Shown: piece after piece, positions 1 to 64,000 of the stretch | Layout of the letters: each line of letters begins with the position of its first letter | Position numbering within the stretch: position 1 is the first letter of the stretch | NCBI GenBank assembly: GCA_950097015.1 | Contig: CATNEN010000005.1 | Location: forward strand, 5,952,001-6,016,000 | Source of the DNA: Macrostomum hystrix | Taxonomy: Eukaryota > Animalia > Platyhelminthes | Direction of reading: 5' to 3' | DNA: 64,000 nt | Made by a program: the position numbers and the translations under genes | The notes under the pieces: generated by a model | Seen by the model: the letters and a program-made list of their open reading frames with translations, nothing else | Databases searched by the model: none | What the model was told of the DNA's origin: nothing

Positions 1-3000
1 GCAACTGAGAGGGATGAGAGTGAGCAACTGAGAGGATGAGAGTGAGGAACTGAGAGGGATGAGAGTGAGGAACTGAGAAGGATGAGAGTGAGGAACTGAG
101 AGGGATGAGAGTGAGGATCTGAGAGGGATGAGAGTGAGGAACTGAGAAGGATGAGAGTGAGGAACAGAGAGGGATGAGAGTGAGGAACTGAGAGGGATGA
201 GAGTGAGGAACTGAGAAGGATGAGAGTGAGGAACTGAGAGGGATGAGAGGGAGCAACTGAGAAGGATGAGAGTGAGGAACTGAGAGGGATGAGAGTGAGG
301 AACTGAGAGGGATGAGAGTGAGGAACTCAGAGGGATGAGAGTGAGGAACTCAGAGGGATGAGAGTGAGGAACTGAGAGGGATGAGAGTAAGGAACTGAGA
401 GGGATTAGAGTAAGGAACTCAGAGGGATGAGAGTGAGGAACTGAGAGGGATGAGAGTGAGGAACTGAGAGGGATGAGAGTGAGGAACTGAGAGGGATGAG
501 AGTGAGGAACTGAGAGGGATGAGAGTGAGGAACTGAGAGGGATGAGAGTGAGGATCTGAGAAGGATGAGAGTGAGGAACTGAGAGGGATGAGAGTGAGGA
601 ACTGAGAGGGATGAGAGTGAGGAACTGAGAAGGATGAGATTGAGGAACTGAGAGGGATGAGAGTGAGGAACTGAGAGGGATGAGAGTGAGGAACTGAGAG
701 GGATGAGAGTGAGGAACTGAGAAGGATGAGAGTGAGCAACTGAGAGGGATGAGAGTGAGGAACTGAGAGGGATGAGAGTGAGGAACTGAGAGGGATGAGA
801 GTGAGGAACTGAGAAGGATGAGAGTGAGCAACTGAGAGGGATGAGAGTGAGGAACTGAGAGGGATGAGAGTGAGCAACTGAGAAGGATGAGAATGAGGAA
901 CTGAGAAGGATGAGAGTGAGGAACTGAGAGGATGAGAGTGAGGAACTGAGAGGGATGAGAGTGAGGAACTGAGAAGGATGAGAGTGAGGAACTGAGAGGG
1001 ATGAGAGTGAGGAACTGAGAGGGATGAGAGTGAGGATCTGAGAGGGATGAGAGTGAGGAACTGAGAAGGATGAGAGTGAGGAACAGAGAGGGATGAGAGT
1101 GAGGAACTGAGAGGGATGAGAGTGAGGAACTGAGAAGGATGAGAGTGAGGAACTGAGAGGGATGAGAGTGAGCAACTGAGAAGGATGAGAGTGAGGAACT
1201 GAGAGGGATGAGAGTGAGGAACTGAGAGGGATGAGAGTGAGGAACTGAGAGGGATGAGAGTGAGGATCTGAGAGGGATGAGAGTGAGCAACTGAGAGGGA
1301 TGAGAGTGAGCAACTGAGAGGATGAGAGTGAGCAACTGAGAGGGATGAGAGTGAGCAACTGAGAGGGATGAGAGTGAGCAACTGAGAGGATGAGAGTGAG
1401 CAACTGAGAGGGATGAGAGTGAGCAACTGAGAGGGATGAGAGTGAGCAACTGAGAGGATGAGAGTGAGGAACTGAGAGGGATGAGAGTGAGGAACTGAGA
1501 AGGATGAGAGTGAGGAACTGAGAGGGATGAGAGTGAGGATCTGAGAGGGATGAGAGTGAGGAACTGAGAAGGATGAGAGTGAGGAACAGAGAGGGATGAG
1601 AGTGAGGAACTGAGAGGGATGAGAGTGAGGAACTGAGAAGGATGAGAGTGAGGAACTGAGAGGGATGAGAGGGAGCAACTGAGAAGGATGAGAGTGAGGA
1701 ACTGAGAGGGATGAGAGTGAGGAACTGAGAGGGATGAGAGTGAGGAACTCAGAGGGATGAGAGTGAGGAACTCAGAGGGATGAGAGTGAGGAACTCAGAG
1801 GGATGAGAGTGAGGAACTGAGAGGGATGAGAGTAAGGAACTGAGAGGGATTAGAGTAAGGAACTCAGAGGGATGAGAGTGAGGAACTGAGAGGGATGAGA
1901 GTGAGGAACTCAGAGGGATGAGAGTGAGGAACTGAGAGGGATGAGAGTGAGGAACTGAGAGGATGAGAGTGAGGAACTGAGAGGGATGAGAGTGAGGAAC
2001 TGAGAGGGATGAGAGTGAGGAACTGAGAGGGATGAGAGTGAGGAACTGAGAGGGATGAGAGTGAGGAACTGAGAGGGATGAGAGTGAGGATCTGAGAAGG
2101 ATGAGAGTGAGGAACTGAGAGGGATGAGAGTGAGGAACTGAGAGGGATGAGAGTGAGGAACTGAGAAGGATGAGATTGAGGAACTGAGAGGGATGAGAGT
2201 GAGGAACTGAGAGGGATGAGAGTGAGGAACTGAGAGGGATGAGAGTGAGGAACTGAGAAGGATGAGAGTGAGCAACTGAGAGGGATGAGAGTGAGGAACT
2301 GAGAGGGATGAGAGTGAGCAACTGAGAAGGATGAGAGTGAGGAACTGAGAAGGATGAGAGTGAGGAACTGAGAGGATGAGAGTGAGGAACTGAGAGGGAT
2401 GAGAGTGAGGAACTGAGAAGGATGAGAGTGAGGAACTGAGAGGGATGAGAGTGAGGAACTGAGAGGGATGAGAGTGAGGATCTGAGAGGGATGAGAGTGA
2501 GGAACTGAGAAGGATGAGAGTGAGGAACAGAGAGGGATGAGAGTGAGGAACTGAGAGGGATGAGAGTGAGGAACTGAGAAGGATGAGAGTGAGGAACTGA
2601 GAGGGATGAGAGTGAGCAACTGAGAAGGATGAGAGTGAGGAACTGAGAGGGATGAGAGTGAGGAACTGAGAGGGATGAGAGTGAGGAACTCAGAGGGATG
2701 AGAGTGAGGAACTCAGAGGGATGAGAGTGAGGAACTCAGAGGGATGAGAGTGAGGAACTGAGAGGGATGAGAGTAAGGAACTGAGAGGGATGAGAGTGAG
2801 GAACTCAGAGGGATGAGAGTGAGGAACTGAGAGGGATGAGAGTGAGGAACTCAGAGGGATGAGAGTGAGGAACTCAGAGGGATGAGAGTGAGGAACTGAG
2901 AGGGATTAGAGTGAGGAACTCAGAGGGATTAGAGTGAGGAACTGAGAGGGATTAGAGTGAGGAACTGAGAGGGATTAGAGTGAGGAACTCAGAGGGATTA

Positions 3001-3190
3001 GAGTGAGGAACTGAGAGGGATGAGAGTGAGGAACTGAGAGGGATTAGAGTGAGGAACTCAGAGGGATTAGAGTGAGGAACTGAGAGGGATTAGAGTGAGG
3101 AACTGAGAGGGATTAGAGTGAGGAACAGAGAGGGATGAGAGTGAGGAACCGAGAGGACATTGGAGTGAGGAACAGAGAGGATGATGTGAG
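1..3190. repeat. Minisatellite A, 23-bp unit GAGTGAGGAACTGAGAGGGATGA, purine-rich
   Basis: Direct inspection; over 130 copies; variants GAGCAAC, GGATCTG, GGATTAG; recurs at 50545-51330. Confidence 0.97.
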
Positions 3191-3709
3191 GTGGAGAAGT
3201 GGGACTTGGGAACAGGGTTAAAACTTTAGCAAATTTTCTAGATTAGCTATTTCATTTTTCTATTATTATTTATTTTATATATTATTAGCTGTTGCAATGG
3301 TAAAATTATTTAACGAGAAATACATTACTTGTGCACCCAGCAATACGGTGTCAGGCAATAATTGTACCTGACAATTATTTACTCAAAAACTGCACCAATT
3401 TAGGATCTCAATGTTATATTCTAATTTACCATTAAACTCAATAAAAGGTTGATGAGCACAGGCTGGATAGAGGAATAATGATCCAGAATAGGGAGATAGG
3501 GAGAATGCGGAATGGGAAGAGAGGAACGAAAGGAGGAAGTGTGGGAGATTCAATAGCGGGATTAAGAAGGCGATAAGCGGTACACGCATGAATGTGTTCA
3601 TATTTACAATTCTTGTAATTTCAAAACATTTTCATTAATTGCCTTTTTTAATTAACGGTACGTGCAGCAGCATTTCAAGTACACGAATAAGAAATTTATT
3701 GTTTCCAAC

Positions 3710-3724
3710 GTTCTTTTTCTTCAG
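3710..3724 (+). other. 3' splice acceptor (TTCTTTTTCTTCAG) 54 nt upstream of the gene 1 ATG
   Basis: Long pyrimidine tract plus CAG; conserved in copy 3 (AG at 51895-51896, also 54 nt before ATG); in-frame TAG between acceptor and ATG marks it as 5'UTR. Confidence 0.65.
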
Positions 3725-3778
3725 CCTAAAAAGTCTTCTGAGAAAAATTTCACGGACTAGGAAGAGAAGCAAGGGTTC

Positions 3779-6700
3779 ATGGACACCAATGCTAGCGTCC
3801 GTGGACCGGAAGATGCCGGATCAGAGGACCGGGAACTCGAGGATGCAGAATCGCCGGTCTCTACGTGGGAAGACAGTGGATCAATGAGTCAGAGAAGTGA
3901 GGCGGACTCAACTTTCTTTCTGCTGTGCGAAGTAAGCTTCTTAGAGCCAGAGTTCTTCTGGGACATCAATAAAAATAGTCTGCGCAATGACCTTCTTCGA
4001 GCCATAGACAGCAGCGACTCTGAGGAGCTGAGCAGAATATCAGACAGAATCAGAAGAGGACTTCAAGACGATGAGGATGCAGAAGTGAAAGTGCTGCTGC
4101 TTATGTCAGCCGCCAAGCCAGACCTGGAACTGCTGCAGTTCTTGACTGAAAGACACGCCGACTCATGCCTGCAGGTGCGAAGTTCATCAGCGAACAACAT
4201 GCTGCACTTTGTGTGCGGATGCGACAACTCAGATTCAGCAACTGCAGCCTTGGAGCTGATCTACAACAAAGTGGGCAAACAGCTGGTCAAGGAGCTCAAC
4301 AACTCGAAGCAGCTGCCTGTACACATCGCAGCTGAAAACAGCAAGAATCCTGCAGTGTTTCTCTGGCTCATTTCCACCGTCGAGGACAAGAATCTGTTTT
4401 TCGTTCAAGACGATGACGGCTACAGTGCTGTTAGCACTGCATTTTTTAAACAGAACTTGGACACACTCAAACAAGTGACTGAGAAGCTTAGTCTGGCGGA
4501 GTGCCTGGCGGCCAAAACTGCCAAAAATGAAAATATTTGCAAAAGAGCCGCATTCAATACAGCCAATCCTGCAGTGTTTCTCTGGCTCATTTCCACCGTC
4601 GAGGACAAGAATCTGTTTTTCGTTCAAGACGATGACGGCTACAGTGCTGTTAGCATAGCGTTTCTATATCAGAACTTGGACACACTCAAACAAGTGACTG
4701 AGAAGCTTGGTCTGGCGGAGTGCCTGGCGGCAAAAACTGCCAAAAATCAAAATATTTGCCTTCGAGCCGCAGCGAATTCAGCCAATCCTGCAGTGTTTCT
4801 CTGGCTCATTTCCACCGTCGAGGACAAGAATCTGTTTTTCGTTCAAGACGATGACGGCTACAGTGCTGTTAGCATAGCGTTTCTATATCAGAACTTGGAC
4901 ACACTCAAACAAGTGACTGAGAAGCTTGGTCTGGCGGAGTGCCTGGCGGCAAAAACTGCCAAAAATCAAAATATTTGCCTTGCAGCCGCATTCAATACAG
5001 CCAATCCTGCAGTGTTTCTCTGGCTCATTTCCACCGTCGAGGACAAGAATCTGTTTTTCGTTCAAGACGATTACGGCGAAAGTGCTGTTAGCGTAGCATT
5101 TGTAAAGCAGAACTTGGACACACTCAAACAAGTGACTGAGAAGCTTGGTCTGGCGGATTGCCTGGCGACGAAAACTGCCAAAAATCAAAATATTTGCCTT
5201 CGAGCCGCATTCAATCCAGCCAATCCTGCAGTGTTTCTCTGGCTCATTTCCATCGTCGAGGACAAGAATCAGTTTTTCGTTCAAGACGACGACGGCTACA
5301 GTGCTGTTAGCGGAGCATTTGAGAAACAGAACTTGGACACACTCAAACAAGTGACTGAGAAGCTTGGTCTGGCGGAGTGCCTGGCGGCAAAAACTACCAA
5401 AAATCAAAATATTTGCCTTCGAGCCGCATTCAATTCAGCCAATCCTGCAGTGTTTCTCTGGCTCATTTCCACCGTCGAGGACAAGAATCTTTTTTTCGTT
5501 CAAGACGATGACGGCTACAGTGCTGTTAGCATAGCGTTTTATAAGCAGAACTTGGACACTCTCAAACAAGTGACTGAGAAGCTTGGTCTGGCGGAGTGCC
5601 TGGCGGCAAAAACTGCCAAAAATGAAAATATTTGCCTTCGAGCCGCATTCAATACAGCCAATCCTGCAGTGTTTCTCTGGCTCATTTCCACCGTCGAGGA
5701 CAAGAATCTGTTTTCCGTTCAAGACGATTTTGGCAGAGCTGCTGTTAGCCGCGCATTTGAGGAGCAGAATTTGGACACACTCAAACAAGTGACTGAGAAG
5801 CTTGGTCTGGCGGAGTGCCTGGCGGCAAAAACTGCCAAAAATGAAAATATTTGCCTTCGAGCCGCATTCAATACAGCCAATCCTGCAGTGTTTCTCTGGC
5901 TCATTTCCATCGTCGAGGACAAGAATCTGTTTTTCTGTCACGATGATGACGGCTACAGTGCTGTTAGCATAGCATTTTATAAGCAGAACTTGGACACACT
6001 GAAACAAGCGACTGAGAAGCTTGGTCTGGCGGAGTGCCTGGCGGCAAAAACTGCCAAAAATGAAAATATTTGCCTTCGAGCCGCATTCAATACAGCCAAT
6101 CCTGCAGTGTTTCTCTGGCTCATTTTTACCGTCGAGGACAAGAATCTGTTTTTCGTTCAAGACGATGACGGCTACAGTGCTGTTAGCATCGCATTTCAGA
6201 AGCAGAACTTGGACACACTGAAACAAGTGACTGAGAAGCTTGGTCTGGCGGAGTGCCTGGCGGCAAAAACTGCCAAAAATCAAAATATTTGCCTTGCAGC
6301 CGCATTCAATACAGCCAATCCTGCAGTGTTTCTCTGGCTCATTTCCACCGTCGAGGACAAGAATCAGTTTTTCGTTCAAGACGATTACGGCGAAAGTGCT
6401 GTTAGCGTAGCATTTGTAAAGCAGAACTTGGACACACTCAAACAAGTGACTGAGAAGCTTGGTCTGGCGGATTGCCTGGCGACGAAAACTGCCAAAAATC
6501 AAAATATTTGCCTTCGAGCCGCATTCAATCCAGCCAATCCTGCAGTGTTTCTCTGGCTCATTTCCATCGTCGAGGACAAGAATCTGTTTTTCGTTCAAGA
6601 CGACGACGGCTACAGTGCTGTTAGCGGAGCATTTGAGAAACAGAACTTGGACACACTCAAACAAGTGACTGAGAAGCTTGGTCTGGCGGAGTGCCTGGCG

Positions 6701-9700
6701 GCAAAAACTACCAAAAATCAAAATATTTGCCTTCGAGCCGCATTCAATTCAGCCAATCCTGCAGTGTTTCTCTGGCTCATTTCCACCGTCGAGGACAAGA
6801 ATCTGTTTTTCGTTCACAACGATGACGGCTACAGTGCTGTAACCACAGCATTTGAGAAGCAGAATTTGGACACACTCAAACAAGTGACTGAGAAGCTTGG
6901 TCTGGCGGAGTGCCTGGCGGCAGAAAATGCCAAAGGTCAATGTGGTTTGCATGCAGCGGCCTGGAACAGAGAGAATCCAGCCTTATTTCGATGGCTCATT
7001 TCCATCGTCGAGGACAAGAAACTCTTCTTTGAAAAGCATGATGATGGAGCTGCTGCTGTATCCTTTGCCTTTTATCGCCAAGGGTTGGTCACAGTGAAGC
7101 TTTTGACAGACCGTTTTGGACTCAGCGAGTGTTTGAGTTGCATTGACAATCTAAATCGGGATTTGTTTTTTTTTTCCTCACTTAACAGCGTGAACCCGGG
7201 AGTATTTAGCTGGCTTCTAGAGCAGGTCTCCCAGCAATGTCCAGACAAGAAGTCCAGAATCTTCGAGTTGGATTCCAACGGCAACACTCTCCTTCATGCA
7301 CTGTTTAGGAAGGTCGATTTGTTTGGCGATGCTGATGCGCTTGCAGTGCTGATCGGCCGCATCGACTTTCTTTTTGAAAATGAAGTTGATCCAAGAAAAG
7401 AAAACAAATTCAGACTCAACTGTCTGCTTGCCCCTGAATCCAGTGCTTACAATCTCAATCGTCTTTTGCGAGCTCTTCAAAAATCAGCGCATTTGGAAAT
7501 CTTCAGAAATCTGCAAAGAAACTCGGAGGGCCTTCATGCAGCTCATGTCTTCTGCACTCGCTACGATCTCCGAGTTATCGAGAACGATTTGAGCAAGCTG
7601 TGCGGTCTCAGTCCTGACGAGCTCCTTGCAGTCCGAGTTTCTGACGGACCGCTGAAGGACGCGACTTGTCTGCACTTTGCCTGCGAATCCGGTCACAAGT
7701 TGAACATCGAATACCTTCTAAAGAAAGGACGGAAGCTGGAAGATGAGACAGACGCCGGGCAGACGAGTGTCGACTTTGCCTGCAACAAGGCGAAGCTCGA
7801 GGATGTTTTGGACGTTGCAGAGAAGTCAGTTGGTCTCAGAAAACTGCTCAAGCTGGTTGATCCAACGAAGCGAGCTCTGAACCTTCCGGACGTTCAGAGC
7901 GCCCGAGGTCACCTGACTCGTTTCAACGACTCATCGCTGAAGGCCAGCATTGAGGATGATAAATCCAGACGACAGACGAGAGGCAAGGAAGCCGGTGGGA
8001 TGAAAAACGAGAGTCTGCAGGCCGGACACGGAGCTGACAGCATTTCAAAGTCCGAGGATTCGCCAGAAGTGAAAATGCTGTTCAGAGCATTCGAGCTCGA
8101 CTCAAGTGAGATGCTCCGCAGCTTGATCAGTTTGGGCTTCGCCATCGATGAGATCGATGACCAGTTCTCCAGGCATGTCTCAAAACAGATTGGCAATGGG
8201 CGGGAAAGCAGTAAGTCTCCTACAATAGCCAAGCTTCAAAAGTACTTCTCCTCAGAAGGAAGAGATTCTGAAGCTCTCATGCTGATGGAGTACGCAGTGC
8301 TGCTCGAGAAGCCGAAGCTGCTCAATGACCTGATGCTTTTGCCACAGTTTGACATCATCCCACAGACTTTGAGGCTGCTCGTTTATCTCAAGCCCAGAGT
8401 GAAGTCGAGCAATGTTGAGAATCTGAAAAAAGTGCAAGCTCTAGCCTTGAACATTGTCGTCAATGTTCTGGAGCACCTCTACGTGAATGCCGATGAAAAA
8501 CAGCGGAATCTTGTTTTCGACTACCTGAGTGGCTCATTTATGGTGTCAGACGGGCATTCTCAGGTTCGAGTTCCGAGGTTCCCGCCACCATTGGATTATC
8601 TTACCAGAAAAATTTCAAACGATAAAACTGATCACGAAAAAGTGAGCAAAGATGCGAAGACACCAAAAAAGCCATCAGAAAAGAAGTCTGCAGCTGCAGT
8701 GATGTCAGTGATGGATCTGGTGCAGACCCTGGACTGTGACGATGTGTTTGCCACTGACTGCATCAGCCAGTTGGTGGATCGGCAGTGGAACGAGGCTCCA
8801 CCGCTGCCCTGGAGCAGTCCTGCACGCTGCTGCTCATGCAACATACCGCAAAAGGTGACAATTAAACAGCGGTTTATCATCCACTCTGTCTTTTTCCTGG
8901 TCTTTCTGCTCTACTTTGCTTGGTACGTGACGGATTTCAGTCGGACAAAGCAGTTTCCGATTCTAGACGTCGTCCTGTTGGCCTACGCGCTGTCCTTCAC
9001 TCTGCAGGAAGTCAACGACTTGCTGAACAAGCTGTCTATGAAGGACATACGAATTTTCAGAAGGCACATGAGATGTCCTCGCTACTTCACCGACTTCTTC
9101 AACTACTTTGACATGCTCGGCCTGCTGCTGATGTGGGCGGGGCTGGTCCTGAAGCTGCTTGGCCGGCTGAGCGACCCCAGCCTCATGCGCAGCTCTCAGG
9201 TCGTCCTCAGCGTCTCGTTCCTGTTCCTGGGATTCCGCTCCGTGGCCCTGCTCAGCTACTTCAAGGTCACTGGGCCGAACATCAATATGCTGAAGAGCTT
9301 GCTGTTCAAAGACCTGCTGCCATTCTTGATCATCATGCTGGTTCTGATCTTCTCATTTGGCATTTTCTTCTTCAACCTGCTGTTCCCGGCCTTCTCAGAC
9401 CTGACAGACGTCCTGGCTCTCGTGAAGATTTTCACAACGCCCTTGTCGCTGGCCTTAAGCATCTTTGAGCTCTCGCTGTTCGAGTCGTGCAACTCCAGCA
9501 GTCTCGCGACCGGACAGACCTGTGCGGACAGTGGAGGCAACCAGGTGTACAGCCTATTCCTGATGTTCGTGTACGTCTTGCTGGTGAACATTGTGATGTT
9601 CAATCTGCTGATCGCACTGTTCAACCGCACCGTGACAGCGATGGCCAGCAGGGCGGAGGTTCTGTGGCGCAAGAATCTGTTCGAGCTGCTGGAGGAGTTC

Positions 9701-9835
9701 GCAGAGGTCAGTCCGGTTCCGCCGCCGCTGTCGTTCCCGCTCTACGCCTGGAAACTGCTGCGGAGGTGCCGCCCTTCGCACTGCCGACCCTGCGCTGGCA
9801 AAGTCGGTCCTTTTGACGGCTCTGAGATAAGCAAG
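3779..9835 (+). CDS. Ankyrin-repeat TRP-family cation channel, paralog 1, large coding exon (2019 codons; spliced protein ~2201 aa)
   Basis: Uninterrupted ORF; ankyrin motifs (NNMLHFVC, QLPVHIAA, GNTLLHAL, ATCLHFACESGH); 13 x 73-aa units; pre-S1 FATDCISQLVDRQW; six hydrophobic segments; YFTDFFNYFD, GPNINML, NLLIALFNRTV, TRP-domain-like W...EEF...PVPPPL; ends at phase-0 donor AAG/GTAAGA. Confidence 0.92.
4307..7153 (+). repeat. Intragenic array of 13 x 219-bp units (two ankyrin-like repeats per 73-aa unit), gene 1
   Basis: NPA motif codons at 4346 and 6974 are exactly 12 x 219 bp apart; last unit is a diverged cap (GQCGLHAAAWN). Confidence 0.95.
8870..9740 (+). other. S1-S6 transmembrane/pore module and TRP domain of gene 1 (homologous regions ~34429-35299 and ~56847-57717)
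   Basis: Six hydrophobic helices; pore loop with Cys pair flanking an N-glycosylation sequon (CNSSSLATGQTC); S6-TRP helix register matches TRPM-type channels by eye. Confidence 0.85.
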
Positions 9836-10481
9836 GTAAGAGGCCTGGTGGACTGAGGGACTGACTCTGTTACTCACAGATGATAAATGGTCTGAATATA
9901 TATAGCCCTTAGATTCAGTCAGACAATGACCGAATCCAATTTTCGATTGAAAGAACTGATTGTGTGTACATGAATGCAAATGGCTTTGTAGCAAAGACAT
10001 GCTCAGATTATAGTAAGCTGGGGCTGGTCATGAAACTCTTGAGGACTGATTAACAGTAGAAGCAAGGTGAGAGGCCTGGTGAGCACAGGTGAACTGAGGG
10101 GCTGACTATGTTTACTCATATAGGCACTAGATTCAGTCAGACGATGACCGAATCCAATTCAGAGCAATGTTGGTTGTCCTTGTCACCAGGGTCTTCGACG
10201 AGAATCGTTGAATATCTTATCGATGCCGATGTTATGACTCTGGAAGTTGTTTCATCGGATAGAGCGGAAAATGTAGCCCGTCATCTGGATTTTTACAGTG
10301 GTTGGTTGGATATTTTTAAGATAGAGAAAAAAATAAAACATGTGGGTATTTGAATTACTCCCCTTGTGGTCTTTGTACTGTTAAGGATTAGTCAAGCCTC
10401 CAACCCGTTTGCCTGAGTTCTTAAGCCACTTAAACCAAACCGCTAGTTTCAAGGCGCTCTTCCTCACGGCTTCCGTTCCAG
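9836..10481 (+). other. Intron of gene 1 (646 nt, GT-AG, phase 0)
   Basis: GTAAGA donor and TTCCGTTCCAG acceptor; splicing joins exon 1 in frame to an open exon; same sites in all three paralogs. Confidence 0.85.
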
Positions 10482-11030
10482 CCGTGGTGGACGAACCGGA
10501 GCGACTTCAGCGGCTACCCCGAAGACTTCAAGCGCTTCCTGATCTTCCAGGCTGAGCAGCTGCGGCAGCAGCGGCCGCGGCTCCAGCGGGCGGTCGAGCG
10601 GCACAAGGGGGACGTCGATGTGATGAAGGCGCACGTGGAGAACCAGGTCAAGGACCTGCGGGAGGAACTGCTCACGGCTCAGAGAGAGGACACTGAGAAA
10701 ATCGAGACCGATGTGAAGGGCGTCAAAGAAAGTGTTGGAAAGCTGAACGCGGATGTTGGAAAGATGAACGCAGATGTTGGAAAGCTGAACGCGGATGTTG
10801 GAAAGCTGAACGCGGATGTTGGAAAGCTGAACGCGGATGTTGGAAAGCTGAACGCGGATGTTGGAAAGCTGAACGAGGGCGTCAACGAACTCAAAGAGCT
10901 GCAGCTCCGCCAACGAAGACGAGCAAAGCGTCTAGACGATAAGATGACAGAAAATTCCGAGAACCTGCAGCAGCAAATGTCGCAGGTGATGAGCATTCTG
11001 CAGCAACTGCAGCAGCAGCGTCAGCAGTGA
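10482..11030 (+). CDS. Terminal coding exon of gene 1 (182 aa; PWWTNRSDFSGYPEDFKRF... plus coiled coil)
   Basis: Open in phase 0 from the acceptor to TGA; contains ORF-track 10620..11030; GC-rich codon style like exon 1; heptad repeats. Confidence 0.85.
   Translation, partial: PWWTNRSDFSGYPEDFKRFLIFQAEQLRQQRPRLQRAVERHKGDVDVMKAHVENQVKDLREELLTAQREDTEKIETDVKGVKESVGKLNADVGKMNADVGKLNADVGKLNADVGKLNADVGKLNADVGKLNEGVNELKELQLRQRRRAKRLDDKMTENSENLQQQMSQVMSILQQLQQQRQQ
10737..10883 (+). repeat. 21-bp coding repeat, 7 heptads GK(L/M)N(AD/EG)V of the C-terminal coiled coil
   Basis: GTTGGAAAGCTGAACGCGGAT-type tandem repeats; V and L at a/d positions. Confidence 0.9.
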
Positions 11031-11812
11031 CGATGCGACTTCAGCACACGCAGTTTGTAAGCTCTGAACAGTTCTAGACGAAACTGAAGTAAAAAATCAA
11101 CTCGTGCACATCAGTTTGTTTTAAATTGCAAAACAACTTTCTCTTTTCCAAAGCATCCTTGACTGCTTTCAGGCCTCCAAATCAATGCAGCGCGCCTTGA
11201 ACTGGCAATTCTTCAGTTGCTGGGCTGCATAATCGCCTTGGATTTGTTTAAGAACTATTTTACCAACAGAGGATTTTTAATATCTAACTTTTAATTCAGC
11301 GAGAATTCGCTACCACTGTTTTTAACTGACAATTAATTTAATTACAATCACACTTAATTTAACTGAATTTAATTTAAAATAGAAGTTCTTGGAAGATAAC
11401 TACTTGTACGAGCCGTATATCAAAAAACTATATTTGCTTGCTTTTTACTCGATTTGTTCGGTATTTTAAACTATTCCATTTTTTTGAACTTTGTTGAGGT
11501 ACCCCTGTGCGTTGAATTTAAAATTCAGAAACTGCCTTCAACATTGACAATGCTTTTGTGCCATCACGCTTCACTTTCTACAATTTTCTAGTGTCTTGAA
11601 ATGCTTGCTGAATTTCTTGTGCTCACTGGCACCTCAGTGTGCTCAAGCCCCACCCTGAGCTCGTGTCCGCTTTTACTTGAGTACTTAACAAGCTTTCGTA
11701 TATTTTCTGGTGCTTTTTGGTGATGACAAAGAAATATTTCCTTGCTGGTGAAATTTACAGCTTCTCAAACTCTGGCAGATTGAGCACTGATTGACAGTTT
11801 GATCGAGTAATG

Positions 11813-12445
11813 AGTCTAGAATCCCCTGTGTGAGCAGTCTAGAATCCTCTGTGTGAGCAGTCTAGAATCCCCTATGCAAAGCAGTCTAGAATCCCCTGTG
11901 CAAAGCAGTCTAGAATCCCCTGTGCAAAGCAGTCTAGAATCCCCTGTGCAAAGCAGTCTAGAATCCCTTGTGCAAAGCAGTCTAGAATCCCTTGTGCAAA
12001 GCAGTCTAGAATCCCCTGTGCAAAGCAGTCTAGAATCCCCTGTGCAAAGCAGTCTAGAATCCCCTGTACAAAGCAGTCTAGAATCCCCTGTGCAAAGCAG
12101 TCTAGAATCCCCTGCGCAAAGCAGTCTAGAATCCACTGTGCAAAGCAGTCTAGAATCCCCTGTGCAAAGCAGTCTAGAATCCCCTGTGCAAAGCAGTCTA
12201 GAATCCCCTGTGCAAAGCAGTCTAGAATCCCCTGTGCAAAGCAGTCTAGAATCCCCTGTGCAAAGCAGTCTAGAATCCCCTGTGCAAAGCAGTCTAGAAT
12301 CCACTGTGCAAAGCAGTCTAGAATCCCCTGTGCAAAGCAGTCTAGAATCCCCTGTGCAAAGCAGTCTAGAATCCCCTGTGCAAAGCAGTCTAGAATCCCC
12401 TGTGCAAAGCAGTCTAGAATCCCCTGTACAAAGCAGTCCAGAATC
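11813..12445. repeat. Minisatellite B, 24-bp unit AGTCTAGAATCCCCTGTGCAAAGC
   Basis: Direct inspection, ~26 copies. Confidence 0.95.
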
Positions 12446-12654
12446 TATAAATTCAGTTTTTAGAAATTGAATAAGCATTTTTCGCTTTTAAAATTTTCAA
12501 AGAGCCAAAAACAAGCACTTTCCTTTAGATATAGACCTTTGACTTGGTTTTGTTTTTTTAATTTATTTCAGTTGTTCTTTTCTTAACTGCTCCTATTGTG
12601 CACACCTTTTTAAGAACTAACAAGATTACATGCTTATCATTTAATCTATCTTTA

Positions 12655-13170
12655 CTCACATGTTTATCTTGTGTTTACAGACCCAGCTCACATGTTTATC
12701 TTGTGTTTACAGCCCTAGCTCACATGTTTATCTTGTGTTTACAGCCCTAGCTCACATGTTTATCTTGTGTTTACAGCCCCAGCTCACATGTTTATCTTGT
12801 GTTTACAGACCCAGCTCACATGTTTATCTTGTGTTTACAGCCCTAGCTCACATGTTTATCTTGTGTTTACAGCCCTAGCTCACATGTTTATCTTGTGTTT
12901 ACAGCCCAGCTCACATGTTTATCTTGTGTTTACAGACCCAGCTCACATGTTTATCTTGTGTTTACAGCCCTAGCTCACATGTTTATCTTGTGTTTACAGA
13001 CCCAGCTCACATGTTTATCTTGTGTTTACAGCCCTAGCTCACTTGTTTATCTTGTGTTTACAGCCCTAGCTCACATGTTTATCTTGTGTTTACAGCCCAG
13101 CTCACATGTTTATCTTGTGTTTACAGCCCTAGCTCACATGGTTATCTTGTGTTTACGGCCCTAGCTCACT
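12655..13170. repeat. Minisatellite C, 32-bp unit CTCACATGTTTATCTTGTGTTTACAGCCCTAG
   Basis: Direct inspection, ~16 copies; recurs at 38475-38960 and 60058-61085. Confidence 0.95.
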
Positions 13171-13884
13171 CATTTCTAACACTAAATTGTTTTACAACAG
13201 TGTTCGGGTGTCTAATGGCATGAATGCTGCTTCACAATGTCGAGTGTACAGTTTTCGAGTTGTATTTGAGCAGTTTTAGTCATGAATTGATCAGAATATT
13301 CAAAATTATCTTGACTGAATCTGATCTGACACATGAGTGAAGCAGCAGCTGTCATCCAATGAACCGAGTCCTGTTTCAAATCCCATGACTATTTTCTCCC
13401 CAGAAATGAATTATCCAGACTAAAAGCTGATTGACAGGAGCAATCGATGCTTATCCCAGCCATTTGCTCAAAATCTAAATAAATTATATTGTTATAAAAG
13501 TCTCAGACTCGAACTCTGAGATTTATTGACACCTTCTGATTAGAAACCTAATGTCTCTGACTTGCCTGATGATTCACTCACTCAGTTGGCACAATGTCAC
13601 AATTGTTGCTCTTGAGCCCGAGTCCTTGAAATTACGTTGTTTCATAAGACTTTATGCAGCTGAGGTTAGCTATGTTGCCTCGGACTCTCAAGACAAACAT
13701 AAAGTACGAGTGTCAAGAGAAGTCAACTCAGATTTTTGTTTAGTAGGCTAATAGGCTAATGGAGAAGAGAGAGAGGGTGGGAGGGGCAGAGGGGCCGACC
13801 TCTCAGGGCTAGCAAACGTTCAACTGGCGTGGATGTGCATAAGCCTACGCGAAGCCTTCTCAACAAGTCAAGTAGTTCGTAGAG

Positions 13885-14702
13885 TTGTGGAGTTTCTGGT
13901 TTGCTTCTGGTTAGGTTGTGGAGTTTATGAGTATGGTTGTGGAGTTTCTGAGTAAGGTTGTGGAGTTTATGAGTAAGGTTGTGGAGTTTCTGAGTAAGGT
14001 TGTGGAGCTTCTGAGTAAGGTTGTGGAGTTTATGAGTAAGGCTGTGGAGTTTCTGAGTAAGGTTGTGGAGTTTATGAGTAAGGCTGTGTGGTTTATGAGT
14101 AAGGTTGTGGAGTTTCTGAGTAAGGCTGTGGAGTTTATGAGTAAGGTTGTGGAGTTTCTGAGTAAGGCTGTGGAGTTTCTGAGTAAGGCTGTGGAGTTTA
14201 TGAGTAAGGCTGTGAAGTTTCTGAGTAAGGCTGTGGAGTTTCTGGTAGGTCGTGGAGTTTCTGGTAGGTCGTGGAGTTTCTGGTAGGTCGTGGAGTTTCT
14301 GGTAGGTCGTGGAGTTTCTGGTAGGTCGTGGAGTTTCTGGTAGGTCGTGGAGTTTCTGGTAGGTCGTGGAGTTTTTGGATAGGTCGTGGAGTTTCTGAGG
14401 TCGTGGAGTTTCTGGTAGGTCGTGGAGTTTCTGGTAGGTCGTGGAGTTTCTGGTAGGTCGTGGAGTTTCTGGTAGGTCGTGGAGTTTCTGGTAGGTCGTG
14501 GAGTTTCTGGTAGGTCGTGGAGTTTCTGGTAGGTCGTGGAGTTTCTGGTAGGTCGTGGAGTTTCTGGTAGGTCGTGGAGTTTCTGGTAGGTCGTGGAGTT
14601 TCTGGTAGGTCGTGGAGTTTCTGGTAGGTCGTGGAGTTTCTGGTAGGTCGTGGAGTTTCTGGTAGGTCGTGGAGTTTTCGGATAGGTTGTGGAGTTTCTG
14701 AG
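13885..14702. repeat. Minisatellite E: 21-bp GTTGTGGAGTTTCTGAGTAAG grading into 19-bp GTCGTGGAGTTTCTGGTAG
   Basis: Direct inspection; recurs at 62025-62652; absent from unit 2. Confidence 0.93.
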
Positions 14703-17416
14703 AGGTTTCTAAAGGTAACTACTAAACTAAAGGTGTGTACTTAAATTGAATGCTCAGGAATTTAAAATTCGTAAGACCCTAATCTAGAAATTTGCCTAAA
14801 GCATACATTGCTTTCCTGAACTTTTTTCTCTAACTAGAAAATGAGGATTGGTTCATCAAAATCCTTTGTTACGTTACGACTCATTCGTTAATTTTTTTCT
14901 AATCTAAAAGCTTCCTGAATTTTATTGGCGCGTCTATGATTACAACCATAAAAGTATGTGAAGCTAAGCCATTTTTGTTAATCTGCAATAAAGTCTAATT
15001 ATAAACAGACACGAAATACTTTTGACAAACTTTAAAAGGCGAACTGTGATTAAGATTACCATATGCATGTCGCAATGAACAACACAATGATCTGCACCCA
15101 CTGGGAAAAAAGCAGGCGGCCCGCTTACGGCGGAGCAGCGTGGCGTAGAGTCTGTGCCGAAGTCGGGATGCGCCACGCTTAGCAAGCGGCTAGCACGCTA
15201 TGGTGGCTGCAAAGTCGCAGTCTGGCCGTGTGAGAGATACAATTCAGACTACTGACAACAGTAGAAAAGCAGGGACTTGGCTGCAAAACTCTCACATAAC
15301 ACTAAAAAATATCGCCATAAAAATGACAATCTTAAAAGAGACTTCTGTGCACACTGAGAGTGGTGGGAGAGGACTGCGTGTGGCTATGGCTGACTGACGA
15401 AGGCAAACAAGCCAGAAACCGGTCTCGGTCTGCCAGCGCGAGGTTCGTTCCCCACTTTTAGTGTGTTACAGGCCGAATGCTAGCCGAAAGCGGTATCTAC
15501 ATTTCGAAGCGTTGCCACCTTAGTGCCGAATTGCAAGCCTGTATGCATTGGCACTGGATGCTGACCAAATAAGAACACAATGAAAGGACAGAACAGAATA
15601 AAACAGGAGGCACTTATCATTGAGCAGACATCAGACAAAAACGAGCCCGAGAATAAACTGCTCAATAGTAAATTTATTAGCAGCAGAGCTCGAAATTAGT
15701 TATATTTTATTTACAAATGACTAATTAGTCGATAACAATAGCGAGTATTCGAAGATTTTGAAAAATAAACTAGCTATATGCTTAACTGCGAAGCATAAGG
15801 AAATTATAGAAAACAGAGTGAATAACATTTGCCTAATAAAAATATTAATCGACAAGTTTGAGGAATCGCCATGCTCCTTTGGGAGGGCAACTGCTTTTCC
15901 ATCTGGTATACCAGAGACGATTTGGCGGCAAGTAGTGTAAGTGCCTTATGTGTAGCAGGCGCGACTCACACGGATATTCATAAAGGTTGCAACGAAGAAT
16001 ATTAATTGTTCGTTATACCGCCATGACAATCAACAGAATTTGCCCCTTCACGGCCTTCAGTTGCACCAATATAATGCGACTCAGGACGGTAATGACTTCT
16101 GAATCCTGTAGAAAACCGGCAAATCTTAGTGATAATCCCCTCCACTGGAACATGTTTCCACTTGACACTCCTGCAGTAGGTTCAGACAACACCAGGATTT
16201 TCTTCAGCCAAAGCTAATTGCACAATTACTGCATTGACAGGTTTACTGTCTTATTTAGCAGTAATTGCCAGCCGAAATGACTGACTAGCAAGACTGCCAA
16301 TTCCATGATGTATAAACTAGTTCATAAATAGAAAACTGGCTGAACTTTGACTTTTTGTCTTCAGGAAAGTATAGAGTAGAGCACACTGCCTATTTTCAAA
16401 TGCTAACTTTGAAAAGGATTGTAGAACAAGTAGCTGAAATGAATAAAATATAAATGAGTGATAGCATACAGATAATTTGTTAGCTAAGCAATTGTTTTAC
16501 CTAGCAAAAGTGGCTCTAATGCTATAGTAGAATGCCTGCCGTAACGGCCACCGTAACGCTGCAACGGATAGAAGAGACGCTGATTGCGGGCCGACTACGC
16601 AATGGCTACAGAATAGAATAGAATGCGACATTATCAGTCGAGCCGCCTGCTATCCGCTTACTCATTTCCCATTGGGCAGCCGTTGATTAGCGCTAAATGC
16701 CCATTTGCACAGCAAAAACAAAATTAAAAAGCTCGTATCTCATGTCAGTACGCAACGATTATTGCAAAAATGTTTATACAAAGATAAATCAGTTCTTTTG
16801 GAAGGGCCGAGCATATTTAATCTACAGAAAAGCAAAACAGTTGCTGCTTCCGAGCCTAGCTCTCGCAGCTGTCTTTGTACCTCACTATACGAGTATGCCA
16901 ACTGCAACAATAAGCCACAATGAGCATAAGACTCAGAGACTAAAACTGTTTGCAGCTATAAAAATGGAGGCTGTCGAGGCTTTGAAATCTTTCGCCCAAG
17001 AAAAACTTTATTCATAAAGGAAAGCCGAATCGAGCACAGACTCTTAATTGAGGCTCGAGTAGTGCTCTAGCTGCTCAGCCGTGTTCTCGAACTCAACTCG
17101 GGGTTTGGTGGGTCCTTTGTGTAGCCGCACAGATTCTCTCTTGTGTTGAGGCACAAGTTGAGTACAGGACTCATTCTTTTAAATGCTGAGCAGCCAGGAA
17201 TGTATTTTACCTGGCATTGAAACTGATGCAAATGGAGGCTGCGAATGGGGGATAGTCATTTTGTCTCCTACTCAAACTCAACTCAACTAGTAAGTCTACT
17301 CAGTGCAGGCATGCAGAAATATTTCTATATGAGCTCAGAAAGCATTGCGATAGAGGAGCCCTAAAAACTGATGCACACAGTCGCAATGCAGTGTGGCCTG
17401 CGATGCCCATCCTTCT

Positions 17417-17616
17417 GTTGCTAGGCAACAATAAACAAACTGGCGCCAATTTAAGAGCCGGAGTGGAGCATCGTTTCGCTCTTCATTTGCGACGGCAGCT
17501 TTCAAGCAGCCGACTGACCGACATCCACCGACCGAGTCTCTCCGTTGCTAGGCGACTCTCTCCGTTGCTAGGCGAGACTCTCCGGATCTCCCGTTGCTGC
17601 TGTAGTGCAGGTGAGG
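17417..17616 (+). promoter_or_regulatory. RFX X-box cluster 1 (GTTGCTAGGCAAC at 17417, half-sites at 17544 and 17564) followed by donor-like CAG/GTGAGG at 17611
   Basis: Reverse complement GTTGCCTAGCAAC fits the RFX X-box consensus; same arrangement at 42348-42547. Confidence 0.45.
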
Positions 17617-17762
17617 GGGTTAATTGCTGAACTAGTTTCCATAAACTACAAAACAGTGCTTTACTCTCTTAATGCTGTTATTTCTAACCAACAGTAGGTA
17701 TATTAGTAGTTTGTTAAACTATGCTTTAGCTGGATTTCAGAAACACAATCCTGACAGATAAA

Positions 17763-19369
17763 ATGAGAGACACAATGACATGAAATGTGAGACACAATGA
17801 CATGAAATGAGAGACACAATGACATGAAATGAGAGACACAATGACATGAAATGAGAGACACAATGACATGAAATGAGAGACACAATGACATGAAATGAGA
17901 GACACAATGACATGAAATGAGAGACACAATGACATGAAATGAGAGACACAATGACATGAAATGAGAGACACAATGACATGAAATGAGAGACAGAATGACA
18001 TAAAATGAGAGACACAATGACATGAAATGAGAGACACAATGACATGAAATGAGAGACACAATGACATGAAATGAGAGACACAATGACATGAAATGAGAGA
18101 CACAATGACATGAAATGAGAGACACAATGACATGAAATGAGACACAATGACATGAAATGAGAGACACAATGACATGAAATGAGAGACACAATGACATGAA
18201 ATGAAAGACACAATGACATGAAATGAGAGACACAATGACATGAAATGAGAGACACAATGACATGAAATGAGAGACACAATGACATGAAATGAAAGACACA
18301 ATGACATGAAATGAGAGACACAATGACATGAAATGAGAGACAGAATGACATGAAATGAGAGACACAATGACATGAAATGAGAGACACAATGACATAAAAT
18401 GAGAGACACAATGACATGAAATGAGAGACACAATGACATGAAATGAGAGACACAATGACATGAAATGAGAGACACAATGACATGAAATGAGAGACACAAT
18501 GACATGAAATCAGAGACACAATGACATGAAATGAGAGACACAATGACATGAAATGAGAGACACAATGACATGAAATGAGAGACACAATGACATGAAATGA
18601 GAGACACAATGACATGAAATGAGAGACACAATGACATGAAATGAGAGACACAATGACATGAAATGAGAGACACAATGACATGAAATGAGAGACAGAATGA
18701 CATAAAATGAGAGACACAATGACATGAAATGAGAGACACAATGACATGAAATCAGAGACACAATGACATGAAATGAGAGACACAATGACATGAAATGAGA
18801 GACACAATGACATGAAATGAGAGACACAATGACATGAAATGAGAGACACAATGACATGAAATGAGAGGCACAATGACATGAAATGAGAGACACAATGACA
18901 TGAAATGAGAGACACAATGACATGAAATGAGAGACAGAATGACATAAAGTGAGAGACACAATGACATGAAATGAGAGACACAATGACATGAAATGAGAGA
19001 CAGAATGACATGAAATGAGAGACACAATGACATGAAATGAGAGACACAATGACATGAAATGAGAGACACAATGACATGAAATGAGAGACACAATGACATG
19101 AAATGAGAGACACAATGACATGAAATGAGAGACACAATGACATGAAATGAGAGACACAATGACATGAAATGAGAGACACAATGACATGAAATGAAAGACA
19201 CAATGACATGAAATGAGAGACACAATGACATGAAATGAGAGACACAATGACATGAAATGAAAGACACAATGACATGAAATGAGAGACACAATGACATGAA
19301 ATGAAAGACACAATGACATGAAATGAGAGACACAATGACATGAAATGAGAGACACAATGACATGAGATG
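17763..19369. repeat. Minisatellite F, 22-bp unit ATGACATGAAATGAGAGACACA
   Basis: Direct inspection, ~73 highly homogeneous copies; recurs at 42697-44519. Confidence 0.97.
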
Positions 19370-19952
19370 AGGCCTAATTTAGTCTCCAAAGTTGGCATCT
19401 GAGCTAATTTTGCAATATTTCTTCGCGAATACATTAAAAGTCCATCTTCAAGACCTCACAGAAAGTCTAATCTTAGTATTTTAGAAAATTATTCTTCAAG
19501 CAATGGCCCTCTCACCCAAATACACCCAAAGCAATTCGCACAGAACAATGGACAGCAACAATGAACCCACAGCCGAAACTGTTTTGCAGCAATAAAATAT
19601 TCAATGGCGAGTTTGAGCAGGCTAACTCATGCTTTGTCTTCGTCTCAAACTCAACTCGAGTCTTCTCTGTGCAGATTGAAGCAAGCCCCTCAACCTGTGT
19701 GCTCAAAGTGAGCAGTGTTTAATCTCTCATGTGGCATTGAAACTGTAGCGAATGGAAGCTGAGAATGGGTTGGACAAAGTACTTTTGTCACCGACTCAAA
19801 CCCATCTCAGATGCTTTAGTAGGCCATGCAGACCTGTCTCCGTATGGACTCAGTGTTCATGTACTTTAATCAGCTCATAGGATGTTTGAGTAGCACAAAC
19901 TGGAGCACACAGTCGCAATGCAGTGTAGAATGTATGCTCAGCCCATGCTTCT

Positions 19953-20177
19953 GTTGCTAGGCAACAAATAGACAAATTAGCACCGATTCAAAGTTACTGT
20001 GAAGTATCCGTTTTCTCTTCATTCACAGCCAACTGAATCATTTTTTAAACTGCTGAAGCCTCTGAGTCTGTCTGTTGCTAGGCGAGTCTCTCCGTTGCTA
20101 GGTGAGTCTTTCCATTGCTAGGCGAGTCTCTCCGGATCGCCCATTGCTGGCAGTGTCCAGAGGACTCAAAGGTAAGT
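19953..20177 (+). promoter_or_regulatory. RFX X-box cluster 2 (full site 19953, half-sites 20074, 20094, 20114) followed by strong donor AAG/GTAAGT at 20172
   Basis: Same motif and layout as cluster 1; conserved at 45102-45306. Confidence 0.45.
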
Positions 20178-21222
20178 AAATTTAACTTTTTAGTTCAACA
20201 GCTTCCGGCTTTTGTAAGCACATCCAAGATCTTTAATCATAGTTTAAAGTCTGCATACTTTAAGTTACTTGTATCGTCATTTCCATTTGCCAATAGCTAC
20301 TTCACCAGCTGTTACAGTATTTAGGACAAAATATGTATTTATATGGGCTGGCCTGGCGGTGCAATCAGAGTGGAAAAAGTTGTCTTTTACAATTCCGTTT
20401 TCTGGAAGCCATTTGCTACTTTCTACTGTAAGTAGTGCTGATTAGGCATACCTTTTTAGACTACCATATCTTAGGCTATTATATTATTATTCCGATGAAC
20501 TGTAAACAGTGTGCAACAACTACAAATCATGAAGATTGCGGTGAAAAAGAGATATAAGTGGAAAAATATTTAAAAGAAAAGAAAAAATAGGACAAAATTG
20601 CGAGTGTAAATGAATGCTAAATAGAAGGGAAGAGAGAGGAGGAGAGAAGAAGAAGGAGTATCGAATTCTCAAGCATCATGTTCTATTTCATTTCTAGGCT
20701 GATAGAAGATAGGAGCTAACGGAGATAGATGGGTAGGAGACTGAAGAAATTGTTTCAATCGGGATCATTTATCAATGGGAATAATTCCTCAATAGGGATA
20801 ATTTGTCAGAGGAAAGTTTGATAAAATATGATCATTTGTCCGTGGGAAATCTAACGTCATGGGACAATTTTATCGCGGGAAAAATAGAAAATTGTGTCAA
20901 TTAATAAAACGAGAAAGTGAAATTTATTCTACATTGATAATTTTACAATTTTACGTGTAATAATTTGACAAAGAAGTATCCTTGTCGAAGAAGATAATTT
21001 GCCCAGGAAGGATAATTTAAACCAAGGGCTTTAGACAAAGGGGACACTTTCTCAAATGAGGATATATCGATTAAGGGACTTTAAGGAAAACAGATAAGTA
21101 TGTACAAAGAGACAGAGAATGTAAAATCAGGAACGATATACCACAATTAAATTTGACACACCAATTTTAAACTATTTGACCCGGGCGAATAAATTAATGA
21201 AAGAAGTAAAACCCAGCTGTTT

Positions 21223-22120
21223 TACTTGCTGTAGTACTGTAGTGATATTATACTTGCAGTAGTACTGTAGTGATATTATACTTGCAGTAGTACTGTAGTG
21301 ATATTGTACTTGCAGTAGTACTGTAGTGATATTATACTTGCAGTAGTACTGTAGTGATATTGCACTTGCAGTAGTACTGTAGTGATATCATACTTGCAGT
21401 AGTACTGTAGTGATATTATACTTGCAGTAGTACTGTAGTGATATCATACTTGCAGTAGTACTGTAGTGATATTATACTTGCAGTAGTACTGTAGTGATAT
21501 TATACTTGCAGTAGTACTGTAGTGATATTATACTTGCAGTAGTACTGTAGTGATATCATACTTGCAGTAGTACTGTAGTGATATTATACTTGCAGTAGTA
21601 CTGTAGTGAAATCATACTTGCAGTAGTACTGTAGTGATATTATACTTGCAGTAGTACTGTAGTGATATTATCCTTGGAGTAGTACTGTAGTGATATAATA
21701 CTTGCAGTAGTACTGTAGTGATATTATACTTGCAGTAGTACTGTAGTGATATTATCCTTGGAGTAGTACTGTAGTGATATAATACTTGCAGTAGTACTGT
21801 AGTGATATTGTGCTTGCAGTAGTACTGTAGTGATATAATACTTGCAGTAGTACTGTAGTGATATTGTACTTGCAGTAGTACTGTAGTGAAATCATACTTG
21901 CAGTAGTACTGTAGTGATATTGTACTTGCAGTAGTACTGTAGTGATATTATACTTGCAGTAGTACTGTAGTGATATTATACTTGCAGTAGTACTGTAGTG
22001 ATATTGTACTTGCAGTAGTACTGTAGTGATATTGTACTTGCAGTAGTACTGTAGTGACATTGTACTTGCAGTAGTACTGTAGTGATATTGTACTTGCAGT
22101 AGTATTGAGTGATAATTTGC
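21223..22120. repeat. Minisatellite G, 28-bp quasi-palindromic unit TACTTGCAGTAGTACTGTAGTGATATTA
   Basis: Direct inspection, ~32 copies; recurs at 46396-47630. Confidence 0.96.
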
Positions 22121-22275
22121 TTGCAGCATTGCTGCAGTATGAAGGGATTATTTGAGGCAAAAAGAGAGAAAGAATATGTTGGCGTTTAATTAGACTATTT
22201 TTTAACATCATATTTTCTTATTCAGTTTCGGCAGCCTTCTAACTGCTCTCGCACTGACAGCCTCTGAGTCTCAGC

Positions 22276-22392
22276 GTTGCTAGGCGAGTCTCCCCCGTTG
22301 CCCGGCGAGTGTCTCCGTTGCTAGGCGAGTCTCAGCAAGTCGCTCACCGCTGCTGTTGCAGCTGCGGCTGCATCGCGGACTCATCGGTGAGT
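22276..22392 (+). promoter_or_regulatory. X-box half-site cluster 3 (22276, 22297, 22317) followed by donor TCG/GTGAGT at 22387
   Basis: GTTGCTAGGCG half-sites ~20 bp apart; expanded to 7 half-sites at 47787-47920 with donor at 47980. Confidence 0.4.
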
Positions 22393-22565
22393 GTTGTTGG
22401 CATTGTAGTTTGCAATTGACTGGAAAAGTACAATTTGCATACTGGCGTTTGCTGACTCTGACCATAGACACCAATAGGAAATAAAGTGCGAATTTACTGA
22501 TTGGACGGGTTTGAAGCTTTTTGCTGAAATGGTAGATTTACGCACTAGGAAGCCTAGCATAAGTG

Positions 22566-22805
22566 CATTGATTTATGACCAAGTGTGTGTGCGCAAGACC
22601 AGTTCCTTCGGCCCATAGACAATACCCGTCTGGGATTTACTGCATAGTAGCTCAGAAGAGGGATGGCACGGAGATCAAGTGGGGCATCATTTACCGCACA
22701 GTTGCGGAATTTACTGCACACTTCAATCTATTTCTTTGATGGCCTTTGGGCCATAAACTATACACGAGCTTGAGACGTTTACGCACACTTGGTTACATGT
22801 CAATG
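22566..22805. mobile_element. MITE-like insert with imperfect ~25-bp terminal inverted repeats
   Basis: Left CATTGATTTATGACCAAGTGTG vs reverse complement of right end CATTGACATGTAACCAAGTGTG; segment 22531-22806 is absent from homologous sites at ~48095 and ~49830; no TSD identified. Confidence 0.4.
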
Positions 22806-22904
22806 GGCTGGTGGAATTTCGCTGGCGAGCTTTGTTTACAGTTTAGGCGGAAATTCTTCGTTTGGTTGTACAGTTGCCGACTGGGGCGAATATTTTGAGA
22901 ACTG

Positions 22905-23797
22905 AAGGGATAATTTGCGGATTTAGGGGATAATTCGCGGATATCGGGGATAATTCACAGATTTAGGGGATAATTCGTGTATTTAGGGGATAATTCGCAG
23001 ATTTAGGGGATACTTCGCGGGGATAATTAGGGGATAATTTAGGGGATAATTCACGGATTTAGGGGATAATTCGCGGATTTAGAAGATAACTCGCGGATTT
23101 AGAGGATAATTCGCGGATTTAGAGGATAATTCGCGGATTTAGAGGATAATTCGCGGATTTCGGGGATAATTCACAGATTTAGGGGATAATTCGCGGGTAT
23201 AATTAGGGGATAATTTAGGGGATAATTTGCGGATTTCGGTGATAATTCGCGGGTTTAGGGGATAATTCGTGTATTTAGGGGATAATTCGCAGATTTAGGG
23301 GATACTTCGCGGGGATAATTAGGGGATAATTTAGGGGATAATTCGCGGATTTAGGGGACAACTCGCGGATTTAGGGAATAATTCGCGGATTTAGAAAATA
23401 ACTCGCGGATTTAGGGGATAATTCGCGGATTTAGAGGATAATTCGCGGAAATCGGGGATAATTCGCGGATTTAGGGGACAACTCGTGGATTTAGGGGATA
23501 ATTCGCGGATTTAGAAGATAACTCGCGGATTTAGGGGATAATTCACGGATTTGGAGAATAATTCGCGGAAATCGGGGATAATTCGCGGATTTAAAGCACA
23601 ATTCGCGGAAATCGGGGATAATTCACGGGTTTAGGGGATAACTCGCGGATTTAGGGGATAATTCGCGGATTTAGAAGATAACTCGCGGATTTAGAGGATA
23701 ATTCGCGGAAATCGGGGATAATTCGTGGATTTACTGGATTATTCGCGGATTTAGAGGATAATTCGCGGTTTTAATGGATAATTTGTGGATTTACTGT
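22905..23797. repeat. Minisatellite H, 20-bp unit TTTAGGGGATAATTCGCGGA (left arm)
   Basis: Direct inspection; degenerate copies. Confidence 0.9.
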
Positions 23798-24471
23798 TGA
23801 AATATTTTATTTTCGCCTCCGTTCTATCGATATCTAGCTTAATTAATGTTCTTGTTATCTTCAATTAATATCTCTAGCAGAGAGGCCAGTTACAAGCGGC
23901 TATTTCTAAGACTTAAGGAGGCGTGGGAAATCGACTATCTTTTCCTGATATTGCACTCACTTTGGATGTTATGTTCTCAATCGAATTATATTTAGATGGT
24001 CTTAAAGCAAACAATCACAAAGATGAAAACTCACTATAAAATTATTGAGACTATAAAATTACTGAGAGAAAGTGATCCCCAAACACAAGCTTAATGCTTA
24101 CTCACGAATCCTTTAGTAAGCTTACAACTGGCGGAAATATGTTTTCACTATAAATAGTGGATTAGGAGTTTCAGGAATTCTAATCTCAGTGAAAATATTT
24201 TTATTCTTGACTAAGGTTTAGACGGAGGTTTAGAGCTGGCCAGGGATAGCAATGGCCGATGGCGGCCTAATTAGATCGGATTAGACTCTTTCTCTCAGTG
24301 CCAGAGTTTTATATAATCCGGCCAAAACGGCCGCCATTTGACAGCAGCCTCCAAGCGAATCCTAGAGCTCCTGCAAACGCATCCTCGCACAGGAGGAAAA
24401 GCTGAATATTCTCTGGTCTTTGCAAGCGCGCACAGATGTAAAAATCGCATAGATTAAATTGTAACACTTCA
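23798..24471 (-). mobile_element. Solo LTR (674 bp) inserted in minisatellite H
   Basis: TG...CA termini with imperfect inverted ends (TGAAATATT vs TGAAGTGTT); 4-bp TSD CTGT (23794-23797, 24472-24475); removal restores satellite variant ...TTACTGTATAATTCG seen at ~24685; minus-strand TATATAAAA (~24305-24313) and AATAAA (~24200, ~23808). Confidence 0.75.
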
Positions 24472-24850
24472 CTGTATAATTCGTGGATTTACGGGATAAT
24501 TCGTGGATTTAGGGGATAATTCGCGGATATCGGGGATAATTCACAGATTTAGGGGATAATTCGTGGATTTACGGGATAATATCTAAATTCGCGGATTTAG
24601 GGGATAAATTGCGGATTGAAGGGATAATCTCTTAATTTGAGGATTTAGAGGATAATTCGCGGATTTAGGGGATAATTTGTGGAATTACTGTATAATTCGT
24701 GGATTTACGGGATAATCTCTTAATTTGAGGATTTAGGGGATAATTCGCGGATTTAGGGGATAATTCGTGGATTTACGGGATAATTCGTGGATTTACTGGA
24801 TAATATCTAAATTCGCGGATTTAGGGGATAAATTGCGGATTGAAGGGATT
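24472..24850. repeat. Minisatellite H (right arm)
   Basis: Same 20-bp unit resumes after the LTR. Confidence 0.88.
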
Positions 24851-25487
24851 AATTTGCCTATGGGTTGATAAGAGCGACATTTTTTCTGTTTAAGGGATAA
24901 AGGGCCATTGGAGGGAATAAATTTCCTAGAATGCTATACCACATAGTATAATAATAGTATAGTAAATAAAATAGTAGATAACATAATATTTTTTCTATTT
25001 AATGGGATAGAGGGGCAACTGTGGGGATAATTAGCAAAATATTGGGACTAAACTGCCATTGACTTGACAGTTTGCAAGATAAGTGGGATAACCTGCAATG
25101 GAGGGTGATTCTTAGAAACTGGGCTGGCAAACAATATGATTCTCAAGTTTTCCCTCTATGCAGTGGGAGGCTGTTGCTAAAGTTGCGACTGGACATTTGC
25201 ATACAGCCCTAACAAAGTAGGAGTAACAAAAACTGAAGTGCTTCACACACAGGGGCAAAGTTGTTGCTTTGTTCGTTTGAGATTACCAAATTACCCTACC
25301 TACACTTACCTAAAGAATGGGCAATTTTGAAAGATTTCGGCAAGCGAGCCACCGAACAATAAACTACCGAATAACTGCAATGAATGGTCTTGGCTTCTTT
25401 TCTTTGCATTTTCTGCTATTTTCTGGCAATCATGTTCGGCTAATGTTCTTCATTTACACGAATGCCACAAAGGCATTTCGAGACATG

Positions 25488-25717
25488 AATAGGCAGAGGA
25501 ATAGGCAGAGGAATAGGCAGAGGAATAGGCAGACGAATAGACAGAGGAATAGATAGAGGAATAGACAGAGGAATAGACAGAGGAATAGGCAGAGGAATAG
25601 GCAGACGAATAGATAGAGGAATAGACAGAGGAATAGACAGAGGAATAGATAGAGGAATAGACAGAGGAATAGATAGAGGAATAGACAGAGGAATAGACAG
25701 AAGAATAGACAGAGGAA
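25488..25717. repeat. 12-bp repeat AATAG(A/G)CAGAGG
   Basis: Direct inspection; short remnant at ~50490-50545. Confidence 0.9.
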
Positions 25718-25734
25718 CGTAGAGAGGATTTGGG

Positions 25735-27100
25735 AGAAGAACAGAGAGGGGATTTGGGTGAGGAACAGAGAGGGGATTTGGGTGAGGAACAGAGAGGGGA
25801 TTTGGGTGAGGAACAGAGAGGGGATTAGAGTAAGGAACAGAGGGGATCAGGGAAAGGAACAGAGAGGGGATTAGAGTAAGGAACAGAGGGGATCAGGGAG
25901 AGGAACAGAGAGGGGATTAGAGTAAGGAACAGAGTGGGGTGATTAGGGTGAGGAACAGATTGGGGATTAGGGAGAGGAACAGAGAGTGGATTAGGAAGAG
26001 GAACAGAGGGGATCAGGGAGAGGAACAGAGAGGGGATTAGGAGAGGAACAGAGTGGGGATTAGGAGAGGAACAGAGTGGATCAGGGAGAGGAACAGAGAG
26101 GGGATTAGGAAGAGAAACAGAGAGGGGATTAGGGAGAGGAACAGAGAGGGGATCAGGGAGAGGAACAGAGAGGGGATTAGGAAGAGAAACAGAGAGGGGA
26201 TTAGGAAGAGGAACAGAGGGGATCAGGGAGAGGACCAGAGAGTGGATTAGGAAGAGGAACAGAGAGGGGATCAGGGAGAGGAACAGAGTGGGGATTAGGG
26301 AGAGGAACAGAGAGGGGATCAGGGAGAGGAACAGAGAGGGGATTAGGAAGAGAAACAGAGAGGGGATTAGGAAGAGGAACAGAGGGGATCAGGGAGAGGA
26401 CCAGAGAGTGGATTAGGAAGAGGAACAGAGAGGGGATCAGGGAGAGGAACAGAGTGGGGATTAGGGAGAGGAATAGAGAGGGGATCAGGGAGAGGAACAG
26501 AGGGGATCAGGGAGAGGAACAGAGAGTGGATTAGGAGAGGAACAGAGAGGGGATTAGGAAGAGGAACAGAGAGTGGATTAGGGAGAGGAACAGAGAGGGG
26601 ATTAGGAAGAGGAACAGAGAGTGGATTAGGGTGAGGAACAGAGAGTGGATTAGGAAGAGGAACAGAGAGGGGATTAGGGAGAGGAACAGAGAGTGGATTA
26701 GGGTGAGGAACAGAGAGTGGATTAGGAAGAGGAACAGAGAGGGGATCAGGGTGAGGAACAGAGTGGATTAGGGTGAGGAACAGAGAGGGGATCAGGGTGA
26801 GGAACAGAGGGGTGATTAGGGTGAGGAACAGAGGGGATCAGGGAGAGGAACAGAGAGGGGATCAGGGAGAGGAACAGAGAGGGGATCAGGGTGAGGAACA
26901 GATAGGGGATTAGGGAGAGGAACAGAGAGGGGATTAGGAAGAGGAACAGAGAGGGGATTAGGGTGAGGAACAGAGAGGGGATCAGGGTGAGGAACAGAGA
27001 GGGGATCAGGGAGAGGAACAGAGAGGGGATTAGGGTGAGGAACAGAGGGGATCAGGGTGAGGAACAGAGAGGGGATTAGGGAGAGGAAGTGAGAGGGAAT
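25735..27100. repeat. Minisatellite A', ~24-bp unit GGGAGAGGAACAGAGAGGGGATTA (diverged relative of A)
   Basis: Occupies the same slot as satellite A; shares GAGGAAC-GAGAGGG-AT core. Confidence 0.92.
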
Positions 27101-27619
27101 TAGGGTCAGGAACTGAGAGTGGAGATGCGAGGCGGAGGTGTGGTCAAGAAAGATTCTGTCTCAAAGGCTTTGTTTAGGAATCTATTCTATTTGCTGTTGC
27201 GGCTAGTCAAAGCAGCAAATGGATCAGTTAATTTGCTTATTAAGAGCTCTGAATATAAATTGTTTAAGTGCTTAACGCTCCACTTCCTCGTAGAATTGAG
27301 TGTGTCCAAGAAAAAATGTTTTACAGTTGCTACGGCAGTTGAGCATAAATAAAAAAATGAATGAATAAACAAGACAGGCATTATTTGTGCAATTATAATT
27401 GCTTTTTTAGAATTCTTTACTAGAAAACTGCAAAATTTCTGATCTCAATTTTTAACTTACGAGTAATATATTTTATTTAACATCATGAAAGGGTTATAGC
27501 AATGAGCACACGGGCTGGGATAATATAAGCATGCCTGGTCAGTTTGGCAAGTTCTTTCACTGAAACTCGTCATAAAATATAAGTAGTAATAATAATATTA
27601 TAATCTTTTATAATAAGCA

Positions 27620-27632
27620 TATAAAATTTCAG
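27620..27632 (+). other. Candidate 3' splice acceptor (AAAATTTCAG) 94 nt upstream of gene 2 ATG
   Basis: TTTCAG at the end of an AT-rich tract, where composition shifts to a higher-GC leader. Confidence 0.4.
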
Positions 27633-27726
27633 AGTTCACCCAGAGCAGAAAAGCACTGCTCAAGCCAGCTGAACTGTGAATCGGATTTAAGCAAGCTCAG
27701 CCACACGGCGAAATATTTGGTACACA

Positions 27727-30700
27727 ATGAATTTTTTATTTCTTTGCGACCTCGATTTGTGGCTCGCCGACGCGACCAGTCTGCGCAATGACCTTCTTCG
27801 AGCCATAGACAGCAGCGACTCTGAGGAGCTGAGCAGAATATCAGACAGAATCAGAAAAGGACTTCAAGATCATGAGGATGCAAAAGTGAAAGCGCTGCTG
27901 CTTCTGTCAGCCGCCAAGCCAGACCTGGAACTGCTGCAGTTCTTGACTGAAAGACATGCCGATTCATGCCTGCAGGTGCGAAGTTCATCAGCGAACAACA
28001 TGCTGCACTTTGTGTGCGGATGCATCAACTCAGATTCAGCAACTGCAGCCTTGGAGCTGATCTACAACAAAGTGGGCAAACAGCTGGTCAAGGAGGTCAA
28101 CAACTCGAAGCAGCTGCCTGTACACATCGCAGCTATAAACAGCAAGAATCCTGCAGTGTTTCTCTGGCTCATTTCCTTCGTCGAAGACAAGAATCTGTTT
28201 TTCGTTCAAGACGACGACGGCTACAGTGCTGTTAGCATCGCATTTTTTTATCGGAACTTGGACACACTCAAACAAGTGACTGAGAAGCTTGGTCTGGCGG
28301 AGTGCCTGGCGGCAAAAACTGCCAAAAATCAAAATATTTGCCTTCGAGCCGCATTCAATACAGCCAATCCTGCAGTGTTTCTCTGGCTCATTTCCACCGT
28401 CGAGGACAAGAATCTGTTTTTCGTTCAAGACGATGACGGCTACAGTGCTGTTAGCACAGCGTTTCTACATCAGAACTTGGACACACTCAAACAAGCGACT
28501 GAGAAGCTTGGTCTGGCGGAGTGCCTGGCGGCAAAAACTGCCAAAAATCAAAATATTTGCCTTCGAGCCGCAGCGAATTCAGCCAATCCTGCAGTGTTTC
28601 TCTGGCTCATTTCCACCGTCGAGGACAAGAATCTGTTTTTCGTTCAAGACGATGACGGCGAAAGTGCTGTTGGCAGAGCATTTTATGAGCACAATTTGGA
28701 CACGCTCAAACAAGTGACTGAGAAGCTTGGTCTGGCGGAGTGCCTGGCGGCAAAAACTGCCAAAAATCAAAATATTTGCAAAAGAGCCGCATTCAATACA
28801 GCCAATCCTGCAGTGTTTCTCTGGCTCATTTCCACCGTCGAGGACAAGAATCTGTTTTTCGTTCAAGACGATGACGGCTACAGTGCTGTTAGCACAGCGT
28901 TTCTACATCAGAACTTGGACACACTCAAACAAGTGACTGAGAAGCTTGGTCTGGCGGAGTGCCTGGCGGCAAAAACTGCCAAAAATCAAAATATTTGCTT
29001 TCGAGCCGCATTCAATACAGCCAATCCTGCAGTGTTTCTCTGGCTCATTTCTATCGTCGAGGACAAGAATCTGTTTTTCGTTCAAGACGATGACGGCTAC
29101 AGTGCTGTTAGCACAGCGTTTCTACATCAGAACTTGGACACTCTCAAACAAGTGACTGAGAAGCTTGGTCTGGCGGAGTGCCTGGCGGCAAAAACTGCCA
29201 AAAATGAAAATATTTGCCTTCTTGCCGCATTCAATACAGCCAATCCTGCAGTGTTTCTCTGGCTCATTTCCATCGTCGAGGACAAGAATCAGTTTTTCGT
29301 TCAAGACGACGACGGCTACAGTGCTGTTAGCATCGCATTTTTTAATCGGAACTTGGACACACTCAAACAAGTGACTGAGAAGCTTGGTCTGGCGGAGTGC
29401 CTGGCGGCAAAAACTGCCAAAAATCAAAATATTTGCAAAAGAGCCGCATTCAATACAGCCAATCCTGCAGTGTTTCTCTGGCTCATTTCCATCGTCGAGG
29501 ACAAGAAACTGTTTTTCGTTCAAGACGATGACGGCGAAAGTGCTGTATACACCGCCTTTGATCAGCTGAACTTGGACACTCTCAAACAAGTGACTGAGAA
29601 GCTTGGTCTGGCGGAGTGCCTGGCGGCAAAAACTGCCAAAAATCAAAATATTTGCAAAAGAGCCGCATTCAATACAGCCAATCCTGCAGTGTTTCTCTGG
29701 CTCATTTCCACCGTCGAGGACAAGAAACTGTTTTTCGTTCAAGACGACGACGGCTACAGTGCTGTTAGCATCGCATTTTTTAATCGGAACTTGGACACAC
29801 TCAAACAAGTGACTGAGAAGCTTGGTCTGGCGGAGTGCCTGGCGGCAAAAACTGCCAAAAATCAAAATATTTGCTTTGTAGCCGCATTCAATACAGCCAA
29901 TCCTGCAGTGTTTCTCTGGCTCATTTCCACCGTCGAGGACAAGAATCTGTTTTTCGTTCAAGACGATGACGGCTACAGTGCTCTTAGCGCAGCATTCGAG
30001 AAGCAGAACTTGGACACTCTCAAACAAGTGACTGAGAAGCTTGGTCTGGCGGAGTGCCTGGCGGCAAAAACTGCCAAAAATGAAAATATTTGCCTTCGAG
30101 CCGCATTCAATACAGCCAATCCTGCAGTGTTTCTCTGGCTCATTTCCACCGTCGAGGACAAGAATCTGTTTTTCGTTCAAGACGATGACGGCTACAGTGC
30201 TGTTAGCACTGCATTTGAGAAGCAGAATTTGTACACTCTCAAACAAGTGACTGAGAAGCTTGGTCTGGCGGAGTGCCTGGCGGCAAAAACTGCCAAAAAT
30301 GAAAATATTTGTAAAAGAGCGGCATTCAATACAGCCAATCCTGCAGTGTTTCTCTGGCTCATTTCCACCGTCGAGGACAAGAATCTGTTTTTCGTTCACA
30401 ACGATGACGGCTACAGTGCTGTAACCACAGCATTTGAGAAGCAGAATTTGGACACACTCAAACAAGTGACTGAGAAGCTTGGTCTGGCGGAGTGCCTGGC
30501 GGCAAAAACTGCCAAAAATCAAAATATTTGCCTTCTTGCCGCATTCAATACAGCCAATCCTGCAGTGTTTCTCTGGCTCATTTCCACCGTCGCGGACAAG
30601 AATCTGTTTTTCGTTCAAGACGATGACGGCTACAGTGCTCTTAGCGCAGCATTCGAGAAGCAGAACTTGGACACTCTCAAACAAGTGACTGAGAAGCTTG

Positions 30701-33700
30701 GTCTGGCGGAGTGCCTGGCGGCAAAAACTGCCAAAAATGAAAATATTTGCCTTCTTGCCGCATTCAATACAGCCAATCCTGCAGTGTTTCTCTGGCTCAT
30801 TTCCACCGTCGCGGACAAGAATCTGTTTTTCGTTCAAGACGATGACGGCTACAGTGCTCTTAGCGCAGCATTCGAGAAGCAGAACTTGGACACTCTCAAA
30901 CAAGTGACTGAGAAGCTTGGTCTGGCGGAGTGCCTGGCGGCAAAAACTGCCAAAAATCAAAATATTTGCCTTCGAGCCGCATTCAATACAGCCAATCCTG
31001 CAGTGTTTCTCTGGCTCATTTCCACCGTCGAGGACAAGAATCTGTTTTTCGTTCAAGACGATGACGGCTACAGTGCTCTTAGCGCAGCATTCGAGAAGCA
31101 GAACTTGGACACTCTCAAACAAGTGACTGAGAAGCTTGGTCTGGCGGAGTGCCTGGCGGCAAAAACTGCCAAAAATCAAAATATTTGCCTTCGAGCCGCA
31201 TTCAATACAGCCAATCCTGCAGTGTTTCTCTGGCTCATTTCCACCGTCGAGGACAAGAATCTGTTTTTCGTTCAAGACGATGACGGCTACAGTGCTGTTA
31301 GCACTGCATTTGAGAAGCAGAATTTGTACACTCTCAAACAAGTGACTGAGAAGCTTGGTCTGGCGGAGTGCCTGGCGGCAAAAACTGCCAAAAATGAAAA
31401 TATTTGTAAAAGAGCGGCATTCAATACAGCCAATCCTGCAGTGTTTCTCTGGCTCATTTCCACCGTCGAGGACAAGAATCTGTTTTTCGTTCACAACGAT
31501 GACGGCTACAGTGCTGTTAGCATAGCATTTGAGAAGCAGAATTTGGACACACTCAAACAAGTGACTGAGAAGCTTGGTCTGGCGGAGTGCCTGGCGGCAA
31601 AAACTGCCAAAAATCAAAATATTTGCCTTCTTGCCGCATTCAATACAGCCAATCCTGCAGTGTTTCTCTGGCTCATTTCCACCGTCGCGGACAAGAATCT
31701 GTTTTTCGTTCAAGACGATGACGGCTACAGTGCTCTTAGCGCAGCATTCGAGAAGCAGAACTTGGACACTCTCAAACAAGTGACTGAGAAGCTTGGTCTG
31801 GCGGAGTGCCTGGCGGCAAAAACTGCCAAAAATCAAAATATTTGCAAAAGAGCCGCATTCAATACAGCCAATCCTGCAGTGTTTCTCTGGCTCATTTCCA
31901 TCGTCGAGGACAAGAATCAGTTTTTCGTTCAAGACGACGACGGCTACAGTGCTGTTAGCATAGCATTTTTTAAACAGAACTTGGACACACTCAAGCAAGT
32001 GACTGAGAAGCTTGGTCTGGCGGAGTGCCTGGCGGCAAAAACTGCCAAAAATGAAAATATTTGCATTCGAGCCGCATTCAATACAGCCAATCCTGCAGTG
32101 TTTCTCTGGCTCATTTCCATCGTCGAGGACAAGAATCAGTTTTTCGTTCAAGACGATGACGGCTTCAGTGCTGTTAGCCTCGCGTTTGAGAAGCAGAATT
32201 TGGACACTCTCAAACAAGTGACTGAGAAGCTTGGTCTGGCGGAGTGCCTGGCGGCAAAAACTGCCAAAAATCAAAATATTTGCCTTCGAGCCGCATTCAA
32301 TACAGCCAATCCTGCAGTGTTTCTCTGGCTCATTTCCACCGTCGAGGACAAGAATCAGTTTTTCGTTCAAGACGACGACGGCTACAGTGCTGTTAGCATA
32401 GCATTTTTTAATCAGAACTTGGACACACTCAAGCAAGTGACTGAGAAGCTTGGTCTGGCGGAGTGCCTGGCGGCAAAAACTGCCGAAGGTCAATGTGGTT
32501 TGCATGCAGCGGCCTGGAACAGAGAGAATCCAGCCTTATTTCGATGGCTCATTTCCATCGTCGAGGACAAGAAACTCTTCTTTGAAAAGGCACCAGGTAA
32601 TTTAGGAAGTAATGCCGTCAATAATGCCTTTTATCGCCAAGGGTTGGTCACAGTGAAGCTTTTGACAGACCGTTTTGGACTCAGCGAGTGTTTGAGTTGC
32701 ATTGACAATCTAAATCGGGATTTGTTTTTTTATTCCATTCTGAACAGCGCGAACCCGGCAGTATTTCCCTGGCTTCTCGAGCAGGTCTCCCAGCAATGTC
32801 CAGACAAGAAGTCCAGAATTTACGAGTTGGATTCCAACGGCAACACTCTGCTTCATGCACTGTTTAGGAAGGTCGATTTGTTCGGCGATGTTGATGCGCT
32901 TGCAGTGCTGATTGGCCGCATAAACTTTATTTTTGAAAATGAAGTTGATCCAAGAAAAGAAAACAAATTTAGACTCAACTGTCTGCTTGCCGCTGAATCC
33001 AGTGCTGACAATCTCAATCGTCTTTTGCGAGCTCTTCAAAGATCAGCGCATTTGGAAATCTTCAGAAATCTGCAAAGAAACTCGGAGGGCCTTCACGCAG
33101 CTCATGTCTTCTGCACTCGCTACGAGCTCCGAGTTATCGAGAACGATTTGAGCAAGCTGTGCGGTCTCAGTCCTGACGAGATCCTTGCAGTCCGAGTTTC
33201 TGACGGACCGCTGAAGGATGCAACTTGTCTGCACTTTGCCTGCGAATCCGGTCACAAGTTGAACATGGAATACCTTCTAAAGAAAGGAAGGAAGCTGGAA
33301 GATGAGACAGACGCCGGGCAGACGAGTGTCGACTTTGCCTGCAACAAGGCGAAGCTCGAGGATGTTTTGGATGTTGCAGAGAAGTCAGTTGGTCTCGGAA
33401 AACTGCTCAAGCTGGTTGATCCAACGAAGCGAGCTCTGAACCTTCCGGACGTTCAGAGCGCCCGAGGTCACCTGACTCGATTCAACGACTCATCGCTGAA
33501 GGCCAGCATTGAGGATGATAAATCCAGACGACAGACGAGAGGCAAGGAAGCCGGTGGGATGAAAAACGAGAGTCTGCAGGCCGGACACGGAGCTGACAGT
33601 ATTTCAAAGTCCGAGGATTCGCCAGAAGTGAAAATGCTGTTCAGAGCATTCGAGCTCGACTCAAGTGAGATGCTCCGCAGCTTGATCAGTTTGGGCTTCG

Positions 33701-35394
33701 CCATCGATGAGATCGATGACCAGTTCTCCAGGCATGTCTCAAAGCAAATTGGCAATGGGCGGGAAAGCAGTAAGTCTCCTACAATAGCCAAGCTTCAAAA
33801 GTACTTCTCCTCAGAAGGAAGAGATTCTGAAGCTCTCATGCTGATGGAGTATGCAGTGCTGCTCGAGAAGCCGAAGCTGCTCAATGACCTGATGCTTCTG
33901 CCACAGTTTGACATCATCCCACAGACTTTGAGGCTGCTCGTTTATCTCAAGCCCAGAGTGAAGTCGAGCAATGTTGAGAATCTGAAAAAAGTGCAAGCTC
34001 TAGCCTTGAACATTGTCGTCAATGTTCTGGAGCACCTCTACGTGAATGCTGATGAAGAAGAGCGGAATCTTGTTTTCGACTACCTGAGTGGCTCATTTAT
34101 GGTGTCAGACGGGCATCCTCAGGTTCGAGGTCCGAGGTTCCCGCCACCATTGGATTATCTTACCAGACCAATTTCAAACGATAAAACTGATCACGAAAAA
34201 GTGAGCAAAGATGCGAAGACACCAAAAAAGCCATCAGAAAAGAAGTCTGCAGCTGCAGTGATGTCAGTGATGGATCTGGTGCAGACCCTGGACTGTGACG
34301 ATGTGTTTGCCACTGACTGTATCAGCCAGTTGGTGGATCGGCAGTGGAACGAGGCTCCACCGTTGCCCTGGAGCAGTCCTGCACGCTGCTGCTCATGCAA
34401 CATACCGCAAAAGGTGACAATTAAACAGCGGTTCTTCATCCACTCTGCTTTTTTCCTGGTCTTTCTTCTCTACTTTGCCTGGTACGTGACGGATTTCAGT
34501 CGGACAAAGCAGTTTCCGATTCTAGACGTCGTCCTGTTGGCCTACGCGCTGTCCTTCACTCTGCAGGAAGTCAACGACTTGCTGAACAAGCTGTCTATGA
34601 AGGACATACGAATTTTCGGAAGTCACAGGAGATGTCCTCGCTACTTCACCGACTTCTTCAACTACTTTGACATGCTCGGCCTGCTGCTGATGTGGGCGGG
34701 GCTGGTCCTGAAGCTGCTTGGTCGGCTGAGCGACCCCAGCCTCATGCGCAGCTCTCAGGTCGTCCTCAGCGTCTCGTTCCTGTTCCTGGGATTCCGCTCC
34801 GTGGCCCTGCTCAGCTACTTCAAGGTCACTGGGCCGAACATTAGTATGCTGAAGAGCTTGCTGTTCAAAGACCTGCTGCCATTCTTGATCATCATGCTGG
34901 TTCTGATCTTCTCATTTGGCATTTTCTTCTTCAACCTGCTGTTCCCGGCCTTCTCAGACCTGACAGACGTCCTGGCTCTCGTGAAGATTTTCACAACGCC
35001 CCTGGCGCTGGCCTTAAGCATCTTTGAGCTCTCGCTGTTCGAGTCGTGCAACTCCAGCAGTCTCGCGACCGGACAGACCTGTGCGGACAGTGGAGGCAAC
35101 CAGGTGTACAGCCTATTCCTGATGTTCGTGTACGTCTTGCTGGTAAACATTGTGATGTTCAACCTGCTGATCGCACTGTTCAACCGCACCGTGACAGCGA
35201 TGGCCAGCAGGGCGGAGGTTCTGTGGCGCAAGAATCGGTTCGAGCTGCTGGAGGAGTTCGCAGAGGTCAGTCCGGTTCCGCCGCCGCTGTCGTTCCCGCT
35301 CTACGCCTGGAAACTGCTGCGGAGGTGCCGCCCTTCGCACTGCCGACCCTGCGCTGGCAAAGTCGGTCCTTCTGACGGCTCTGAGAGAAGCAAG
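27727..35394 (+). CDS. Ankyrin-repeat TRP-family cation channel, paralog 2, large coding exon (2556 codons; spliced protein ~2720 aa)
   Basis: Uninterrupted ORF; near-identical to paralog 1 from SLRND onward; 21 x 73-aa units; short divergent N-terminus (start codon less certain); phase-0 donor at 35395. Confidence 0.9.
28108..32712 (+). repeat. Intragenic array of 21 x 219-bp double-ankyrin units, gene 2
   Basis: NPA codons at 28147 and 32527 are 20 x 219 bp apart; cap unit has a 2-aa insertion (APGNLGSNAVNN). Confidence 0.95.
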
Positions 35395-35799
35395 GTAAGA
35401 GGCCTGGTGGACTGAGGGACTGACTCTGTTACTCACAGATGATAAATGGTCTGAATATATAGCCCTTAGATTCAGTCAGACAATGACCGAATCCAATTTT
35501 CAATTGCAAGAACTGATTGTGTGTACATGAATGTAAATGGCTTTATAGCAAAGACATGCTCAGATTATAGTAAGCTGGGGCTGGTCATGAAACTCTTGAG
35601 GACTGATTAACAGTAGAAGCAAGGTGAGAGGCCTGGTGAGCGCAGGTGAACTGAGGGGCTGACTATGTTTACTCATATAGGCACTAGATTGAGTCAGACG
35701 ATGACCGAATCCAATTTGAATGGAAATAACTGGTTGTGTGCACATGATTGCAAATAAGCTCATGTTTCAAGGCGCTCTTCCTCACGGCTTCCGTTCCAG
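35395..35799 (+). other. Intron of gene 2 (405 nt, GT-AG, phase 0)
   Basis: Same donor and acceptor as gene 1; in-frame join. Confidence 0.85.
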
Positions 35800-36294
35800 C
35801 CGTGGTGGACGAACCGGAGCGACTTCAGCGGCTACCCCGAAGACTTCAAGCGCTTCCTGATCTTCCAGGCCGAGCAGCTCCGGCAGCAGCGGCCACGGCT
35901 GCAGCGGGCGGTCGAGCGGCACAAGGGGGACGTCGATGTGCTGAAGGCGCACGTGGAGAACCAGGTCAAGGACCTGCGGGATAATATTCAGGATGTGCTC
36001 ACGGCTCAGAGAGAGGACACTGAGAAAATCGAGACCGATGTGAAGGGCGTCAGAGAAAGTGTTGGAAAGCTGAACGCGGATGTTGGAAAGCTGAACGCGG
36101 ATGTTGGAAAGCTGAACGCGGATGTTGGAAAGCTGAACGAGGACGTCAACGAACTCAAAGAGCTGCAGCTCCGCCAACGAAGACGAGTAAAGCGAGTGAA
36201 CGATGAGATGAAAGAAAACTTCGAGAACCTGCAGCAGCAAATGTCGCAGGTGATGAGCATTCTGCAGCAACTGCAGCAGCAGCTTCAGCAGTGA
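35800..36294 (+). CDS. Terminal coding exon of gene 2 (164 aa, coiled coil with 4 GKLNxDV heptads at 36064-36147)
   Basis: Open in phase 0 to TGA; homologous to 10482-11030. Confidence 0.85.
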   Translation, partial: PWWTNRSDFSGYPEDFKRFLIFQAEQLRQQRPRLQRAVERHKGDVDVLKAHVENQVKDLRDNIQDVLTAQREDTEKIETDVKGVRESVGKLNADVGKLNADVGKLNADVGKLNEDVNELKELQLRQRRRVKRVNDEMKENFENLQQQMSQVMSILQQLQQQLQQ

Positions 36295-36691
36295 CCAGGC
36301 GACTCCAGCACACGCAGTTTGTAAGCTCTGAACAGTTGTAGCCGAAATTGAAATACGAAATCGATGACTGCCACTTTATTTCTGGTTAAAAAGAGCCAAA
36401 CTCAGCATGAAAGCAATTAGAGTCTTTCCAAACCATCCTTGACTACTTTCAGGCCTCTTAATCATTGCAGTGGCTTCTTCAGTTGCTGGGCCTCACAAAA
36501 ACTGACGTTTTGTTTGCCGACAGAAGATTTTCTAAATTTTAACTTTTTATTCGACGGAATTTCGCTACTGCCGATAGATACATGAACAGTTACAAAAGCA
36601 ATTGATTGAACCGAATGGAATTTCAAATAGTAAAAGTTTGCAGAAGCTATTGACAGATATTCGCTTTACTCACATTTTTTGCTCATTTTCC

Positions 36692-36697
36692 AATAAA
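36692..36697 (+). terminator. Candidate polyadenylation signal AATAAA for gene 2
   Basis: ~400 nt after stop; conserved at 58921 in gene 3; not seen at the homologous place in gene 1. Confidence 0.3.
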
Positions 36698-37067
36698 TTT
36701 GTTCGAAAATATTTCGAATCATTCAACTTGATTTCGAACTCATCTGAGAGTATGTACCTAGAATATATTATTGAAAAAATGCCATGTTTCTGCTCTTGTG
36801 CTATCATATTTCACTTTCTAGAATTCGTTTGTGTCTTGTGCTCACTAGCACAATGCACCATGTGCTCAAGCCCATTGCACCCTGAACTCGTGTCCGCTTT
36901 CGCTTGACTACTTCCCTCGCTTTTATATCTTTCCTGGTGCTTTTGGAGATGACAAAGAAACCTTCCGAATGGATGAAATCTACAGCTTCTCAAGCTCTGC
37001 CAGACTGAACACTAATGAGAAGGGGATTTCTGCAGTGTGAAGCTTTTGTCGCTTTCATCGAGTAACC

Positions 37068-38263
37068 AGTCAAGAATGCCCTGTGCAAAGCAGTCAAGAA
37101 TCCCCTGTGTGAGCAGTCTAGAATCCCCTGTGTGAGCAGTCTAGAATCCTCTGTGTGAGCAGTCTAGAATCCCCTGTGTGAGCAGTCTAGAATCCCCTGT
37201 GTGAGCAGTCTAGAATCCTCTGTGTGAGCAGTCTAGAATCCCCTGTGTGAGCAGTCTAGAATCCTCTGTGTGAGCAGTCTAGAATCCCCTGTGTGAGCAG
37301 TCTAGAATCCCCTGTGTGAGCAGTCTAGAATCCTCTGTGTGAGCAGTCTAGAATCCTCTGTGTGAGCAGTCTAGAATGCCCTGTGTGAGCAGTCTAGAAT
37401 CCCCTGTGTGAGCAGTCTAGAATCCCCTGTTCAAAGCAGTCTAGAATGCCCTGTGTGAGCAGTCTAGAATCCTCTGTGTGAGCAGTCTAGAATGCCCTGT
37501 GTGAGCAGTCTAGAATTCCCTGTGTGAGCAGTCTAGAATCCCCTGTTCAAAGCAGTCTAGAATGCCCTGTGTGAGCAGTCTAGAATCCTCTGTGTGAGCA
37601 GTCTAGAATCCTCTGTGTGAGCAGTCTAGAATCCCCTGTGTGAGCAGTCTAGAATCCCCTGTTCAAAGCAGTCTAGAATGCCCTGTGTGAGCAGTCTAGA
37701 ATCCTCTGTGTGAGCAGTCTAGAATGCCCTGTGTGAGCAGTCTAGAATCCCCTGTGTGAGCAGTCTAGAATCCCCTGTTCAAAGCAGTCTAGAATGCCCT
37801 GTGTGAGCAGTCTAGAATCCTCTGTGTGAGCAGTCTAGAATCCTCTGTGTGAGCAGTCTAGAATCCCCTGTGTGAGCAGTCTAGAATCCCCTGTGTGAGC
37901 AGTCTAGAATGCCCTGTGTGAGCAGTCTAGAATCCTCTGTGTGAGCAGTCTAGAATCCTCTGTGTGAGCAGTCTAGAATGCCCTGTGTGAGCAGTCTAGA
38001 ATCCCCTGTTCAAAGCAGTCTAGAATCCCCTGTTCAAAGCAGTCTAGAATGCCCTGTGTGAGCAGTCTAGAATCCTCTGTGTGAGCAGTCTAGAATCCTC
38101 TGTGTGAGCAGTCTAGAATCCCCTGTGTGAGCAGTCTAGAATCCCCTGTGTGAGCAGTCTAGAATCCCCTGTTCAAAGCAGTCTAGAATCCCCTGTTCAA
38201 AGCAGTCTAGAATCCCCTGTCCAAAGCAGTCTAGAATCCCCTGTGGAAAGCAGTCCAGAATCC
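37068..38263. repeat. Minisatellite B', mainly 23-bp AGTCTAGAATCCCCTGTGTGAGC with 24-bp TTCAAAGC variants
   Basis: Same slot as satellite B; ~51 copies. Confidence 0.95.
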
Positions 38264-38474
38264 ATAAATTCAGTTTTTAGAAATTTATTAATTATTTTTC
38301 GCTTTAAACTTTTCAAATAGTCAAAAACAAGCACTTTCCTTTAGATATAGACCTTTGACTTGGTTTTGTTTTTTTTTAATTCATTTCGGTTGTTATTTTC
38401 TTAACTGCTCTTATTGTGCACACCTTTTTAAGAACTAACAAGATTACATGCTTATCGTTTAATCTATCTTTACT

Positions 38475-38960
38475 CACATGTTTATCTTGTGTTTACAGAC
38501 CCAGCTCACATGTTTATCTTGTGTTTACAGCCCTAGCTCACATGTTTATCTTGTGTTTACAGACCCAGCTCACATGTTTATCTTGTGTTTACAGACCCAG
38601 CTCACATGTTTATCTTGTGTTTACAGACCCAGCTGACATGTTTATCATGTGTTTAGAGCCCTAGCTCACATGTTTATCTTGTGTTTCCAGCCCTAGCTCA
38701 CATGTTTATCTTGTGTTTACAGCCCTAGCTCACATGTTTATCTTGTGTTTACAGCCATAGCTCACATGTTTATCTTGTGTTTACAGCCCTAGCTGACATG
38801 TTTATCTTGTGTTTACAGCCCTAGCTCATATGTTTATCTTGTGTTTACAGCCCTAGCTCACATGTTTATCTTGTGTTTACAGCCCTAGCTCACATGTTTA
38901 TCTTGTGTTTACAGACCTAGTTCATATGTTTATCTTGTGTTTACAGCCCTAGCTCACTCA
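38475..38960. repeat. Minisatellite C (32 bp), unit 2
   Basis: ~15 copies. Confidence 0.95.
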
Positions 38961-39348
38961 TTTCTAACACTAAATTGTTTTACAACAGTGTTCGGGTGTC
39001 TAATGGCATGAATGCTGCATCACAATGGTCCAGTGTACAATTTTGAGTTGTATTTGAGCAGTTTTAGTCATGAATTGATCAAAATATTCAAAATTATCTT
39101 GGCTGAATCTGATCTGACACATGAGTGAAGCAGCAGTTGTCATCCAATGGTCCCGAGTCCTGTTTCAAATCCCATGACTATTTTCTCCCGAGAAATGAAT
39201 TATCCCAGACTAAAAGCTGATTGACAGGAGCAATCGATGTTTATCCCAGCCATTTGCTCAAAATCAAAATAAATTATTTTGTTATAAAAGTCAGACTCGA
39301 ACTCTGAGAACTATTGACACCTTCTGATTAGAAACCTAATGTCTCTGA

Positions 39349-39565
39349 CTTGCCTGATGATTCACTCACTCAGTTGGCACAATGTCACAGGTGTGGCTCT
39401 TGGACTTGGCTGATGATTCACTCACTCAGTTGGCACAATGTCACAGGTGTGGCTCTTGGACTTGGCTGATGATTCACTCACTCAGTTGGCACAATGTCAC
39501 AGGTGTGGCTCTTGGACTTGGCTGATGATTCACTCACTCAGTTGGCACAATGTCACAGGTGTGGC
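39349..39565. repeat. Tandem repeat D, 56-bp unit CTTG(C/G)CTGATGATTCACTCACTCAGTTGGCACAATGTCACAGGTGTGGCTCTTGGA, 4 copies
   Basis: Copies at 39349, 39405, 39461, 39517; single copy in unit 1 (13561), 5 copies in unit 3. Confidence 0.92.
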
Positions 39566-39862
39566 AGGATCGAAGCTGGAATCGCAACAGGATCGAAGCT
39601 GGAATCGCAGCAAGATTGTAGCTGGAATCGCAGCAGGATCGAAGCTGGAATCGCAGCAGGATCGAAGCTGGAATCGCAGCAGGAGTGTTCCTGGAATCGC
39701 AGCGGGGTTGTAGCTGGAATCGCAGCATGATTGTAGCTGGAATCGCAGCATGATTGTAGCTGGAATCGCAGCATGATTGTAGCTGGAATCGCAGCAGCAT
39801 TTTAGCTGGAATCGCAGCAGCATTGTAGCTGGAATCGCATCAGGATGGGAGCTGGAATCGCA
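39566..39862. repeat. Minisatellite J, 23-bp unit GCTGGAATCGCAGCAGGATCGAA (unit 2 only)
   Basis: ~13 copies; lies in a segment (39566-40165) that replaces 13617-15228 of unit 1. Confidence 0.9.
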
Positions 39863-42347
39863 TTACAAAAACTAATTTTGTCACAGAGGTCCTGAGTGAA
39901 ACAGCGATGAAGCTTCGAAGTTTAAGCTGGTTGCAAAATATTTCATTTATTCTACTTGGAGTAGTTTCGTAAGCCGAGTTACTTGAGCTTTTGAGTCCTA
40001 AACAAGAGGTCTGAAGTTCGAATCCAAAGCTTGTACCATAATCCTTCACATATTGTTCTCTTTACTACTTCTAGTATTTCTGAGAGAGTTAAAAAAGCCC
40101 TGTTCATTGCCAATTGCGTGTGTGGTGACAGTGGATCATTGGGTCAGTCAAAAGCTAGAGAATGAGTGTGAGAGATACAATTCAGACTACTGACAACAGT
40201 AGAAAAGCAAGGACTTGGCTGCAAAACTCTCACATAACACTAAAAAATATCGCCATAGAAAATGACAAGCTTAAAAGAGACTTCTGTGCACACTGAGAGT
40301 GGTGGGAGAGGACTGCGTGTGGCTATGGCTGACTGACGAAGGCAAACAAGCCAGAAACCGGTCTCGGTCTGCCAGCGCGAGGTTCGTTCCCCACTTTTAG
40401 TGTGTTACAGGCCGAATGCTAGCCGAAAGCGGTATCTACATTTCGAAGCGTTGCCACCGCAGTGCCGAATTGCAAGCCTGTATGCATTGGCACTGGATGC
40501 TGACCAAATAAGAACACAATGAAAGGACAGAACAGAATAAAACAGGAGGCACTTATCATTGAGCAGACATCAGACGAAAGCGAGCCCGAGAATAAACTGC
40601 TCAATAGTAAATTTATTAGCAGCAGAGCTCGAAATTATTTTATTTACAAATGACTAATTAGTCGATAACAATAGCGAGTATTCGAAGATTTTGAAAAATA
40701 AAGTAGCTATATGTTTAACTGCGAAGCATAAGGAAATTATAGAAAACAGAGTGAATAACATTAGCCTAATAAAAATATTAATCGACAAGTTTGAGGAATC
40801 GCCATGCACCTTTGGGAGGGCAACTGCTTTTCCATCTGGTATACCAGAGACGATTTGGCGGCAAGTAGTGTAAGTGCCTTATGTGTAGCAGGCGCGACTC
40901 ACACGGATATTCATAAAGGTTGCAACGAAGAATATTAATTGTTCGTTATACCGCCATGACAATCAACAGAATTTGCCCCTTCACGGCCTTCAGTTGCACC
41001 AATATAATGCGACTCAGGACGGTAATGACTTCTGAATCCTGTAGAAAACCGGCAAATCTTAGTGATAATCCCCTCCACTGGAACATGTTTCCACTTGACA
41101 CTCCTGCAGTAGGTTCAGACAACACCAGGATTTTCTTCAGCCAAAGCTAATTGCACAATTACTGCATTGACAGGTTTACTGTCTTATTTAGCAGTAATTG
41201 CCAGCCGAAATGACTGACTAGCAAGACCGCCAATTCCATGATGTATAAACTAGTTCATAAATAGAAAACTGGCTGAACTTTGACTTTTTGTCTTCAGGAA
41301 AGTAGAGTAGAGCACACTGCCTATTTTCAAATGCTAACTTTGAAAAGGATTGTAGAACAAGTTGCTGAAATGAATAAAATATAAATGAGTGATAGCATAC
41401 AGATAATTTGTTAGCTAAGCAATTGTTTTACCTAGCAAAAGTGGCTCTAATGCTATAGTAGAATGCCTGCCGTAACGGCCACCGTAACGCTGCAACGGAT
41501 AGAAGAGACGCTGATTGCGGGCCGACTACGCAATGGCTACAGAATAGAATAGAATGCGACATTATCAGTCGAGCCGCCTGCTATCCGCTTACTCATTTCC
41601 CATTGGGCAGCCGTTGATTAGCGCTAAATGCCCATTTGCACAGCAAAAACAAAATTAAAAAGCTTGTATCTCGTGTCAGTAAGCAACGATTTTTGCAAAA
41701 ATGTTTATACAAAGATAAATCAGTTCTTTTGGAAGGGCCGAGCATATTTTATCTACAGAAAAGCAAAACAGTTGCTGCTTCCGAGCCTAGCTCTCGCAGC
41801 TGTCTTTGTACCTCACAATACGAGTATGCCAACTGCAACAATAAGCCACAATGAGCATAAGACTCAGAGACTAAAACTGTTTGCAGCCATAAAAATGGAG
41901 GCTGTCGAGGCTTTGAAATCTTTCGCCCAAGAAAAACTTTAGTCATAAAGGAAAGCCGAATCGAGCACAGACTCTTAATTGAGGCTCGAGTAGTGCTCTA
42001 GCTGCTCAGCCGTGTTCTCGAACTCAACTCGGGGTTTGGTGGGTCCTTTGTGTAGCCGCACAGATTCTCTCTTGTGTTGAGGCACAAGTTGAGTACAGGA
42101 CTCATTCTTTTAAATGCTGAGTAGCCAAGAATGTATTTTACCTGGCATTGAAACTGATGCAAATGGAGGCTGCGAATGGGGGATGGTCATTTTGTCTCCT
42201 ACTCAAACTCAACTCAACTAGTAAGTCTACTCAGTGCAGCCATGCAGAAATATTTCTATATGAGCTCAGAAAGCATTGCAATAGAGGAGCCCTAAAAACT
42301 GATGCACACAGTCGCAATGCAGTGTGGCCTGCGATGCCCATCCTTCT

Positions 42348-42547
42348 GTTGCTAGGCAACAATAAACAAACTGGCGCCAATTTAAGAGCCGGAGTGGAGC
42401 ATCGTTTCGCTCTTCATTTGCGACGGCAGCTTTCAAGCAGCCGACTGACCGACATCCACCGACCGAGTCTCTCCGTTGCTAGGCGACTCTCTCCGTTGCT
42501 AGGCGAGACTCTCCGGATCTCCCGTTGCTGCTGTAGTGCAGGTGAGG
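42348..42547 (+). promoter_or_regulatory. X-box cluster 1, unit 2 copy, with donor-like GTGAGG at 42542
   Basis: Near-identical to 17417-17616. Confidence 0.45.
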
Positions 42548-42696
42548 GGGTTAATTGCTGAACTAGTTTCCATAAACTAAACAGTGCTTTACTCTCTTAA
42601 TGCTGTCATTTCTAACCAACAGTAGGTATATTAGAAAAAATGAGACACTGAATGATATAACCAGAACGAAATGGCACGTTGATTAACGTGAAAAAA

Positions 42697-44519
42697 GAGA
42701 CAGAATGACATGAAATGAGAGACACAATGACATGAAATGAGAGACACAATGACATGAAATGAGAGACACAATGACATGAAATGAGAGACACAATGACATG
42801 AAATGAGAGACACAATGACATGAAATGAGAGACAGAATGACATGAAATGAGAGACAGAATGATATGAAATGAGACGCAATGACATGAAATGAGAGACACA
42901 ATGACATGAAATGAGAGACACAATGACATGAAATGAGAGACACAATGACATGAAATGAGAGACACAATGACATGAAATGAGAGACACAATGACATGAAAT
43001 GAGAGACACAATGACATGAAATGAGAGACACAATGACATGAAATGAGAGACACAATGACATGAAATGAGAGACACAATGACATGAAATGAGAGACACAAT
43101 GACATGAAATGAGAGACACAATGACATGAAATGAGAGACACAATGACATGAAATGAGAGACACAATGACATAAAATGAGAGACACAATGACATGAAATGA
43201 AAGACACAATGACATGAAATGAGAGACACAATGACATGAAATGAGAGACACAATGACATGAAATGAGAGACACAATGACATGAAATGAGAGACACAATGA
43301 CATGAAATGAGAGACACAATGACATGAAATGAGAGACACAATGACATGAAATGAGAGACACAATGACATGAAATGAGAGACACAATGACATGAAATGAGA
43401 GACACAATGACATGAAATGAGAGACACAATGACATGAAATGAGAGACACAATGACATGAAATGAGAGACACAATGACATGAAATGAGAGACACAATGACA
43501 TGAAATGAGAGACACAATGACATGAAATGAGAGACACAATGACATGAAATGAGAGACACAATGACATGAAATGAGAGACACAATGACATGAAATGAGAGA
43601 CACAATGACATGAAATGAGAGACACAATGACATGAAATGAGAGACACAATGACATGAAATGAGAGACACAATGACATGAAATGAGAGACACAATGACATG
43701 AAATGAGAGACACAATGACATGAAATGAGAGACACAATGACATAAAATGAGAGACACAATGACATGAAATGAAAGACACAATGACATGAAATGAGAGACA
43801 CAATGACATGAAATGAGAGACACAATGACATGAAATGAGAGACACAATGACATGAAATGAGAGACACAATGACATGAAATGAGAGACACAATGACATGAA
43901 ATGAGAGACACAATGACATGAAATGAGAGACACAATGACATGAAATGAGAGACACAATGACATGAAATGAGAGACACAATGACATGAAATGAGAGACACA
44001 ATGACATGAAATGAGAGACACAATGACATGAAATGAGAGACACAATGACATGAAATGAGAGACACAATGACATGAAATGAGAGACACAATGACATGAAAT
44101 GAGAGACACAATGACATGAAATGAGAGACACAATGACATGAAATGAGAGACACAATGACATGAAATGAGAGACACAATGACATGAAATGAGAGACACAAT
44201 GACATGAAATGAGAGACACAATGACATGAAATGAGAGACACAATGACATGAAATGAGAGACACAATGACATGAAATGAGAGACACAATGACATAAAATGA
44301 GAGACACAATGACATGAAATGAAAGACACAATGACATGAAATGAGAGACACAATGACATGAAATGAGAGACACAATGACATGAAATGAGAGACACAATGA
44401 CATGAAATGAGAGACACAATGACATGAAATGAGAGACACAATGACATGAAATGAGAGACACAATGACATGAAATGAGAGACACAATGACATGAAATGAGA
44501 GACACAATGACATGAGATG
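42697..44519. repeat. Minisatellite F (22 bp), unit 2
   Basis: ~83 copies. Confidence 0.97.
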
Positions 44520-45101
44520 AGGCCTAATTTAGTCTCCAAAGTTGGCATCTGAGCTAATTTTTCAATATTTCTTCGCGAATACATTAAAAGTCCATCTTCA
44601 AGACCTCACAGAAAGTCTAATCTTAGTATTTTAGAAAATTATTCTTCAAGCAATGGCCCTCTCACCCAAATACACCCAAAGCAATTCGCACAGAACAATG
44701 GACAGCAACAATGAACCCACAGCCGAAACTGTTTTGCAGCAATAAAATATTCAATGGCGAGTTTGAGCAGGCTAACTCATGCTTTGTCTTCGTCTCAAAC
44801 TCAACTCGAGTCTTCTCTGTGCAGATTGAAGCAGCCCCTCAACCTGTGTGTTCAAAGTGAGCAGTGTTTAATCTCTCATGTGGCATTGAAACTGTTGCCA
44901 ATGGAAGCTGAGAATGGGTTGGACAAAGTACTTTTGTCACCGACTCAAACCCATCTCAGATGCTTTAGTAGGCCATGCAGACCTGTCTCCGTATGGACTC
45001 AGTGTTCATGTACTTTAATCAGCTCATAGGATGTTTGAGTAGCACAAACTGGAGCACACAGTCGCAATGCAGTGTAGAATGTATGCTCAACCCATGCTTC
45101 T

Positions 45102-45306
45102 GTTGCTAGGCAACAAATAAACAAATTCGCACCGATTCAAAGTTACTGTCGAGTATCCGTTTTCTCTTCATTCACAGCCAACTGAATCATTTTTTAAACT
45201 GCTGAAGCCTCTGAGTCTGTCTGTTGCTAGGTGAGTCTCTCCGTTGCTAGGCGAGTCTCTCCGGATCGCCCATTGCTGGCAGTGTCCAGAGGACTCAAAG
45301 GTAAGT
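45102..45306 (+). promoter_or_regulatory. X-box cluster 2, unit 2 copy, with donor GTAAGT at 45301
   Basis: Near-identical to 19953-20177. Confidence 0.45.
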
Positions 45307-46395
45307 AAATTAAACTTTTTAGTTCAACAGCTTCCGGTTTTTGTGCGCACATCCAAGATCTTTAATCATAGTTTAAATTCTGCATACTTTAAGTTACTTG
45401 TACGAGTATCGTCTTTTCCATTTGCCAATAGCTACTTCACCAGCTGTTACAGTATTTAAGTCAAAATATGTATTTATATGGGCTGGCCTGGCGGTGCAAT
45501 CAGAGTGGAAAAAGTTGTCTTTTACAATTCCGTTTTCTGTAAGCCATTTGCTACTTTCTACTGTAAGTAGTGCTGATTAGGCATACCTTTTTAGACTACT
45601 ATATCTTAGGCTATTATATTATTATAATAGGCTATCTTAGGATAAAACGCACTGTTATTTCCGATACTCACTACTGCAAACAGTGTGCAACAACAACTAA
45701 CCATGAAGATTGCGGTGAAAAAGAGATATAAGTGGAAAAATATTTAAAAGAAAAGAAAAAATAGGACAAAATTGCGAGTGTAAATTAATGCTAAAGAGAA
45801 GGGAAGAGAGAGGAGGAGAGAAGAAGAAGGAGTATCGAATAGTCAAGCATCATATTATATTTCATTTCTAGACTGATAGAAGATAGGAGCTAACGGAGAT
45901 AGATGGGTAGGAGACAGAAGAAATTGTTTCAATCGGGATCATTTATCAATGGGAATAATTCCTCAATAGGGATAATTTGTCAGAGGAAAGTTTGATAAAA
46001 TATGATCATTTGTCAGTGGAAAATCTAACGTCATGGGACAATTTTATCGCGGGAAAAATAGAAAATTTTGTCAATTAATAAAACGAGAAAGTGAAATTTA
46101 TTCTACATTGATAATTTTACAATTTTACGTGTAATTTGACAAAGAAGTATCCTTGTCGAAGAAGATAATTTGCCCAGGAAGGATAATTTAAACCGAGGGC
46201 TTTAGACAAAGGGGACACTTTCTCAAATGAGGATATATCGATTAAAGGACTTTTTGCCACGGAATACAGATAAGTATGTACAAAGAGACGAATGTAAAAT
46301 CAGGGACAATATACCACAATTAAATTTGACACACCAATTTTAAACTATTTGACCCGGGCGAATAAATTAATGAAAGAAGTAAAACCCAGCTGTTA

Positions 46396-47630
46396 TACTT
46401 GCAGTAGTACTGTAGTGATATTGTGCTTGCAGTAGCACTGTAGTGATATTATACTTGCAGTAGTACTGTAGTGATTTTATACTTGCACTAGTACTGTAGT
46501 GATATTATACTTGCAGTAGTACTGTAGTGATATTATACTTGCAGTAGTACTGTAGTGATATTGTACTTGCAGTAGTACTGTAGTGATATTGTACTTGCAG
46601 TAGTACTGTAGTGATATCATACTTGCAGTAGTACTGTAGTGATATTGTGCTTGCAGTAGCACTGTAGTGATATTATACTTGCAGTAGTACTGTAGTGATT
46701 TTATACTTGCACTAGTACTGTAGTGATATTATACTTGCAGTAGTACTGTAGTGATATTATACTTGCAGTAGTACTGTAGTGATATTGTACTTGCAGTAGT
46801 ACTGTAGTGATATTGTACTTGCAGTAGTACTGTAGTGATATAATACTTGCAGTAGTACTGTAGTGATATCATACTTGCAGTAGTACTGTAGTGATATTGT
46901 ACTTGCAGTAGTACTGTAGTGATATTGTACTTGCAGTAGTACTGTAGTAATATAATACTTGCAGTAGTAGTGTAGTGATATCATAATTGCAGTAGTACTG
47001 TAGTGATATTGTAATTGCAGTAGTACTGTAGCGATATTATACTTGCAGTAGTACTGTAGTGATATTGTACTTGCAGTAGTACTGTAGTGATATTGTACTT
47101 GCAGTAGTACTGTAGTGATATTATACTTGCAGTAGTACTGTAGTGATAATGTAATTGCAGTAGTACTGTAGTGATATTATACTTGCAGTAGTACTGTAGT
47201 GATATTGTACTTGCAGTAGTACTGTAGTGATATTGTACTTGCAGTAGTACTGTAGTGATATTATACTTGCAGTAGTACTGTAGTGATATCATACTTGCAG
47301 CAGTACTGTAGTGATATCATACTTGCAGTAGTACTGTAGTGATATTGTACTTGCAGTAGTACTGTAGTGATATCATACTTGCAGTAGTACTGTAGTGATA
47401 TTATACTTGCAGTAGTACTGTAGTGATATCATACTTGCAGTAGTACTGTAGTGATATCATACTTGCAGTAGTACTGTAGTGATATCATACTTGCAGTAGT
47501 ACTGTAGTGATATTATACTTGCAGTAGTACTGTAGTGATATTGTAATTGCAGTAGTACTGTAGCGATATTATACTTGCAGTAGTACTGTAGTGATATTAT
47601 ACTTGCAGTAGTACTGTAGTGATAATTTGC
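46396..47630. repeat. Minisatellite G (28 bp), unit 2
   Basis: ~44 copies. Confidence 0.96.
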
Positions 47631-47786
47631 TTGTAGCATTGCTGCAGTATGAAGGGATTATTGAGGCAAAAAGAGAGTAGAAAGAATATGTTGGTGTTTA
47701 ATTAGACTATTTTTTACATCATATTTCCTTATTCCGTTTCGGCAGCCTTCGAACTGCTCACTCACTGACAGCCTCTGAGTCTCACC

Positions 47787-47985
47787 GTTGCTAGGCGAGT
47801 CTCACCGTTGCTAGGCGAGTCTCCCCCGTTGCCAGGGAAGTGTCTCCGTTGCCAGGCGAGTCTCCTCCGTTGCCAGGGAAGTGTCTCCGTTGCTAGGCGA
47901 GTCTCCCCCGTTGCTAGGCGAGTCTCAGCAAGTCGCTCACCGCTGCTGTTGCAGCTGCAGCTGCATCGCGGACTCATCGGTGAGT
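47787..47985 (+). promoter_or_regulatory. X-box half-site cluster 3, unit 2 copy (7 half-sites at ~20-bp spacing), donor GTGAGT at 47980
   Basis: GTTGC(T/C)AGG at 47787, 47807, 47828, 47848, 47869, 47889, 47910. Confidence 0.42.
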
Positions 47986-48334
47986 GTTGTTGGCTGGAAA
48001 AGTACAATTTGCATACTGGCATTTGCTGACTCTGACCATAGACACCAATAGGAAATAAAGTGCGAATTTACTGATTGGACGGGTTTGCAGCTTCTTGCTG
48101 AAATTCGCTGGTGGAATTTCGCTTAAGAACTTTGTGTTCTTAAGAATATTGGTAAGAAAATTGGCGATAAATCTTCGTTTGTGAGTAACATTTTACAGGA
48201 AATAATTTGCCTATTGAGAGGATAATTTGACAACTAAGGGGAGACTTTTAATAAAGTGTGATAAGCTACTAATTGAGAAGATATATTTGTTGATTAAGGG
48301 GATGACTTGGGGATTAAGGGAATCATTTTGGGAT

Positions 48335-49475
48335 TTGTGGGGTTAATTTGTGGATTGAGGGGATAAATTTAGGATTTAAGGGATAATCTGTGGATTGAGG
48401 GGACAATCTGTGGATTGAGGGGACAAACTGTGGATTGAGGGGATAATCTGTGGATTGAGGGGATAATCTGTGGATTGAGGGGATAATCTGTGGATTGAGG
48501 GGATAAATTTAGGATTTAAGGGATAATCTGTGGATTGAGGGGACAATCTGTGGATTGAGGGGACAAACTGTGGATTGAGGGGATAATCTGTGGATTGAGG
48601 GGATAATCTGTGGATTGAGGGGATAATCTGTGGATTGAGGGGATAATCTGTGGATTGAGGGTATAATCTGTGGATTGAGGGGATAATCTGTGGATTGAGG
48701 GGATAATCTGTGGATTGAGGGGATAATCTGTGGATTGAGGGGATAATCTGTGGATTGAGGGGATAATCTGTGGATTGAGGGGATAATCTGTGGATTGAGG
48801 GTATAATCTGTGGATTGAGTGGATAATCTGTGGATTGAGTGGATAATCTGTGGATTGAGCGGATATTCTGTGGATTGAGGGGATATTCTGTGGATTGAGG
48901 GGATAATCTGTGGATTGAAGGGATAATCTGTGGATTGAGGGGATAGTCTGGATTGAGGGGATAATCTGTGGATTGAGGGGATAATCTGTGAATTGAGGGA
49001 TAATCTGTGGATTGAGGGGATAATCTGTTGATTGAGGGGATAATCTGTGGATTGAGGGGATAATCTGTGGATTGATGGGATAATCTTTGGATTGAGGGGA
49101 TAATCTGTGGATTGAGGGGATAATCTGTGGATTGAGGGGATAATCTGTGGATTGAGGGGATAATCTGTGGATTGAGGGGATAATCTGTGGATTGAGGGGA
49201 TAATCTGTGGATTGAGGGGATAATCTGTGGATTGATAGGATAATCTGTGAATTGAGGGGATAATCTGTGGATTGAGGGGATAATCTGTGGATTGATGGGA
49301 TAATCTGTGGATTGAGGGGATAATTTGTGGATTGAGGGGATAATCTGTGGATTGAGGGGATAATCTGTGAATTGAGGGGATAATCTGTGGATTGAGGGGA
49401 TCATCTGTGGATTGAGGGGATAATCTTTGGATTGAGGGGATAATTTGTGGATTGAGGGGATAATTTGTGGATTGA
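48335..49475. repeat. Minisatellite H', 20-bp unit TTGAGGGGATAATCTGTGGA
   Basis: Homogeneous relative of satellite H; a short H-type remnant follows at ~49930-50055. Confidence 0.95.
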
Positions 49476-49699
49476 TGTATTGTTCGCCAACTTAGTGGTA
49501 CATTTTTTAATTAAGTGTGATAAAAACCCAAACAGAAAGGAGACATTTAAAATGTATTAGATGACAGGAATCAGTTGCAACTCAGGGTAGAGAGGGAAGA
49601 AGAGGAATAGAGAAGGGAATAAGGAGGGAATATGGGAGTAGAGACGGGTACCAGTCAAGACTATTCGATTCCAACTTATTTTCCACAGCAGGTAACTGG

Positions 49700-49730
49700 C
49701 AACCAATGAGTGTCTCTGTTGCTAGGCAAC
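49700..49730 (+). promoter_or_regulatory. CCAAT box adjacent to a full X-box (GTTGCTAGGCAAC at 49718)
   Basis: Motif match only; closest full X-box to gene 3. Confidence 0.35.
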
Positions 49731-50544
49731 TTTGCGTACTTGTAGTTGCTAACTTTGTCGATAGTAACCCTATTGGAGATAGTGTGCTCATTGACTGATT
49801 GAACGGGTCCTGAAGCTTCTTGCTGAAATACGCTGGTGGAATTTCACTTTGTGTTTAAGTTTAGGCAAAAATTCTTCGTTTGGATGTACAGTTGCCGTCT
49901 GAGGCGAATATTTTGAGAACTGAGGGGACAATTCGTGGATTTAGGGGATAATTTGCGGATTTAGAGGATAATTCGAGGATTTGTGGGATAATGCGCGGAT
50001 TTAGGGGATAATGCGCGGATTTGGGGGATAACGCGCGGATTTAGGGGATAATTTTAAATGGGATAGAGGGGAAACTGTGTTGATTATTAGCTAAATATTG
50101 GGATTAAACTGCCGTTGATTTGACATATTGCAAGATAAGTGGGATAAGCTGCAATGGACGGTGATTCTTAGAAACTCGGCTGACAAACAATATTATTCTC
50201 AAGTTTTCCCACTATGCAGTGAGAGGCTGTTGCTAAAGTTGCGACTGAACAGCGAGCCACCGTATAATAAACTACCGAATAACTGCAATGAATGGCCTTG
50301 GTTACAGGTTCTACTTTTCTTCCGCGTTTCTGTTTGGCAATAATCTTTCGCCATGCCGACACGCAAAGTCCTGGTTTGATTTGTCTGTTGTAAAATTCAA
50401 TACCTCAGCGATTAGGAAAACACGTTCGGCTAGTGTTCTTCATTTACACGATACTCACAAAAGAATTTCGAGAAATAAATAGATGGAGGGGAATAGTCAT
50501 AGACAGAAGAATAGACGGAGGAATAGACGGAGGAATATACAGGG

Positions 50545-51330
50545 GATTAGAGTGAGCAACTGAGAGGATGAGAGTGAGGAACTGAGAGGGATGAGAGTGA
50601 GGAACTGAGAGGGATGAGAGTGAGGAACTGAGAGGGATGAGAGTGAGGAACTGAGAGGGATGAGAGTGAGGAACTGAGAGGGATGAGAGTGAGGAACTGA
50701 GAGGGATGAGAGTGAGGAACTCAGAGGGATTAGAGTGAGGAACTGAGAGGGATTAGAGTGAGGAACTGAGAGGGATGAGAGTGAGGAACTGAGAGGACAT
50801 TGGAGTGAGGAACTCAGAGGGATTAGAGTGAGGAACTGAGAGGGATTAGAGTGAGGAACTGAGAGGACATTGGAGTGAGGAACTCAGAGGGATTAGAGTG
50901 AGGAACAGAGAGGGATGAGAGTGAGGAACAGAGAGGGATGAGAGTGAGGAACAGAGAGGGATGAGAGTGAGGAACAGAGAGGGATGAGAGTGAGGAACTG
51001 AGAGGGATTAGAGTGAGGAACTCAGAGGGATGAGAGTGAGGAACTGAGGGATTAGAGTGAGGAACTGAGAGGGATTAGAGTGAGGAACTGAGAGGGATGA
51101 GAGTGAGGAACTCAGAGGGATGAGAGTGAGGAACAGAGAGGGATGAGAGTGAGGAACAGAGAGGGATGAGAGTGAGGAACTGAGAGGGATTAGAGTGAGG
51201 AACTCAGAGGGATGAGAGTGAGGAACTGAGAGGGATTAGAGTGAGGAACTGAGAGGGATTAGAGTGAGGAACTGAGAGGGATTAGAGTGAGGAACCGAGA
51301 GGACATTGGAGTGAGGAACAGAGAGGGTGA
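50545..51330. repeat. Minisatellite A (23 bp), unit 3
   Basis: Same unit and same terminal sequence as 1-3190. Confidence 0.95.
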
Positions 51331-51882
51331 TGTGAGGTGGAGAAGTGGGACTTGGGAACAGGGTTAAAACTTTAGCAAATTTTCAAGATTAGATATTTCA
51401 TTTCTAATATTAGCTATTTCATTTTTCTAGTATTATTTTTTTATATATTATTAGCAGTTCTATGGTAAAATTATTTAACGAAAAATACATTACTTGTGCC
51501 ACCCAGCAATACGTTGTCAGGCAATAATTGTACCTGAAAATTATTTACAAAAAAACTGCACCAATTTTGGATCTCAATTTTATATTCTACTCGTAATTTA
51601 CCATTAAACTCAATAAAAGGTTGATGAGCACAGGCTGGATAGAGGAATGAGGATCCAGAATAGGGAGATAGGGAGAATGCAGAATGGGAAGAGAGGAACG
51701 GAAGGAGGATGTCTGGGAGATTCAATAGCGGGAATAAGAAGGTGATAAGCGGTACACGCATGAATGTGCTCATATTTTTAATGTCTTGTAATTTCAAAAC
51801 ATTTTCATTAATTGCATTTTTTAATTAACGGCACGTGCAGCAGCATTTCAAGTACACGAATGAGAACTTTATTGTTTCCAAC

Positions 51883-51896
51883 GTTCTTTTTTTCAG
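51883..51896 (+). other. 3' splice acceptor (TTCTTTTTTTCAG) 54 nt upstream of gene 3 ATG
   Basis: Homologous to 3710-3724. Confidence 0.65.
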
Positions 51897-51950
51897 CCAA
51901 AAAAGTCTTCTGAGAAGAATTTCACGGACTAGCAAGAGAAGCAAGGGTTC

Positions 51951-54900
51951 ATGGACACCAATGCTAGCGTCCGTGGACCGGGAGATGCCAGATCAGAGGA
52001 CCGGGAACTCGAGGATGCAGAATCGCCGGTCTCTACGTGGGAAGACAGTGGATCAATGAGTCAGAGAAGTGAGTCGGACTCAACTTTCTCTCTGAGCTAT
52101 GAAAACTTCGTAATGAACCAAGAGCCGGAGTTGCTAGTTTTCTTCTGGGACATCAAGCATGGAGGTGTTGAAAATAGTCTGCGCAATGACCTTCTTCGAG
52201 CCATAGACAAAAGCGACTCTGAGGAGCTGAGCAGAATATCAGACAGAATCAGAAAAGGACTTCAAGACGATGAGGATGCAGAAGTGAAAGCGCTGCTGCT
52301 TCTGTCAGCCGCCGAGCAAGAGCTGGAACTGCTGCAGTTCTTGACTGAAAGACATGCCGACTCATGCCTGCAGGCGCGAAGTTCATCAGCAAACAACATG
52401 CTGCACTTCGTGTGCGGATGCAACAACTCAGATTCAGCAACTGCAGCCTTGGAGCTGATCTATAACAAAGTGGGCAAACAGCTGGTCAAGGAGGTCAACA
52501 ACTCGAAGCAGCTGCCTGTACACATCGCCGCATTCAATACAGCCAATCCTGCAGTGTTTCTCTGGCTCATTTCCACCGTCGAGGACAAGAAACTGTTTTT
52601 CGTTCAAGACGATGACGGCTACAGTGCTGTTAGCATCGCCTTTGATCAGCTGAACTTGGACACACTCAAACAAGTGACTGAGAAGCTTGGTCTGGCGGAG
52701 TGCCTGGCGGCAAAAACTGCCAAAAATGAAAATATTTGCCTTCGAGCCGCAGCGAATTCAGCCAATCCTGCAGTGTTTCTCTGGCTCATTTCCACCGTCG
52801 AGGACAAGAATCTGTTTTTCGTTCAAGACGATGACGGCTACAGTGCTGTTAGCACCGCCTTTGATGAGCTGAACTTGGACACACTCAAACAAGTGACTGA
52901 GAAGCTTGGTCTGGCGGAGTGCCTGGCGGCGAAAACTGCCAAAAATCAAAATATTTGCCTTCTAGCCGCATTCAATACAGGCAATCCTGCAGTGTTTCTC
53001 TGGCTCATTTCCACTGTCGAGGACAAGAATCTGTTTTTCGTTCAAGACGATGACGGCTACAGTGCTGTTAGCACAGCGTTTCTACATCAGAACTTGGACA
53101 CACTCAAGCAAGTGACTGAGAAGCTTGGTCTGGCGGAGTGCCTGGCGGCAAAAACTGCCAAAAATGAAAATATTTGCCTTCGAGCCGCAGCGAATTCAGC
53201 CAATCCTGCAGTGTTTCTCTGGCTCATTTCCACCGTCGAGGACAAGAATCTGTTTTTCGTTCAAGACGATGACGGCTACAGTGCTCTTAGCGCAGCATTC
53301 GAGAAGCAGAACTTGGACACTCTCAAACAAGTGACTGAGAAGCTTGGTCTGGCGGAGTGCCTGGCGGCAAAAACTGCCAAAAATCAAAATATTTGCCTTC
53401 GAGCCGCATTCAATACAGCCAATCCTGCAGTGTTTCTCTGGCTCATTTCCACCGTCGAGGACAAGAATCTGTTTTTCGTTCAAGACGATGACGGCTACAG
53501 TGCTGTTAGCACAGCGTTTCTACATCAGAACTTGGACACACTCAAGCAAGTGACTGAGAAGCTTGGTCTGGCGGAGTGCCTGGCGGCAAAAACTGCCAAA
53601 AATGAAAATATTTGCCTTCGAGCCGCAGCGAATTCAGCCAATCCTGCAGTGTTTCTCTGGCTCATTTCCACCGTCGAGGACAAGAATCTGTTTTTCGTTC
53701 AAGACGATGACGGCTACAGTGCTCTTAGCGCAGCATTCGAGAAGCAGAACTTGGACACTCTCAAACAAGTGACTGAGAAGCTTGGTCTGGCGGAGTGCCT
53801 GGCGGCAAAAACTGCCAAAAATCAAAATATTTGCCTTCGAGCCGCATTCAATACAGCCAATCCTGCAGTGTTTCTCTGGCTCATTTCCACCGTCGAGGAC
53901 AAGAATCTGTTTTTCGTTCAAGACGATGACGGCTACAGTGCTCTTAGCGCAGCATTCGAGAAGCAGAACTTGGACACTCTCAAACAAGTGACTGAGAAGC
54001 TTGGTCTGGCGGAGTGCCTGGCGGCAAAAACTGCCAAAAATCAAAATATTTGCCTTCGAGCCGCATTCAATACAGCCAATCCTGCAGTGTTTCTCTGGCT
54101 CATTTCCACCGTCGAGGACAAGAATCTGTTTTTCGTTCAAGACGATGACGGCTACAGTGCTGTTAGCACTGCATTTGAGAAGCAGAATTTGTACACTCTC
54201 AAACAAGTGACTGAGAAGCTTGGTCTGGCGGAGTGCCTGGCGGCAAAAACTGCCAAAAATCAAAATATTTGTAAAAGAGCGGCATTCAATACAGCCAATC
54301 CTGCAGTGTTTCTCTGGCTCATTTTTACCGTCGAGGACAAGAATCAGTTTTTCGTTCAAGACGATGACGGCGAAAGTGCTGTTAGCACCGCATTTGAGAA
54401 GCTGAACTTGGACACACTCAAACAAGTGACTGCGAAGCTTGGTCTAGCAGAGTGCCTGGCGGCAAAAACTGCCAAAAATGAAAATATTTGTAAAAGAGCC
54501 GCATTCAATACAGCCAATCCTGCAGTGTTTCTCTGGCTCATTTTTACCGTCGAGGACAAGAATCAGTTTTTCGTTCAAGACGATGACGGCGACAGTGCTG
54601 TTTGCATAGCATTTTATAGGCAGAATTTGTACACACTCAAACAAGTGACTGAGAAGCTTGGTCTGGCGGAGTGCCTGGCAGCAAAAATTGCCAAAAATCA
54701 AAATATTTGTCTTGTAGCCGCATTCAATACAGACAATCCTGCAGTGTTTCTCTGGCTCATTTCCACCGTCGAGGACAAGAAACTGTTTTTCGTTCATGAC
54801 GATTATGGCCAAACTGCTGTTAGCCACGCATTTGAGAAGCAGAATTTGGACACTCTCAAACAAGTGACTGAGAAGCTTGGTCTGGCGGAGTGCCTGGCGG

Positions 54901-57812
54901 CAAAAACTGCCAAAAATGAAAATATTTGCCTTCGAGCCGCATTCAATACAGCCAATCCTGCAGTGTTTCTCTGGCTCATTTCCATCGTCGAGGACAAGAA
55001 ACTCTTCTTTGAAAAGGATGATGATGGTGATGATGGTGTATCCATTGCCTTTCATCGACAAGGCTTGAACACAGTGAAGTTTTTGACAGACCGTTTTGGA
55101 CTCAGCGAGTGTTTGAGCTGCATTGACAATCTAAATCGGGATTTGTTTTATGATTCCATTCTGAACAGCGCGAACCCGGGAGTATTTCCCTGGCTTCTCG
55201 AGCAGGTCTCCCAGCAATGTCCAGAAAAGAAGTCCAGAATTTGCGAGTTGGATTCCAACGGCAACACTCTGCTTCATGCACTGTTTAGGAAGGTCGATTT
55301 GTTCGGCGATGTTGATGCGCTTGCAGTGCTGATTGGCCGCATAAACTTTCTTTTTGAAAATGAAGTTGATCCAAGAAAAGAAAACAAATTTAGACTCAAC
55401 TGTCTGCTTGCCGCTGAATCCAGTGCTGACAATCTCAATTGTCTTTTGCGAGCTCTTCAAAGATCAGCGCATTTGGAAATCTTCAGAAATCTGCAAAGAA
55501 ACTCGGAGGGCCTTCACGTAGCTCATGTCTTCTGCACTCGCTACGAGCTCCGAGATATCAAGAACGATTTGAGCAAGCTGTGCGGTCTCAGTCCTGACGA
55601 GCTCCTTGCAGTCCGAGTTTCTGACGGACCGCTGAAGGATGCAACTTGTCTGCACTTTGCCTGCGAATCCGGTCACAAGTTGAACATCGAATACCTTCTA
55701 ATGAAAGGACGGAGGCTGGAAGATGAGACAGACGCCGGGCAGACGAGTGTCGACTTTGCCTGCAACAAGGCGAAGCTCGAGGATGTTTTGGATGTTGCAG
55801 AGAAGTCAGTTGGTCTCGGAAAACTGCTCAAGCTGGTTGATCCAACGAAGCGAGCTCTGAACCTTCCGGACGTTCAGAGCGCCCGAGGTCACCTGACTCG
55901 ATTCAACGACTCATCGCTCAAGGCCAGCATTGAAGATGATAAATCCAGACGACAGACGAGAGGCAAGGAAGCCGGTGAGATTAAAAATGAGAGTCATGTC
56001 GGATACGGAGCTGACAGCATTTCAAAGTCCGAGGATTCGCCAGAAGTGAAAATGCTGTTCAGAGCATTCGAGCTCGACTCAAATGAGATGCTCCGCAGCT
56101 TGATCAGTTTGGGCTTCGCCATCGATGAGATCGATGACCAGTTCTCCAGGCATGTCTCAAAGCAGATTGGCAATGGACGGGAAAGCAGTAAGTCTCCTAC
56201 AATAGCCAAGCTTCAAAAGTACTTCTCCTCAGAAGAAAGAGATTCTGAAGCTCTCATGCTGATGGAGTACGCAGTGCTGCTCGAGAAGCCGAAGCTGCTC
56301 AATGACCTGATGCTGCTGCCACAGTTTGACATCATCCCACAGACTTTGAGGCTGCTCGTTTATCTCAAGCCCAGAGTGAAGTCGAGCAATGCTGAGAATC
56401 TGAAAAAAGTGCAAGCTCTAGCCTTGAACATTGTCGTCAATGTTCTGGAGCACCTCTACGTGAATGCTGATGAAGAAGAGCGGAATCTTGTTTTCGACTA
56501 CCTGACTGGCTCATTTATGGTGTTAGACGGGCATTCTCAGGTTCGAGGTCCGAGGTTCCCGCCACCATTGGATTATCTTACCAGACCAATTTCAAACGAT
56601 AAAACTGATCTCGAAAAAGTGAGCAAAGATGCGAAGAAACCAAAAAAGCCATCAGAAAAGAAGTCTGCAGCTGCAGTGATGTCAGTGATGGAGCTGGTGC
56701 AGACCCTGGACTGTGACGATGTGTTTGCCACTGACTGTATCAGCCAGTTGGTGGATCGGCAGTGGAACGAGGCTCCACCGCTGTCCTGGAGCAGTCCTGC
56801 ACGCTGCTGCTCATGCAACATACTGCAAAAGGTGACAATTCAACAGCGGTTTATCGTCCACTCTGCCTTTTTCCTGGTCTTTCTGCTCTACTTTGCCTGG
56901 TACGTGACGGATTTCAGTCGGACAAAGCAGTTTCCGATTCTAGACGTCGTCCTGTTGGCCTACGCGCTGTCCTTCACTCTGCAGGAAGTCAACGACTTGC
57001 TGAACAAGCTGTCTGTGAAGGACATACGAATTTTCAGAATGCACATGAGATGTCCTCGCTACTTCACCGACTTCTTCAACTACTTTGACATGCTCGGCCT
57101 GCTGCTGATGTGGGCGGGGCTGGTCCTGAAGCTGCTTGGCCGGCTGAGCGACCCCAGCCTCATGCGCAGCTCTCAGGTCGTCCTCAGCGTCTCGTTCCTG
57201 TTCCTGGGATTCCGCTCCGTGGCCCTGCTCAGCTACTTCAAGGTCACTGGGCCGAACATCAATATGCTGAAGAGCTTGCTGTTCAAAGACCTGCTGCCAT
57301 TCTTGATCATCATGCTGGTTCTGATCTTCTCATTTGGCATTTTCTTCTTCAACCTGCTGTTCCCGGCCTTCTCAGACCTGACAGACGTCCTGGCTCTCGT
57401 GAAGATTTTCACAACGCCCCTGGCGCTGGCCTTAAGCATCTTTGAGTTCTCGCTGTTCGAGTCGTGCAACTCCAGCAGTCTCGCGACCGGACAGACCTGT
57501 GCGGACAGTGGAGGCAACCAGGTGTACAGCCTATTCCTGATGTTCGTGTACGTCTTGCTGGTAAACATTGTGATGTTCAACCTGCTGATCGCACTGTTCA
57601 ACCGCACCGTGACAGCGATGGCCAGCAGGGCGGAGGTTCTGTGGCGCAAGAATCTGTTCGAGCTGCTGGAGGAGTTCGCAGAGGTCAGTCCGGTTCCGCC
57701 GCCGCTGTCGTTCCCGCTCTACGCCTGGAAACTGCTGCGGAGGTGCCGCCCTTCGCACTGCCGACCCTGCGCTGGCAAAGTCGGTCCTTCTGACGGCTCT
57801 GAGAGAAGCAAG
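51951..57812 (+). CDS. Ankyrin-repeat TRP-family cation channel, paralog 3, large coding exon (1954 codons; spliced protein ~2055 aa)
   Basis: Uninterrupted ORF; 12 x 73-aa units; same channel core; phase-0 donor at 57813. Confidence 0.92.
52506..55133 (+). repeat. Intragenic array of 12 x 219-bp double-ankyrin units, gene 3
   Basis: NPA codons at 52545 and 54954 are 11 x 219 bp apart; first and last units are hybrids of cap and internal halves. Confidence 0.95.
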
Positions 57813-58217
57813 GTAAGAGGCCTGGTGGACTGAGGGACTGACTCTGTTACTCACAGATGATAAATGGTCTGAATATATAGCCCTTAGATTCAGTCAGACA
57901 ATGACCGAATCCAATTTTCAATTGCAAGAACTGATTGTGTGTACATGAATGTAAATGGCTTTATAGCAAAGACATGCTCAGATTATAGTAAGCTGGGGCT
58001 GGTCATGAAACTCTTGAGGACTGATTAACAGTAGAAGCAAGGTGAGAGGCCTGGTGAGCGCAGGTGAACTGAGGGGCTGACTATGTTTACTCATATAGGC
58101 ACTAGATTCAGTCAGACGATGACCGAATCCAATTTAAATGGAAATAACTGGTTGTGTGCACATGATTGCAAATAAGCTCATGTTTCAAGGCGCTCTTCCT
58201 CACGGCTTCCGTTCCAG
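57813..58217 (+). other. Intron of gene 3 (405 nt, GT-AG, phase 0)
   Basis: Near-identical to gene 2 intron. Confidence 0.85.
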
Positions 58218-58523
58218 CCGTGGTGGACGAACCGGAGCGACTTCAGCGGCTACCCCGAAGACTTCAAGCGCTTCCTGATCTTCCAGGCCGAGCAGCTCCG
58301 GCAGCAGCGGCCACGGCTGCAGCGGGCGGTCGAGCGGCACAAGGGGGACGTCGATGTGCTGAAGGCGCACGTGGAGAACCAGGTCAAGGACCTGCGGGAG
58401 GAACTGCGGGATAATATTCAGGATGTGCTCACGGCTCAGAGAGAGGACACTGAGAACCTGCAGCAGCAAATGTCGCAGGTGATGAGCATTCTGCAGCAAC
58501 TGCAGCAGCAGCTTCAGCAGTGA
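58218..58523 (+). CDS. Terminal coding exon of gene 3 (101 aa; heptad block deleted in frame)
   Basis: Open in phase 0 to TGA at 58521-58523; 67-codon deletion relative to gene 2 at GAGAA microhomology. Confidence 0.82.
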   Translation, partial: PWWTNRSDFSGYPEDFKRFLIFQAEQLRQQRPRLQRAVERHKGDVDVLKAHVENQVKDLREELRDNIQDVLTAQREDTENLQQQMSQVMSILQQLQQQLQQ

Positions 58524-59299
58524 CCAGGCGACTCCAGCACACGCAGTTTGTAAGCTCTGAACAGTTGTAGCCGAAATTGAAATACGAAATCGATGACTGC
58601 CACTTTATTTCTGGTTAAAAAGAGCCAAATTCAGCATGAAAACAATTAGAGTCTTTCCAAACCATCCTTGACTACTTTCAGGCCTCTTAATCATTGCAGT
58701 GGCTTCTTCAGTTGCTGGGCCTCACAAAAACTGACGTTTTGTTTGCCGACAGAAGATTTTCTAAATTTTAACTTTTTATTCGACGGAATTTCGCTACTGC
58801 CGATAGATAGATGTACAGTTACAAAGACAATTGATTGAACCGAATGGAATTTCAAATAGTAAAATTTTGCAGAAGTTATTGACAGATATTCGCTTTACTC
58901 ACATCTTTTGCTCATTTACCAATAAATTTGTTCGAAAATATTACGAATCATTCAACTTGATTTCGAACTCATTTCAGAGTATGTACCTAGAATATATTAT
59001 TTAAAAAATGCCATGTTTCTGCTCTTGTGCCATCATATTTCACTTTCTAGAATTCGGTTGTGACTTGTGCTCACTAGCACAATGCACCATGTGCTCAAGC
59101 CCATTGCACCCTGAACTCGTGTCCGCTTTCGCTTGAGTACAATTCCCTCGCTTTTATATCTTTCCTGGTGCTTTTGGAGATGACAAAGAAACCTTCCGAA
59201 TGGATGAAATCTACAGCTTCTCAAGCTCTGCCAGACTGAACACTAATGAGAAGGGGATTTCTGCAGTGTGAAGCTTTTGTCGCTTTCATCGAGTAACCA

Positions 59300-59838
59300 G
59301 CCAAGAATGCCCTGTGCAAAGCAGTCTAGAATCCTCTGTTGCAGTCTAGAATCCCCTGTGTGAGCAGTCTAGAATCCTCTGTGTGAGCAGTCTAGAATCC
59401 CCTGTGTGAGCAGTCTAGAATCCCCTGTGTGAGCAGTCTAGAATCCTCTGTGTGAGCAGTCTAGAATCCCCTGTGTGAGCAGTCTAGAATGCCCTGTGTG
59501 AGCAGTCTAGAATCCTCTGTGTGAGCAGTCTAGAATCCCCTGTGTGAGCAGTCTAGAATCCTCTGTGTGAGCAGTCTAGAATCCCCTGTGTGAGCAGTCT
59601 AGAATCCCCTGTGTAACCAGCCAAGAATGCCCTGTGTGAGCAGTCTAGAATTCCCTGTGTGAGCAGTCTAGAATGCCCTGTGTGAGCAGTCTAGAATCCT
59701 CTGTGTGAGCAGTCTAGAATCCCCTGTGTGAGCAGTCTAGAATCCTCTGTGTGAGCAGTCTAGAATCCCCTGTGTGAGCAGTCTAGAATGCCCTGTGTGA
59801 GCAGTCTAGAATCCCCTGTGCAAAGCAGTCCAGAATCT
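59300..59838. repeat. Minisatellite B' (23 bp), unit 3
   Basis: ~23 copies, GTGTGAGC type as in unit 2. Confidence 0.94.
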
Positions 59839-60057
59839 ATAAATTCAGTTTTTAGAAATTTATTAAGTTTTTTTCGCTTTTAAAATTTAAAATTTTCAAA
59901 GAGCCAAAAACAAGCACTTTCCTTTAGATATAGACCTTTGACTTGGTTTTGTAATTTTTTAATTTATTTCGGTTGTTATTTTCTTAACTGCTCTTATTGT
60001 GCACACCTTTTTAAGAACTAACAAGATTACATGCTTATCGTTTAATCTATCTTTACT

Positions 60058-61085
60058 TACATGTTTATCTTGTGTTTACAGACCCAGCTCACATGTTTAT
60101 CTTGTGTTTACAGCCCTAGCTCACATGTTTATCTTGTGTTTACAGCCCTAGCTCACATGTTTATCTTGTGTTTACAGACCCAGCTCACATGTTTATCTTG
60201 TGTTTACAGACCCAGCTCACATGTTTATCTTGTGTTTACAGCCCTAGCTCACATGTTTATCTTGTGTTTACAGCCCCAGCTCACATGTTTATCTTGTGTT
60301 TACAGTCCTAGCTCACATGTTTATCTTGTGTTTACAGCCCTAGCTCACATGTTTATCTTGTGTTTGCAGACCCAGCTCACATGTTTATCTTGTGTTTACA
60401 GTCCTAGCTCACATGTTTATCTTGTGTTTACAGACCCAGCTCACATGTTTATCTTGTGTTTACAGCCCCAGCTCACATGTTTATCTTGTGTTTACAGACC
60501 CAGCTCACATGTTTATCTTGTGTTTACAGACCCAGCTCACATGTTTATCTTGTGTTTACAGACCCAGCTCACATGTTTATCTTGTGTTTACAGCCCCAGC
60601 TCACATGTTTATCTTGTGTTTACAGACCCAGCTCACTTGTTTATCTTGTGTTTACAGACCCAGCTCACATGTTTATCTTGTGTTTACAGCCCTAGCTCAC
60701 ATGTTTATCTTGTGTTTACGGCCCTAGCTCACATGTTTATCTTGTGTTTACAGCCCTAGCTCACTTGTTTATCTTGTGTTTACAGCCCTAGCTCACTTGT
60801 TTATCTTGTGTTTACAGCTCTAGCTCACATGTTTATCTTGTGTTTACAGCCCTAGCTCACATGTTTATCTTGTGTTTACAGCCCTAGCTCACATGTTTAT
60901 CTTGTGTTTACAGCCCTAGCTCACTTGTTAATCTTGTGTTTACAGCCCTAGCTCACATGTTTATCTTGTGTTTACAGCCCTAGCTCACATGTTTATCTTG
61001 TGTTTACAGCCCTAGCTCACATGTTTATCTTGCGTTTACAGCCCCAGCTCACATGGTTATCTTGTGTTTACGGCCCTAGCTCACT
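60058..61085. repeat. Minisatellite C (32 bp), unit 3
   Basis: ~32 copies. Confidence 0.95.
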
Positions 61086-61477
61086 CATTTCTAACACTAA
61101 ATTGTTTTACAACAGTGTTCGGGTGTCTAATGGCATGAATGCTGCTTCACAATGGTCGAGTGTACAGTTTTCGAGTTGTATTTGAGCTGTTTTAGTCATG
61201 AATTGATCAAAATATTCAAAATTATCTTGACTGAATCTGATCTGACACATGAGTGAAGCAGCAGCTGTCATCCAATGAACCGAGTCCTGTTTCAAATCCC
61301 ATGACTATTTTCTCCCGAGAAATGAATTATCCCAGACTAAAAGCTGATTGACAGGAGCAATCGATGTTTATCCCAGCCATTTGCTCAAAATCACAATAAA
61401 TTATTTTGTTATAAAAGTCTCAGACTCGAACTCTGAGATTTATTGACACCTTCTGATTAGAAACCTAATGTCTCTGG

Positions 61478-61755
61478 CTTGCCTGATGATTCACTCACTC
61501 AGTTGGCACAATGTCACAGGTGTGGCTCTTGGACTTGCCTGATGATTCACTCACTCAGTTGGCACAATGTCACAGGTGTGGCTCTTGGACTTGCCTGATG
61601 ATTCACTCACTCAGTTGGCACAATGTCACAATTGTGGCTCTTGCACTTGGCTGATGATTCACTCACTCAGTTGGCACAATGTCACAGGTGTGGCTCTTGG
61701 ACTTGCCTGATGATTCACTCACTCAGTTGGCACAATGTCACAATTGTGGCTCTTG
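61478..61755. repeat. Tandem repeat D (56 bp), 5 copies
   Basis: Copies at 61478, 61534, 61590, 61646, 61702. Confidence 0.92.
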
Positions 61756-62024
61756 AGCCCGAGTCCTTGAAATTACGTTGTTTCATAAGACTTTATGCAG
61801 ATGAGGTTAGCTATGTTGCCTCGGACTCTCAAGACAAACATAAAGTACGAGTGTCAAGAGAAGTCAACTCAGATTTTTGTTTAGTAGGCTAATAGGCTAA
61901 TGGAGCAGAGAGAGAGGGTGGGAGGGGCAGAGAGGGCCAACCTCTCAGGGCTAGCAAACGTTCAACTGGCGTGGATGTGCATAAGCCTACGCGAAGCCTT
62001 CTCAACAAGTCAAGTAGTTCGTAG

Positions 62025-62652
62025 AGTTGTGGAGTTTCTGGTTTGCTTCTGGTTAGGTTGTGGAGTTTCTGAGTATGGTTGTGGAGTTTCTGAGTAAGGT
62101 TGTGGAGTTTATGAGTAAGGTTGTGGAGTTTCTGAGTAAGGTTGTGGAGCTTCTGAGTAAGGTTGTGGAGTTTATGAGTAAGGCTGTGGAGTTTCTGAGT
62201 AAGGTTGTGGAGTTTATGAGTAAGGCTATGTGGTTTATGAGTAAGGTTGTGGAGTTTCTGAGTAAGGCTGTGGAGTTTATGAGTAAGGTTGTGGAGTTTC
62301 TGAGTAAGGCTGTGGAGTTTATGAGTAAGGCTGTGAAGTTTCTGAGTAAGGCTGTGGAGTTTCTGGTAGGTCGTGGAGTTTCTGGTAGGTCGTGGAGTTT
62401 CTGGTAGGTCGTGGAGTTTCTGGTAGGTCGTGGAGTTTCTGGTAGGTCGTGGAGTTTCTGGTAGGTCGTGGAGTTTCTGGTAGGTCGTGGAGTTTCTGGT
62501 AGGTCGTGGAGTTTCTGGTAGGTCGTGGAGTTTCTGGTAGGTCGTGGAGTTTCTGGTAGGTCGTGGAGTTTCTGGTAGGTCGTGGAGTTTCTGGTAGGTC
62601 GTGGAGTTTCTGGTAGGTCGTGGAGTTTTCGGATAGGTTGTGGAGTTTCTGA
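62025..62652. repeat. Minisatellite E (21-bp then 19-bp units), unit 3
   Basis: Matches 13885-14702 with fewer 19-mers. Confidence 0.93.
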
Positions 62653-64000
62653 GAGGTTTCTAAAGGTAACTACTAAACTAAAGGTGTGTACTTAAATTGA
62701 ATGCTCAGGAATTTAAAATTCGTAAGACCCTAATCTAGAAATTTGCCTAAAGCATACATTAATTAACATTGCTTTCCTGAACTTTTTTCTCAAACTAGAA
62801 AATGAGGATTGGTTCATCAAAATCCTTTGTTACGTTACGACTCATTCGTTAATTTTTTTCTAATCTAAAAGCTTCCTGAATTTTTTTGGCGCGTCTATGA
62901 TTACAACCATAAAAGTATGTGAAGCTAAGCCATTTTTGTTAATCTGCAATAAAGTCTAATTATAAACAGACACGAAATACTTTTAACAAACTTTGTTTAA
63001 GAATCTAAATCAGTTAACTTTTGTTGAACCCAATGCATCTTAAAAACCCATTCTTTCCGTCATTAACTAGATTCTTTACCGTCATAATAATAAATTAGCA
63101 CTAAAAGCCACGAGGCCTAAACAGTGATAAACCATAAAAACAGAAAACCCTGCAGAATTGATGTCGTAACGAAAAGTACAGAAATCTAAAATCGCATATA
63201 AATATTTAACTAAAAAGCGAACTGTGATTAAGATTACCATATGCATGTCGCAATGAACAACACAATGATCTGCACCCACTGGGAAAAAAGCAGGCGGCCC
63301 GCTTACGGCGGAGCAGCGTGGCGTAGAGTCTGTGCCGAAGTCGGGATGCGCCACGCTTAGCAAGCGGCTAGCACGCTATGGTGGCTGCAAAGTCGCAGTC
63401 TGGCCGTGTGAGAGATACAATTCAGACTACTGACAACAGTAGAAAAGCAAGGACTTGGCTGCAAAACTCTCACATAACACTAAAAAATATCGCCATAGAA
63501 AATGACAAGCTTAAAAGAGACTTCTGTGCACACTGAGAGTGGTGGGAGAGGACGGCGTGTGGCTATGGCTGACTGACGAAGGCAAACAAGCCAGAAACCG
63601 GTCTCGGTCTGCCAGCGCGAGGTTCGTTCCCCACTTTTAGTGTGTTACAGGCCGAATGCTAGCCGAAAGCGGTATCTACATTTCGAAGCGTTGCCACCGC
63701 AATGCCGAATTGCAAGCCTGTATGCATTGGCACTGGATGCTGACCAAATAAGAACACAAAAAAGGACAGAACAGAATAAAACAGGAGGCACTTATCATTG
63801 AGCAGACATCAGACAAAAACGAGCCCGAGAATAAACTGCTCAATAGTAAATTTATTAGCAGCAGAGCTCGAAATTATTTATATTTTATTTACAAATGACT
63901 AATTAGTCGATAACAATAGCGAGTATTCGTAAATTTAAAAAAAAATAAACTAGCTATATGTTTAACTGCGAAGCATAAGGAAATTATAGAAAACAGAGTG

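Follow-up and report, generated by a model that had tools for sequence, protein, structure and literature searches.

What do long arrays of near-identical ankyrin repeats do at the N-terminus of an ion channel, and why do a few of their codons vary so much? Three genes of the flatworm Macrostomum hystrix raise this question. They lie in the window analysed here, a stretch of 64,000 nucleotides (assembly GCA_950097015.1, contig CATNEN010000005.1, positions 5,952,001 to 6,016,000 of the forward strand) within which all positions below are counted.

Three tandem genes for TRPM-like channels

The genes (A, B and C) were arranged in tandem on the + strand with two exons each, and their predicted products were 2201, 2720 and 2055 aa long. 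The corresponding + strand open reading frames (ORFs) spanned 3779–9856 (A), 27727–35415 (B) and 51951–57833 (C). Since these frames of 2000–2560 codons run through the repeat arrays, a chance origin is excluded. The features were as follows:

3779..9835, + strand: gene A exon 1, 2019 codons, encoding the N-terminal cap, the ankyrin array, the linker and the channel core (donor AAG/GTAAGA)
4346..7192, + strand: gene A array, 13 units of 219 bp (12 clean and 1 diverged)
7193..8854, + strand: gene A post-array region, more ankyrin repeats (Pfam Ank) and helical linker
8855..9730, + strand: gene A S1–S6, pore and TRP helix
9836..10481, + strand: gene A intron, 646 bp, GT..AG, with its joint present in transcript contigs
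10482..11030, + strand: gene A exon 2, encoding the C-terminal coiled coil and its 7 VGKLNAD heptads
27727..35394, + strand: gene B exon 1
28147..32751, + strand: gene B array, 21 units (20 clean and 1 diverged, of 75 aa)
35395–35799, + strand: gene B intron
35800..36294, + strand: gene B exon 2, coiled coil with 4 heptads
51951..57812, + strand: gene C exon 1
52545..55172, + strand: gene C array, 12 units (11 clean and 1 diverged)
57813–58217, + strand: gene C intron
58218..58523, + strand: gene C exon 2, short coiled coil without heptad repeats

The tandem duplication unit measured about 24 kb and was 92–97% identical between copies over its whole length. The roughly 880 aa that follow the arrays were 95–97% identical among the three genes, in agreement with an earlier sequence-only reading of the locus, which had described three intact paralogs with a near-identical channel core; the end that it gave to the system, 58523, proved to be the stop codon in exon 2 of gene C. 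An acidic N-terminus was present in genes A and C and absent from gene B, and the heptads of gene A corresponded to a 21-bp repeat at 10733–10875. The dN/dS between the paralog cores was fairly high (0.3–0.8), a range that would fit young duplicates under weak constraint. Minisatellites were abundant throughout the locus, and antisense ORFs occurred within the arrays (e.g. 29122–32505, − strand). The latter are by-products of the repeats, since the 219-bp unit has no stop codons on that strand; antisense and minisatellite ORFs were both rejected as genes on the same judgement.

The splice joint of gene A (9835 to 10482, GT..AG) was present in transcript contigs of three runs (X10, X1, X4), with joint depths of 8, 140 and 224 and near-zero depth in the intron. 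These contigs were assembled from short-read runs and do not span the arrays. As they carry the predicted splice, the genes are expressed, a point on which the earlier reading hinged. Long, near-identical tandem repeats are difficult to assemble, and collapsed or mis-joined repeats could give spurious arrays or paralogs. We consider such an artefact extremely improbable here: the 43 units contained no N bases, frame breaks or indels, unit order differed among the three arrays, the array flanks diverged consistently, and the cores and the splice were matched by transcript contigs of other runs. Moreover, the same type of homogenised 219-bp array was found in an independent assembly of Macrostomum lignano.

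The predicted proteins consisted of an N-terminal ankyrin solenoid, a helical linker resembling MHR3/4, a TRPM-type pore of six helices plus a TRP helix, and a coiled coil. Pfam searches found Ank and Ion_trans, the latter above its cut-off. They gave no LSDAT (SLOG, MHR1/2) match, either in the window proteins or in the M. lignano relatives; the N-terminus is taken up by ankyrin repeats instead. Neither PF25508 ('TRPM2-like domain') nor a NOD (NACHT/NB-ARC) was detected in the window proteins. Matches to DUF1292, DUF7574, P11_C, NMB0315_dom_I, GIDE and other families were discarded, as they were sums of weak matches to the repeats without a significant single stretch. In exon 2, the heptads gave generic coiled-coil matches, and Pfam TRPM_tetra was not matched.

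Among the best 60 matches of a PDB sequence search, all channel chains were TRPM (E 3e-15 to 1.6e-8) and NOMPC chains were absent. A structural model of the core (pLDDT 80) matched TRPM4, TRPM3 and TRPM2 in Foldseek; NOMPC ranked only 21st, mainly through its ankyrin repeats and the generic TRP fold. Model residues 234–869 aligned with residues 409–1099 of the TRPM2 chanzyme (Z 24.4). Within this match the linker (model residues 234–560) aligned with TRPM2 409–840, and the TRPC4 linker domain was also near (Z 22). The core of gene A contained the motifs YFTDFFNYFD, GP, SIFELS, NLLIALFN, LWRKNLFELLEEF (TRP helix) and PPPL, and TRPM signature motifs were common to the core and to the consensus of 34 TRPM-like proteins. 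The cation pore proposed from the sequence alone can thus be specified as a TRP-type core nearest to TRPM. The acidic-amide residues of S2/S3 and the pore glutamate were kept, so conduction of, or modulation by, Ca2+ is probable.

Hydrophobic segments (S1–S6) were confined to residues 1693–1956, and neither a signal peptide nor a membrane segment was found ahead of them. With six membrane helices, the two termini lie on the same side, to our knowledge the cytoplasmic one in every solved TRP channel. As there is no signal peptide or additional membrane segment, the array is expected to face the cytoplasm. A cytoplasmic array would rule out direct contact with extracellular ligands. Allorecognition and chemosensation were among the roles offered by the sequence-only reading, and this topology speaks against them where they would require a surface receptor for extracellular ligands. 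In favour of such a receptor there is just the parallel to variable receptors, together with the fact that many TRP channels have sensory roles, and we consider it scarcely plausible.

The nearest relatives were unnamed M. lignano proteins. A second flatworm clade combined ankyrin repeats with PF25508 and Ion_trans (Schistocephalus, Opisthorchis, Dicrocoelium, M. lignano). In an unrooted tree, the window family and this second ankyrin clade fell outside the sampled SLOG-bearing group, which included one choanoflagellate protein. The Opisthorchis protein P0025 had been a candidate family member by E-value and was rejected, as the tree grouped it with the second ankyrin clade. Genes A–C are best explained as tandem paralogs in a Macrostomum-specific subfamily of flatworm channels with an ankyrin array and a TRPM-like body.

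TRPM and TRPS have been described as lacking ankyrin repeats (PMC7306681), and the sequence-only reading knew of no TRP family organised in this way. A literature search, including M. lignano gene identifiers and Macrostomum with ankyrin or channel, likewise found neither the family nor the domain combination described. The build itself is not unique to the locus, since TRPM-like bodies with N-terminal ankyrin repeats were widespread in flatworm proteomes and, in the databases searched, occurred in flatworms only. That whole clades of flatworm proteins combine ankyrin arrays with a TRPM-like body runs against the view of TRPM and TRPS in current reviews, and points to an unnoticed domain swap in TRP evolution.

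Repeat units and their variable codons

Tandem Repeats Finder reported a period of 219 with 12.2, 20.2 and 11.3 copies in genes A, B and C, 92% matches and zero indels. In protein register, the 73-aa units numbered 12+1, 20+1 and 11+1, every array ending in a diverged unit, which agrees with the 13, 21 and 12 double-ankyrin modules counted in the earlier reading. Each unit comprised two ankyrin repeats, and the total count was roughly 33–51 repeats per protein. Mean amino-acid identity of the units was 87–89% over 800–1460 aa, within the range used to recognise arrays of the fungal NLR type (at least 85% over at least 100 aa). A search with the 73-aa unit among proteins of 400–1277 aa returned one match only, a member of the channel family, and so gave no hint of a shared sensor module.

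Despite their similarity, 39 of the 43 clean units were distinct at the DNA level. Unit order differed between the genes, as had been claimed, and blocks of units were duplicated (A4-5 = A10-11, B10-12 ~ B15-17, C3-4 = C5-6). Unit types were common to paralogs, with identical units in both gene B and gene C. The two variable patches of the unit had 26 (patch 1) and 20 (patch 2) haplotypes in shuffled combinations. Units of the window were about 92% alike among themselves (DNA identity) and those of M. lignano locus L001 91%, against only 74% in comparisons between the two species, which indicates concerted evolution, as the sequence-only reading had also proposed. Judging from these comparisons, unequal crossing-over and gene conversion evidently hold the modules about 92% alike within a species.

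Variation was concentrated at unit codons 26, 31, 34, 35, 36, 62, 66, 67, 70 and 72. Eight of these (26, 31, 34, 35, 62, 66, 67, 70) fell in or just before helices 28–35 and 64–70 of the modelled secondary structure. Such sites belong to the inner helices, which the earlier reading had named, and to the loops in front of these, in agreement with DARPin library positions 3, 5, 13 and 14. Going by secondary structure and canonical ankyrin geometry, the variable residues are predicted to be surface-exposed. Hydrophobic and aromatic residues were frequent at the variable groove positions. In the M. lignano arrays, positions 26, 34 and 35 were likewise the most variable.

Support for omega >1 at these codons was not robust. 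It was strong in the naive site model (M2a vs M1a: 2dlnL 62.7, omega 4.2) and modest in conservative ones (with regional dS: 2dlnL 29.9, omega 3.4; patch 1 alone on its own tree: 2dlnL 8.6, P about 0.013), all of which assume a single tree, an assumption violated by recombination among units. It was absent in a tree-free minimum-change count at the variable codons, which was compatible with an omega of 1 (omega 1.5, P 0.22). The selected sites that the earlier reading expected from codon models would be favoured by maximum likelihood (omega 3–4) and not by the count. Codons neighbouring the variable ones had an omega of 0.2–0.3.

Synonymous diversity was 0.23–0.44 in the patches, compared with 0.03 in the scaffold and 0.025–0.05 in the paralog cores. 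From this roughly tenfold excess over the scaffold, the diversity of the variable patches has evidently survived homogenisation. Since the same surface positions are the least constrained ones in any ankyrin repeat, the location of the variation could be predicted from relaxed constraint alone, but the excess of old synonymous diversity is left unpredicted by it.

This bears on whether the arrays are the product of neutral turnover, i.e. young amplifications with recent unequal crossing-over and drift at weakly constrained codons, in which unit number and order mean nothing beyond keeping a folded ankyrin domain. The minisatellite-rich setting, the 24-kb duplication, the core dN/dS and the tree-free count are all consistent with such turnover. 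Recent amplification and drift do not predict the synonymous diversity of the patches, however, and the two species were most variable at the same positions. In addition, frames of 2000–2700 codons were intact in all three expressed genes, and a second species whose units are just 74% alike has retained homogenised 219-bp arrays. We therefore regard neutral turnover as unlikely.

Candidate functions of the arrays

A mechanical role was considered next to a binding role. Arrays of 12–21 double units might serve as springs or tethers of differing length and compliance, similar to the gating spring of NOMPC/TRPN, elastically linking pore and cytoskeleton, perhaps in ciliated mechanosensory cells; the variable codons would then be merely unconstrained surface. 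The array model (pLDDT 95.6) matched the ankyrin domains of NOMPC and fly TRPA1, along with ankyrin-1, AnkB with a groove peptide, and DARPins. The number of repeats per protein is comparable with that of NOMPC, which has 29, and array length varied among paralogs whose cores are almost identical. Between the genes, X-box-like palindromes (GTTGCTAGGCAAC) hint at candidate RFX control in ciliated cells; the 13-mer palindromic form occurred at eight places, and the strict 14-mer X-box gave zero matches even with one mismatch allowed. The conservative selection tests, too, need no omega >1. Against a spring, the core is TRPM-like rather than TRPN-like, known spring arrays are non-homogenised with a fixed repeat number, and the maximum likelihood models favour an omega of 3–4. 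Hydrophobic and aromatic groove residues with old synonymous diversity at exactly these positions fit a binding surface better. A spring is possible, although we lean against it.

We hypothesize instead that the array is a sensor for an intracellular partner or ligand that gates a cation pore, and give this an even chance of being right. The inner groove would evolve fast and bind an intracellular protein or an extended peptide. Its occupancy, or the loss of it, would be transmitted through the linker and TRP helix to the gate of the pore, with Ca2+ as the probable permeant ion or modulator. Partner specificity would then vary among the paralogs along with the number and content of their units.

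More specifically, the proteins might be germline-encoded intracellular recognition receptors in which the channel itself is the effector. On sensing a cytosolic protein that is foreign or altered (candidates are selfish elements and factors of viruses or parasites), the fast-reshuffling groove would directly open the pore and so trigger signalling or cell death. We hold this to be unlikely; if true, it would be an animal counterpart of the homogenised-repeat fungal NLRs and of Ca2+-channel resistosomes.

Near-identical repeat arrays with a few diverse groove codons are very rare in animals, and in fungi they mark receptors that quickly evolve new specificities. An array wired straight to an ion pore suggests a one-protein path from molecular recognition to ion flux. 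RNA interference and transgenesis are established in Macrostomum, and the three paralogs amount to natural array-swap experiments on a near-constant channel. The modules could also act as natural DARPin-like scaffolds with an electrical read-out.

Comparison with known systems

The window proteins resemble TRPM2/3/4, including Nematostella TRPM2 and the choanoflagellate TRPM2 chanzyme, in the transmembrane core (S4–S5 GP, S3 N..D, pore glutamate), the S6 motif NLLIA(L/M)F, the TRP helix followed by PPPL and the C-terminal coiled coil; their helical linker aligns with MHR3/4 and almost as well with the linker domain of TRPC4. Unlike TRPM, they lack SLOG/MHR1-2 and NUDT9H and carry their ankyrin repeats at the N-terminus. 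The second flatworm clade shares ankyrin repeats before a TRPM-like body, but it is separate (support 99/93), has few, ordinary and non-homogenised ankyrin repeats, and contains the PF25508 domain undetected in the window proteins. NOMPC/TRPN and TRPA1 likewise have a long cytoplasmic N-terminal ankyrin solenoid of matching fold on a TRP pore. Their pore core is of another TRP type, however, and they have a fixed number of individually diverged repeats, without concerted evolution or hypervariable codons.

The fungal NLRs HET-E, HET-D and Pa_3_8560 have ANK, TPR or WD repeats of high internal conservation (>85% identical) that are reshuffled within and between paralogs and vary in number, with variable or selected ankyrin sites on concave-face inner helices and hairpin loops (PMC4986451, PMC12222747). 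The analogy drawn in the sequence-only reading was apt (PMC4986451), since the window units are also near-identical and reshuffled, with variable sites on inner helices and loops; repeat number was compared here between paralogs. The window proteins differ in having no NOD, in an effector that is an ion channel within the same polypeptide, and in their animal host. With DARPins they share near-identical scaffold repeats in which few groove positions vary, unit codons 24, 26, 34 and 35 corresponding to the four library positions given above. In contrast to DARPins, the arrays are natural, their 73-aa module is double and includes additional short helices, and there are further variable sites, namely helix position 10 and, in the second repeat, codons 62, 66, 67 and 70.

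Gene models, transcripts and the duplicated unit

Three very long forward-strand ORFs were present in the window (3779–9856, 27727–35415 and 51951–57833). Macrostomum lignano homologs extended beyond the end of each, and the missing 3′ parts were located by tblastn 370–650 bp downstream. With an in-frame splice (donor AAG/GTAAGA, acceptor TTCCAG/), the gene models of the three tandem paralogs are:

Gene A: 3779–9835 and 10482–11030, + strand, 2201 aa
Gene B: 27727–35394 and 35800–36294, + strand, 2720 aa
Gene C: 51951–57812 and 58218–58523, + strand, 2055 aa

The exactly predicted GT..AG joint was found in contigs from three public runs (depths 8, 140 and 224), in which the intron was nearly empty. 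The runs therefore contain transcripts, and the channel genes, or near-identical copies of them, are expressed and spliced; the sequence-only reading, which proposed a variable-receptor channel family, had held that absence of expression would count against it. Approximately 140 bp of the gene A intron (10151–10287) reached a contig depth of 580–695, with the rest near zero, and showed opposite-strand joints. The stretch resembles a dispersed inverted-repeat element whose transcription takes place at other sites of the genome.

A unit of ~24 kb was tandemly duplicated whole (92–97% identity), including a conserved series of intergenic minisatellites. This series (19–32 bp) recurs in the same order in each unit at very different copy numbers, and a purine-rich minisatellite with 23–24-bp units and strong GC skew lies ahead of each gene (3–3191, 25490–27123 and 50543–51327). 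Gene B (27727) lacks the acidic first 45 residues common to A (3779) and C (51951), and the DNA upstream of it is unrelated to theirs; its 5′ end or first exon is probably different. RFX X-box-like palindromic 12–13-mers (GTTGCTAGGCAAC and close variants) occur 2–10 kb ahead of genes B and C (17417, 17544, 19953, 42348, 42475, 45102, 49692 and 49718). They are candidate sites; the strict 14-mer X-box consensus was not found in the window.

Channel core, topology and relatives

The ~880 residues after the arrays were 95–97% identical among the three proteins, matching the near-identical core described earlier. Pfam identified ankyrin repeats and Ion_trans, and all channels among the best 60 PDB sequence matches were TRPM (E 3e-15 to 1.6e-8). 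The final 887 residues of exon 1 were modelled with AlphaFold (pLDDT 80), and in Foldseek the model matched TRPM4, TRPM3 and TRPM2. Its residues 234–869 aligned with residues 409–1099 of the TRPM2 chanzyme (Z 24.4), a span comprising the MHR3/4 region, transmembrane domain and TRP helix; TRPC4 was close behind (Z 22). Agreement with the consensus of the 34 TRPM-like proteins nearest the family was found for YFTDFFNYFD (S3), GP (S4–S5 linker), the pore glutamate within SIFELS, NLLIALFN (S6), and the TRP helix followed by PPPL. One of these 34 carries a TIR domain and another fibronectin type III. The window proteins contained no SLOG/LSDAT or NUDIX domain.

Hydrophobic segments were confined to residues 1693–1956, so the array and the C-terminal coiled coil are both predicted to be cytoplasmic, as in all TRP channels. 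Because the array would lie inside the cell, direct sensing of extracellular ligands by it is very unlikely. The immune idea of the sequence-only reading would remain solely as an intracellular sensor, which we consider unlikely. Exon 2 encodes the coiled coil with seven exact VGKLNAD heptads in A, four in B and none in C, each heptad being one exact 21-bp repeat (10733–10875 in A, 36060–36143 in B, absent in C). One transcript contig skipped 126 nt (six heptads). Coiled-coil length thus varies as well as the array.

In an exhaustive HMMER search, 33 representative clusters had E-values under 1e-30. Named relatives were almost all M. lignano proteins of unknown function, the closest ~70–75% identical, which makes the source of the window a related flatworm. 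One full family member (MEE4247282.1, on a 5.1-kb contig) was filed under a metagenome-assembled genome of a Kangiellaceae bacterium; most likely this contig is eukaryotic DNA that contaminated the bin. The unrooted transmembrane-region tree, a check proposed with the original claim, contained three well-supported groups: the Macrostomum family with the window proteins (100/99 support); a flatworm-wide clade with few ankyrin repeats and a Pfam TRPM2-like domain (Schistocephalus, Opisthorchis, Dicrocoelium, M. lignano); and a SLOG-bearing TRPM group that includes a choanoflagellate protein. TRPM and TRPS are described as being without ankyrin repeats (PMC7306681; PMC13143021). No mention of flatworm ankyrin and TRPM-like clades was found in the searched literature, consistent with the sequence-only reading, which knew of no described TRP family with this organisation.

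Turnover of the ankyrin arrays

Each ORF contained a tandem array with a 219-bp period in perfect register (12.2, 20.2 and 11.3 copies; 92% matches; no indels). In protein register these gave 12, 20 and 11 clean 73-aa units plus one diverged unit closing each array, matching the earlier counts of 13, 21 and 12. In a search with ten units, the module matched only within the channel family. The array model (pLDDT 95.6) formed an ankyrin solenoid similar to ankyrin-1, AnkB with a groove peptide, fly TRPA1, NOMPC and DARPins. The likeness to NOMPC favours a spring of adjustable length, a possible but rather unlikely function of the array.

The 43 clean units were 92% identical in DNA, and 39 were distinct. 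An M. lignano homolog (NIVC01000211.1, ORF 20827–24885) carried a 219-bp array of 5.8 copies (20848–22122; 92% matches); the gene model published for it, 15.5 kb in extent, gives a translation other than the listed protein. Its units were 91% alike among themselves and only 74% alike to those of the window, a signature of concerted evolution. Multi-unit blocks were duplicated (by gene and unit order, A4–5 = A10–11, B10–12 ~ B15–17, C3–4 = C5–6), genes B and C contained identical units, and 15 of the 43 units had their nearest relative in another gene. Within units, patch 1 (codons 22–41) came in 26 haplotypes and patch 2 (codons 61–73) in 20, and the combinations were shuffled. These are signs that the arrays reshuffle, as had been proposed.

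Diversification of the units

Amino-acid variation was concentrated at unit codons 26, 31, 34, 35, 36, 62, 66, 67, 70 and 72. In the array model, the first (inner) helix is 28–35 in one repeat and 64–70 in the other, which would place these codons on inner helices or immediately preceding loops. The sequence-only reading had named ankyrin inner helices and hairpins as a binding surface. By ankyrin-consensus alignment, we take codons 24, 26, 34 and 35 to be DARPin library positions 3, 5, 13 and 14. Positions 26, 34 and 35 were also the most variable in the M. lignano arrays.

Site models were fitted with custom GY94 code, whose M0 likelihood equals that of IQ-TREE. Since synonymous diversity was very uneven (0.02–0.04 in the scaffold versus 0.2–0.44 in the variable patches), a regional synonymous-rate model was needed. 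The dS between paralogous cores was only 0.025–0.05.

Table. Tests of selection on the units, from least to most conservative
M2a vs M1a, constant dS: 2dlnL 62.7; 14% of sites at omega 4.2
M2a vs M1a, regional synonymous rate: 2dlnL 29.9; omega 3.4
Patch 1 alone, own tree: 2dlnL 8.6; P ~0.013
Tree-free minimum-change count: ten variable codons, omega 1.5, P 0.22; neighbouring codons in the patches, omega 0.33

These results make it clear that particular sites diversify at the neutral rate or faster. The dN/dS above 1 anticipated earlier appeared in the likelihood comparisons but not securely in the tree-free count; omega above 1 is suggested, not established. Neutral turnover is unlikely, as simple recent amplification and drift are countered by the excess of old synonymous diversity within the variable patches.

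We give about an even chance to the best reading, in which a binding groove in the cytoplasm evolves fast and is coupled to a TRPM-type cation pore. In design, the arrays parallel the repeat domains of fungal NLRs, in which internal identity exceeds 85%, the number of repeats changes and the selected sites lie on the concave face of the ankyrin domain (PMC4986451).

What the first reader, a model, noticed from the sequence alone, without database searches (positions are those of the whole stretch)
4307..55133. Hypervariable residues fall on the ankyrin binding-surface positions while the scaffold is frozen
Numbering the unit from NQNIC, variation concentrates at position 44 (T,I,V,G,R,A,L,H), 47 (F,L,V,E,Y,Q,D), 48 (K,Y,E,H,N,Q,R), 39 (Y,E,R,F,D,Q), 37 (D,Y,F), and in the other half 2, 6, 7 (R,A,L,V), 10 and 12. 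On the consensus D-x-x-G-x-T-P-L-H-x-A-A-x-x-G these are mostly the x positions: the hairpin and post-AA sites randomised in DARPin libraries plus the exposed site before AA. Outer helices (14-22, 50-69) are almost invariant even at third codon positions. The variable codons differ by multi-base non-synonymous changes (ACT/ATA/GTA/GGA/CGC/CAC at 44). This suggests diversifying selection on a concave surface, like TALE RVDs.
Basis: partly seen in the sequence, partly recalled or inferred. Interest (0 to 1): 0.88.

Follow-up and report, generated by a model that had tools for sequence, protein, structure and literature searches.

The report
Variable-groove ankyrin arrays on flatworm channels
Three neighbouring flatworm ion-channel genes each carry a long string of almost identical double-ankyrin units that differ mainly at the residues lining the ankyrin binding groove; the pattern is real and unusual for an animal channel, but selection for diversity is suggested rather than proven.

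Summary
Three tandem paralogues (+ strand ORFs 3779-9856, 27727-35415, 51951-57833) of a Macrostomum-type flatworm encode TRPM-like channels. Each N-terminus holds 12, 20 or 11 near-identical 73-aa units plus degenerate end units, 46 in all.

An AlphaFold model (pLDDT 97) and fold and profile searches show that each unit is two ankyrin repeats. About 84% of the amino-acid entropy lies in the two inner helices, the loops before them and the following turn. An a-priori set of ankyrin binding-surface positions is enriched (p=5e-5), and a Macrostomum lignano homologue shows the same enrichment.

Synonymous diversity is also about 10-fold higher around the hot codons.
- With one synonymous rate for the whole unit, omega is 2-4.
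- With a local rate it is 1-2.
- With a codon-specific rate it is not above 1.
- Neighbouring scaffold codons are strongly constrained.

Variation sits in about 21 short cassettes that recombination shuffles among units and genes.

The closest known case is not TALE RVDs. It is the highly internally conserved ANK/TPR/WD repeats of fungal NLRs (PMC4986451). I rate this a new variant of a known kind. The scan had already found the same pattern in a neighbouring paralogue (s1-332670).

The parts
3779..9856 (+). Gene A: uninterrupted 2025-codon ORF. It encodes an N-terminal cap, a 73-aa unit array, further ankyrin repeats, a linker and a TRPM-like six-TM channel.
   Evidence: ORF list, translation, Pfam Ank_2 and Ion_trans, PDB TRPM matches
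4307..6934 (+). Gene A core array: units A01-A12, 219 nt each. Codon p of a unit starting at s lies at s+3(p-1).
6935..7372 (+). Gene A degenerate end units A13 and A14. They are not homogenised. Codons 35-44 of A13 differ wholesale from the same codons of B21.
7655..7795 (+). Canonical ankyrin repeat downstream of the array (DATCLHFACESGH...). It is the best single Pfam Ank_2 stretch in protein A, residues 1293-1339.
8891..9655 (+). Gene A ion-transport (S1-S6) domain, protein residues 1705-1959, followed by a TRP-helix-like WRKNLFELLEEF.
   Evidence: Pfam PF00520; alignment to 6co7 TRPM2-like, E=3e-15
27727..35415 (+). Gene B: 2562-codon ORF with the same architecture. Its 5' end is unrelated to A and C upstream of AG|TCTGCGCAATG.
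28108..32487 (+). Gene B core array: units B01-B20.
32488..32931 (+). Gene B degenerate end units B21 (75 codons, with a 6-nt insertion in the hairpin patch) and B22.
34453..35214 (+). Gene B ion-transport domain, protein residues 2243-2496.
51951..57833 (+). Gene C: 1960-codon ORF with the same architecture.
52506..54914 (+). Gene C core array: units C01-C11.
54915..55352 (+). Gene C end units C12 and C13. In C12 the first 13 codons are of core type and the rest is degenerate.
56868..57632 (+). Gene C ion-transport domain, placed by alignment to A and B. Its own Pfam Ion_trans hit was not listed at E<=0.01.
   Evidence: inference by alignment

Best explanation
What it is. Three young tandem paralogues (synonymous divergence 0.02-0.05) encode TRP channels with a TRPM-like pore. 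Their N-terminus is a very long ankyrin solenoid, cytosolic by analogy with all TRP channels. It is built from 11-20 double-ankyrin units of 73 aa.

How the pattern arises. Unequal crossing-over and gene conversion keep the units almost identical (concerted evolution) and change their number. The remaining differences are carried in short, old cassettes. These lie on the exposed face of the two inner helices (ankyrin positions 9, 10, 13, 14), the next turn (15) and the preceding hairpin loops (3, 5). Together these make up the canonical ligand-binding groove.

Most likely reading. Homogenisation is resisted at the groove because arrays with a heterogeneous groove lining are favoured. This is diversity-retaining or diversifying selection. 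Linked synonymous differences survive with the cassettes, and recombination reshuffles the cassettes among units and paralogues. It is the same evolutionary regime as the highly internally conserved repeats of fungal NLRs.

Function (inferred). The groove would bind cytosolic partner(s) or a tether that controls the channel. Each paralogue would offer a different groove and solenoid length.

Shown: the architecture, the fold, where the variation lies, concerted evolution, recombination, purifying selection on the scaffold, and the regional excess of synonymous diversity.

Inferred: that selection (rather than tolerance) keeps the groove diverse, the cytosolic location, and ligand binding.
For: Architecture and fold.
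- Searches give the gene architecture.
- The AF2 model has pLDDT 97.4, with inner helices at 4-10 and 41-48 and outer helices at 15-24 and 51-61.
- All top Foldseek hits are ankyrin domains: Espin TM 0.73-0.75, ankyrin-1, TRPA1, NOMPC.
- The family profile hits the NOMPC ankyrin domain at E=2.4e-30, and the residue-level alignment fixes the position numbering.

Location of the variation.
- 84% of entropy lies in the inner helices, preceding loops and turn.
- The a-priori surface set is enriched at p=4.6e-5 in the window and p=0.003 in M. lignano P0005.

Selection.
- Scaffold codons inside the hot patch have omega about 0.25 (p=9e-8).
- The surface set has omega 2 (p=4e-5) with a unit-wide synonymous rate. 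The top three codons have omega 1.3-2 (p about 0.03) with a patch-wide rate.
- Synonymous diversity by region is 0.28 (codons 36-55) and 0.135 (1-13), against 0.026 (14-35) and 0.023 (56-73). The heterogeneity LRT gives p=2e-7.

Cassettes and recombination.
- Cassettes carry linked synonymous changes and are shared between genes B and C.
- Rm is at least 17 and the PHI-like test gives p=0.0005.
- Mean unit dS of 0.116 exceeds the dS between paralogues of 0.024-0.053.
- In the positionally orthologous end unit, only the hairpin and inner-helix patch was replaced between A13 and B21, with identical flanks.

Precedent. Fungal NLR ankyrin repeats show this regime, with variable sites on the concave face (PMC4986451).
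Against: - With a codon-specific synonymous rate, codons 44, 47 and 48 show beta about equal to alpha (LRT about 0).
- The pooled a-priori set has omega 1.0.
- The sites with the best signal were chosen after looking at the data.
- These positions are the least constrained ones in ankyrin repeats generally. They have the highest entropy in natural repeats (PMC4308713), so tolerance alone predicts variation there.
- The paralogues as a whole evolve under rather weak constraint (omega 0.32-0.83 after the array).
- The distant paralogue P0001 shows no surface enrichment.
- No ligand is known, there are no population data, and there is no direct proof of transcription. Only contigs of runs guessed to be RNA hold the gene.
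Confidence: 0.48

Rival explanations
1. Relaxed constraint only. The arrays expanded and are homogenised by recombination. The groove positions are simply the residues an ankyrin fold does not need, so they drift at the neutral rate while the scaffold is purged. The local excess of synonymous differences arises because mismatches in the tolerant patch hinder conversion there, forming a neutral island of divergence.
For: - Omega is about 1 at 44/47/48 with site-specific synonymous rates.
- The pooled a-priori set has omega 1.0.
- piN is about equal to piS within the hot codons.
- The same positions have the highest entropy in natural ankyrin repeats in general (PMC4308713).
- Constraint is weak across the paralogues.
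Against: - Whole-unit turnover by unequal crossing-over should erase diversity equally along the unit. Instead, synonymous diversity is 10-fold higher exactly around the variable codons in both halves.
- Several codons are replaced at all three bases while interleaved four-fold sites (38, 41) are untouched.
- The replacement between A13 and B21 is restricted to the patch.
- Omega is 1.3-2 with the patch-wide rate.
Confidence: 0.36
2. Local mutational process. Codons 36-55 and 5-12 are hot spots for complex or templated mutation, that is, short-patch conversion from diverged family members or template switching. This injects multi-base changes, and only those on tolerant codons survive.
For: - Differences come as multi-base patches.
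- A 30-36-nt block with a 6-nt indel was swapped between A13 and B21, with identical flanks.
- Many diverged family members exist in the genus.
Against: - No donor for the B21 patch exists in the window.
- Patches from a diverged donor should also change the interleaved synonymous sites at codons 38, 41 and 51, which are invariant.
- Conversion needs homology, which is lowest in this patch.
Confidence: 0.1
3. TALE-like code. Each unit reads one element of a periodic ligand through its variable residues, so that the order of cassettes spells a target.
For: The only support is the overall look of near-identical repeats with a few variable residues, and the recurrence of some cassettes (LSAAFEKQ x8, STAFLHQ x5).
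Against: - About 10-12 variable positions per unit and 21 cassettes in 40 units do not make a small alphabet.
- The fold is ankyrin, not TAL.
- The array sits on a membrane channel.
- The order of units is being scrambled by recent duplications.
- No periodic ligand is known.
Confidence: 0.04

Closest known systems
Highly internally conserved (HIC) ANK/TPR/WD repeat domains of fungal NLR/STAND proteins (Paoletti 2007; Dyrka et al. 2014, PMC4986451)
   Same: - Repeats are more than 85% identical at the DNA level.
- Repeat number varies.
- Repeats recombine within and between loci.
- Variable sites fall on the concave face (inner helices and hairpin/loop) of the ankyrin domain.
   Different: - Here the array is on a metazoan TRP-type ion channel with no NOD NTPase domain.
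- The unit is a 73-aa double repeat with an extra short helix in each half.
- Positive selection is not demonstrated once synonymous-rate variation is allowed for.
- Repeat-number differences are shown only between paralogues, not between individuals.
NOMPC/TRPN mechanotransduction channel (29 ankyrin repeats; PDB 5vkq)
   Same: - A TRP channel with a very long N-terminal ankyrin solenoid.
- It is the best PDB sequence match of the family profile (E=2.4e-30). A protein with 29 repeats sums score, so this does not show a specific relationship.
   Different: - NOMPC repeats are individually distinct and their number is conserved across animals (PMC5100051). Here the units are homogenised and number 11-20.
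- The pore domain here matches TRPM, not TRPN.
TRPM channels (e.g. Nematostella TRPM2-like 6co7, TRPM3, TRPM4)
   Same: The S1-S6 region and the TRP helix align at E=3e-15 to 1e-12.
   Different: No TRPM N-terminal homology (SLOG/MHR) domains were detected. An ankyrin array takes their place.
TALE repeats with repeat-variable di-residues
   Same: Tandem near-identical repeats whose differences concentrate at a few codons.
   Different: - TALE repeats vary at two adjacent residues in a 34-aa non-ankyrin repeat that reads DNA bases.
- Here 10-12 positions vary in a 73-aa ankyrin pair, and no code or nucleic-acid ligand is indicated.
Designed ankyrin libraries (DARPins; ANK-N5C, PMC4308713)
   Same: Variable positions 3, 5, 10, 13 and 14 coincide with positions randomised in these libraries, which form a continuous binding surface.
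   Different: - Library positions 2 and 33 are not variable here.
- Framework positions 9 (His) and 15 (Gly) are variable here.
- All repeats sit in one polypeptide rather than in a library of separate binders.

Membership tests
Ankyrin repeat | Helix-turn-helix plus hairpin/loop repeats stacked into a solenoid | tested here: met
   The AF2 model has pLDDT 97.4 and pTM 0.91, with two helix pairs per unit. The 50 listed Foldseek PDB hits are ankyrin-repeat proteins, with TM up to 0.75.
Ankyrin repeat | Significant profile similarity to known ankyrin repeats | tested here: met
   The family profile A2 matches PDB NOMPC at E=2.4e-30, TRPA1 at 5e-18 and the designed ankyrin protein 4gpm at 8e-18. 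The window's own units alone do not reach significance. Pfam Ank_2 passes only as a summed score.
Ankyrin repeat | TPLH motif with the conserved His at position 9 | tested here: not met
   The window's units have L/K/F/I at unit position 6 and S at position 43. The M. lignano homologues keep His (P0005 at position 6; P0001 at 6 and 43). The motif is degenerate but the fold is retained.
TRPM channel | Six-TM pore domain and TRP helix homologous to TRPM | tested here: met
   Phmmer against PDB gives TRPM2-like at 3e-15 and TRPM3/4 at 1e-14 to 1e-13, with the alignment running through S6 and the TRP helix. Pfam Ion_trans also matches.
TRPM channel | N-terminal TRPM homology regions (SLOG/MHR) | tested here: not met
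   Pfam finds no such domain in any of the three proteins. The N-terminus is ankyrin.
Fungal-NLR-type HIC repeat regime | Repeats at least 85% identical over at least 100 aa | tested here: met
   TRF reports a 219-nt period with 92% matches over 11-20 copies. Amino-acid identity between two-unit blocks is 86-94%.
Fungal-NLR-type HIC repeat regime | Repeat-number variation and recombination between repeats | tested here: met
   The three paralogues have 12, 20 and 11 core units. Rm is at least 17 and the PHI-like test gives p=0.0005. Identical units are shared between B and C. Variation between individuals was not tested.
Fungal-NLR-type HIC repeat regime | Variable sites on the binding surface | tested here: met
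Fungal-NLR-type HIC repeat regime | Positive diversifying selection at those sites | tested here: inconclusive
   Omega is 2-4 with a uniform synonymous rate, 1-2 with a patch-wide rate, and about 1 with a codon-specific rate.
Fungal-NLR-type HIC repeat regime | NOD (NACHT/NB-ARC) NTPase architecture | tested here: not met
   There is no NACHT or NB-ARC domain. The effector part is an ion channel.
TALE-like code repeats | Variation confined to a di-residue per repeat, drawn from a small alphabet | tested here: not met
   At least 10 variable positions per unit, and 21 cassettes in 40 units.
NOMPC/TRPN | Conserved count of about 29 distinct ankyrin repeats on a TRPN pore | tested here: not met
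   The unit number is variable and the units are homogenised. TRPM proteins are the best PDB matches of the pore region (3e-15 to 1e-8), and NOMPC is not among the 60 matches shown.

The most novel reading that the evidence does not exclude
The homogenised ankyrin array is a germline-encoded, fast-reshuffling intracellular recognition module wired directly to a cation channel. It would be an animal counterpart of the fungal NLR repeat sensors, in which binding of a variable cytosolic (for example pathogen-derived) ligand in the groove gates ion flux.

In Macrostomum, the same kind of module would be combined with different effectors. Kinase fusions carrying the same double-ankyrin unit were seen here. 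Earlier notes of the scan report cGAS-like fusions; I did not test those.
Probability: 0.1. Interest if true: 0.9.

Novelty: new variant of a known kind. Interest (0 to 1): 0.55.

Why it matters
Concerted evolution of protein repeats with a variable binding face is known mainly from fungal immune-type receptors and is rare in animals (PMC4986451, PMC5100051). Finding it on the cytosolic arm of a TRP channel, in three young paralogues with different array lengths, gives a natural series of channels that differ almost only in groove lining and solenoid length.

That makes two questions testable in Macrostomum:
- What do long ankyrin arms of TRP channels bind?
- Does array length or groove composition tune gating?

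It is also a caution about method. Site models with a single synonymous rate would call strong positive selection here. Allowing the synonymous rate to vary removes most of that signal.

Tried and rejected
- Sequence search of the window's own units against PDB, both as a single protein and as the narrow profile A1, gave only chance ISG15 matches. The broader family profile was needed.
- I looked for a donor of the B21 hairpin patch in the window and found none.
- Laying public contigs on gene A. Independent samples of one organism hold a copy about 98.5% identical across the unique 3' part, plus fragments of the array. Short contigs break inside the array. The library types are guesses, so neither transcription nor repeat-number polymorphism could be established.
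- The findings index searched by sequence was blank.
- I rejected a misassembly or sequencing-error origin. Three ORFs of 6-7.7 kb are intact, the variation respects codons, and cassettes recur in different genes.
- I rejected the antisense ORFs inside the arrays (e.g. 29122-32505, minus strand) as genes. They are open frames of the repeated unit.
- A rank correlation of per-site entropy with the distant paralogue P0001 was null (rho 0.015). The groove pattern is therefore specific to this subfamily and not general to the family.
- Model coordinates are not returned by the tools. Solvent exposure was therefore inferred from secondary structure plus the residue-level alignment to canonical repeats, and was not computed.

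Full report
**What is in the window.** The 64-kb window holds a segment of about 24 kb repeated three times. Each copy carries one long + strand ORF: A 3779-9856 (2025 aa), B 27727-35415 (2562 aa) and C 51951-57833 (1960 aa). The spacers between them are packed with minisatellites.

Each protein has the following parts, in order:
- a short cap;
- an array with a 219-nt (73-aa) period at 92% matches;
- a few degenerate and canonical ankyrin repeats;
- a linker;
- a six-TM ion-transport domain, whose best solved relatives are TRPM channels (Nematostella TRPM2-like 6co7 at E=3e-15, TRPM3 and TRPM4 at about 1e-14), with the alignment running through S6 and the TRP helix.

No TRPM N-terminal homology domain is found. 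All 26 close homologues in a 5.8-billion-protein collection come from the flatworm Macrostomum lignano, and the only other hit is an ant TRPM at E=5e-8. The best homologue is 62-65% identical, so the window is most likely from another Macrostomum-type species.

**Checking the observation.** Anchoring on the NPxxFxWL motif gives units spaced exactly 73 codons apart, apart from one 75-codon end unit. There are 43 core units (A01-A12, B01-B20, C01-C11) and three degenerate ones (A13, B21, C12).

Amino-acid entropy is highest at 44 (2.4 bits, 8 residues, 12 codons), 47 (2.3) and 48 (2.0). Next come 39, 6, 7, 12, 2, 49 and 43. Codons 14-22 do not vary at any of 27 nucleotides in 43 units.

One detail is wrong. 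Within '50-69', the third positions of codons 50, 53 and 55 are strongly polymorphic, and only 56-68 is nearly frozen.

**Is the unit ankyrin, and where do the variable sites lie?** The window's units alone are too degenerate to hit ankyrin repeats by sequence, and they have lost both canonical histidines. The M. lignano homologues keep canonical motifs (RTILHAAAEN, DEDGESAVHVAF) in the same 73-aa frame.

An AlphaFold2 model of four units, built with an alignment of window and M. lignano units, has pLDDT 97.4 and pTM 0.91. Each unit has helices at 4-10, 15-24, 28-31, 41-48, 51-61 and 63-68. All 50 listed Foldseek PDB hits are ankyrin domains, including Espin (TM 0.73-0.75), ankyrin-1, RNase L, TRPA1 and NOMPC.

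The family profile hits the NOMPC ankyrin domain at E=2.4e-30. The printed alignment fixes the register:

| Unit positions | Canonical ankyrin position |
|---|---|
| 6 and 43 | His-9 |
| 7 and 44 | 10 |
| 10 and 47 | 13 |
| 11 and 48 | 14 |
| 12 and 49 | Gly-15 |
| 2 and 39 | 5 |
| 37 | 3 |

So each unit is two ankyrin repeats of 36-37 aa, each with an extra short helix.

The ten most variable positions are the same structural positions in both halves. They lie on the inner helix (9, 10, 13, 14), the following turn (15) and the preceding hairpin loop (5). Inner helices, preceding loops and that turn hold 84% of the total entropy. The outer helices hold 9%.

I also tested a set defined in advance from designed-library practice. 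It takes positions 2, 3, 5, 13, 14 and 33 from DARPin design (my own knowledge) and adds position 10. PMC4308713 lists 2, 3, 5, 10 and 13 as the highest-entropy positions of natural repeats, which together with 33 form a continuous binding surface. In the window this set has mean entropy 0.88, against 0.18 outside it (p=4.6e-5). The M. lignano protein with the same unit type (P0005) shows the same enrichment (p=0.003). The more distant paralogue P0001 does not (p=0.7).

Exposure itself was inferred from secondary structure and this alignment. The tools do not return model coordinates.

**Selection tests.** The three paralogues differ by dS 0.024-0.053 after the array (omega 0.32-0.83). The units differ from each other by a mean dS of 0.116, so unit diversity is older than the gene triplication.

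Synonymous diversity is very uneven along the unit:

| Codons | piS |
|---|---|
| 1-13 | 0.135 |
| 14-35 | 0.026 |
| 36-55 | 0.284 |
| 56-73 | 0.023 |

Third positions of invariant residues 45, 46, 50, 53 and 36 have pi of 0.25-0.49, right next to the hot codons.

I wrote an MG94-type site model evaluated on a grid, using iqtree trees of the 36 distinct units and also separate trees for the two half-units.
- **One synonymous rate for all sites.** Codons 44, 39, 6, 47, 2, 7, 48, 30, 24 and 10 have beta of 3-8 (p from 2e-8 to 0.04). The a-priori surface set has omega 2 (p=4e-5).
- **Codon-specific synonymous rates.** Codons 44, 47 and 48 have beta about equal to alpha (LRT about 0). Only 6, 39 and 12 lean positive (p 0.03-0.08), and codon 2 leans the same way at p=0.10.
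- **Synonymous rate shared across the patch 36-55.** The top three codons give omega 1.3-2 (p about 0.03, sites chosen post hoc). The a-priori set gives 1.0-1.5 (not significant).

Synonymous-rate heterogeneity is itself significant (LRT 151.9 on 73 df, p=2e-7). Scaffold codons inside the hot patch are strongly constrained (omega about 0.25, p=9e-8).

A tree-free count of minimum events gives the same picture.

By that criterion the claim of diversifying selection is not established.

**Cassettes and recombination.** Differences come as short haplotypes with linked synonymous changes. Examples:
- 42CTT-44GCA-46TTC-53ACT ('LSAAFEKQ', eight units in B and C);
- 45GCG-47CTA-48CAT ('STAFLHQ', five units).

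Forty units carry 21 amino-acid cassettes in codons 36-55 and 15 haplotypes in the N-terminal half, in 34 combinations. Of 1326 informative site pairs, 489 fail the four-gamete test. Rm is at least 17 within 219 nt, and a PHI-like permutation test gives p=0.0005. Genes B and C share identical units (B14=C07, B15=C08).

In the non-homogenised end unit, A13 and B21 are identical except for codons 35-44. There a block of about 30 nt is replaced outright, with a 6-nt indel. No donor lies in the window.

Several codons are swapped at all three bases (6 CTT/AAA, 10 TTC/GCG, 47 GAG/CTA/TTT), while the four-fold sites of interleaved codons 38 and 41 never change.

A second M. lignano locus (L002) has five homogenised units. 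It also shows multi-base swaps at 37, 39 and 47, though codon 44 is fixed there.

**Interpretation.** Concerted evolution explains the frozen scaffold. Tolerance of the ankyrin fold explains why groove positions vary first. Tolerance alone does not easily explain why neutral diversity peaks 10-fold around exactly those codons in both halves. It also does not explain why only that patch was replaced in a positional orthologue.

Diversity-retaining selection against homogenisation predicts both, with synonymous sites hitch-hiking on the cassettes. I hold this reading at about 0.48. A neutral 'island of divergence' caused by mismatch-limited conversion is the main rival (about 0.36). A local templated mutation process is third (about 0.1).

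The TALE analogy is superficial. The close precedent is the highly internally conserved ANK/TPR/WD repeats of fungal NLRs. Those show repeat-number polymorphism, recombination, and variable sites on the concave face of inner helices and hairpins (PMC4986451). That paper also reports that such repeats are rare in metazoa.

NOMPC is the best-known channel with a long ankyrin arm, but its 29 repeats are distinct and stable in number (PMC5100051). I found no paper describing this flatworm family.

**Function.** This part is inferred. As in all TRP channels, the N-terminal arm should be cytosolic. The groove would therefore face cytosolic partners or a cytoskeletal tether, and the three paralogues offer different arm lengths and groove linings.

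Public contigs from independent samples hold near-identical copies, including runs guessed to be RNA. Transcription is not proven here.

**Relation to earlier notes of the scan.** A follow-up on a neighbouring paralogue 44 kb beyond the window (s1-332670) reached the same verdict. My three-gene analysis agrees with it. It adds the synonymous-rate result, the cassette structure and the cross-species check.

Notes on ankyrin-cGAS-like genes with hypervariable arrays in the same genome (s1-085000) were not tested here. I did see the same double-ankyrin unit type fused to protein-kinase domains in M. lignano.

Noticed in passing
window 1-3191, 10733-27123, 36060-51327, 59304-62658: Each ~24-kb segment carries the same ordered series of about ten different minisatellites (periods 19-32, 56 nt). 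Copy numbers differ strongly between the three segments, for example the 22-mer at x73 against x83 and the 28-mer at x32 against x44.
   Followed up: no
window 27500-27790 versus 3700-4010 and 51870-52210: Gene B's 5' end is unrelated to A and C upstream of ...AG|TCTGCGCAATG (codons SLRND). In all three genes an AG precedes this point. The long ORFs may therefore be joined to different upstream exons, and the annotated ATGs may not be the true starts.
   Followed up: partly
window 54915-54953 (C12 codons 1-13) versus 6935-6973 (A13) and 32488-32526 (B21): In gene C the boundary of homogenisation lies half a unit further on. C12 begins with the core-type NENICLRAAFNTA, where A13 and B21 have GQCGLHAAAWNRE, which retains the canonical His.
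   Followed up: partly
window 29122-32505 (- strand) and other antisense ORFs inside the arrays: Long antisense ORFs (up to 1127 aa) run through the arrays. They are open frames of the repeated unit and are not evidence of genes.
   Followed up: no
M. lignano proteins P0031, P0033, P0036 (and P0029): The same 72-73-aa double-ankyrin unit type (with Trp at unit position 20) also occurs in M. lignano. There it is fused to protein-kinase domains or stands alone, so the array module is combined with different effector domains in this genus.
   Followed up: partly
protein P0028 (ENA assembly, 2304 aa, organism not named): This is another very long array of near-identical double-ankyrin units of about 66 aa (...DDGDSAVSIACERGHLEIVKCLL...). 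It was picked up by the unit profile at E=4e-51. It may be an independent case of a homogenised ankyrin array.
   Followed up: no
L001 (M. lignano NIVC01001627.1) 1591-3561: The more distant paralogue P0001 shows the opposite pattern. Its nine 73-aa units are only about 65-75% alike. They vary on the outer helices and loops (positions 56, 59, 62, 64, 67, 69) and keep the groove residues.
   Followed up: partly

What the first reader, a model, noticed from the sequence alone, without database searches (positions are those of the whole stretch)
4964..54476. Module shuffling within and between paralogs (higher-order duplications and shared cassettes)
Gene 1 units 4-6 recur as 10-12 (offset 1314 bp). 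Gene 2 units 9-12 recur as 14-17 (offset 1095 bp). Gene 3 units 3-4 recur as 5-6. The run LR-LSAAFEKQ / LR-STAFEKQNLY / KR is shared by gene 2 units 14-16 and gene 3 units 7-9. VHNDDGYSAVTTAFEKQ is shared by gene 1 unit 12 and gene 2 unit 11, and AFDQL by gene 2 unit 7 and gene 3 unit 1. Half-units recombine independently (the same A half pairs with different B halves). This is direct evidence of unequal crossover or gene conversion building combinatorial arrays.
Basis: seen in the sequence. Interest (0 to 1): 0.78.

Follow-up and report, generated by a model that had tools for sequence, protein, structure and literature searches.

The report
Shuffled ankyrin repeats in flatworm channel genes
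Ten neighbouring flatworm ion-channel genes carry long runs of near-identical 73-residue double-ankyrin units that have been copied in blocks, swapped between genes and recombined within units; this is ordinary tandem-repeat recombination, in an unusual host protein.

Summary
Gene 1: 4907-5490 = 6221-6804 (584 bp, 2 mismatches). Gene 2: 29880-30738 = 30975-31833 (859 bp, 4 mismatches). Gene 3: 53016-53504 = 53454-53942 (489 bp, 0 mismatches). Genes 2 and 3 share 690 bp with 2 mismatches. Average units differ at 17 of 219 bases.

The genes are intronless and encode TRPM-like channels. Their 219-bp units fold as two ankyrin repeats each.

I fetched all ten paralogues, which carry 2-38 canonical units. 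Multi-unit runs exceed shuffled unit orders. Multi-base cassettes occur in all four combinations. PHI tests are significant in the units and in the non-repeat coding part. The 5' and 3' ends of the genes give conflicting trees. Arrays share almost no collinear units, although flanks are about 98% identical.

Recombination within and between paralogues is therefore well supported. Which process acted (unequal exchange, slippage or conversion) is inferred, and nothing points to somatic or programmed rearrangement.

Variation sits at about 16 codons on the inner helices and preceding loops, with raised dN/dS. The closest analogue is the highly internally conserved repeats of fungal NLRs.

The scan had already noted this family on neighbouring DNA. 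Raw reads were not checked.

The parts
3779..9856 (+). Gene 1 (C5a): intronless ORF of 2025 aa. It has an N-terminal region, 12 canonical units of 219 bp plus a degenerate terminal unit, further ankyrin repeats and a TRPM-like six-helix pore.
4346..6973 (+). Gene 1 array of 12 canonical units of 219 bp (73 aa, two ankyrin repeats each).
4907..5490 (+). Gene 1 block copy 1. It is 584 bp long and differs at 2 bases from copy 2, which lies 1314 bp (6 units) downstream. The copy is shorter than its offset, so it is a dispersed or partly overwritten copy.
6221..6804 (+). Gene 1 block copy 2.
6755..6922 (+). A 168-base half-unit (VHNDD...TTAFEKQ) identical to gene 2 30337-30504, with different flanks on either side.
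27727..35415 (+). Gene 2 (C5b): intronless ORF of 2562 aa with 20 canonical units.
28147..32526 (+). Gene 2 array of 20 canonical units.
29880..30738 (+). Gene 2 block copy 1. It is 859 bp long and differs at 4 bases from copy 2, which lies 1095 bp (5 units) downstream.
30975..31833 (+). Gene 2 block copy 2.
30337..30504 (+). Gene 2 half-unit identical to gene 1 6755-6922.
30770..31459 (+). A 690-bp stretch shared with gene 3 (53635-54324) with 2 mismatches. It is the only near-identical stretch of 300 bp or more found between different paralogues.
51951..57833 (+). Gene 3 (C5c): intronless ORF of 1960 aa with 11 canonical units.
52545..54953 (+). Gene 3 array of 11 canonical units.
53016..53504 (+). 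Gene 3 block copy 1. It is 489 bp long and identical to the copy 438 bp downstream. The copy is longer than its offset, so this is a true tandem duplication of a 2-unit block.
53454..53942 (+). Gene 3 block copy 2.
53635..54324 (+). Gene 3 counterpart of the 690-bp stretch shared with gene 2.

Best explanation
The window holds three of ten tandem paralogues in what is very probably the Macrostomum hystrix genome. Five lie at the end of contig C5 and five at the start of C1, spaced about 24 kb apart. Each is an intronless gene for a TRPM-like cation channel. By TRP topology its N-terminus is cytoplasmic, and that N-terminus carries an array of 219-bp units, each encoding two ankyrin repeats.

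The arrays evolve by germline homologous recombination between units that are about 92% identical. Three processes fit the data:
- In-register unequal exchange or replication slippage duplicates and deletes blocks of 1-10 units within a gene.
- Ectopic gene conversion or unequal crossing-over between paralogues moves stretches of a few hundred bases between genes. It also makes the genes chimeric: the 5' end, the array and the 3' end have different nearest relatives.
- Junctions fall inside units, often in the invariant linker (codons 45-61). The ANK-1 variable cluster (codons 20-44) and the ANK-2 cluster (codons 62-73 plus 10-17 of the next unit) therefore reassort.

The scaffold is kept uniform, with dN/dS about 0.2. 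About 16 codons on the inner helices and the preceding loops stay highly variable. That pattern suggests the diversity of the binding groove is tolerated or favoured.

Shown here: the duplications, the mosaicism, and the fold with its placement of the variable sites. Inferred: the molecular mechanism, germline timing, and any selective value.
For: Anatomy
- Three ORFs carry a 219-bp period at 92% match.
- Pfam finds Ank and Ion_trans. The pore region matches TRPM structures, 6co7 at E 3e-15.
- A four-unit model has pLDDT 95.9 and two helix pairs per unit. Its best fold matches are ankyrin solenoids: Espin1-AR with TM 0.76, TRPA1, ankyrin-1 and NOMPC.

Organism
- The best protein hits are M. 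lignano at 62-65% identity.
- 220,453,370 bases in 42 contigs equals the published M. hystrix assembly.

Family
- There are ten paralogues, and every homogenised array in the genome lies in them. They carry 2-38 canonical units.

Block copies
- Window copies are listed. All ten genes together have 38 segments of 300 bp or more.
- Several segments are longer than their offset, for example C1b with 1021 and 1074 bp at an offset of 876 bp.
- Runs exceed shuffled unit orders.
- All strongly divergent units are terminal, the usual edge effect, apart from the frameshifted C1d unit 9 and C1e units 1-2.

Exchange
- Genes 2 and 3 share 690 bp.
- Unit types A and H are shared between other genes.
- The nearest neighbour of a unit is in the same gene for 99 of 144 units, against 21 expected.
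- Collinear unit matches between arrays number 0-5, although C-terminal flanks are 97-99% identical.
- N- and C-terminal trees conflict. The C-terminal part is mosaic.

Within-unit recombination
- PHI p <= 0.0015.
- Cassette tables show all four combinations of multi-base states that always use identical codons.

Variable sites
- Entropy peaks at codons 26, 31, 34, 35, 62, 66, 67, 70 and 72. These lie in inner helices 28-35 and 64-70 and the loops before them.
- Cross-validated dN at these codons is 2.5-3.1 times the array-wide dS (95% bootstrap 1.3-5.8), against 0.24-0.27 elsewhere.
Against: - No event was observed, and no population or pedigree data exist here.
- The assembly was made from PacBio reads with canu and polished with Arrow and with short reads (Pilon). 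Short-read polishing inside near-identical repeats could create or erase single variants, and so inflate both identity and apparent mosaicism. Raw reads were not available.
- 34% of site pairs within 10 bp are already incompatible. Some homoplasy may therefore come from recurrent mutation at hypervariable sites rather than from exchange.
- dN/dS at the positions chosen beforehand (those randomised in DARPins) is only 1.11. Local dS at the variable codons is also raised. Diversifying selection is thus suggested, not proven.
- The clades tested with AU were named after the trees had been seen.
- Only one of the five structure models was confident.
Confidence: 0.8

Rival explanations
1. Assembly or polishing artefact. 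The block copies, the identical units and the mosaics were produced by mis-joining of long reads inside arrays, or by short-read polishing that copied variants between near-identical units.
For: The published pipeline used canu on PacBio reads, haplotig purging, then Arrow and Pilon polishing. Paralogue C1d carries two frameshifts that could be polishing errors. The two clusters sit at contig ends: C5 ends at 6.12 Mb, and the C1 cluster lies at 34-160 kb.
Against: Nine of ten ORFs of 1236-3193 aa are intact across arrays of up to 6.3 kb. Arrays of 0.4-8.5 kb are within the span of single long reads. Most units are private to one gene, so reads can be placed. Block copies of 500-1170 bp in register cannot be made by base polishing. 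The same signals appear independently in ten genes and in the non-repeat coding part. The line sequenced was highly inbred, F about 0.998.
Confidence: 0.07
2. No exchange between genes. The shared runs are leftovers of the gene duplications that made the paralogues, and only unit gain and loss within each gene followed. Recurring motifs on different backgrounds are parallel mutations at hypervariable sites.
For: Flanks are only about 2% diverged, so a shared 690-bp run with 2 mismatches between adjacent genes 2 and 3 could be inherited. Most near-identical unit pairs lie within one gene. Site incompatibility is high even at very short distance.
Against: With 2% divergence, inherited arrays should be collinear, yet at most 5 units match in order at 6 or fewer differences. 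Cassettes differing at 3-5 bases always use identical codons and occur in all four combinations, which parallel mutation does not produce. N- and C-terminal trees conflict. The nearest paralogue changes along the C-terminal part, including partners from the other cluster.
Confidence: 0.08
3. A programmed or somatic diversification system. The arrays would be rearranged in somatic or germ cells at high rate to generate a receptor repertoire, as in lamprey variable lymphocyte receptors.
For: The only support is the pattern itself: a uniform scaffold, hypervariable groove positions, shuffled cassettes and ten clustered genes.
Against: All ten genes are complete germline ORFs with their own arrays. 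No incomplete receptor gene flanked by donor cassettes was seen, and all arrays in the genome lie inside the ten genes. By TRP topology the array is cytoplasmic. The assembly of a pool of worms gave one consensus per locus. Ordinary recombination suffices.
Confidence: 0.03

Closest known systems
Highly internally conserved WD40, ANK and TPR repeats of fungal NLR-like (STAND) proteins, for example Podospora anserina het-e/het-d/hnwd (PMC2873952, PMC4986451)
   Same: Repeat units are more than 85% identical. Repeat number varies. Units are reshuffled within and between paralogous loci by unequal crossing-over and gene conversion. [quoted passage not shown]
   Different: The host protein is an animal TRPM-like ion channel, not a NACHT/NB-ARC NTPase. 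The exchanged unit is a 73-residue double ankyrin repeat. Allelic repeat-number polymorphism and a recognition function are not shown here. Dyrka et al. report that such repeats are rare in metazoa, 0.8%.
Higher-order repeats and concerted evolution of tandem arrays (satellites, rDNA, minisatellite-containing genes such as spider silk genes)
   Same: Blocks of several units are duplicated in register. Interior units are homogenised and edge units are divergent. Paralogues in a tandem cluster exchange sequence.
   Different: Here the array is an open reading frame under purifying selection on the scaffold, with position-specific amino-acid diversity.
Flatworm TRPM channels with N-terminal ankyrin-like repeats (Schistosoma TRPM_MCLZ, PMC10788528)
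   Same: A long cytoplasmic N-terminus with multiple ankyrin-like repeats lies in front of a TRPM-type six-helix channel (here).
   Different: Orthology was not tested here. The paper does not describe homogenised arrays, tandem paralogue clusters or repeat shuffling. The M. lignano homologue has the same 73-residue period, but its units are only about 52% identical.
Designed ankyrin repeat proteins (DARPins)
   Same: A fixed ankyrin scaffold has variation concentrated at loop and inner-helix positions. Codons 24, 26, 34 and 35 correspond to DARPin positions 3, 5, 13 and 14 by my manual alignment to the consensus, and DARPin fusions are among the fold hits.
   Different: This is a natural array with a double-repeat unit and extra short helices. 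Positions 9, 10 and 15 of each repeat are also variable. dN/dS at the DARPin-type positions is only 1.11.

Membership tests
Fungal-NLR-type highly internally conserved repeat arrays | Repeat units at least 85% identical over at least 100 residues | tested here: met
   Four-unit windows are 86-93% identical in protein. The DNA arrays match at 92%. The mean difference is 17 of 219 bases.
Fungal-NLR-type highly internally conserved repeat arrays | Repeat-number variation | tested here: met
   The ten paralogues carry 2 to 38 canonical units. Allelic polymorphism was not testable, because only one inbred genome is available.
Fungal-NLR-type highly internally conserved repeat arrays | Reshuffling of units within and between loci | tested here: met
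   Block copies, a shared 690-bp run, cassette reassortment, PHI tests and discordant gene ends.
Fungal-NLR-type highly internally conserved repeat arrays | Positive diversifying selection at a few positions of the binding face | tested here: inconclusive
   [quoted passage not shown] Cross-validated dN is 2.5-3.1 times the array-wide dS, but only 1.1-2.0 times the local dS and 1.11 at positions chosen beforehand. No coordinates were available to measure exposure.
Fungal-NLR-type highly internally conserved repeat arrays | STAND NTPase (NACHT or NB-ARC) architecture | tested here: not met
   Pfam finds Ank families and Ion_trans and no NTPase domain. The gene works like these arrays but is not a member of that family.
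Ankyrin repeat | Stacked helix-turn-helix plus loop repeats of about 33 residues forming a solenoid | tested here: met
   The model has pLDDT 95.9 with two helix pairs per 73-residue unit. Foldseek top hits are all ankyrin solenoids, E down to 4e-9 and TM 0.76. Pfam Ank_2 scores 3e-16 to 5e-22 for the whole proteins. The unit sequence alone gives no significant PDB hit.
TRPM-like channel | Six-helix Ion_trans core most similar to TRPM pores | tested here: met
   Ion_trans E 3e-7. The best solved relatives are TRPM2-like, TRPM3 and TRPM4, E 3e-15 to 1e-13, over S1 to the TRP region.
TRPM-like channel | N-terminal melastatin homology regions | tested here: not met
   No melastatin or SLOG family was reported by Pfam at E <= 0.01. 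The matches to TRPM structures cover only the channel part.
TRPM_MCLZ orthologue group | Orthology to Schistosoma TRPM_MCLZ | not tested
   Only the published description of ankyrin-like repeats plus a TRPM core was read.
Higher-order tandem repeat made by unequal exchange | Duplicated block at least as long as its offset, in register | tested here: met
   Gene 3 has 489 bp at an offset of 438. C1b has 1021 and 1074 bp at an offset of 876, and C1d has 838 bp at an offset of 438. The block copies of genes 1 and 2 are shorter than their offsets.

The most novel reading that the evidence does not exclude
The ten-gene cluster is a germline-encoded repertoire of ion channels whose cytoplasmic ankyrin grooves are diversified by repeat shuffling under selection. 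It would be an animal, channel-coupled counterpart of the fungal NLR repeat system. Different arrays would bind different intracellular partners or foreign molecules and gate the pore accordingly.
Probability: 0.15. Interest if true: 0.8.

Novelty: new member of a known kind. Interest (0 to 1): 0.5.

Why it matters
Repeat shuffling with a fixed scaffold and a few hypervariable positions is known mainly from fungal NLRs, plant LRR genes and lamprey receptors, where it serves recognition. Here the same evolutionary regime appears on the cytoplasmic ankyrin domain of a metazoan TRP-type channel family. Array length ranges from 4 to about 76 array ankyrin repeats between neighbouring paralogues.

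That raises a testable question: are array length and groove composition tuned for mechanical tethering, for partner binding, or for neither? It also gives a natural set of length and sequence variants for studying ankyrin domains in channels.

There is a practical point too. These arrays are easy to mis-assemble or mis-annotate, and the gene trees of such families are unreliable because the genes are mosaics.

Tried and rejected
- Sequence search of four units against solved structures gave no significant ankyrin hit. The fold had to be shown by prediction and fold search.
- I considered that the C5 and C1 clusters might be two haplotypes of one locus. I rejected this because no pair of genes is near-identical, N-terminal types come in a different order, array lengths differ greatly, and the line is inbred.
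- I looked for decay of unit similarity with distance inside arrays. None was found: the mean difference is 14.3-16.3 at lags 1-11 and 12.7 at lag 12.
- A search for near-identical stretches of 300 bp or more between genes found only the gene 2 / gene 3 pair. Exchange of long tracts between arrays is therefore rare or quickly obscured.
- The long antisense ORFs inside the arrays were set aside as stop-free frames of a repeated unit.
- I did not try to assign each event to crossover or conversion. The data do not allow it.
- The large representative protein search, the Atlas search and collection scans were not used, because the family was already placed.
- One literature look-up failed on a term that was too short.


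Full report
**What is in the window.** Three long intronless ORFs lie on the plus strand about 24 kb apart: 3779-9856, 27727-35415 and 51951-57833, encoding 2025, 2562 and 1960 aa. The same ordered set of minisatellites separates them. Each ORF contains an array with a 219-bp period at 92% match: 12.2, 20.2 and 11.3 copies.

The proteins have an acidic N-terminal region, then the array, then further ankyrin repeats, then a six-helix channel. Pfam reports Ank families and Ion_trans. The channel part is most similar to solved TRPM pores; the best is 6co7 at E 3e-15, and the match is restricted to the transmembrane and TRP region.

**Organism.** The nearest proteins are all from Macrostomum lignano, at 62-65% identity. 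The assembly has 220,453,370 bases in 42 contigs. Those are the figures published for Macrostomum hystrix, inbred line SR1. That assembly used canu on PacBio reads, haplotig purging, and Arrow plus Pilon polishing. I take the window to be from that assembly. It is a free-living flatworm, not human material.

**What a unit is.** The unit sequence alone finds nothing significant among solved structures. An AlphaFold model of four units, built on an alignment of 32 four-unit stretches from seven of the ten paralogues, reached pLDDT 95.9 in the best model; the other four models were poor.

The model shows two helix pairs plus a short extra helix per 73 residues. Its best structural matches are ankyrin solenoids: Espin1-AR with TM 0.76, Drosophila TRPA1, ankyrin-1, AnkB and NOMPC. 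Each unit is therefore two ankyrin repeats. ANK-1 runs roughly over codons 20-52. ANK-2 runs over codons 53-73 plus 1-19 of the next unit.

**Check of the observation.** I cut units at the NPAVF motif and compared them all. The mean difference is 17.4 of 219 bases.

- Gene 1: 4907-5490 equals 6221-6804 (584 bp, 2 mismatches, offset 1314).
- Gene 2: 29880-30738 equals 30975-31833 (859 bp, 4 mismatches, offset 1095).
- Gene 3: 53016-53504 equals 53454-53942 (489 bp, no mismatch, offset 438).
- Gene 2 30770-31459 equals gene 3 53635-54324 (690 bp, 2 mismatches).
- The VHNDD...TTAFEKQ half-unit is identical over 168 bases in genes 1 and 2, with different flanks.
- The AFDQL sharing is only a 27-base island.

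Two corrections apply. The gene 1 copy covers 2.7 units rather than three. The AFDQL case is weak on its own.

Runs of adjacent matching units number 8 in the window, against 0.82 (maximum 5) when unit order is shuffled within genes.

**The whole family.** The genome holds ten paralogues. Five lie at the end of contig C5, including the three of the window, and five at the start of C1. All homogenised arrays in the genome lie inside them. I fetched the other seven.

ORFs range from 1236 to 3193 aa, and arrays from 2 to 38 canonical units. One copy, C1d, has 39 units and two frameshifts.

When units are typed at 2 or fewer differences, each array shows block repeats:
- IJ....IJ in gene 1
- CG..CCG in gene 2
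- KCKCCG in gene 3
- LM.LM in C5e
- OPQROPQR and more complex patterns in C1b
- DVDWD...DVDW in C1d

There are 38 within-gene segments of 300 bp or more with few mismatches. Several are longer than their offset, which is the signature of true tandem block duplication. Others are shorter, giving dispersed or partly overwritten copies. Apart from the frameshifted C1d unit 9 and C1e units 1-2, all strongly divergent units are the last one or two of an array. This is the usual edge effect of arrays homogenised by unequal exchange. Many segment starts fall at unit phase 0.5-0.6, in the invariant linker at codons 45-61.

**Arrays against flanks.** The 2.7 kb of non-repeat coding sequence after the array is 97-99% identical among nine of the paralogues and 92-96% for C5d. 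If arrays had simply been inherited with the gene duplications, units should match in order with about 4 differences each. Instead the longest collinear chain of units at 6 or fewer differences is 5 (genes 2 and 3) and 0-2 for other pairs.

A unit's nearest neighbour lies in the same gene for 99 of 144 units, against 21 expected. Arrays therefore turn over mainly by events inside each gene, and much faster than the flanks diverge. Alternatively, the flanks are kept alike by conversion.

**Exchange between paralogues.** The 420 bp before the array and the 2.7 kb after it give conflicting trees. The 5' end pairs C5b with C1a, C5a with C1d, and C5d with C1b. The 3' end pairs C5b with C1d.

The 3' data reject C5b+C1a (AU p 9e-4), and the 5' data reject C5b+C1d (p about 1e-68). 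The clades were named after the trees were seen. The 3' part is itself mosaic: PHI p < 0.0005, 46% of informative site pairs are incompatible, and the nearest paralogue changes along the sequence and includes genes of the other cluster.

**Recombination inside units.** Among 111 distinct canonical units the PHI test gives p <= 0.0015 at windows of 60 and 100 bases. A stronger argument comes from the variable motifs, which are multi-base cassettes that always use the same codons:
- DQL is GATCAGCTG in all 16 cases, in 5 genes.
- KR is AAAAGA in all 35 cases, in 7 genes.
- DYGQT is one 15-mer in all 18 cases.

The ANK-1 cassettes at codons 20-36 are tightly linked to each other. They occur with LR, KR and LL at codons 66-67 in nearly all combinations and in several genes. 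Seventeen of 78 haplotypes of codons 22-44 occur with two or more haplotypes of codons 62-73. Parallel mutation cannot produce four combinations of states that differ at 3-5 bases.

**Where the variation lies.** Twenty-six of 73 positions are invariant in about 100 distinct units. Entropy is concentrated at codons 11, 16, 17, 20, 21, 24, 26, 31, 34, 35, 36, 62, 66, 67, 70 and 72.

In the model, codons 28-35 and 64-70 are the first (inner) helices of the two repeats, and 20-27 and 56-63 are the loops before them. By my alignment to the ankyrin consensus, the variable sites are repeat positions 3, 5, 9/10, 13, 14 and 15 in both repeats. This is an inference, since no coordinates were available.

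The dN/dS values are:

| Codon set | dN/dS |
|---|---|
| All 73 codons | 0.69 |
| The 57 quiet codons | 0.19 |
| The 16 variable codons (circular choice) | 1.57 |
| Twelve DARPin-type positions chosen beforehand | 1.11 |

I also chose variable codons in one cluster and measured them in the other. That gives dN 2.5-3.1 times the array-wide dS (bootstrap 1.3-5.8), but only 1.1-2.0 times the local dS, which is itself raised. This fits long-maintained diversity at groove positions. It does not prove positive selection.

In the M. lignano homologue the same 73-residue period exists, but units are only about 52% identical and vary at most positions. The homogenised state is therefore a feature of this lineage.

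**Interpretation.** The best explanation is ordinary germline homologous recombination in and between tandem arrays. In-register unequal exchange or slippage makes and removes blocks. Ectopic conversion or crossover between paralogues moves tracts and makes chimeric genes. Junctions inside units reassort the two variable clusters. I put this at 0.8.

The rivals are:
- an assembly or polishing artefact (0.07);
- inheritance without exchange, plus parallel mutation (0.08);
- a programmed or somatic system (0.03).

The first rival cannot be excluded without raw reads, because short-read polishing in repeats is a real risk. However, block copies of 0.5-1.2 kb, intact ORFs in nine of ten genes and independent signals in non-repeat sequence argue against it.

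**Comparison with what is known.** The closest analogue is the highly internally conserved WD40, ANK and TPR arrays of fungal NLR-like proteins. Those units are more than 85% identical and vary in number. They are reshuffled within and between loci by unequal crossing-over and conversion, and they carry hypervariable positions on the concave face.

The present arrays meet those features except two: proven selection, and the NTPase architecture, which is absent. They work like that system but are not a member of that family. Dyrka et al. found such repeats to be rare in metazoa.

The combination of ankyrin-like repeats with a TRPM-type core is already published for the schistosome channel TRPM_MCLZ.

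The scan had already noted this family on neighbouring DNA about 44 kb beyond the window and on this same stretch. My analyses up to one search were made before I saw those notes.

**Verdict.** The mechanism is a known kind in a new host protein, and its functional meaning is open.

Noticed in passing
window 1-64000 (for example 10733-10875 / 36060-36143; 12655-13169 / 38473-38957 / 60059-61084; 17761-19371 / 42689-44521; 21223-22126 / 46393-47624): The whole 24-kb gene-plus-spacer segment is tandemly repeated. The same ordered set of minisatellites (periods 21, 23/24, 32, 22, 28 and 20) recurs with very different copy numbers in each spacer.
   Followed up: partly
G000:C1:127400-139700 (L023, L019, L020): Paralogue C1d has the longest array (39 units) and two frameshifts. 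One lies in the N-terminal region. The other is a 1-base insertion in unit 9. It is either a pseudogene or a polishing error.
   Followed up: partly
G000:C5 end (5.956-6.067 Mb of 6.121 Mb) and G000:C1 start (34-160 kb): The two five-gene clusters sit at contig ends and exchange sequence with each other. They may be one locus split by the assembly, or two subterminal loci.
   Followed up: no
window 29122-32505 (-), 5435-6721 (-), 53634-55061 (-): Long antisense ORFs of up to 1127 aa lie inside the arrays. They are most simply a stop-free frame of the repeated unit, and no evidence of a gene was found.
   Followed up: no
window 7229-9853 and the matching parts of the other nine genes: The non-repeat C-terminal coding part is a mosaic of tracts whose nearest paralogue changes every few hundred bases. 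For example, gene 3 is closest to C1c, then to gene 1, then to C5e with 0-1 differences per 400 bp.
   Followed up: yes
G000:C38:14320741-14323676 (-) and G000:C5:4758214-4759704 (+): More distant relatives of the channel (66-77% DNA identity) lie elsewhere in the genome. The C38 copy also has a weak match to the repeat unit (66%).
   Followed up: no
window 27727-27800 and L013 (C1a): Gene 2 and C1a start with a different N-terminal sequence (MNFLF...) from the other genes (MDTNAS...). This suggests an alternative 5' end, or a missing upstream exon, in these two copies.
   Followed up: no

What the first reader, a model, noticed from the sequence alone, without database searches (positions are those of the whole stretch)
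7800..9835. Unusual architecture: TRPM-like channel core carrying 24-42 array ankyrin repeats
TRPM-like features seen by eye: FATDCISQLVDRQW (pre-S1), LMEYAVLLEKPKLL (resembles the MHR3/4 ALxxDRxxFVxLL motif), gap-free register of NLLIALFNRTV-10aa-W-10aa-F-PVPPPL, a two-Cys pore loop around an N-glycan sequon as in TRPM8, and a C-terminal coiled coil. Established: canonical TRPM channels lack ankyrin repeats, which belong to TRPA, TRPN, TRPC and TRPV. Inference: a lineage-specific domain swap in which the MHR1/2 region was replaced by an ankyrin array, or an undescribed TRP subfamily.
Basis: partly seen in the sequence, partly recalled or inferred. Interest (0 to 1): 0.75.

Follow-up and report, generated by a model that had tools for sequence, protein, structure and literature searches.

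The report
Flatworm TRPM-like channel, giant ankyrin array
This is a real flatworm ion-channel gene that joins about 35 ankyrin repeats to a TRPM-type channel body; the odd layout is genuine but already published for flatworms (the TRPM_MCLZ group), so this is an extreme, tandemly amplified free-living relative and not a new kind of channel.

Summary
The window (a Macrostomum-like flatworm, not human) carries a two-exon gene (3779-9835, 10482-11030). It encodes about 2,200 aa in this order:
- 14 tandem 73-aa units, each two degenerate ankyrin repeats, plus about 7 more ankyrin repeats;
- a helical linker related to TRPM MHR4/pre-S1;
- a six-helix core closest to TRPM;
- a TRP helix and a coiled-coil tail.

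No SLOG/MHR1-2 domain is present. Two more copies lie in the window (22 and 13 units). At least 10 near-identical copies sit in two tandem arrays, and the genome holds dozens of diverged paralogs.

Ankyrin repeats replacing SLOG on a TRPM-like body is not undescribed. It is published as TRPM_MCLZ, the schistosome meclonazepam target, called "TRPM-like" and found in all parasitic flatworms (PMC10788528, PMC11731825, PMC12861061). In my trees this gene groups with parasite proteins that carry the published TRPM_MCLZ pocket signature. The clade's position relative to canonical TRPMs is unresolved.

What is new is the degree: a Macrostomum-specific subfamily with arrays 4-5 times longer, and variable repeat numbers in both the ankyrin array and the coiled coil.

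The scan found this kind before elsewhere in this genome, including the same tandem array 43 kb downstream.

The parts
3779..9835 (+). Exon 1 of the channel gene (aa 1-2019), phase-0 donor AAG|GTAAGA at 9835/9836
   Evidence: ORF; donor context; M. lignano orthologs continue past this point
4319..7354 (+). Array of 14 tandem 73-aa units (219-bp repeat), each two degenerate ankyrin repeats
   Evidence: TRF finds 219 bp x 12.2 at 4346-7020; unit HMM gives 14 units, aa 181-1192; ANK by transitive homology and by predicted fold
7355..7813 (+). Further diverged ankyrin repeats, including the only ones Pfam recognises (aa 1293-1339)
   Evidence: Pfam Ank_2/Ank_4/Ank; helix-pair pattern in model ma6a3d871cc0f
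7814..8848 (+). Helical linker: MHR4-like domain (LMEYAVLLEKPKLL, QFDIIP) and pre-S1 motif FATDCISQLVDRQW
   Evidence: No Pfam hit; hhalign to type-B linker E 1.6e-4; type B to TRPM E 8.6e-16; VIA aligns model residues 7-636 with TRPM residues about 420-1100
8852..9628 (+). S1-S6 transmembrane core with pore loop (two Cys around an NSS sequon); E1744, N1775 and D1778 align with positions that are (near-)invariant in TRPMs
   Evidence: Pfam Ion_trans; PDB TRPM hits; model pLDDT 84; residues
9629..9748 (+). TRP helix (W1963 RKNLFELLEE) and PVPPPL motif
   Evidence: Gap-free alignment to TRPM2/TRPM3; W589 and P609 nearly invariant in A1/A2
9836..10481 (+). Inferred intron (GT...TTCCAG)
   Evidence: no RNA data available here
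10482..11030 (+). Exon 2: PWWTNRSDFSGYPEDF..., then a coiled-coil tail with LNADVGK heptads from a 21-bp tandem repeat (10733-10875), stop at 11028-11030
   Evidence: same tail in M. lignano P0001-P0005; only sub-threshold generic coiled-coil Pfam hits and no TRPM_tetra
27727..36294 (+). Second tandem copy (exon 1 27727-35394 with 22 units; exon 2 35800-36294)
51951..58523 (+). Third tandem copy (exon 1 51951-57812 with 13 units; exon 2 58218-58523, heptad block absent)

Best explanation
The finding is one copy of a tandemly amplified flatworm gene. It encodes a subunit of an ankyrin-bearing, TRPM-like cation channel, the group published as TRPM_MCLZ or 'TRPM-like'.

Shown here:
- The domain order is a long ankyrin solenoid (about 35 repeats, mostly 73-aa double-repeat units), an MHR4-like helical linker and pre-S1, a TRPM-type S1-S6 core, a TRP helix and a coiled coil.
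- There is no SLOG/MHR1-2 domain.
- The gene belongs to a Macrostomum-specific, fast-evolving subfamily ('type A'). This groups with shorter 'type B' Macrostomum paralogs and with parasite proteins that carry the TRPM_MCLZ pocket signature.

Inferred:
- It assembles as a tetramer through the TM core and the C-terminal coiled coil and conducts cations.
- Ca2+ may bind at the S2/S3 site, because the E, N and D positions align with (near-)invariant TRPM residues.
- The ankyrin solenoid replaces nucleotide sensing by SLOG with a protein- or cytoskeleton-binding arm, or an elastic arm.
- Unequal crossing-over changes the number of 219-bp units, of coiled-coil heptads and of whole gene copies.
For: - Closest proteins are all Macrostomum lignano, at most 67% identity. 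The genome is 220 Mb.
- TRPM-type core: PDB phmmer gives only TRPM among channel hits, E 2.8e-15. A profile search of 1.84 billion proteins ranks flatworm ANK-type proteins first. After them, most ranked proteins with a recognisable N-terminus carry SLOG or PF25508, and none has a TRPN- or TRPA-like layout. In TRPC-rooted trees the gene lies with TRPMs (100) inside an ANK clade (93 and 91).
- Fold: the linker+TM model (pLDDT 84) matches TRPM in all top 50 Foldseek hits. VIA gives Z 19.9-17.3 with about 478 residues aligned from TRPM residue about 420.
- Ankyrin array.
- Linker homology chain.
- Published equivalent: PMC10788528, PMC11731825 and PMC12861061. The parasite clade shows S1 H-x3-H, S2 Y..E and S4 R-x2-Y/H/F, with F in the cestode and Y in a plagiorchiid, as those papers report.
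- Constraint: dN/dS 0.22 against the 72%-identical paralog L011. All copies examined keep open frames.
Against: - No Sm.TRPM_MCLZ sequence was available here. Equating my parasite clade with TRPM_MCLZ rests on source names ('TRPM7'-like), taxa and the pocket signature.
- This gene keeps only part of that signature (the first S1 His and the S4 Arg), so it is a paralogous subfamily and not an ortholog.
- Its linker is not detectably MHR-like by direct sequence tests: no Pfam hit, and hhalign to TRPM gives E 0.11.
- TRPC and NOMPC linkers score nearly as well structurally (Z 16.8 and 16.1).
- dN/dS among the near-identical tandem copies is about 0.7 at dS 0.01-0.04, so individual copies may be weakly constrained.
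- No expression or functional data were accessible. The splice is inferred.
Confidence: 0.85

Rival explanations
1. An ancient, independent TRP subfamily, sister to all SLOG-bearing TRPMs. It kept the ancestral ankyrin repeats, and its N-terminus was never replaced.
For: In the 100-row TRPC-rooted tree the ANK clade (93) falls outside the sampled SLOG-TRPM clade (83). The literature infers that ankyrin repeats were lost before the TRPM-TRPS split.
Against: Every member identified to taxon is a flatworm, whereas SLOG-TRPMs already exist in choanoflagellates. An ancient origin therefore needs many losses. In the 56-row tree the clade becomes sister to canonical flatworm TRPMs (86). The AU test does not reject that grouping (p 0.64), and the constrained tree has the higher likelihood. 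Long branches favour a falsely basal placement. TRPS and alpha-TRPM were not sampled.
Confidence: 0.1
2. A member of TRPN (NompC) or TRPA whose core merely resembles TRPM.
For: The array has about 29 or more ankyrin repeats, as in NompC. The ESM-Atlas feature search on the type-B relative P0026 lists TRPN, NompC, pyrexia and TRPA1 clusters first. The NOMPC structure aligns at Z 16.1, and the ANK model's best hit is NOMPC.
Against: The Atlas hits reflect ANK plus Ion_trans composition and carry no alignment. NOMPC and TRPA1 are absent from the best 60 PDB sequence hits (E > 1.5e-8), even though the query also contained ankyrin repeats. TRPM aligns over more residues with higher Z, and TRPA1 reaches only Z 11-12. 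Type-B relatives carry the TRPM-specific PF25508 domain. No TRPN or TRPA sequence was in my trees.
Confidence: 0.03
3. This particular copy is a recently amplified and effectively unconstrained (pseudogenising) member of a satellite-rich tandem array, not a working channel gene.
For: dN/dS is about 0.7 among array copies. Spacers are almost entirely minisatellites. Unit and heptad numbers differ between neighbouring copies. Open frames of array copies range from 1242 to 3199 aa.
Against: No copy examined has a stop in the 418-aa core. The 6-kb frames are intact. There are too few substitutions for dN/dS to be informative. Long-term dN/dS is 0.22. Orthologous gene models with the same two-exon tail exist in M. 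lignano.
Confidence: 0.1

Closest known systems
TRPM_MCLZ (Smp_333650) and its orthologs, the flatworm 'TRPM-like' group (Park et al. JBC 2023/24, PMC10788528; Sprague et al. 2024, PMC11731825; Rohr et al. 2026, PMC12861061)
   Same: N-terminal ankyrin repeats in place of SLOG/MHR1-2, a TRPM-like S1-S6 core and TRP helix, and restriction to flatworms. It groups in one clade with parasite proteins bearing the TRPM_MCLZ pocket signature.
   Different: About 35-50 ankyrin repeats built from 73-aa tandem units, against roughly 7-8 Pfam-visible repeats in the parasite proteins. The linker is much more diverged. Most meclonazepam-pocket residues are not kept. The gene is amplified in tandem arrays and belongs to a large Macrostomum-only expansion. 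It comes from a free-living host, whereas the papers cover parasites only.
Canonical TRPM channels (TRPM2-like, e.g. nvTRPM2 6co7, TRPM4, TRPM3)
   Same: Best sequence and structure match for S1 through the TRP helix and PPPL motif. A pore-loop Cys pair is present. The S2 E and S3 N/D positions align with (near-)invariant TRPM residues. The linker is MHR4-like and there is a C-terminal coiled coil.
   Different: No SLOG/MHR1-2 and no NUDT9H domain. The TRP box reads WRKNL where TRPMs have WKFQR. The TRPM_tetra Pfam domain is not detected.
NOMPC / TRPN1 (5vkq)
   Same: A very long ankyrin solenoid N-terminal to a linker-helix domain and a 6-TM TRP core. NOMPC is the best structural hit of the ANK model.
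   Different: The core is not TRPN-like by sequence. The array is built from recent 73-aa duplications and varies in length between copies.
TRPC channels
   Same: The general plan of ANK, then a linker helical domain, pre-S1 motif, TM core, TRP helix and coiled coil. VIA gives Z 16.8.
   Different: TRPC is a clearly separate outgroup in the trees (100). There is no TRP_2 domain.

Membership tests
TRPM (canonical) | N-terminal SLOG / MHR1-2 domain (PF18139) | tested here: not met
   No LSDAT hit in this protein or in any of 14 paralogs scanned; ANK is found in its place
TRPM (canonical) | MHR3/4-type linker (PF25508 TRPM2-like domain) before pre-S1 | tested here: inconclusive
   No Pfam hit, and hhalign to TRPM gives E 0.11 for this gene. 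However, type A matches type B at E 1.6e-4, type B matches TRPM at E 8.6e-16, and the modelled linker aligns with TRPM residues about 420-780. TRPC and NOMPC linkers score nearly as well.
TRPM (canonical) | TM core and TRP helix closest to TRPM by sequence and phylogeny | tested here: met
   TRPN, TRPA, TRPV and TRPS were not in the trees.
TRPM (canonical) | C-terminal tetramerising coiled coil (PF16519) | tested here: inconclusive
   A heptad-rich tail is present in exon 2, with only sub-threshold generic coiled-coil hits and no TRPM_tetra
Flatworm TRPM_MCLZ / 'TRPM-like' group | Ankyrin repeats N-terminal, no SLOG, TRPM-like core | tested here: met
   The definition is taken from PMC11731825 and PMC12861061.
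Flatworm TRPM_MCLZ / 'TRPM-like' group | Clusters with parasite TRPM_MCLZ orthologs, next to the TRPMs | tested here: met
   The clade of type A, type B and parasite proteins has SH-aLRT 93 (100 rows) and 91 (56 rows). The parasite clade is identified by names, taxa and pocket signature only.
TRPM_MCLZ orthologs (strict) | Conserved VSLD pocket: S1 H827/H831, S2 Y864/E868, S4 R943 plus H/Y/F946, TRP Y1117 | tested here: not met
   This gene keeps the first S1 His, the S2 Glu and the S4 Arg. The other positions are F, F, A and L/F. It is therefore a paralogous subfamily.
TRPN (NompC) | TRPN-type TM core behind about 29 ankyrin repeats | tested here: not met
   The repeat number fits. But 5vkq is not among the best 60 PDB sequence hits, and its structural Z and aligned length are lower than for TRPM.
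TRPA | TRPA-type core and linker | tested here: not met
   VIA Z is 11-12 with 292-385 residues aligned, against 17-20 with about 478 for TRPM. TRPA is absent from the PDB sequence hits shown.

The most novel reading that the evidence does not exclude
The Macrostomum 'type A' channels could be a convergent counterpart of NompC: a TRPM-derived pore gated through a very long ankyrin solenoid that acts as a tether or spring. Spring length (26 to 44+ array repeats) and coiled-coil length would then be tuned rapidly by unequal crossing-over among tandem gene copies, giving a family of mechanosensors with graded properties.
Probability: 0.12. Interest if true: 0.75.

Novelty: new variant of a known kind. 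Interest (0 to 1): 0.38.

Why it matters
The ankyrin-for-SLOG layout is already in the literature as a drug target in schistosomes (TRPM_MCLZ). The finding is therefore not a new channel class.

Its value lies elsewhere:
- It shows that the group also exists, hugely expanded, in a free-living basal flatworm. That dates the architecture to early rhabditophoran flatworms.
- It offers natural length variants of the ankyrin arm (about 8 to 50 repeats) on one pore type.
- It gives intermediate sequences (type B) that tie the parasite channels' linker to TRPM MHR4.

These could help structural and pharmacological work on TRPM_MCLZ and studies of how ankyrin arrays couple to TRP gating.

Tried and rejected
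- Pfam and PDB phmmer on the 73-aa units alone gave no ankyrin hit, only spurious DUFs. Transitive homology and fold prediction settled the question.
- hhalign of the type-A linker directly against canonical TRPMs was not significant (E 0.11).
- Word-index searches with this protein and with P0026 found almost only Macrostomum, so the full profile search was used.
- Own-genome TRPC genes were tried as an outgroup, but their TM region is split over several exons. Full-length TRPCs from public databases were used in their place.
- The spliced model of this gene (exon 1 + exon 2) was likewise never joined. The exons were searched separately by reference.
- The AU test under the mixture model on 100 rows did not finish in three runs. 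It was rerun on 56 rows with LG+G4. The careful search did not finish either, so the quick tree is reported.
- The ESM Atlas gave only architecture-level look-alikes (TRPN/TRPA) without alignments.
- One large alignment call failed internally.
- No supplementary tables of PMC12861061 were held.
- The long minus-strand ORFs at 17737-19434 and 42612-44513 lie inside 22-bp satellites and have no Pfam hit. I rejected them as genes.
Full report
**What is there.** The window is G000:C5:5952001-6016000 of a 220-Mb genome. Its closest proteins are all from Macrostomum lignano, at no more than 67% identity. It is therefore another Macrostomum-like flatworm and not human DNA.

The finding lies in one open frame, 3779..9856 +, of 2025 aa. 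The frame ends 21 bases after a consensus donor (AAG|GTAAGA at 9835/9836). A phase-0 acceptor (TTCCAG|CCA) at 10481/10482 opens a second exon that runs to the stop at 11030. M. lignano orthologs P0001-P0005 carry the same continuation (PWW..DFSGYP..FLI.Q...coiled coil...QQQRQQ).

**Ankyrin array.** TRF finds a 219-bp repeat x 12.2 at 4346-7020. An HMM of the 73-aa unit finds 14 units (aa 181-1192) in this gene. It finds 22 and 13 units in the two other copies in the window (27727.., 51951..).

Pfam and PDB sequence searches do not recognise the units as ankyrin. Pfam sees ANK only at aa 1293-1339. Three results show that each unit is two degenerate ankyrin repeats:
- The unit HMM hits paralogs L011 and L012 and the M. 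lignano orthologs exactly where Pfam calls Ank_2, Ank_4 and Ank.
- In alignment A3 the unit's DDDGYSAVS and NQNICLRAA line up with DxxGNTxLHxAA of paralogs.
- An AlphaFold model of aa 920-1380 (pLDDT 90.4) is a regular helix-pair solenoid. Its best PDB matches, over nearly its full length, are the NOMPC, ankyrin-1/B and Drosophila TRPA1 arrays.

With the flanking repeats the gene has about 35 ankyrin repeats, and the 2562-aa copy about 50.

**Channel core.** phmmer of aa 1208-2025 against PDB returns TRPM chains only among the channel hits in its best 60: nvTRPM2 at 2.8e-15, then TRPM3, 2, 4, 1, 5, 8 and 7. The alignments run from S1 to the PPPL motif almost without gaps. NOMPC, TRPA1, TRPC and TRPV are not in that list, although the query also held ankyrin repeats.

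A profile of linker plus core from 17 paralogs (A1) was searched against 1.84 billion representatives and gave 5,388 hits:
- About the first 60 are flatworm proteins with ankyrin N-termini, or fragments of them.
- The rest of the top 150 are TRPM2-like channels of hemichordates, tunicates, a brachiopod, molluscs and flatworms.
- Those of the rest that have a recognisable N-terminus carry SLOG and/or PF25508, and none has a TRPN- or TRPA-like layout.

The AlphaFold model of aa 1375-2025 (pLDDT 84, pTM 0.80) gives TRPM for all top 50 Foldseek hits, with 620-700 aligned columns. In the Foldseek-independent VIA search:
- TRPM chains lead: choanoflagellate TRPM2 Z 19.9, TRPM4 18.9, TRPM5 17.7, TRPM7 17.4 and nvTRPM2 17.3, with about 478 residues aligned from TRPM residue about 420.
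- TRPC (16.8), TRPV1 (16.7) and NOMPC (16.1) follow closely, with fewer aligned residues.
- TRPA1 reaches only 11-12.

E1744 (S2) and N1775/D1778 (S3) align with positions that are invariant or nearly so in TRPMs, and the pore loop has two Cys flanking an NSS sequon. Reading the S2/S3 residues as a Ca2+ site comes from my own knowledge of TRPM structures and is an inference.

**Linker.** This gene's linker has no Pfam hit, and hhalign against canonical TRPMs is not significant (E 0.11).

The genome also holds shorter 'type B' paralogs (about 1,115-1,190 aa: L022, L023, L025-L027; M. lignano P0026, P0029-32). These read ANK, then PF25508 'TRPM2-like domain' (26.4-33.4 bits against a cut-off of 27; four of the five loci pass it), then Ion_trans. 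P0026 aligns to nvTRPM2 from residue 578 to 1124 at E 8e-33.

hhalign links the type-B linker to the TRPM MHR4/pre-S1 region at E 8.6e-16 (probability 98.6) and the type-A linker to the type-B linker at E 1.6e-4 over the same segment. Together with the structural alignment, this supports an MHR4-like linker in this gene. The direct sequence test failed, and TRPC and NOMPC linkers are structurally similar, so I score this feature as inconclusive for this gene.

**Family and phylogeny.** The genome has at least 72 matching loci:
- About 10 near-identical copies sit in two tandem arrays (C5 5.96-6.07 Mb; C1 37-160 kb).
- There are many diverged paralogs, read here as single long ORFs, and all those scanned have ankyrin N-termini.

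Outside Macrostomum, ANK-type relatives occur in Dicrocoelium, Opisthorchis, Fasciolopsis (labelled 'TRPM7') and Schistocephalus (labelled 'TRPM7'). Pfam sees ankyrin repeats in them only over roughly aa 80-345, about 7-8 repeats.

Trees were rooted with TRPCs taken:
- The 100-row tree (LG+C20 PMSF, quick search) gives TRPC (100) against an ingroup. In the ingroup, type A (100), type B (88) and the parasite clade (91) form one clade (93), outside the sampled SLOG-TRPMs (83).
- In a 56-row tree the same ANK clade (91) is sister to the canonical flatworm TRPM cluster (86).
- The AU test does not reject that grouping (p 0.64), and the constrained tree has the higher likelihood.

The clade is therefore solid, but its position relative to canonical TRPMs is not. 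TRPS, alpha-TRPM, TRPN, TRPA and TRPV were not in the trees.

**Comparison with what is known.** My first literature searches suggested that the layout was undescribed: Himmel et al. 2020 state that TRPM and TRPS lack ankyrin repeats. Notes from earlier follow-ups in this scan then pointed to TRPM_MCLZ, and I checked the papers:
- PMC10788528 describes Sm.TRPM_MCLZ (Smp_333650), the meclonazepam target. It has a long N-terminal domain with multiple ankyrin-like repeats before a TRPM-type core, and was earlier called TRPM7-like.
- PMC11731825 states that it lacks MHR1/2-SLOG and has ankyrin-like modules in that position.
- PMC12861061 calls the group 'TRPM-like', places it next to the TRPMs and finds it in all parasitic flatworms (63 orthologs).

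My parasite clade shows the published pocket signature: S1 H-x3-H, S2 Y..E and S4 R-x2-Y/H/F, with F in the cestode and Y in a plagiorchiid. I take it to be the TRPM_MCLZ orthologs, although no schistosome sequence was in hand. The window's gene keeps only part of that signature, so it is a paralogous, Macrostomum-specific subfamily and not an ortholog.

**Constraint and dynamics.**
- Against the 72%-identical paralog L011, dN/dS is 0.22 for both linker and core (dS about 1.15, near saturation).
- Among the near-identical array copies, dS is 0.01-0.04 and dN/dS about 0.7, which is uninformative or reflects weak constraint.
- Neighbouring copies differ in unit number (14, 22, 13) and in the coiled-coil tail (182, 164 and 101 aa, through LNADVGK heptads from a 21-bp repeat).
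- The 24-kb spacers are almost wholly minisatellites.

**Mechanism.** The following is inference. The protein would form a tetrameric cation channel with a TRPM-type voltage-sensor-like domain and pore, possibly dependent on Ca2+. The SLOG nucleotide-sensing module is replaced by a long ankyrin arm that could bind partners or the cytoskeleton. Whether it acts as a spring, as in NompC, is untested.

**Verdict.** This is an extreme, amplified, free-living variant of a known flatworm channel group.

Noticed in passing
window 3-3191, 25490-27123, 50543-51327: A G-rich 23-24-bp satellite (AACTGAGAGGGATGAGAGTGAGG and relatives, up to 139 copies) lies directly upstream of each gene copy. The rest of each 24-kb unit is a fixed series of 19-32-bp minisatellites.
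   Followed up: partly
window 17737-19434 (-) and 42612-44513 (-): Long minus-strand ORFs (565 and 633 aa) lie entirely within 22-bp satellites and have no Pfam hit. They are almost certainly artefacts of the repeat and not genes.
   Followed up: yes
window 4346-7020: The ankyrin array has a higher-order period. Units 4-5 (variants DDYGESAVSVAFVKQ... / ...SGAFEKQ...TTKNQ) recur as units 10-11, which suggests a six-unit (1.3-kb) block duplication inside the array.
   Followed up: no
window 10733-10875; 35800-36294; 58218-58523: A coding 21-bp tandem repeat gives LNADVGK heptads in the coiled-coil tail. There are about 7, about 4 and 0 copies in the three neighbouring genes, so tail length varies in the manner of a VNTR.
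   Followed up: partly
P0105; P0136, P0149, P0168 (public proteins): Other TRPM-core proteins lack SLOG. P0105 has a Mind-bomb SH3 repeat before PF25508 and Ion_trans. P0136 and P0168 were scanned and have roughly 900-1,050-aa N-termini with no Pfam domain; P0149 clusters with them but was not scanned. N-terminal replacement on TRPM cores may be recurrent.
   Followed up: partly
P0085 (M. lignano), P0086 (Clonorchis): Canonical flatworm SLOG-TRPMs show a weak ankyrin-like match (E about 3e-4) N-terminal to the SLOG domain. This could be chance, a gene-model fusion or an intermediate layout.
   Followed up: no
G000: C34:7174168, C39:13358928, C37:2528364, C9:553498, C30:2196540, C3:455036, C3:2288897, C7:7993914: There are eight TRPC loci (TRP_2 domain). 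In the four fetched, the TM region is split over several exons or gave no TM hit, unlike the ankyrin-TRPM-like family, whose loci read as single long ORFs.
   Followed up: partly
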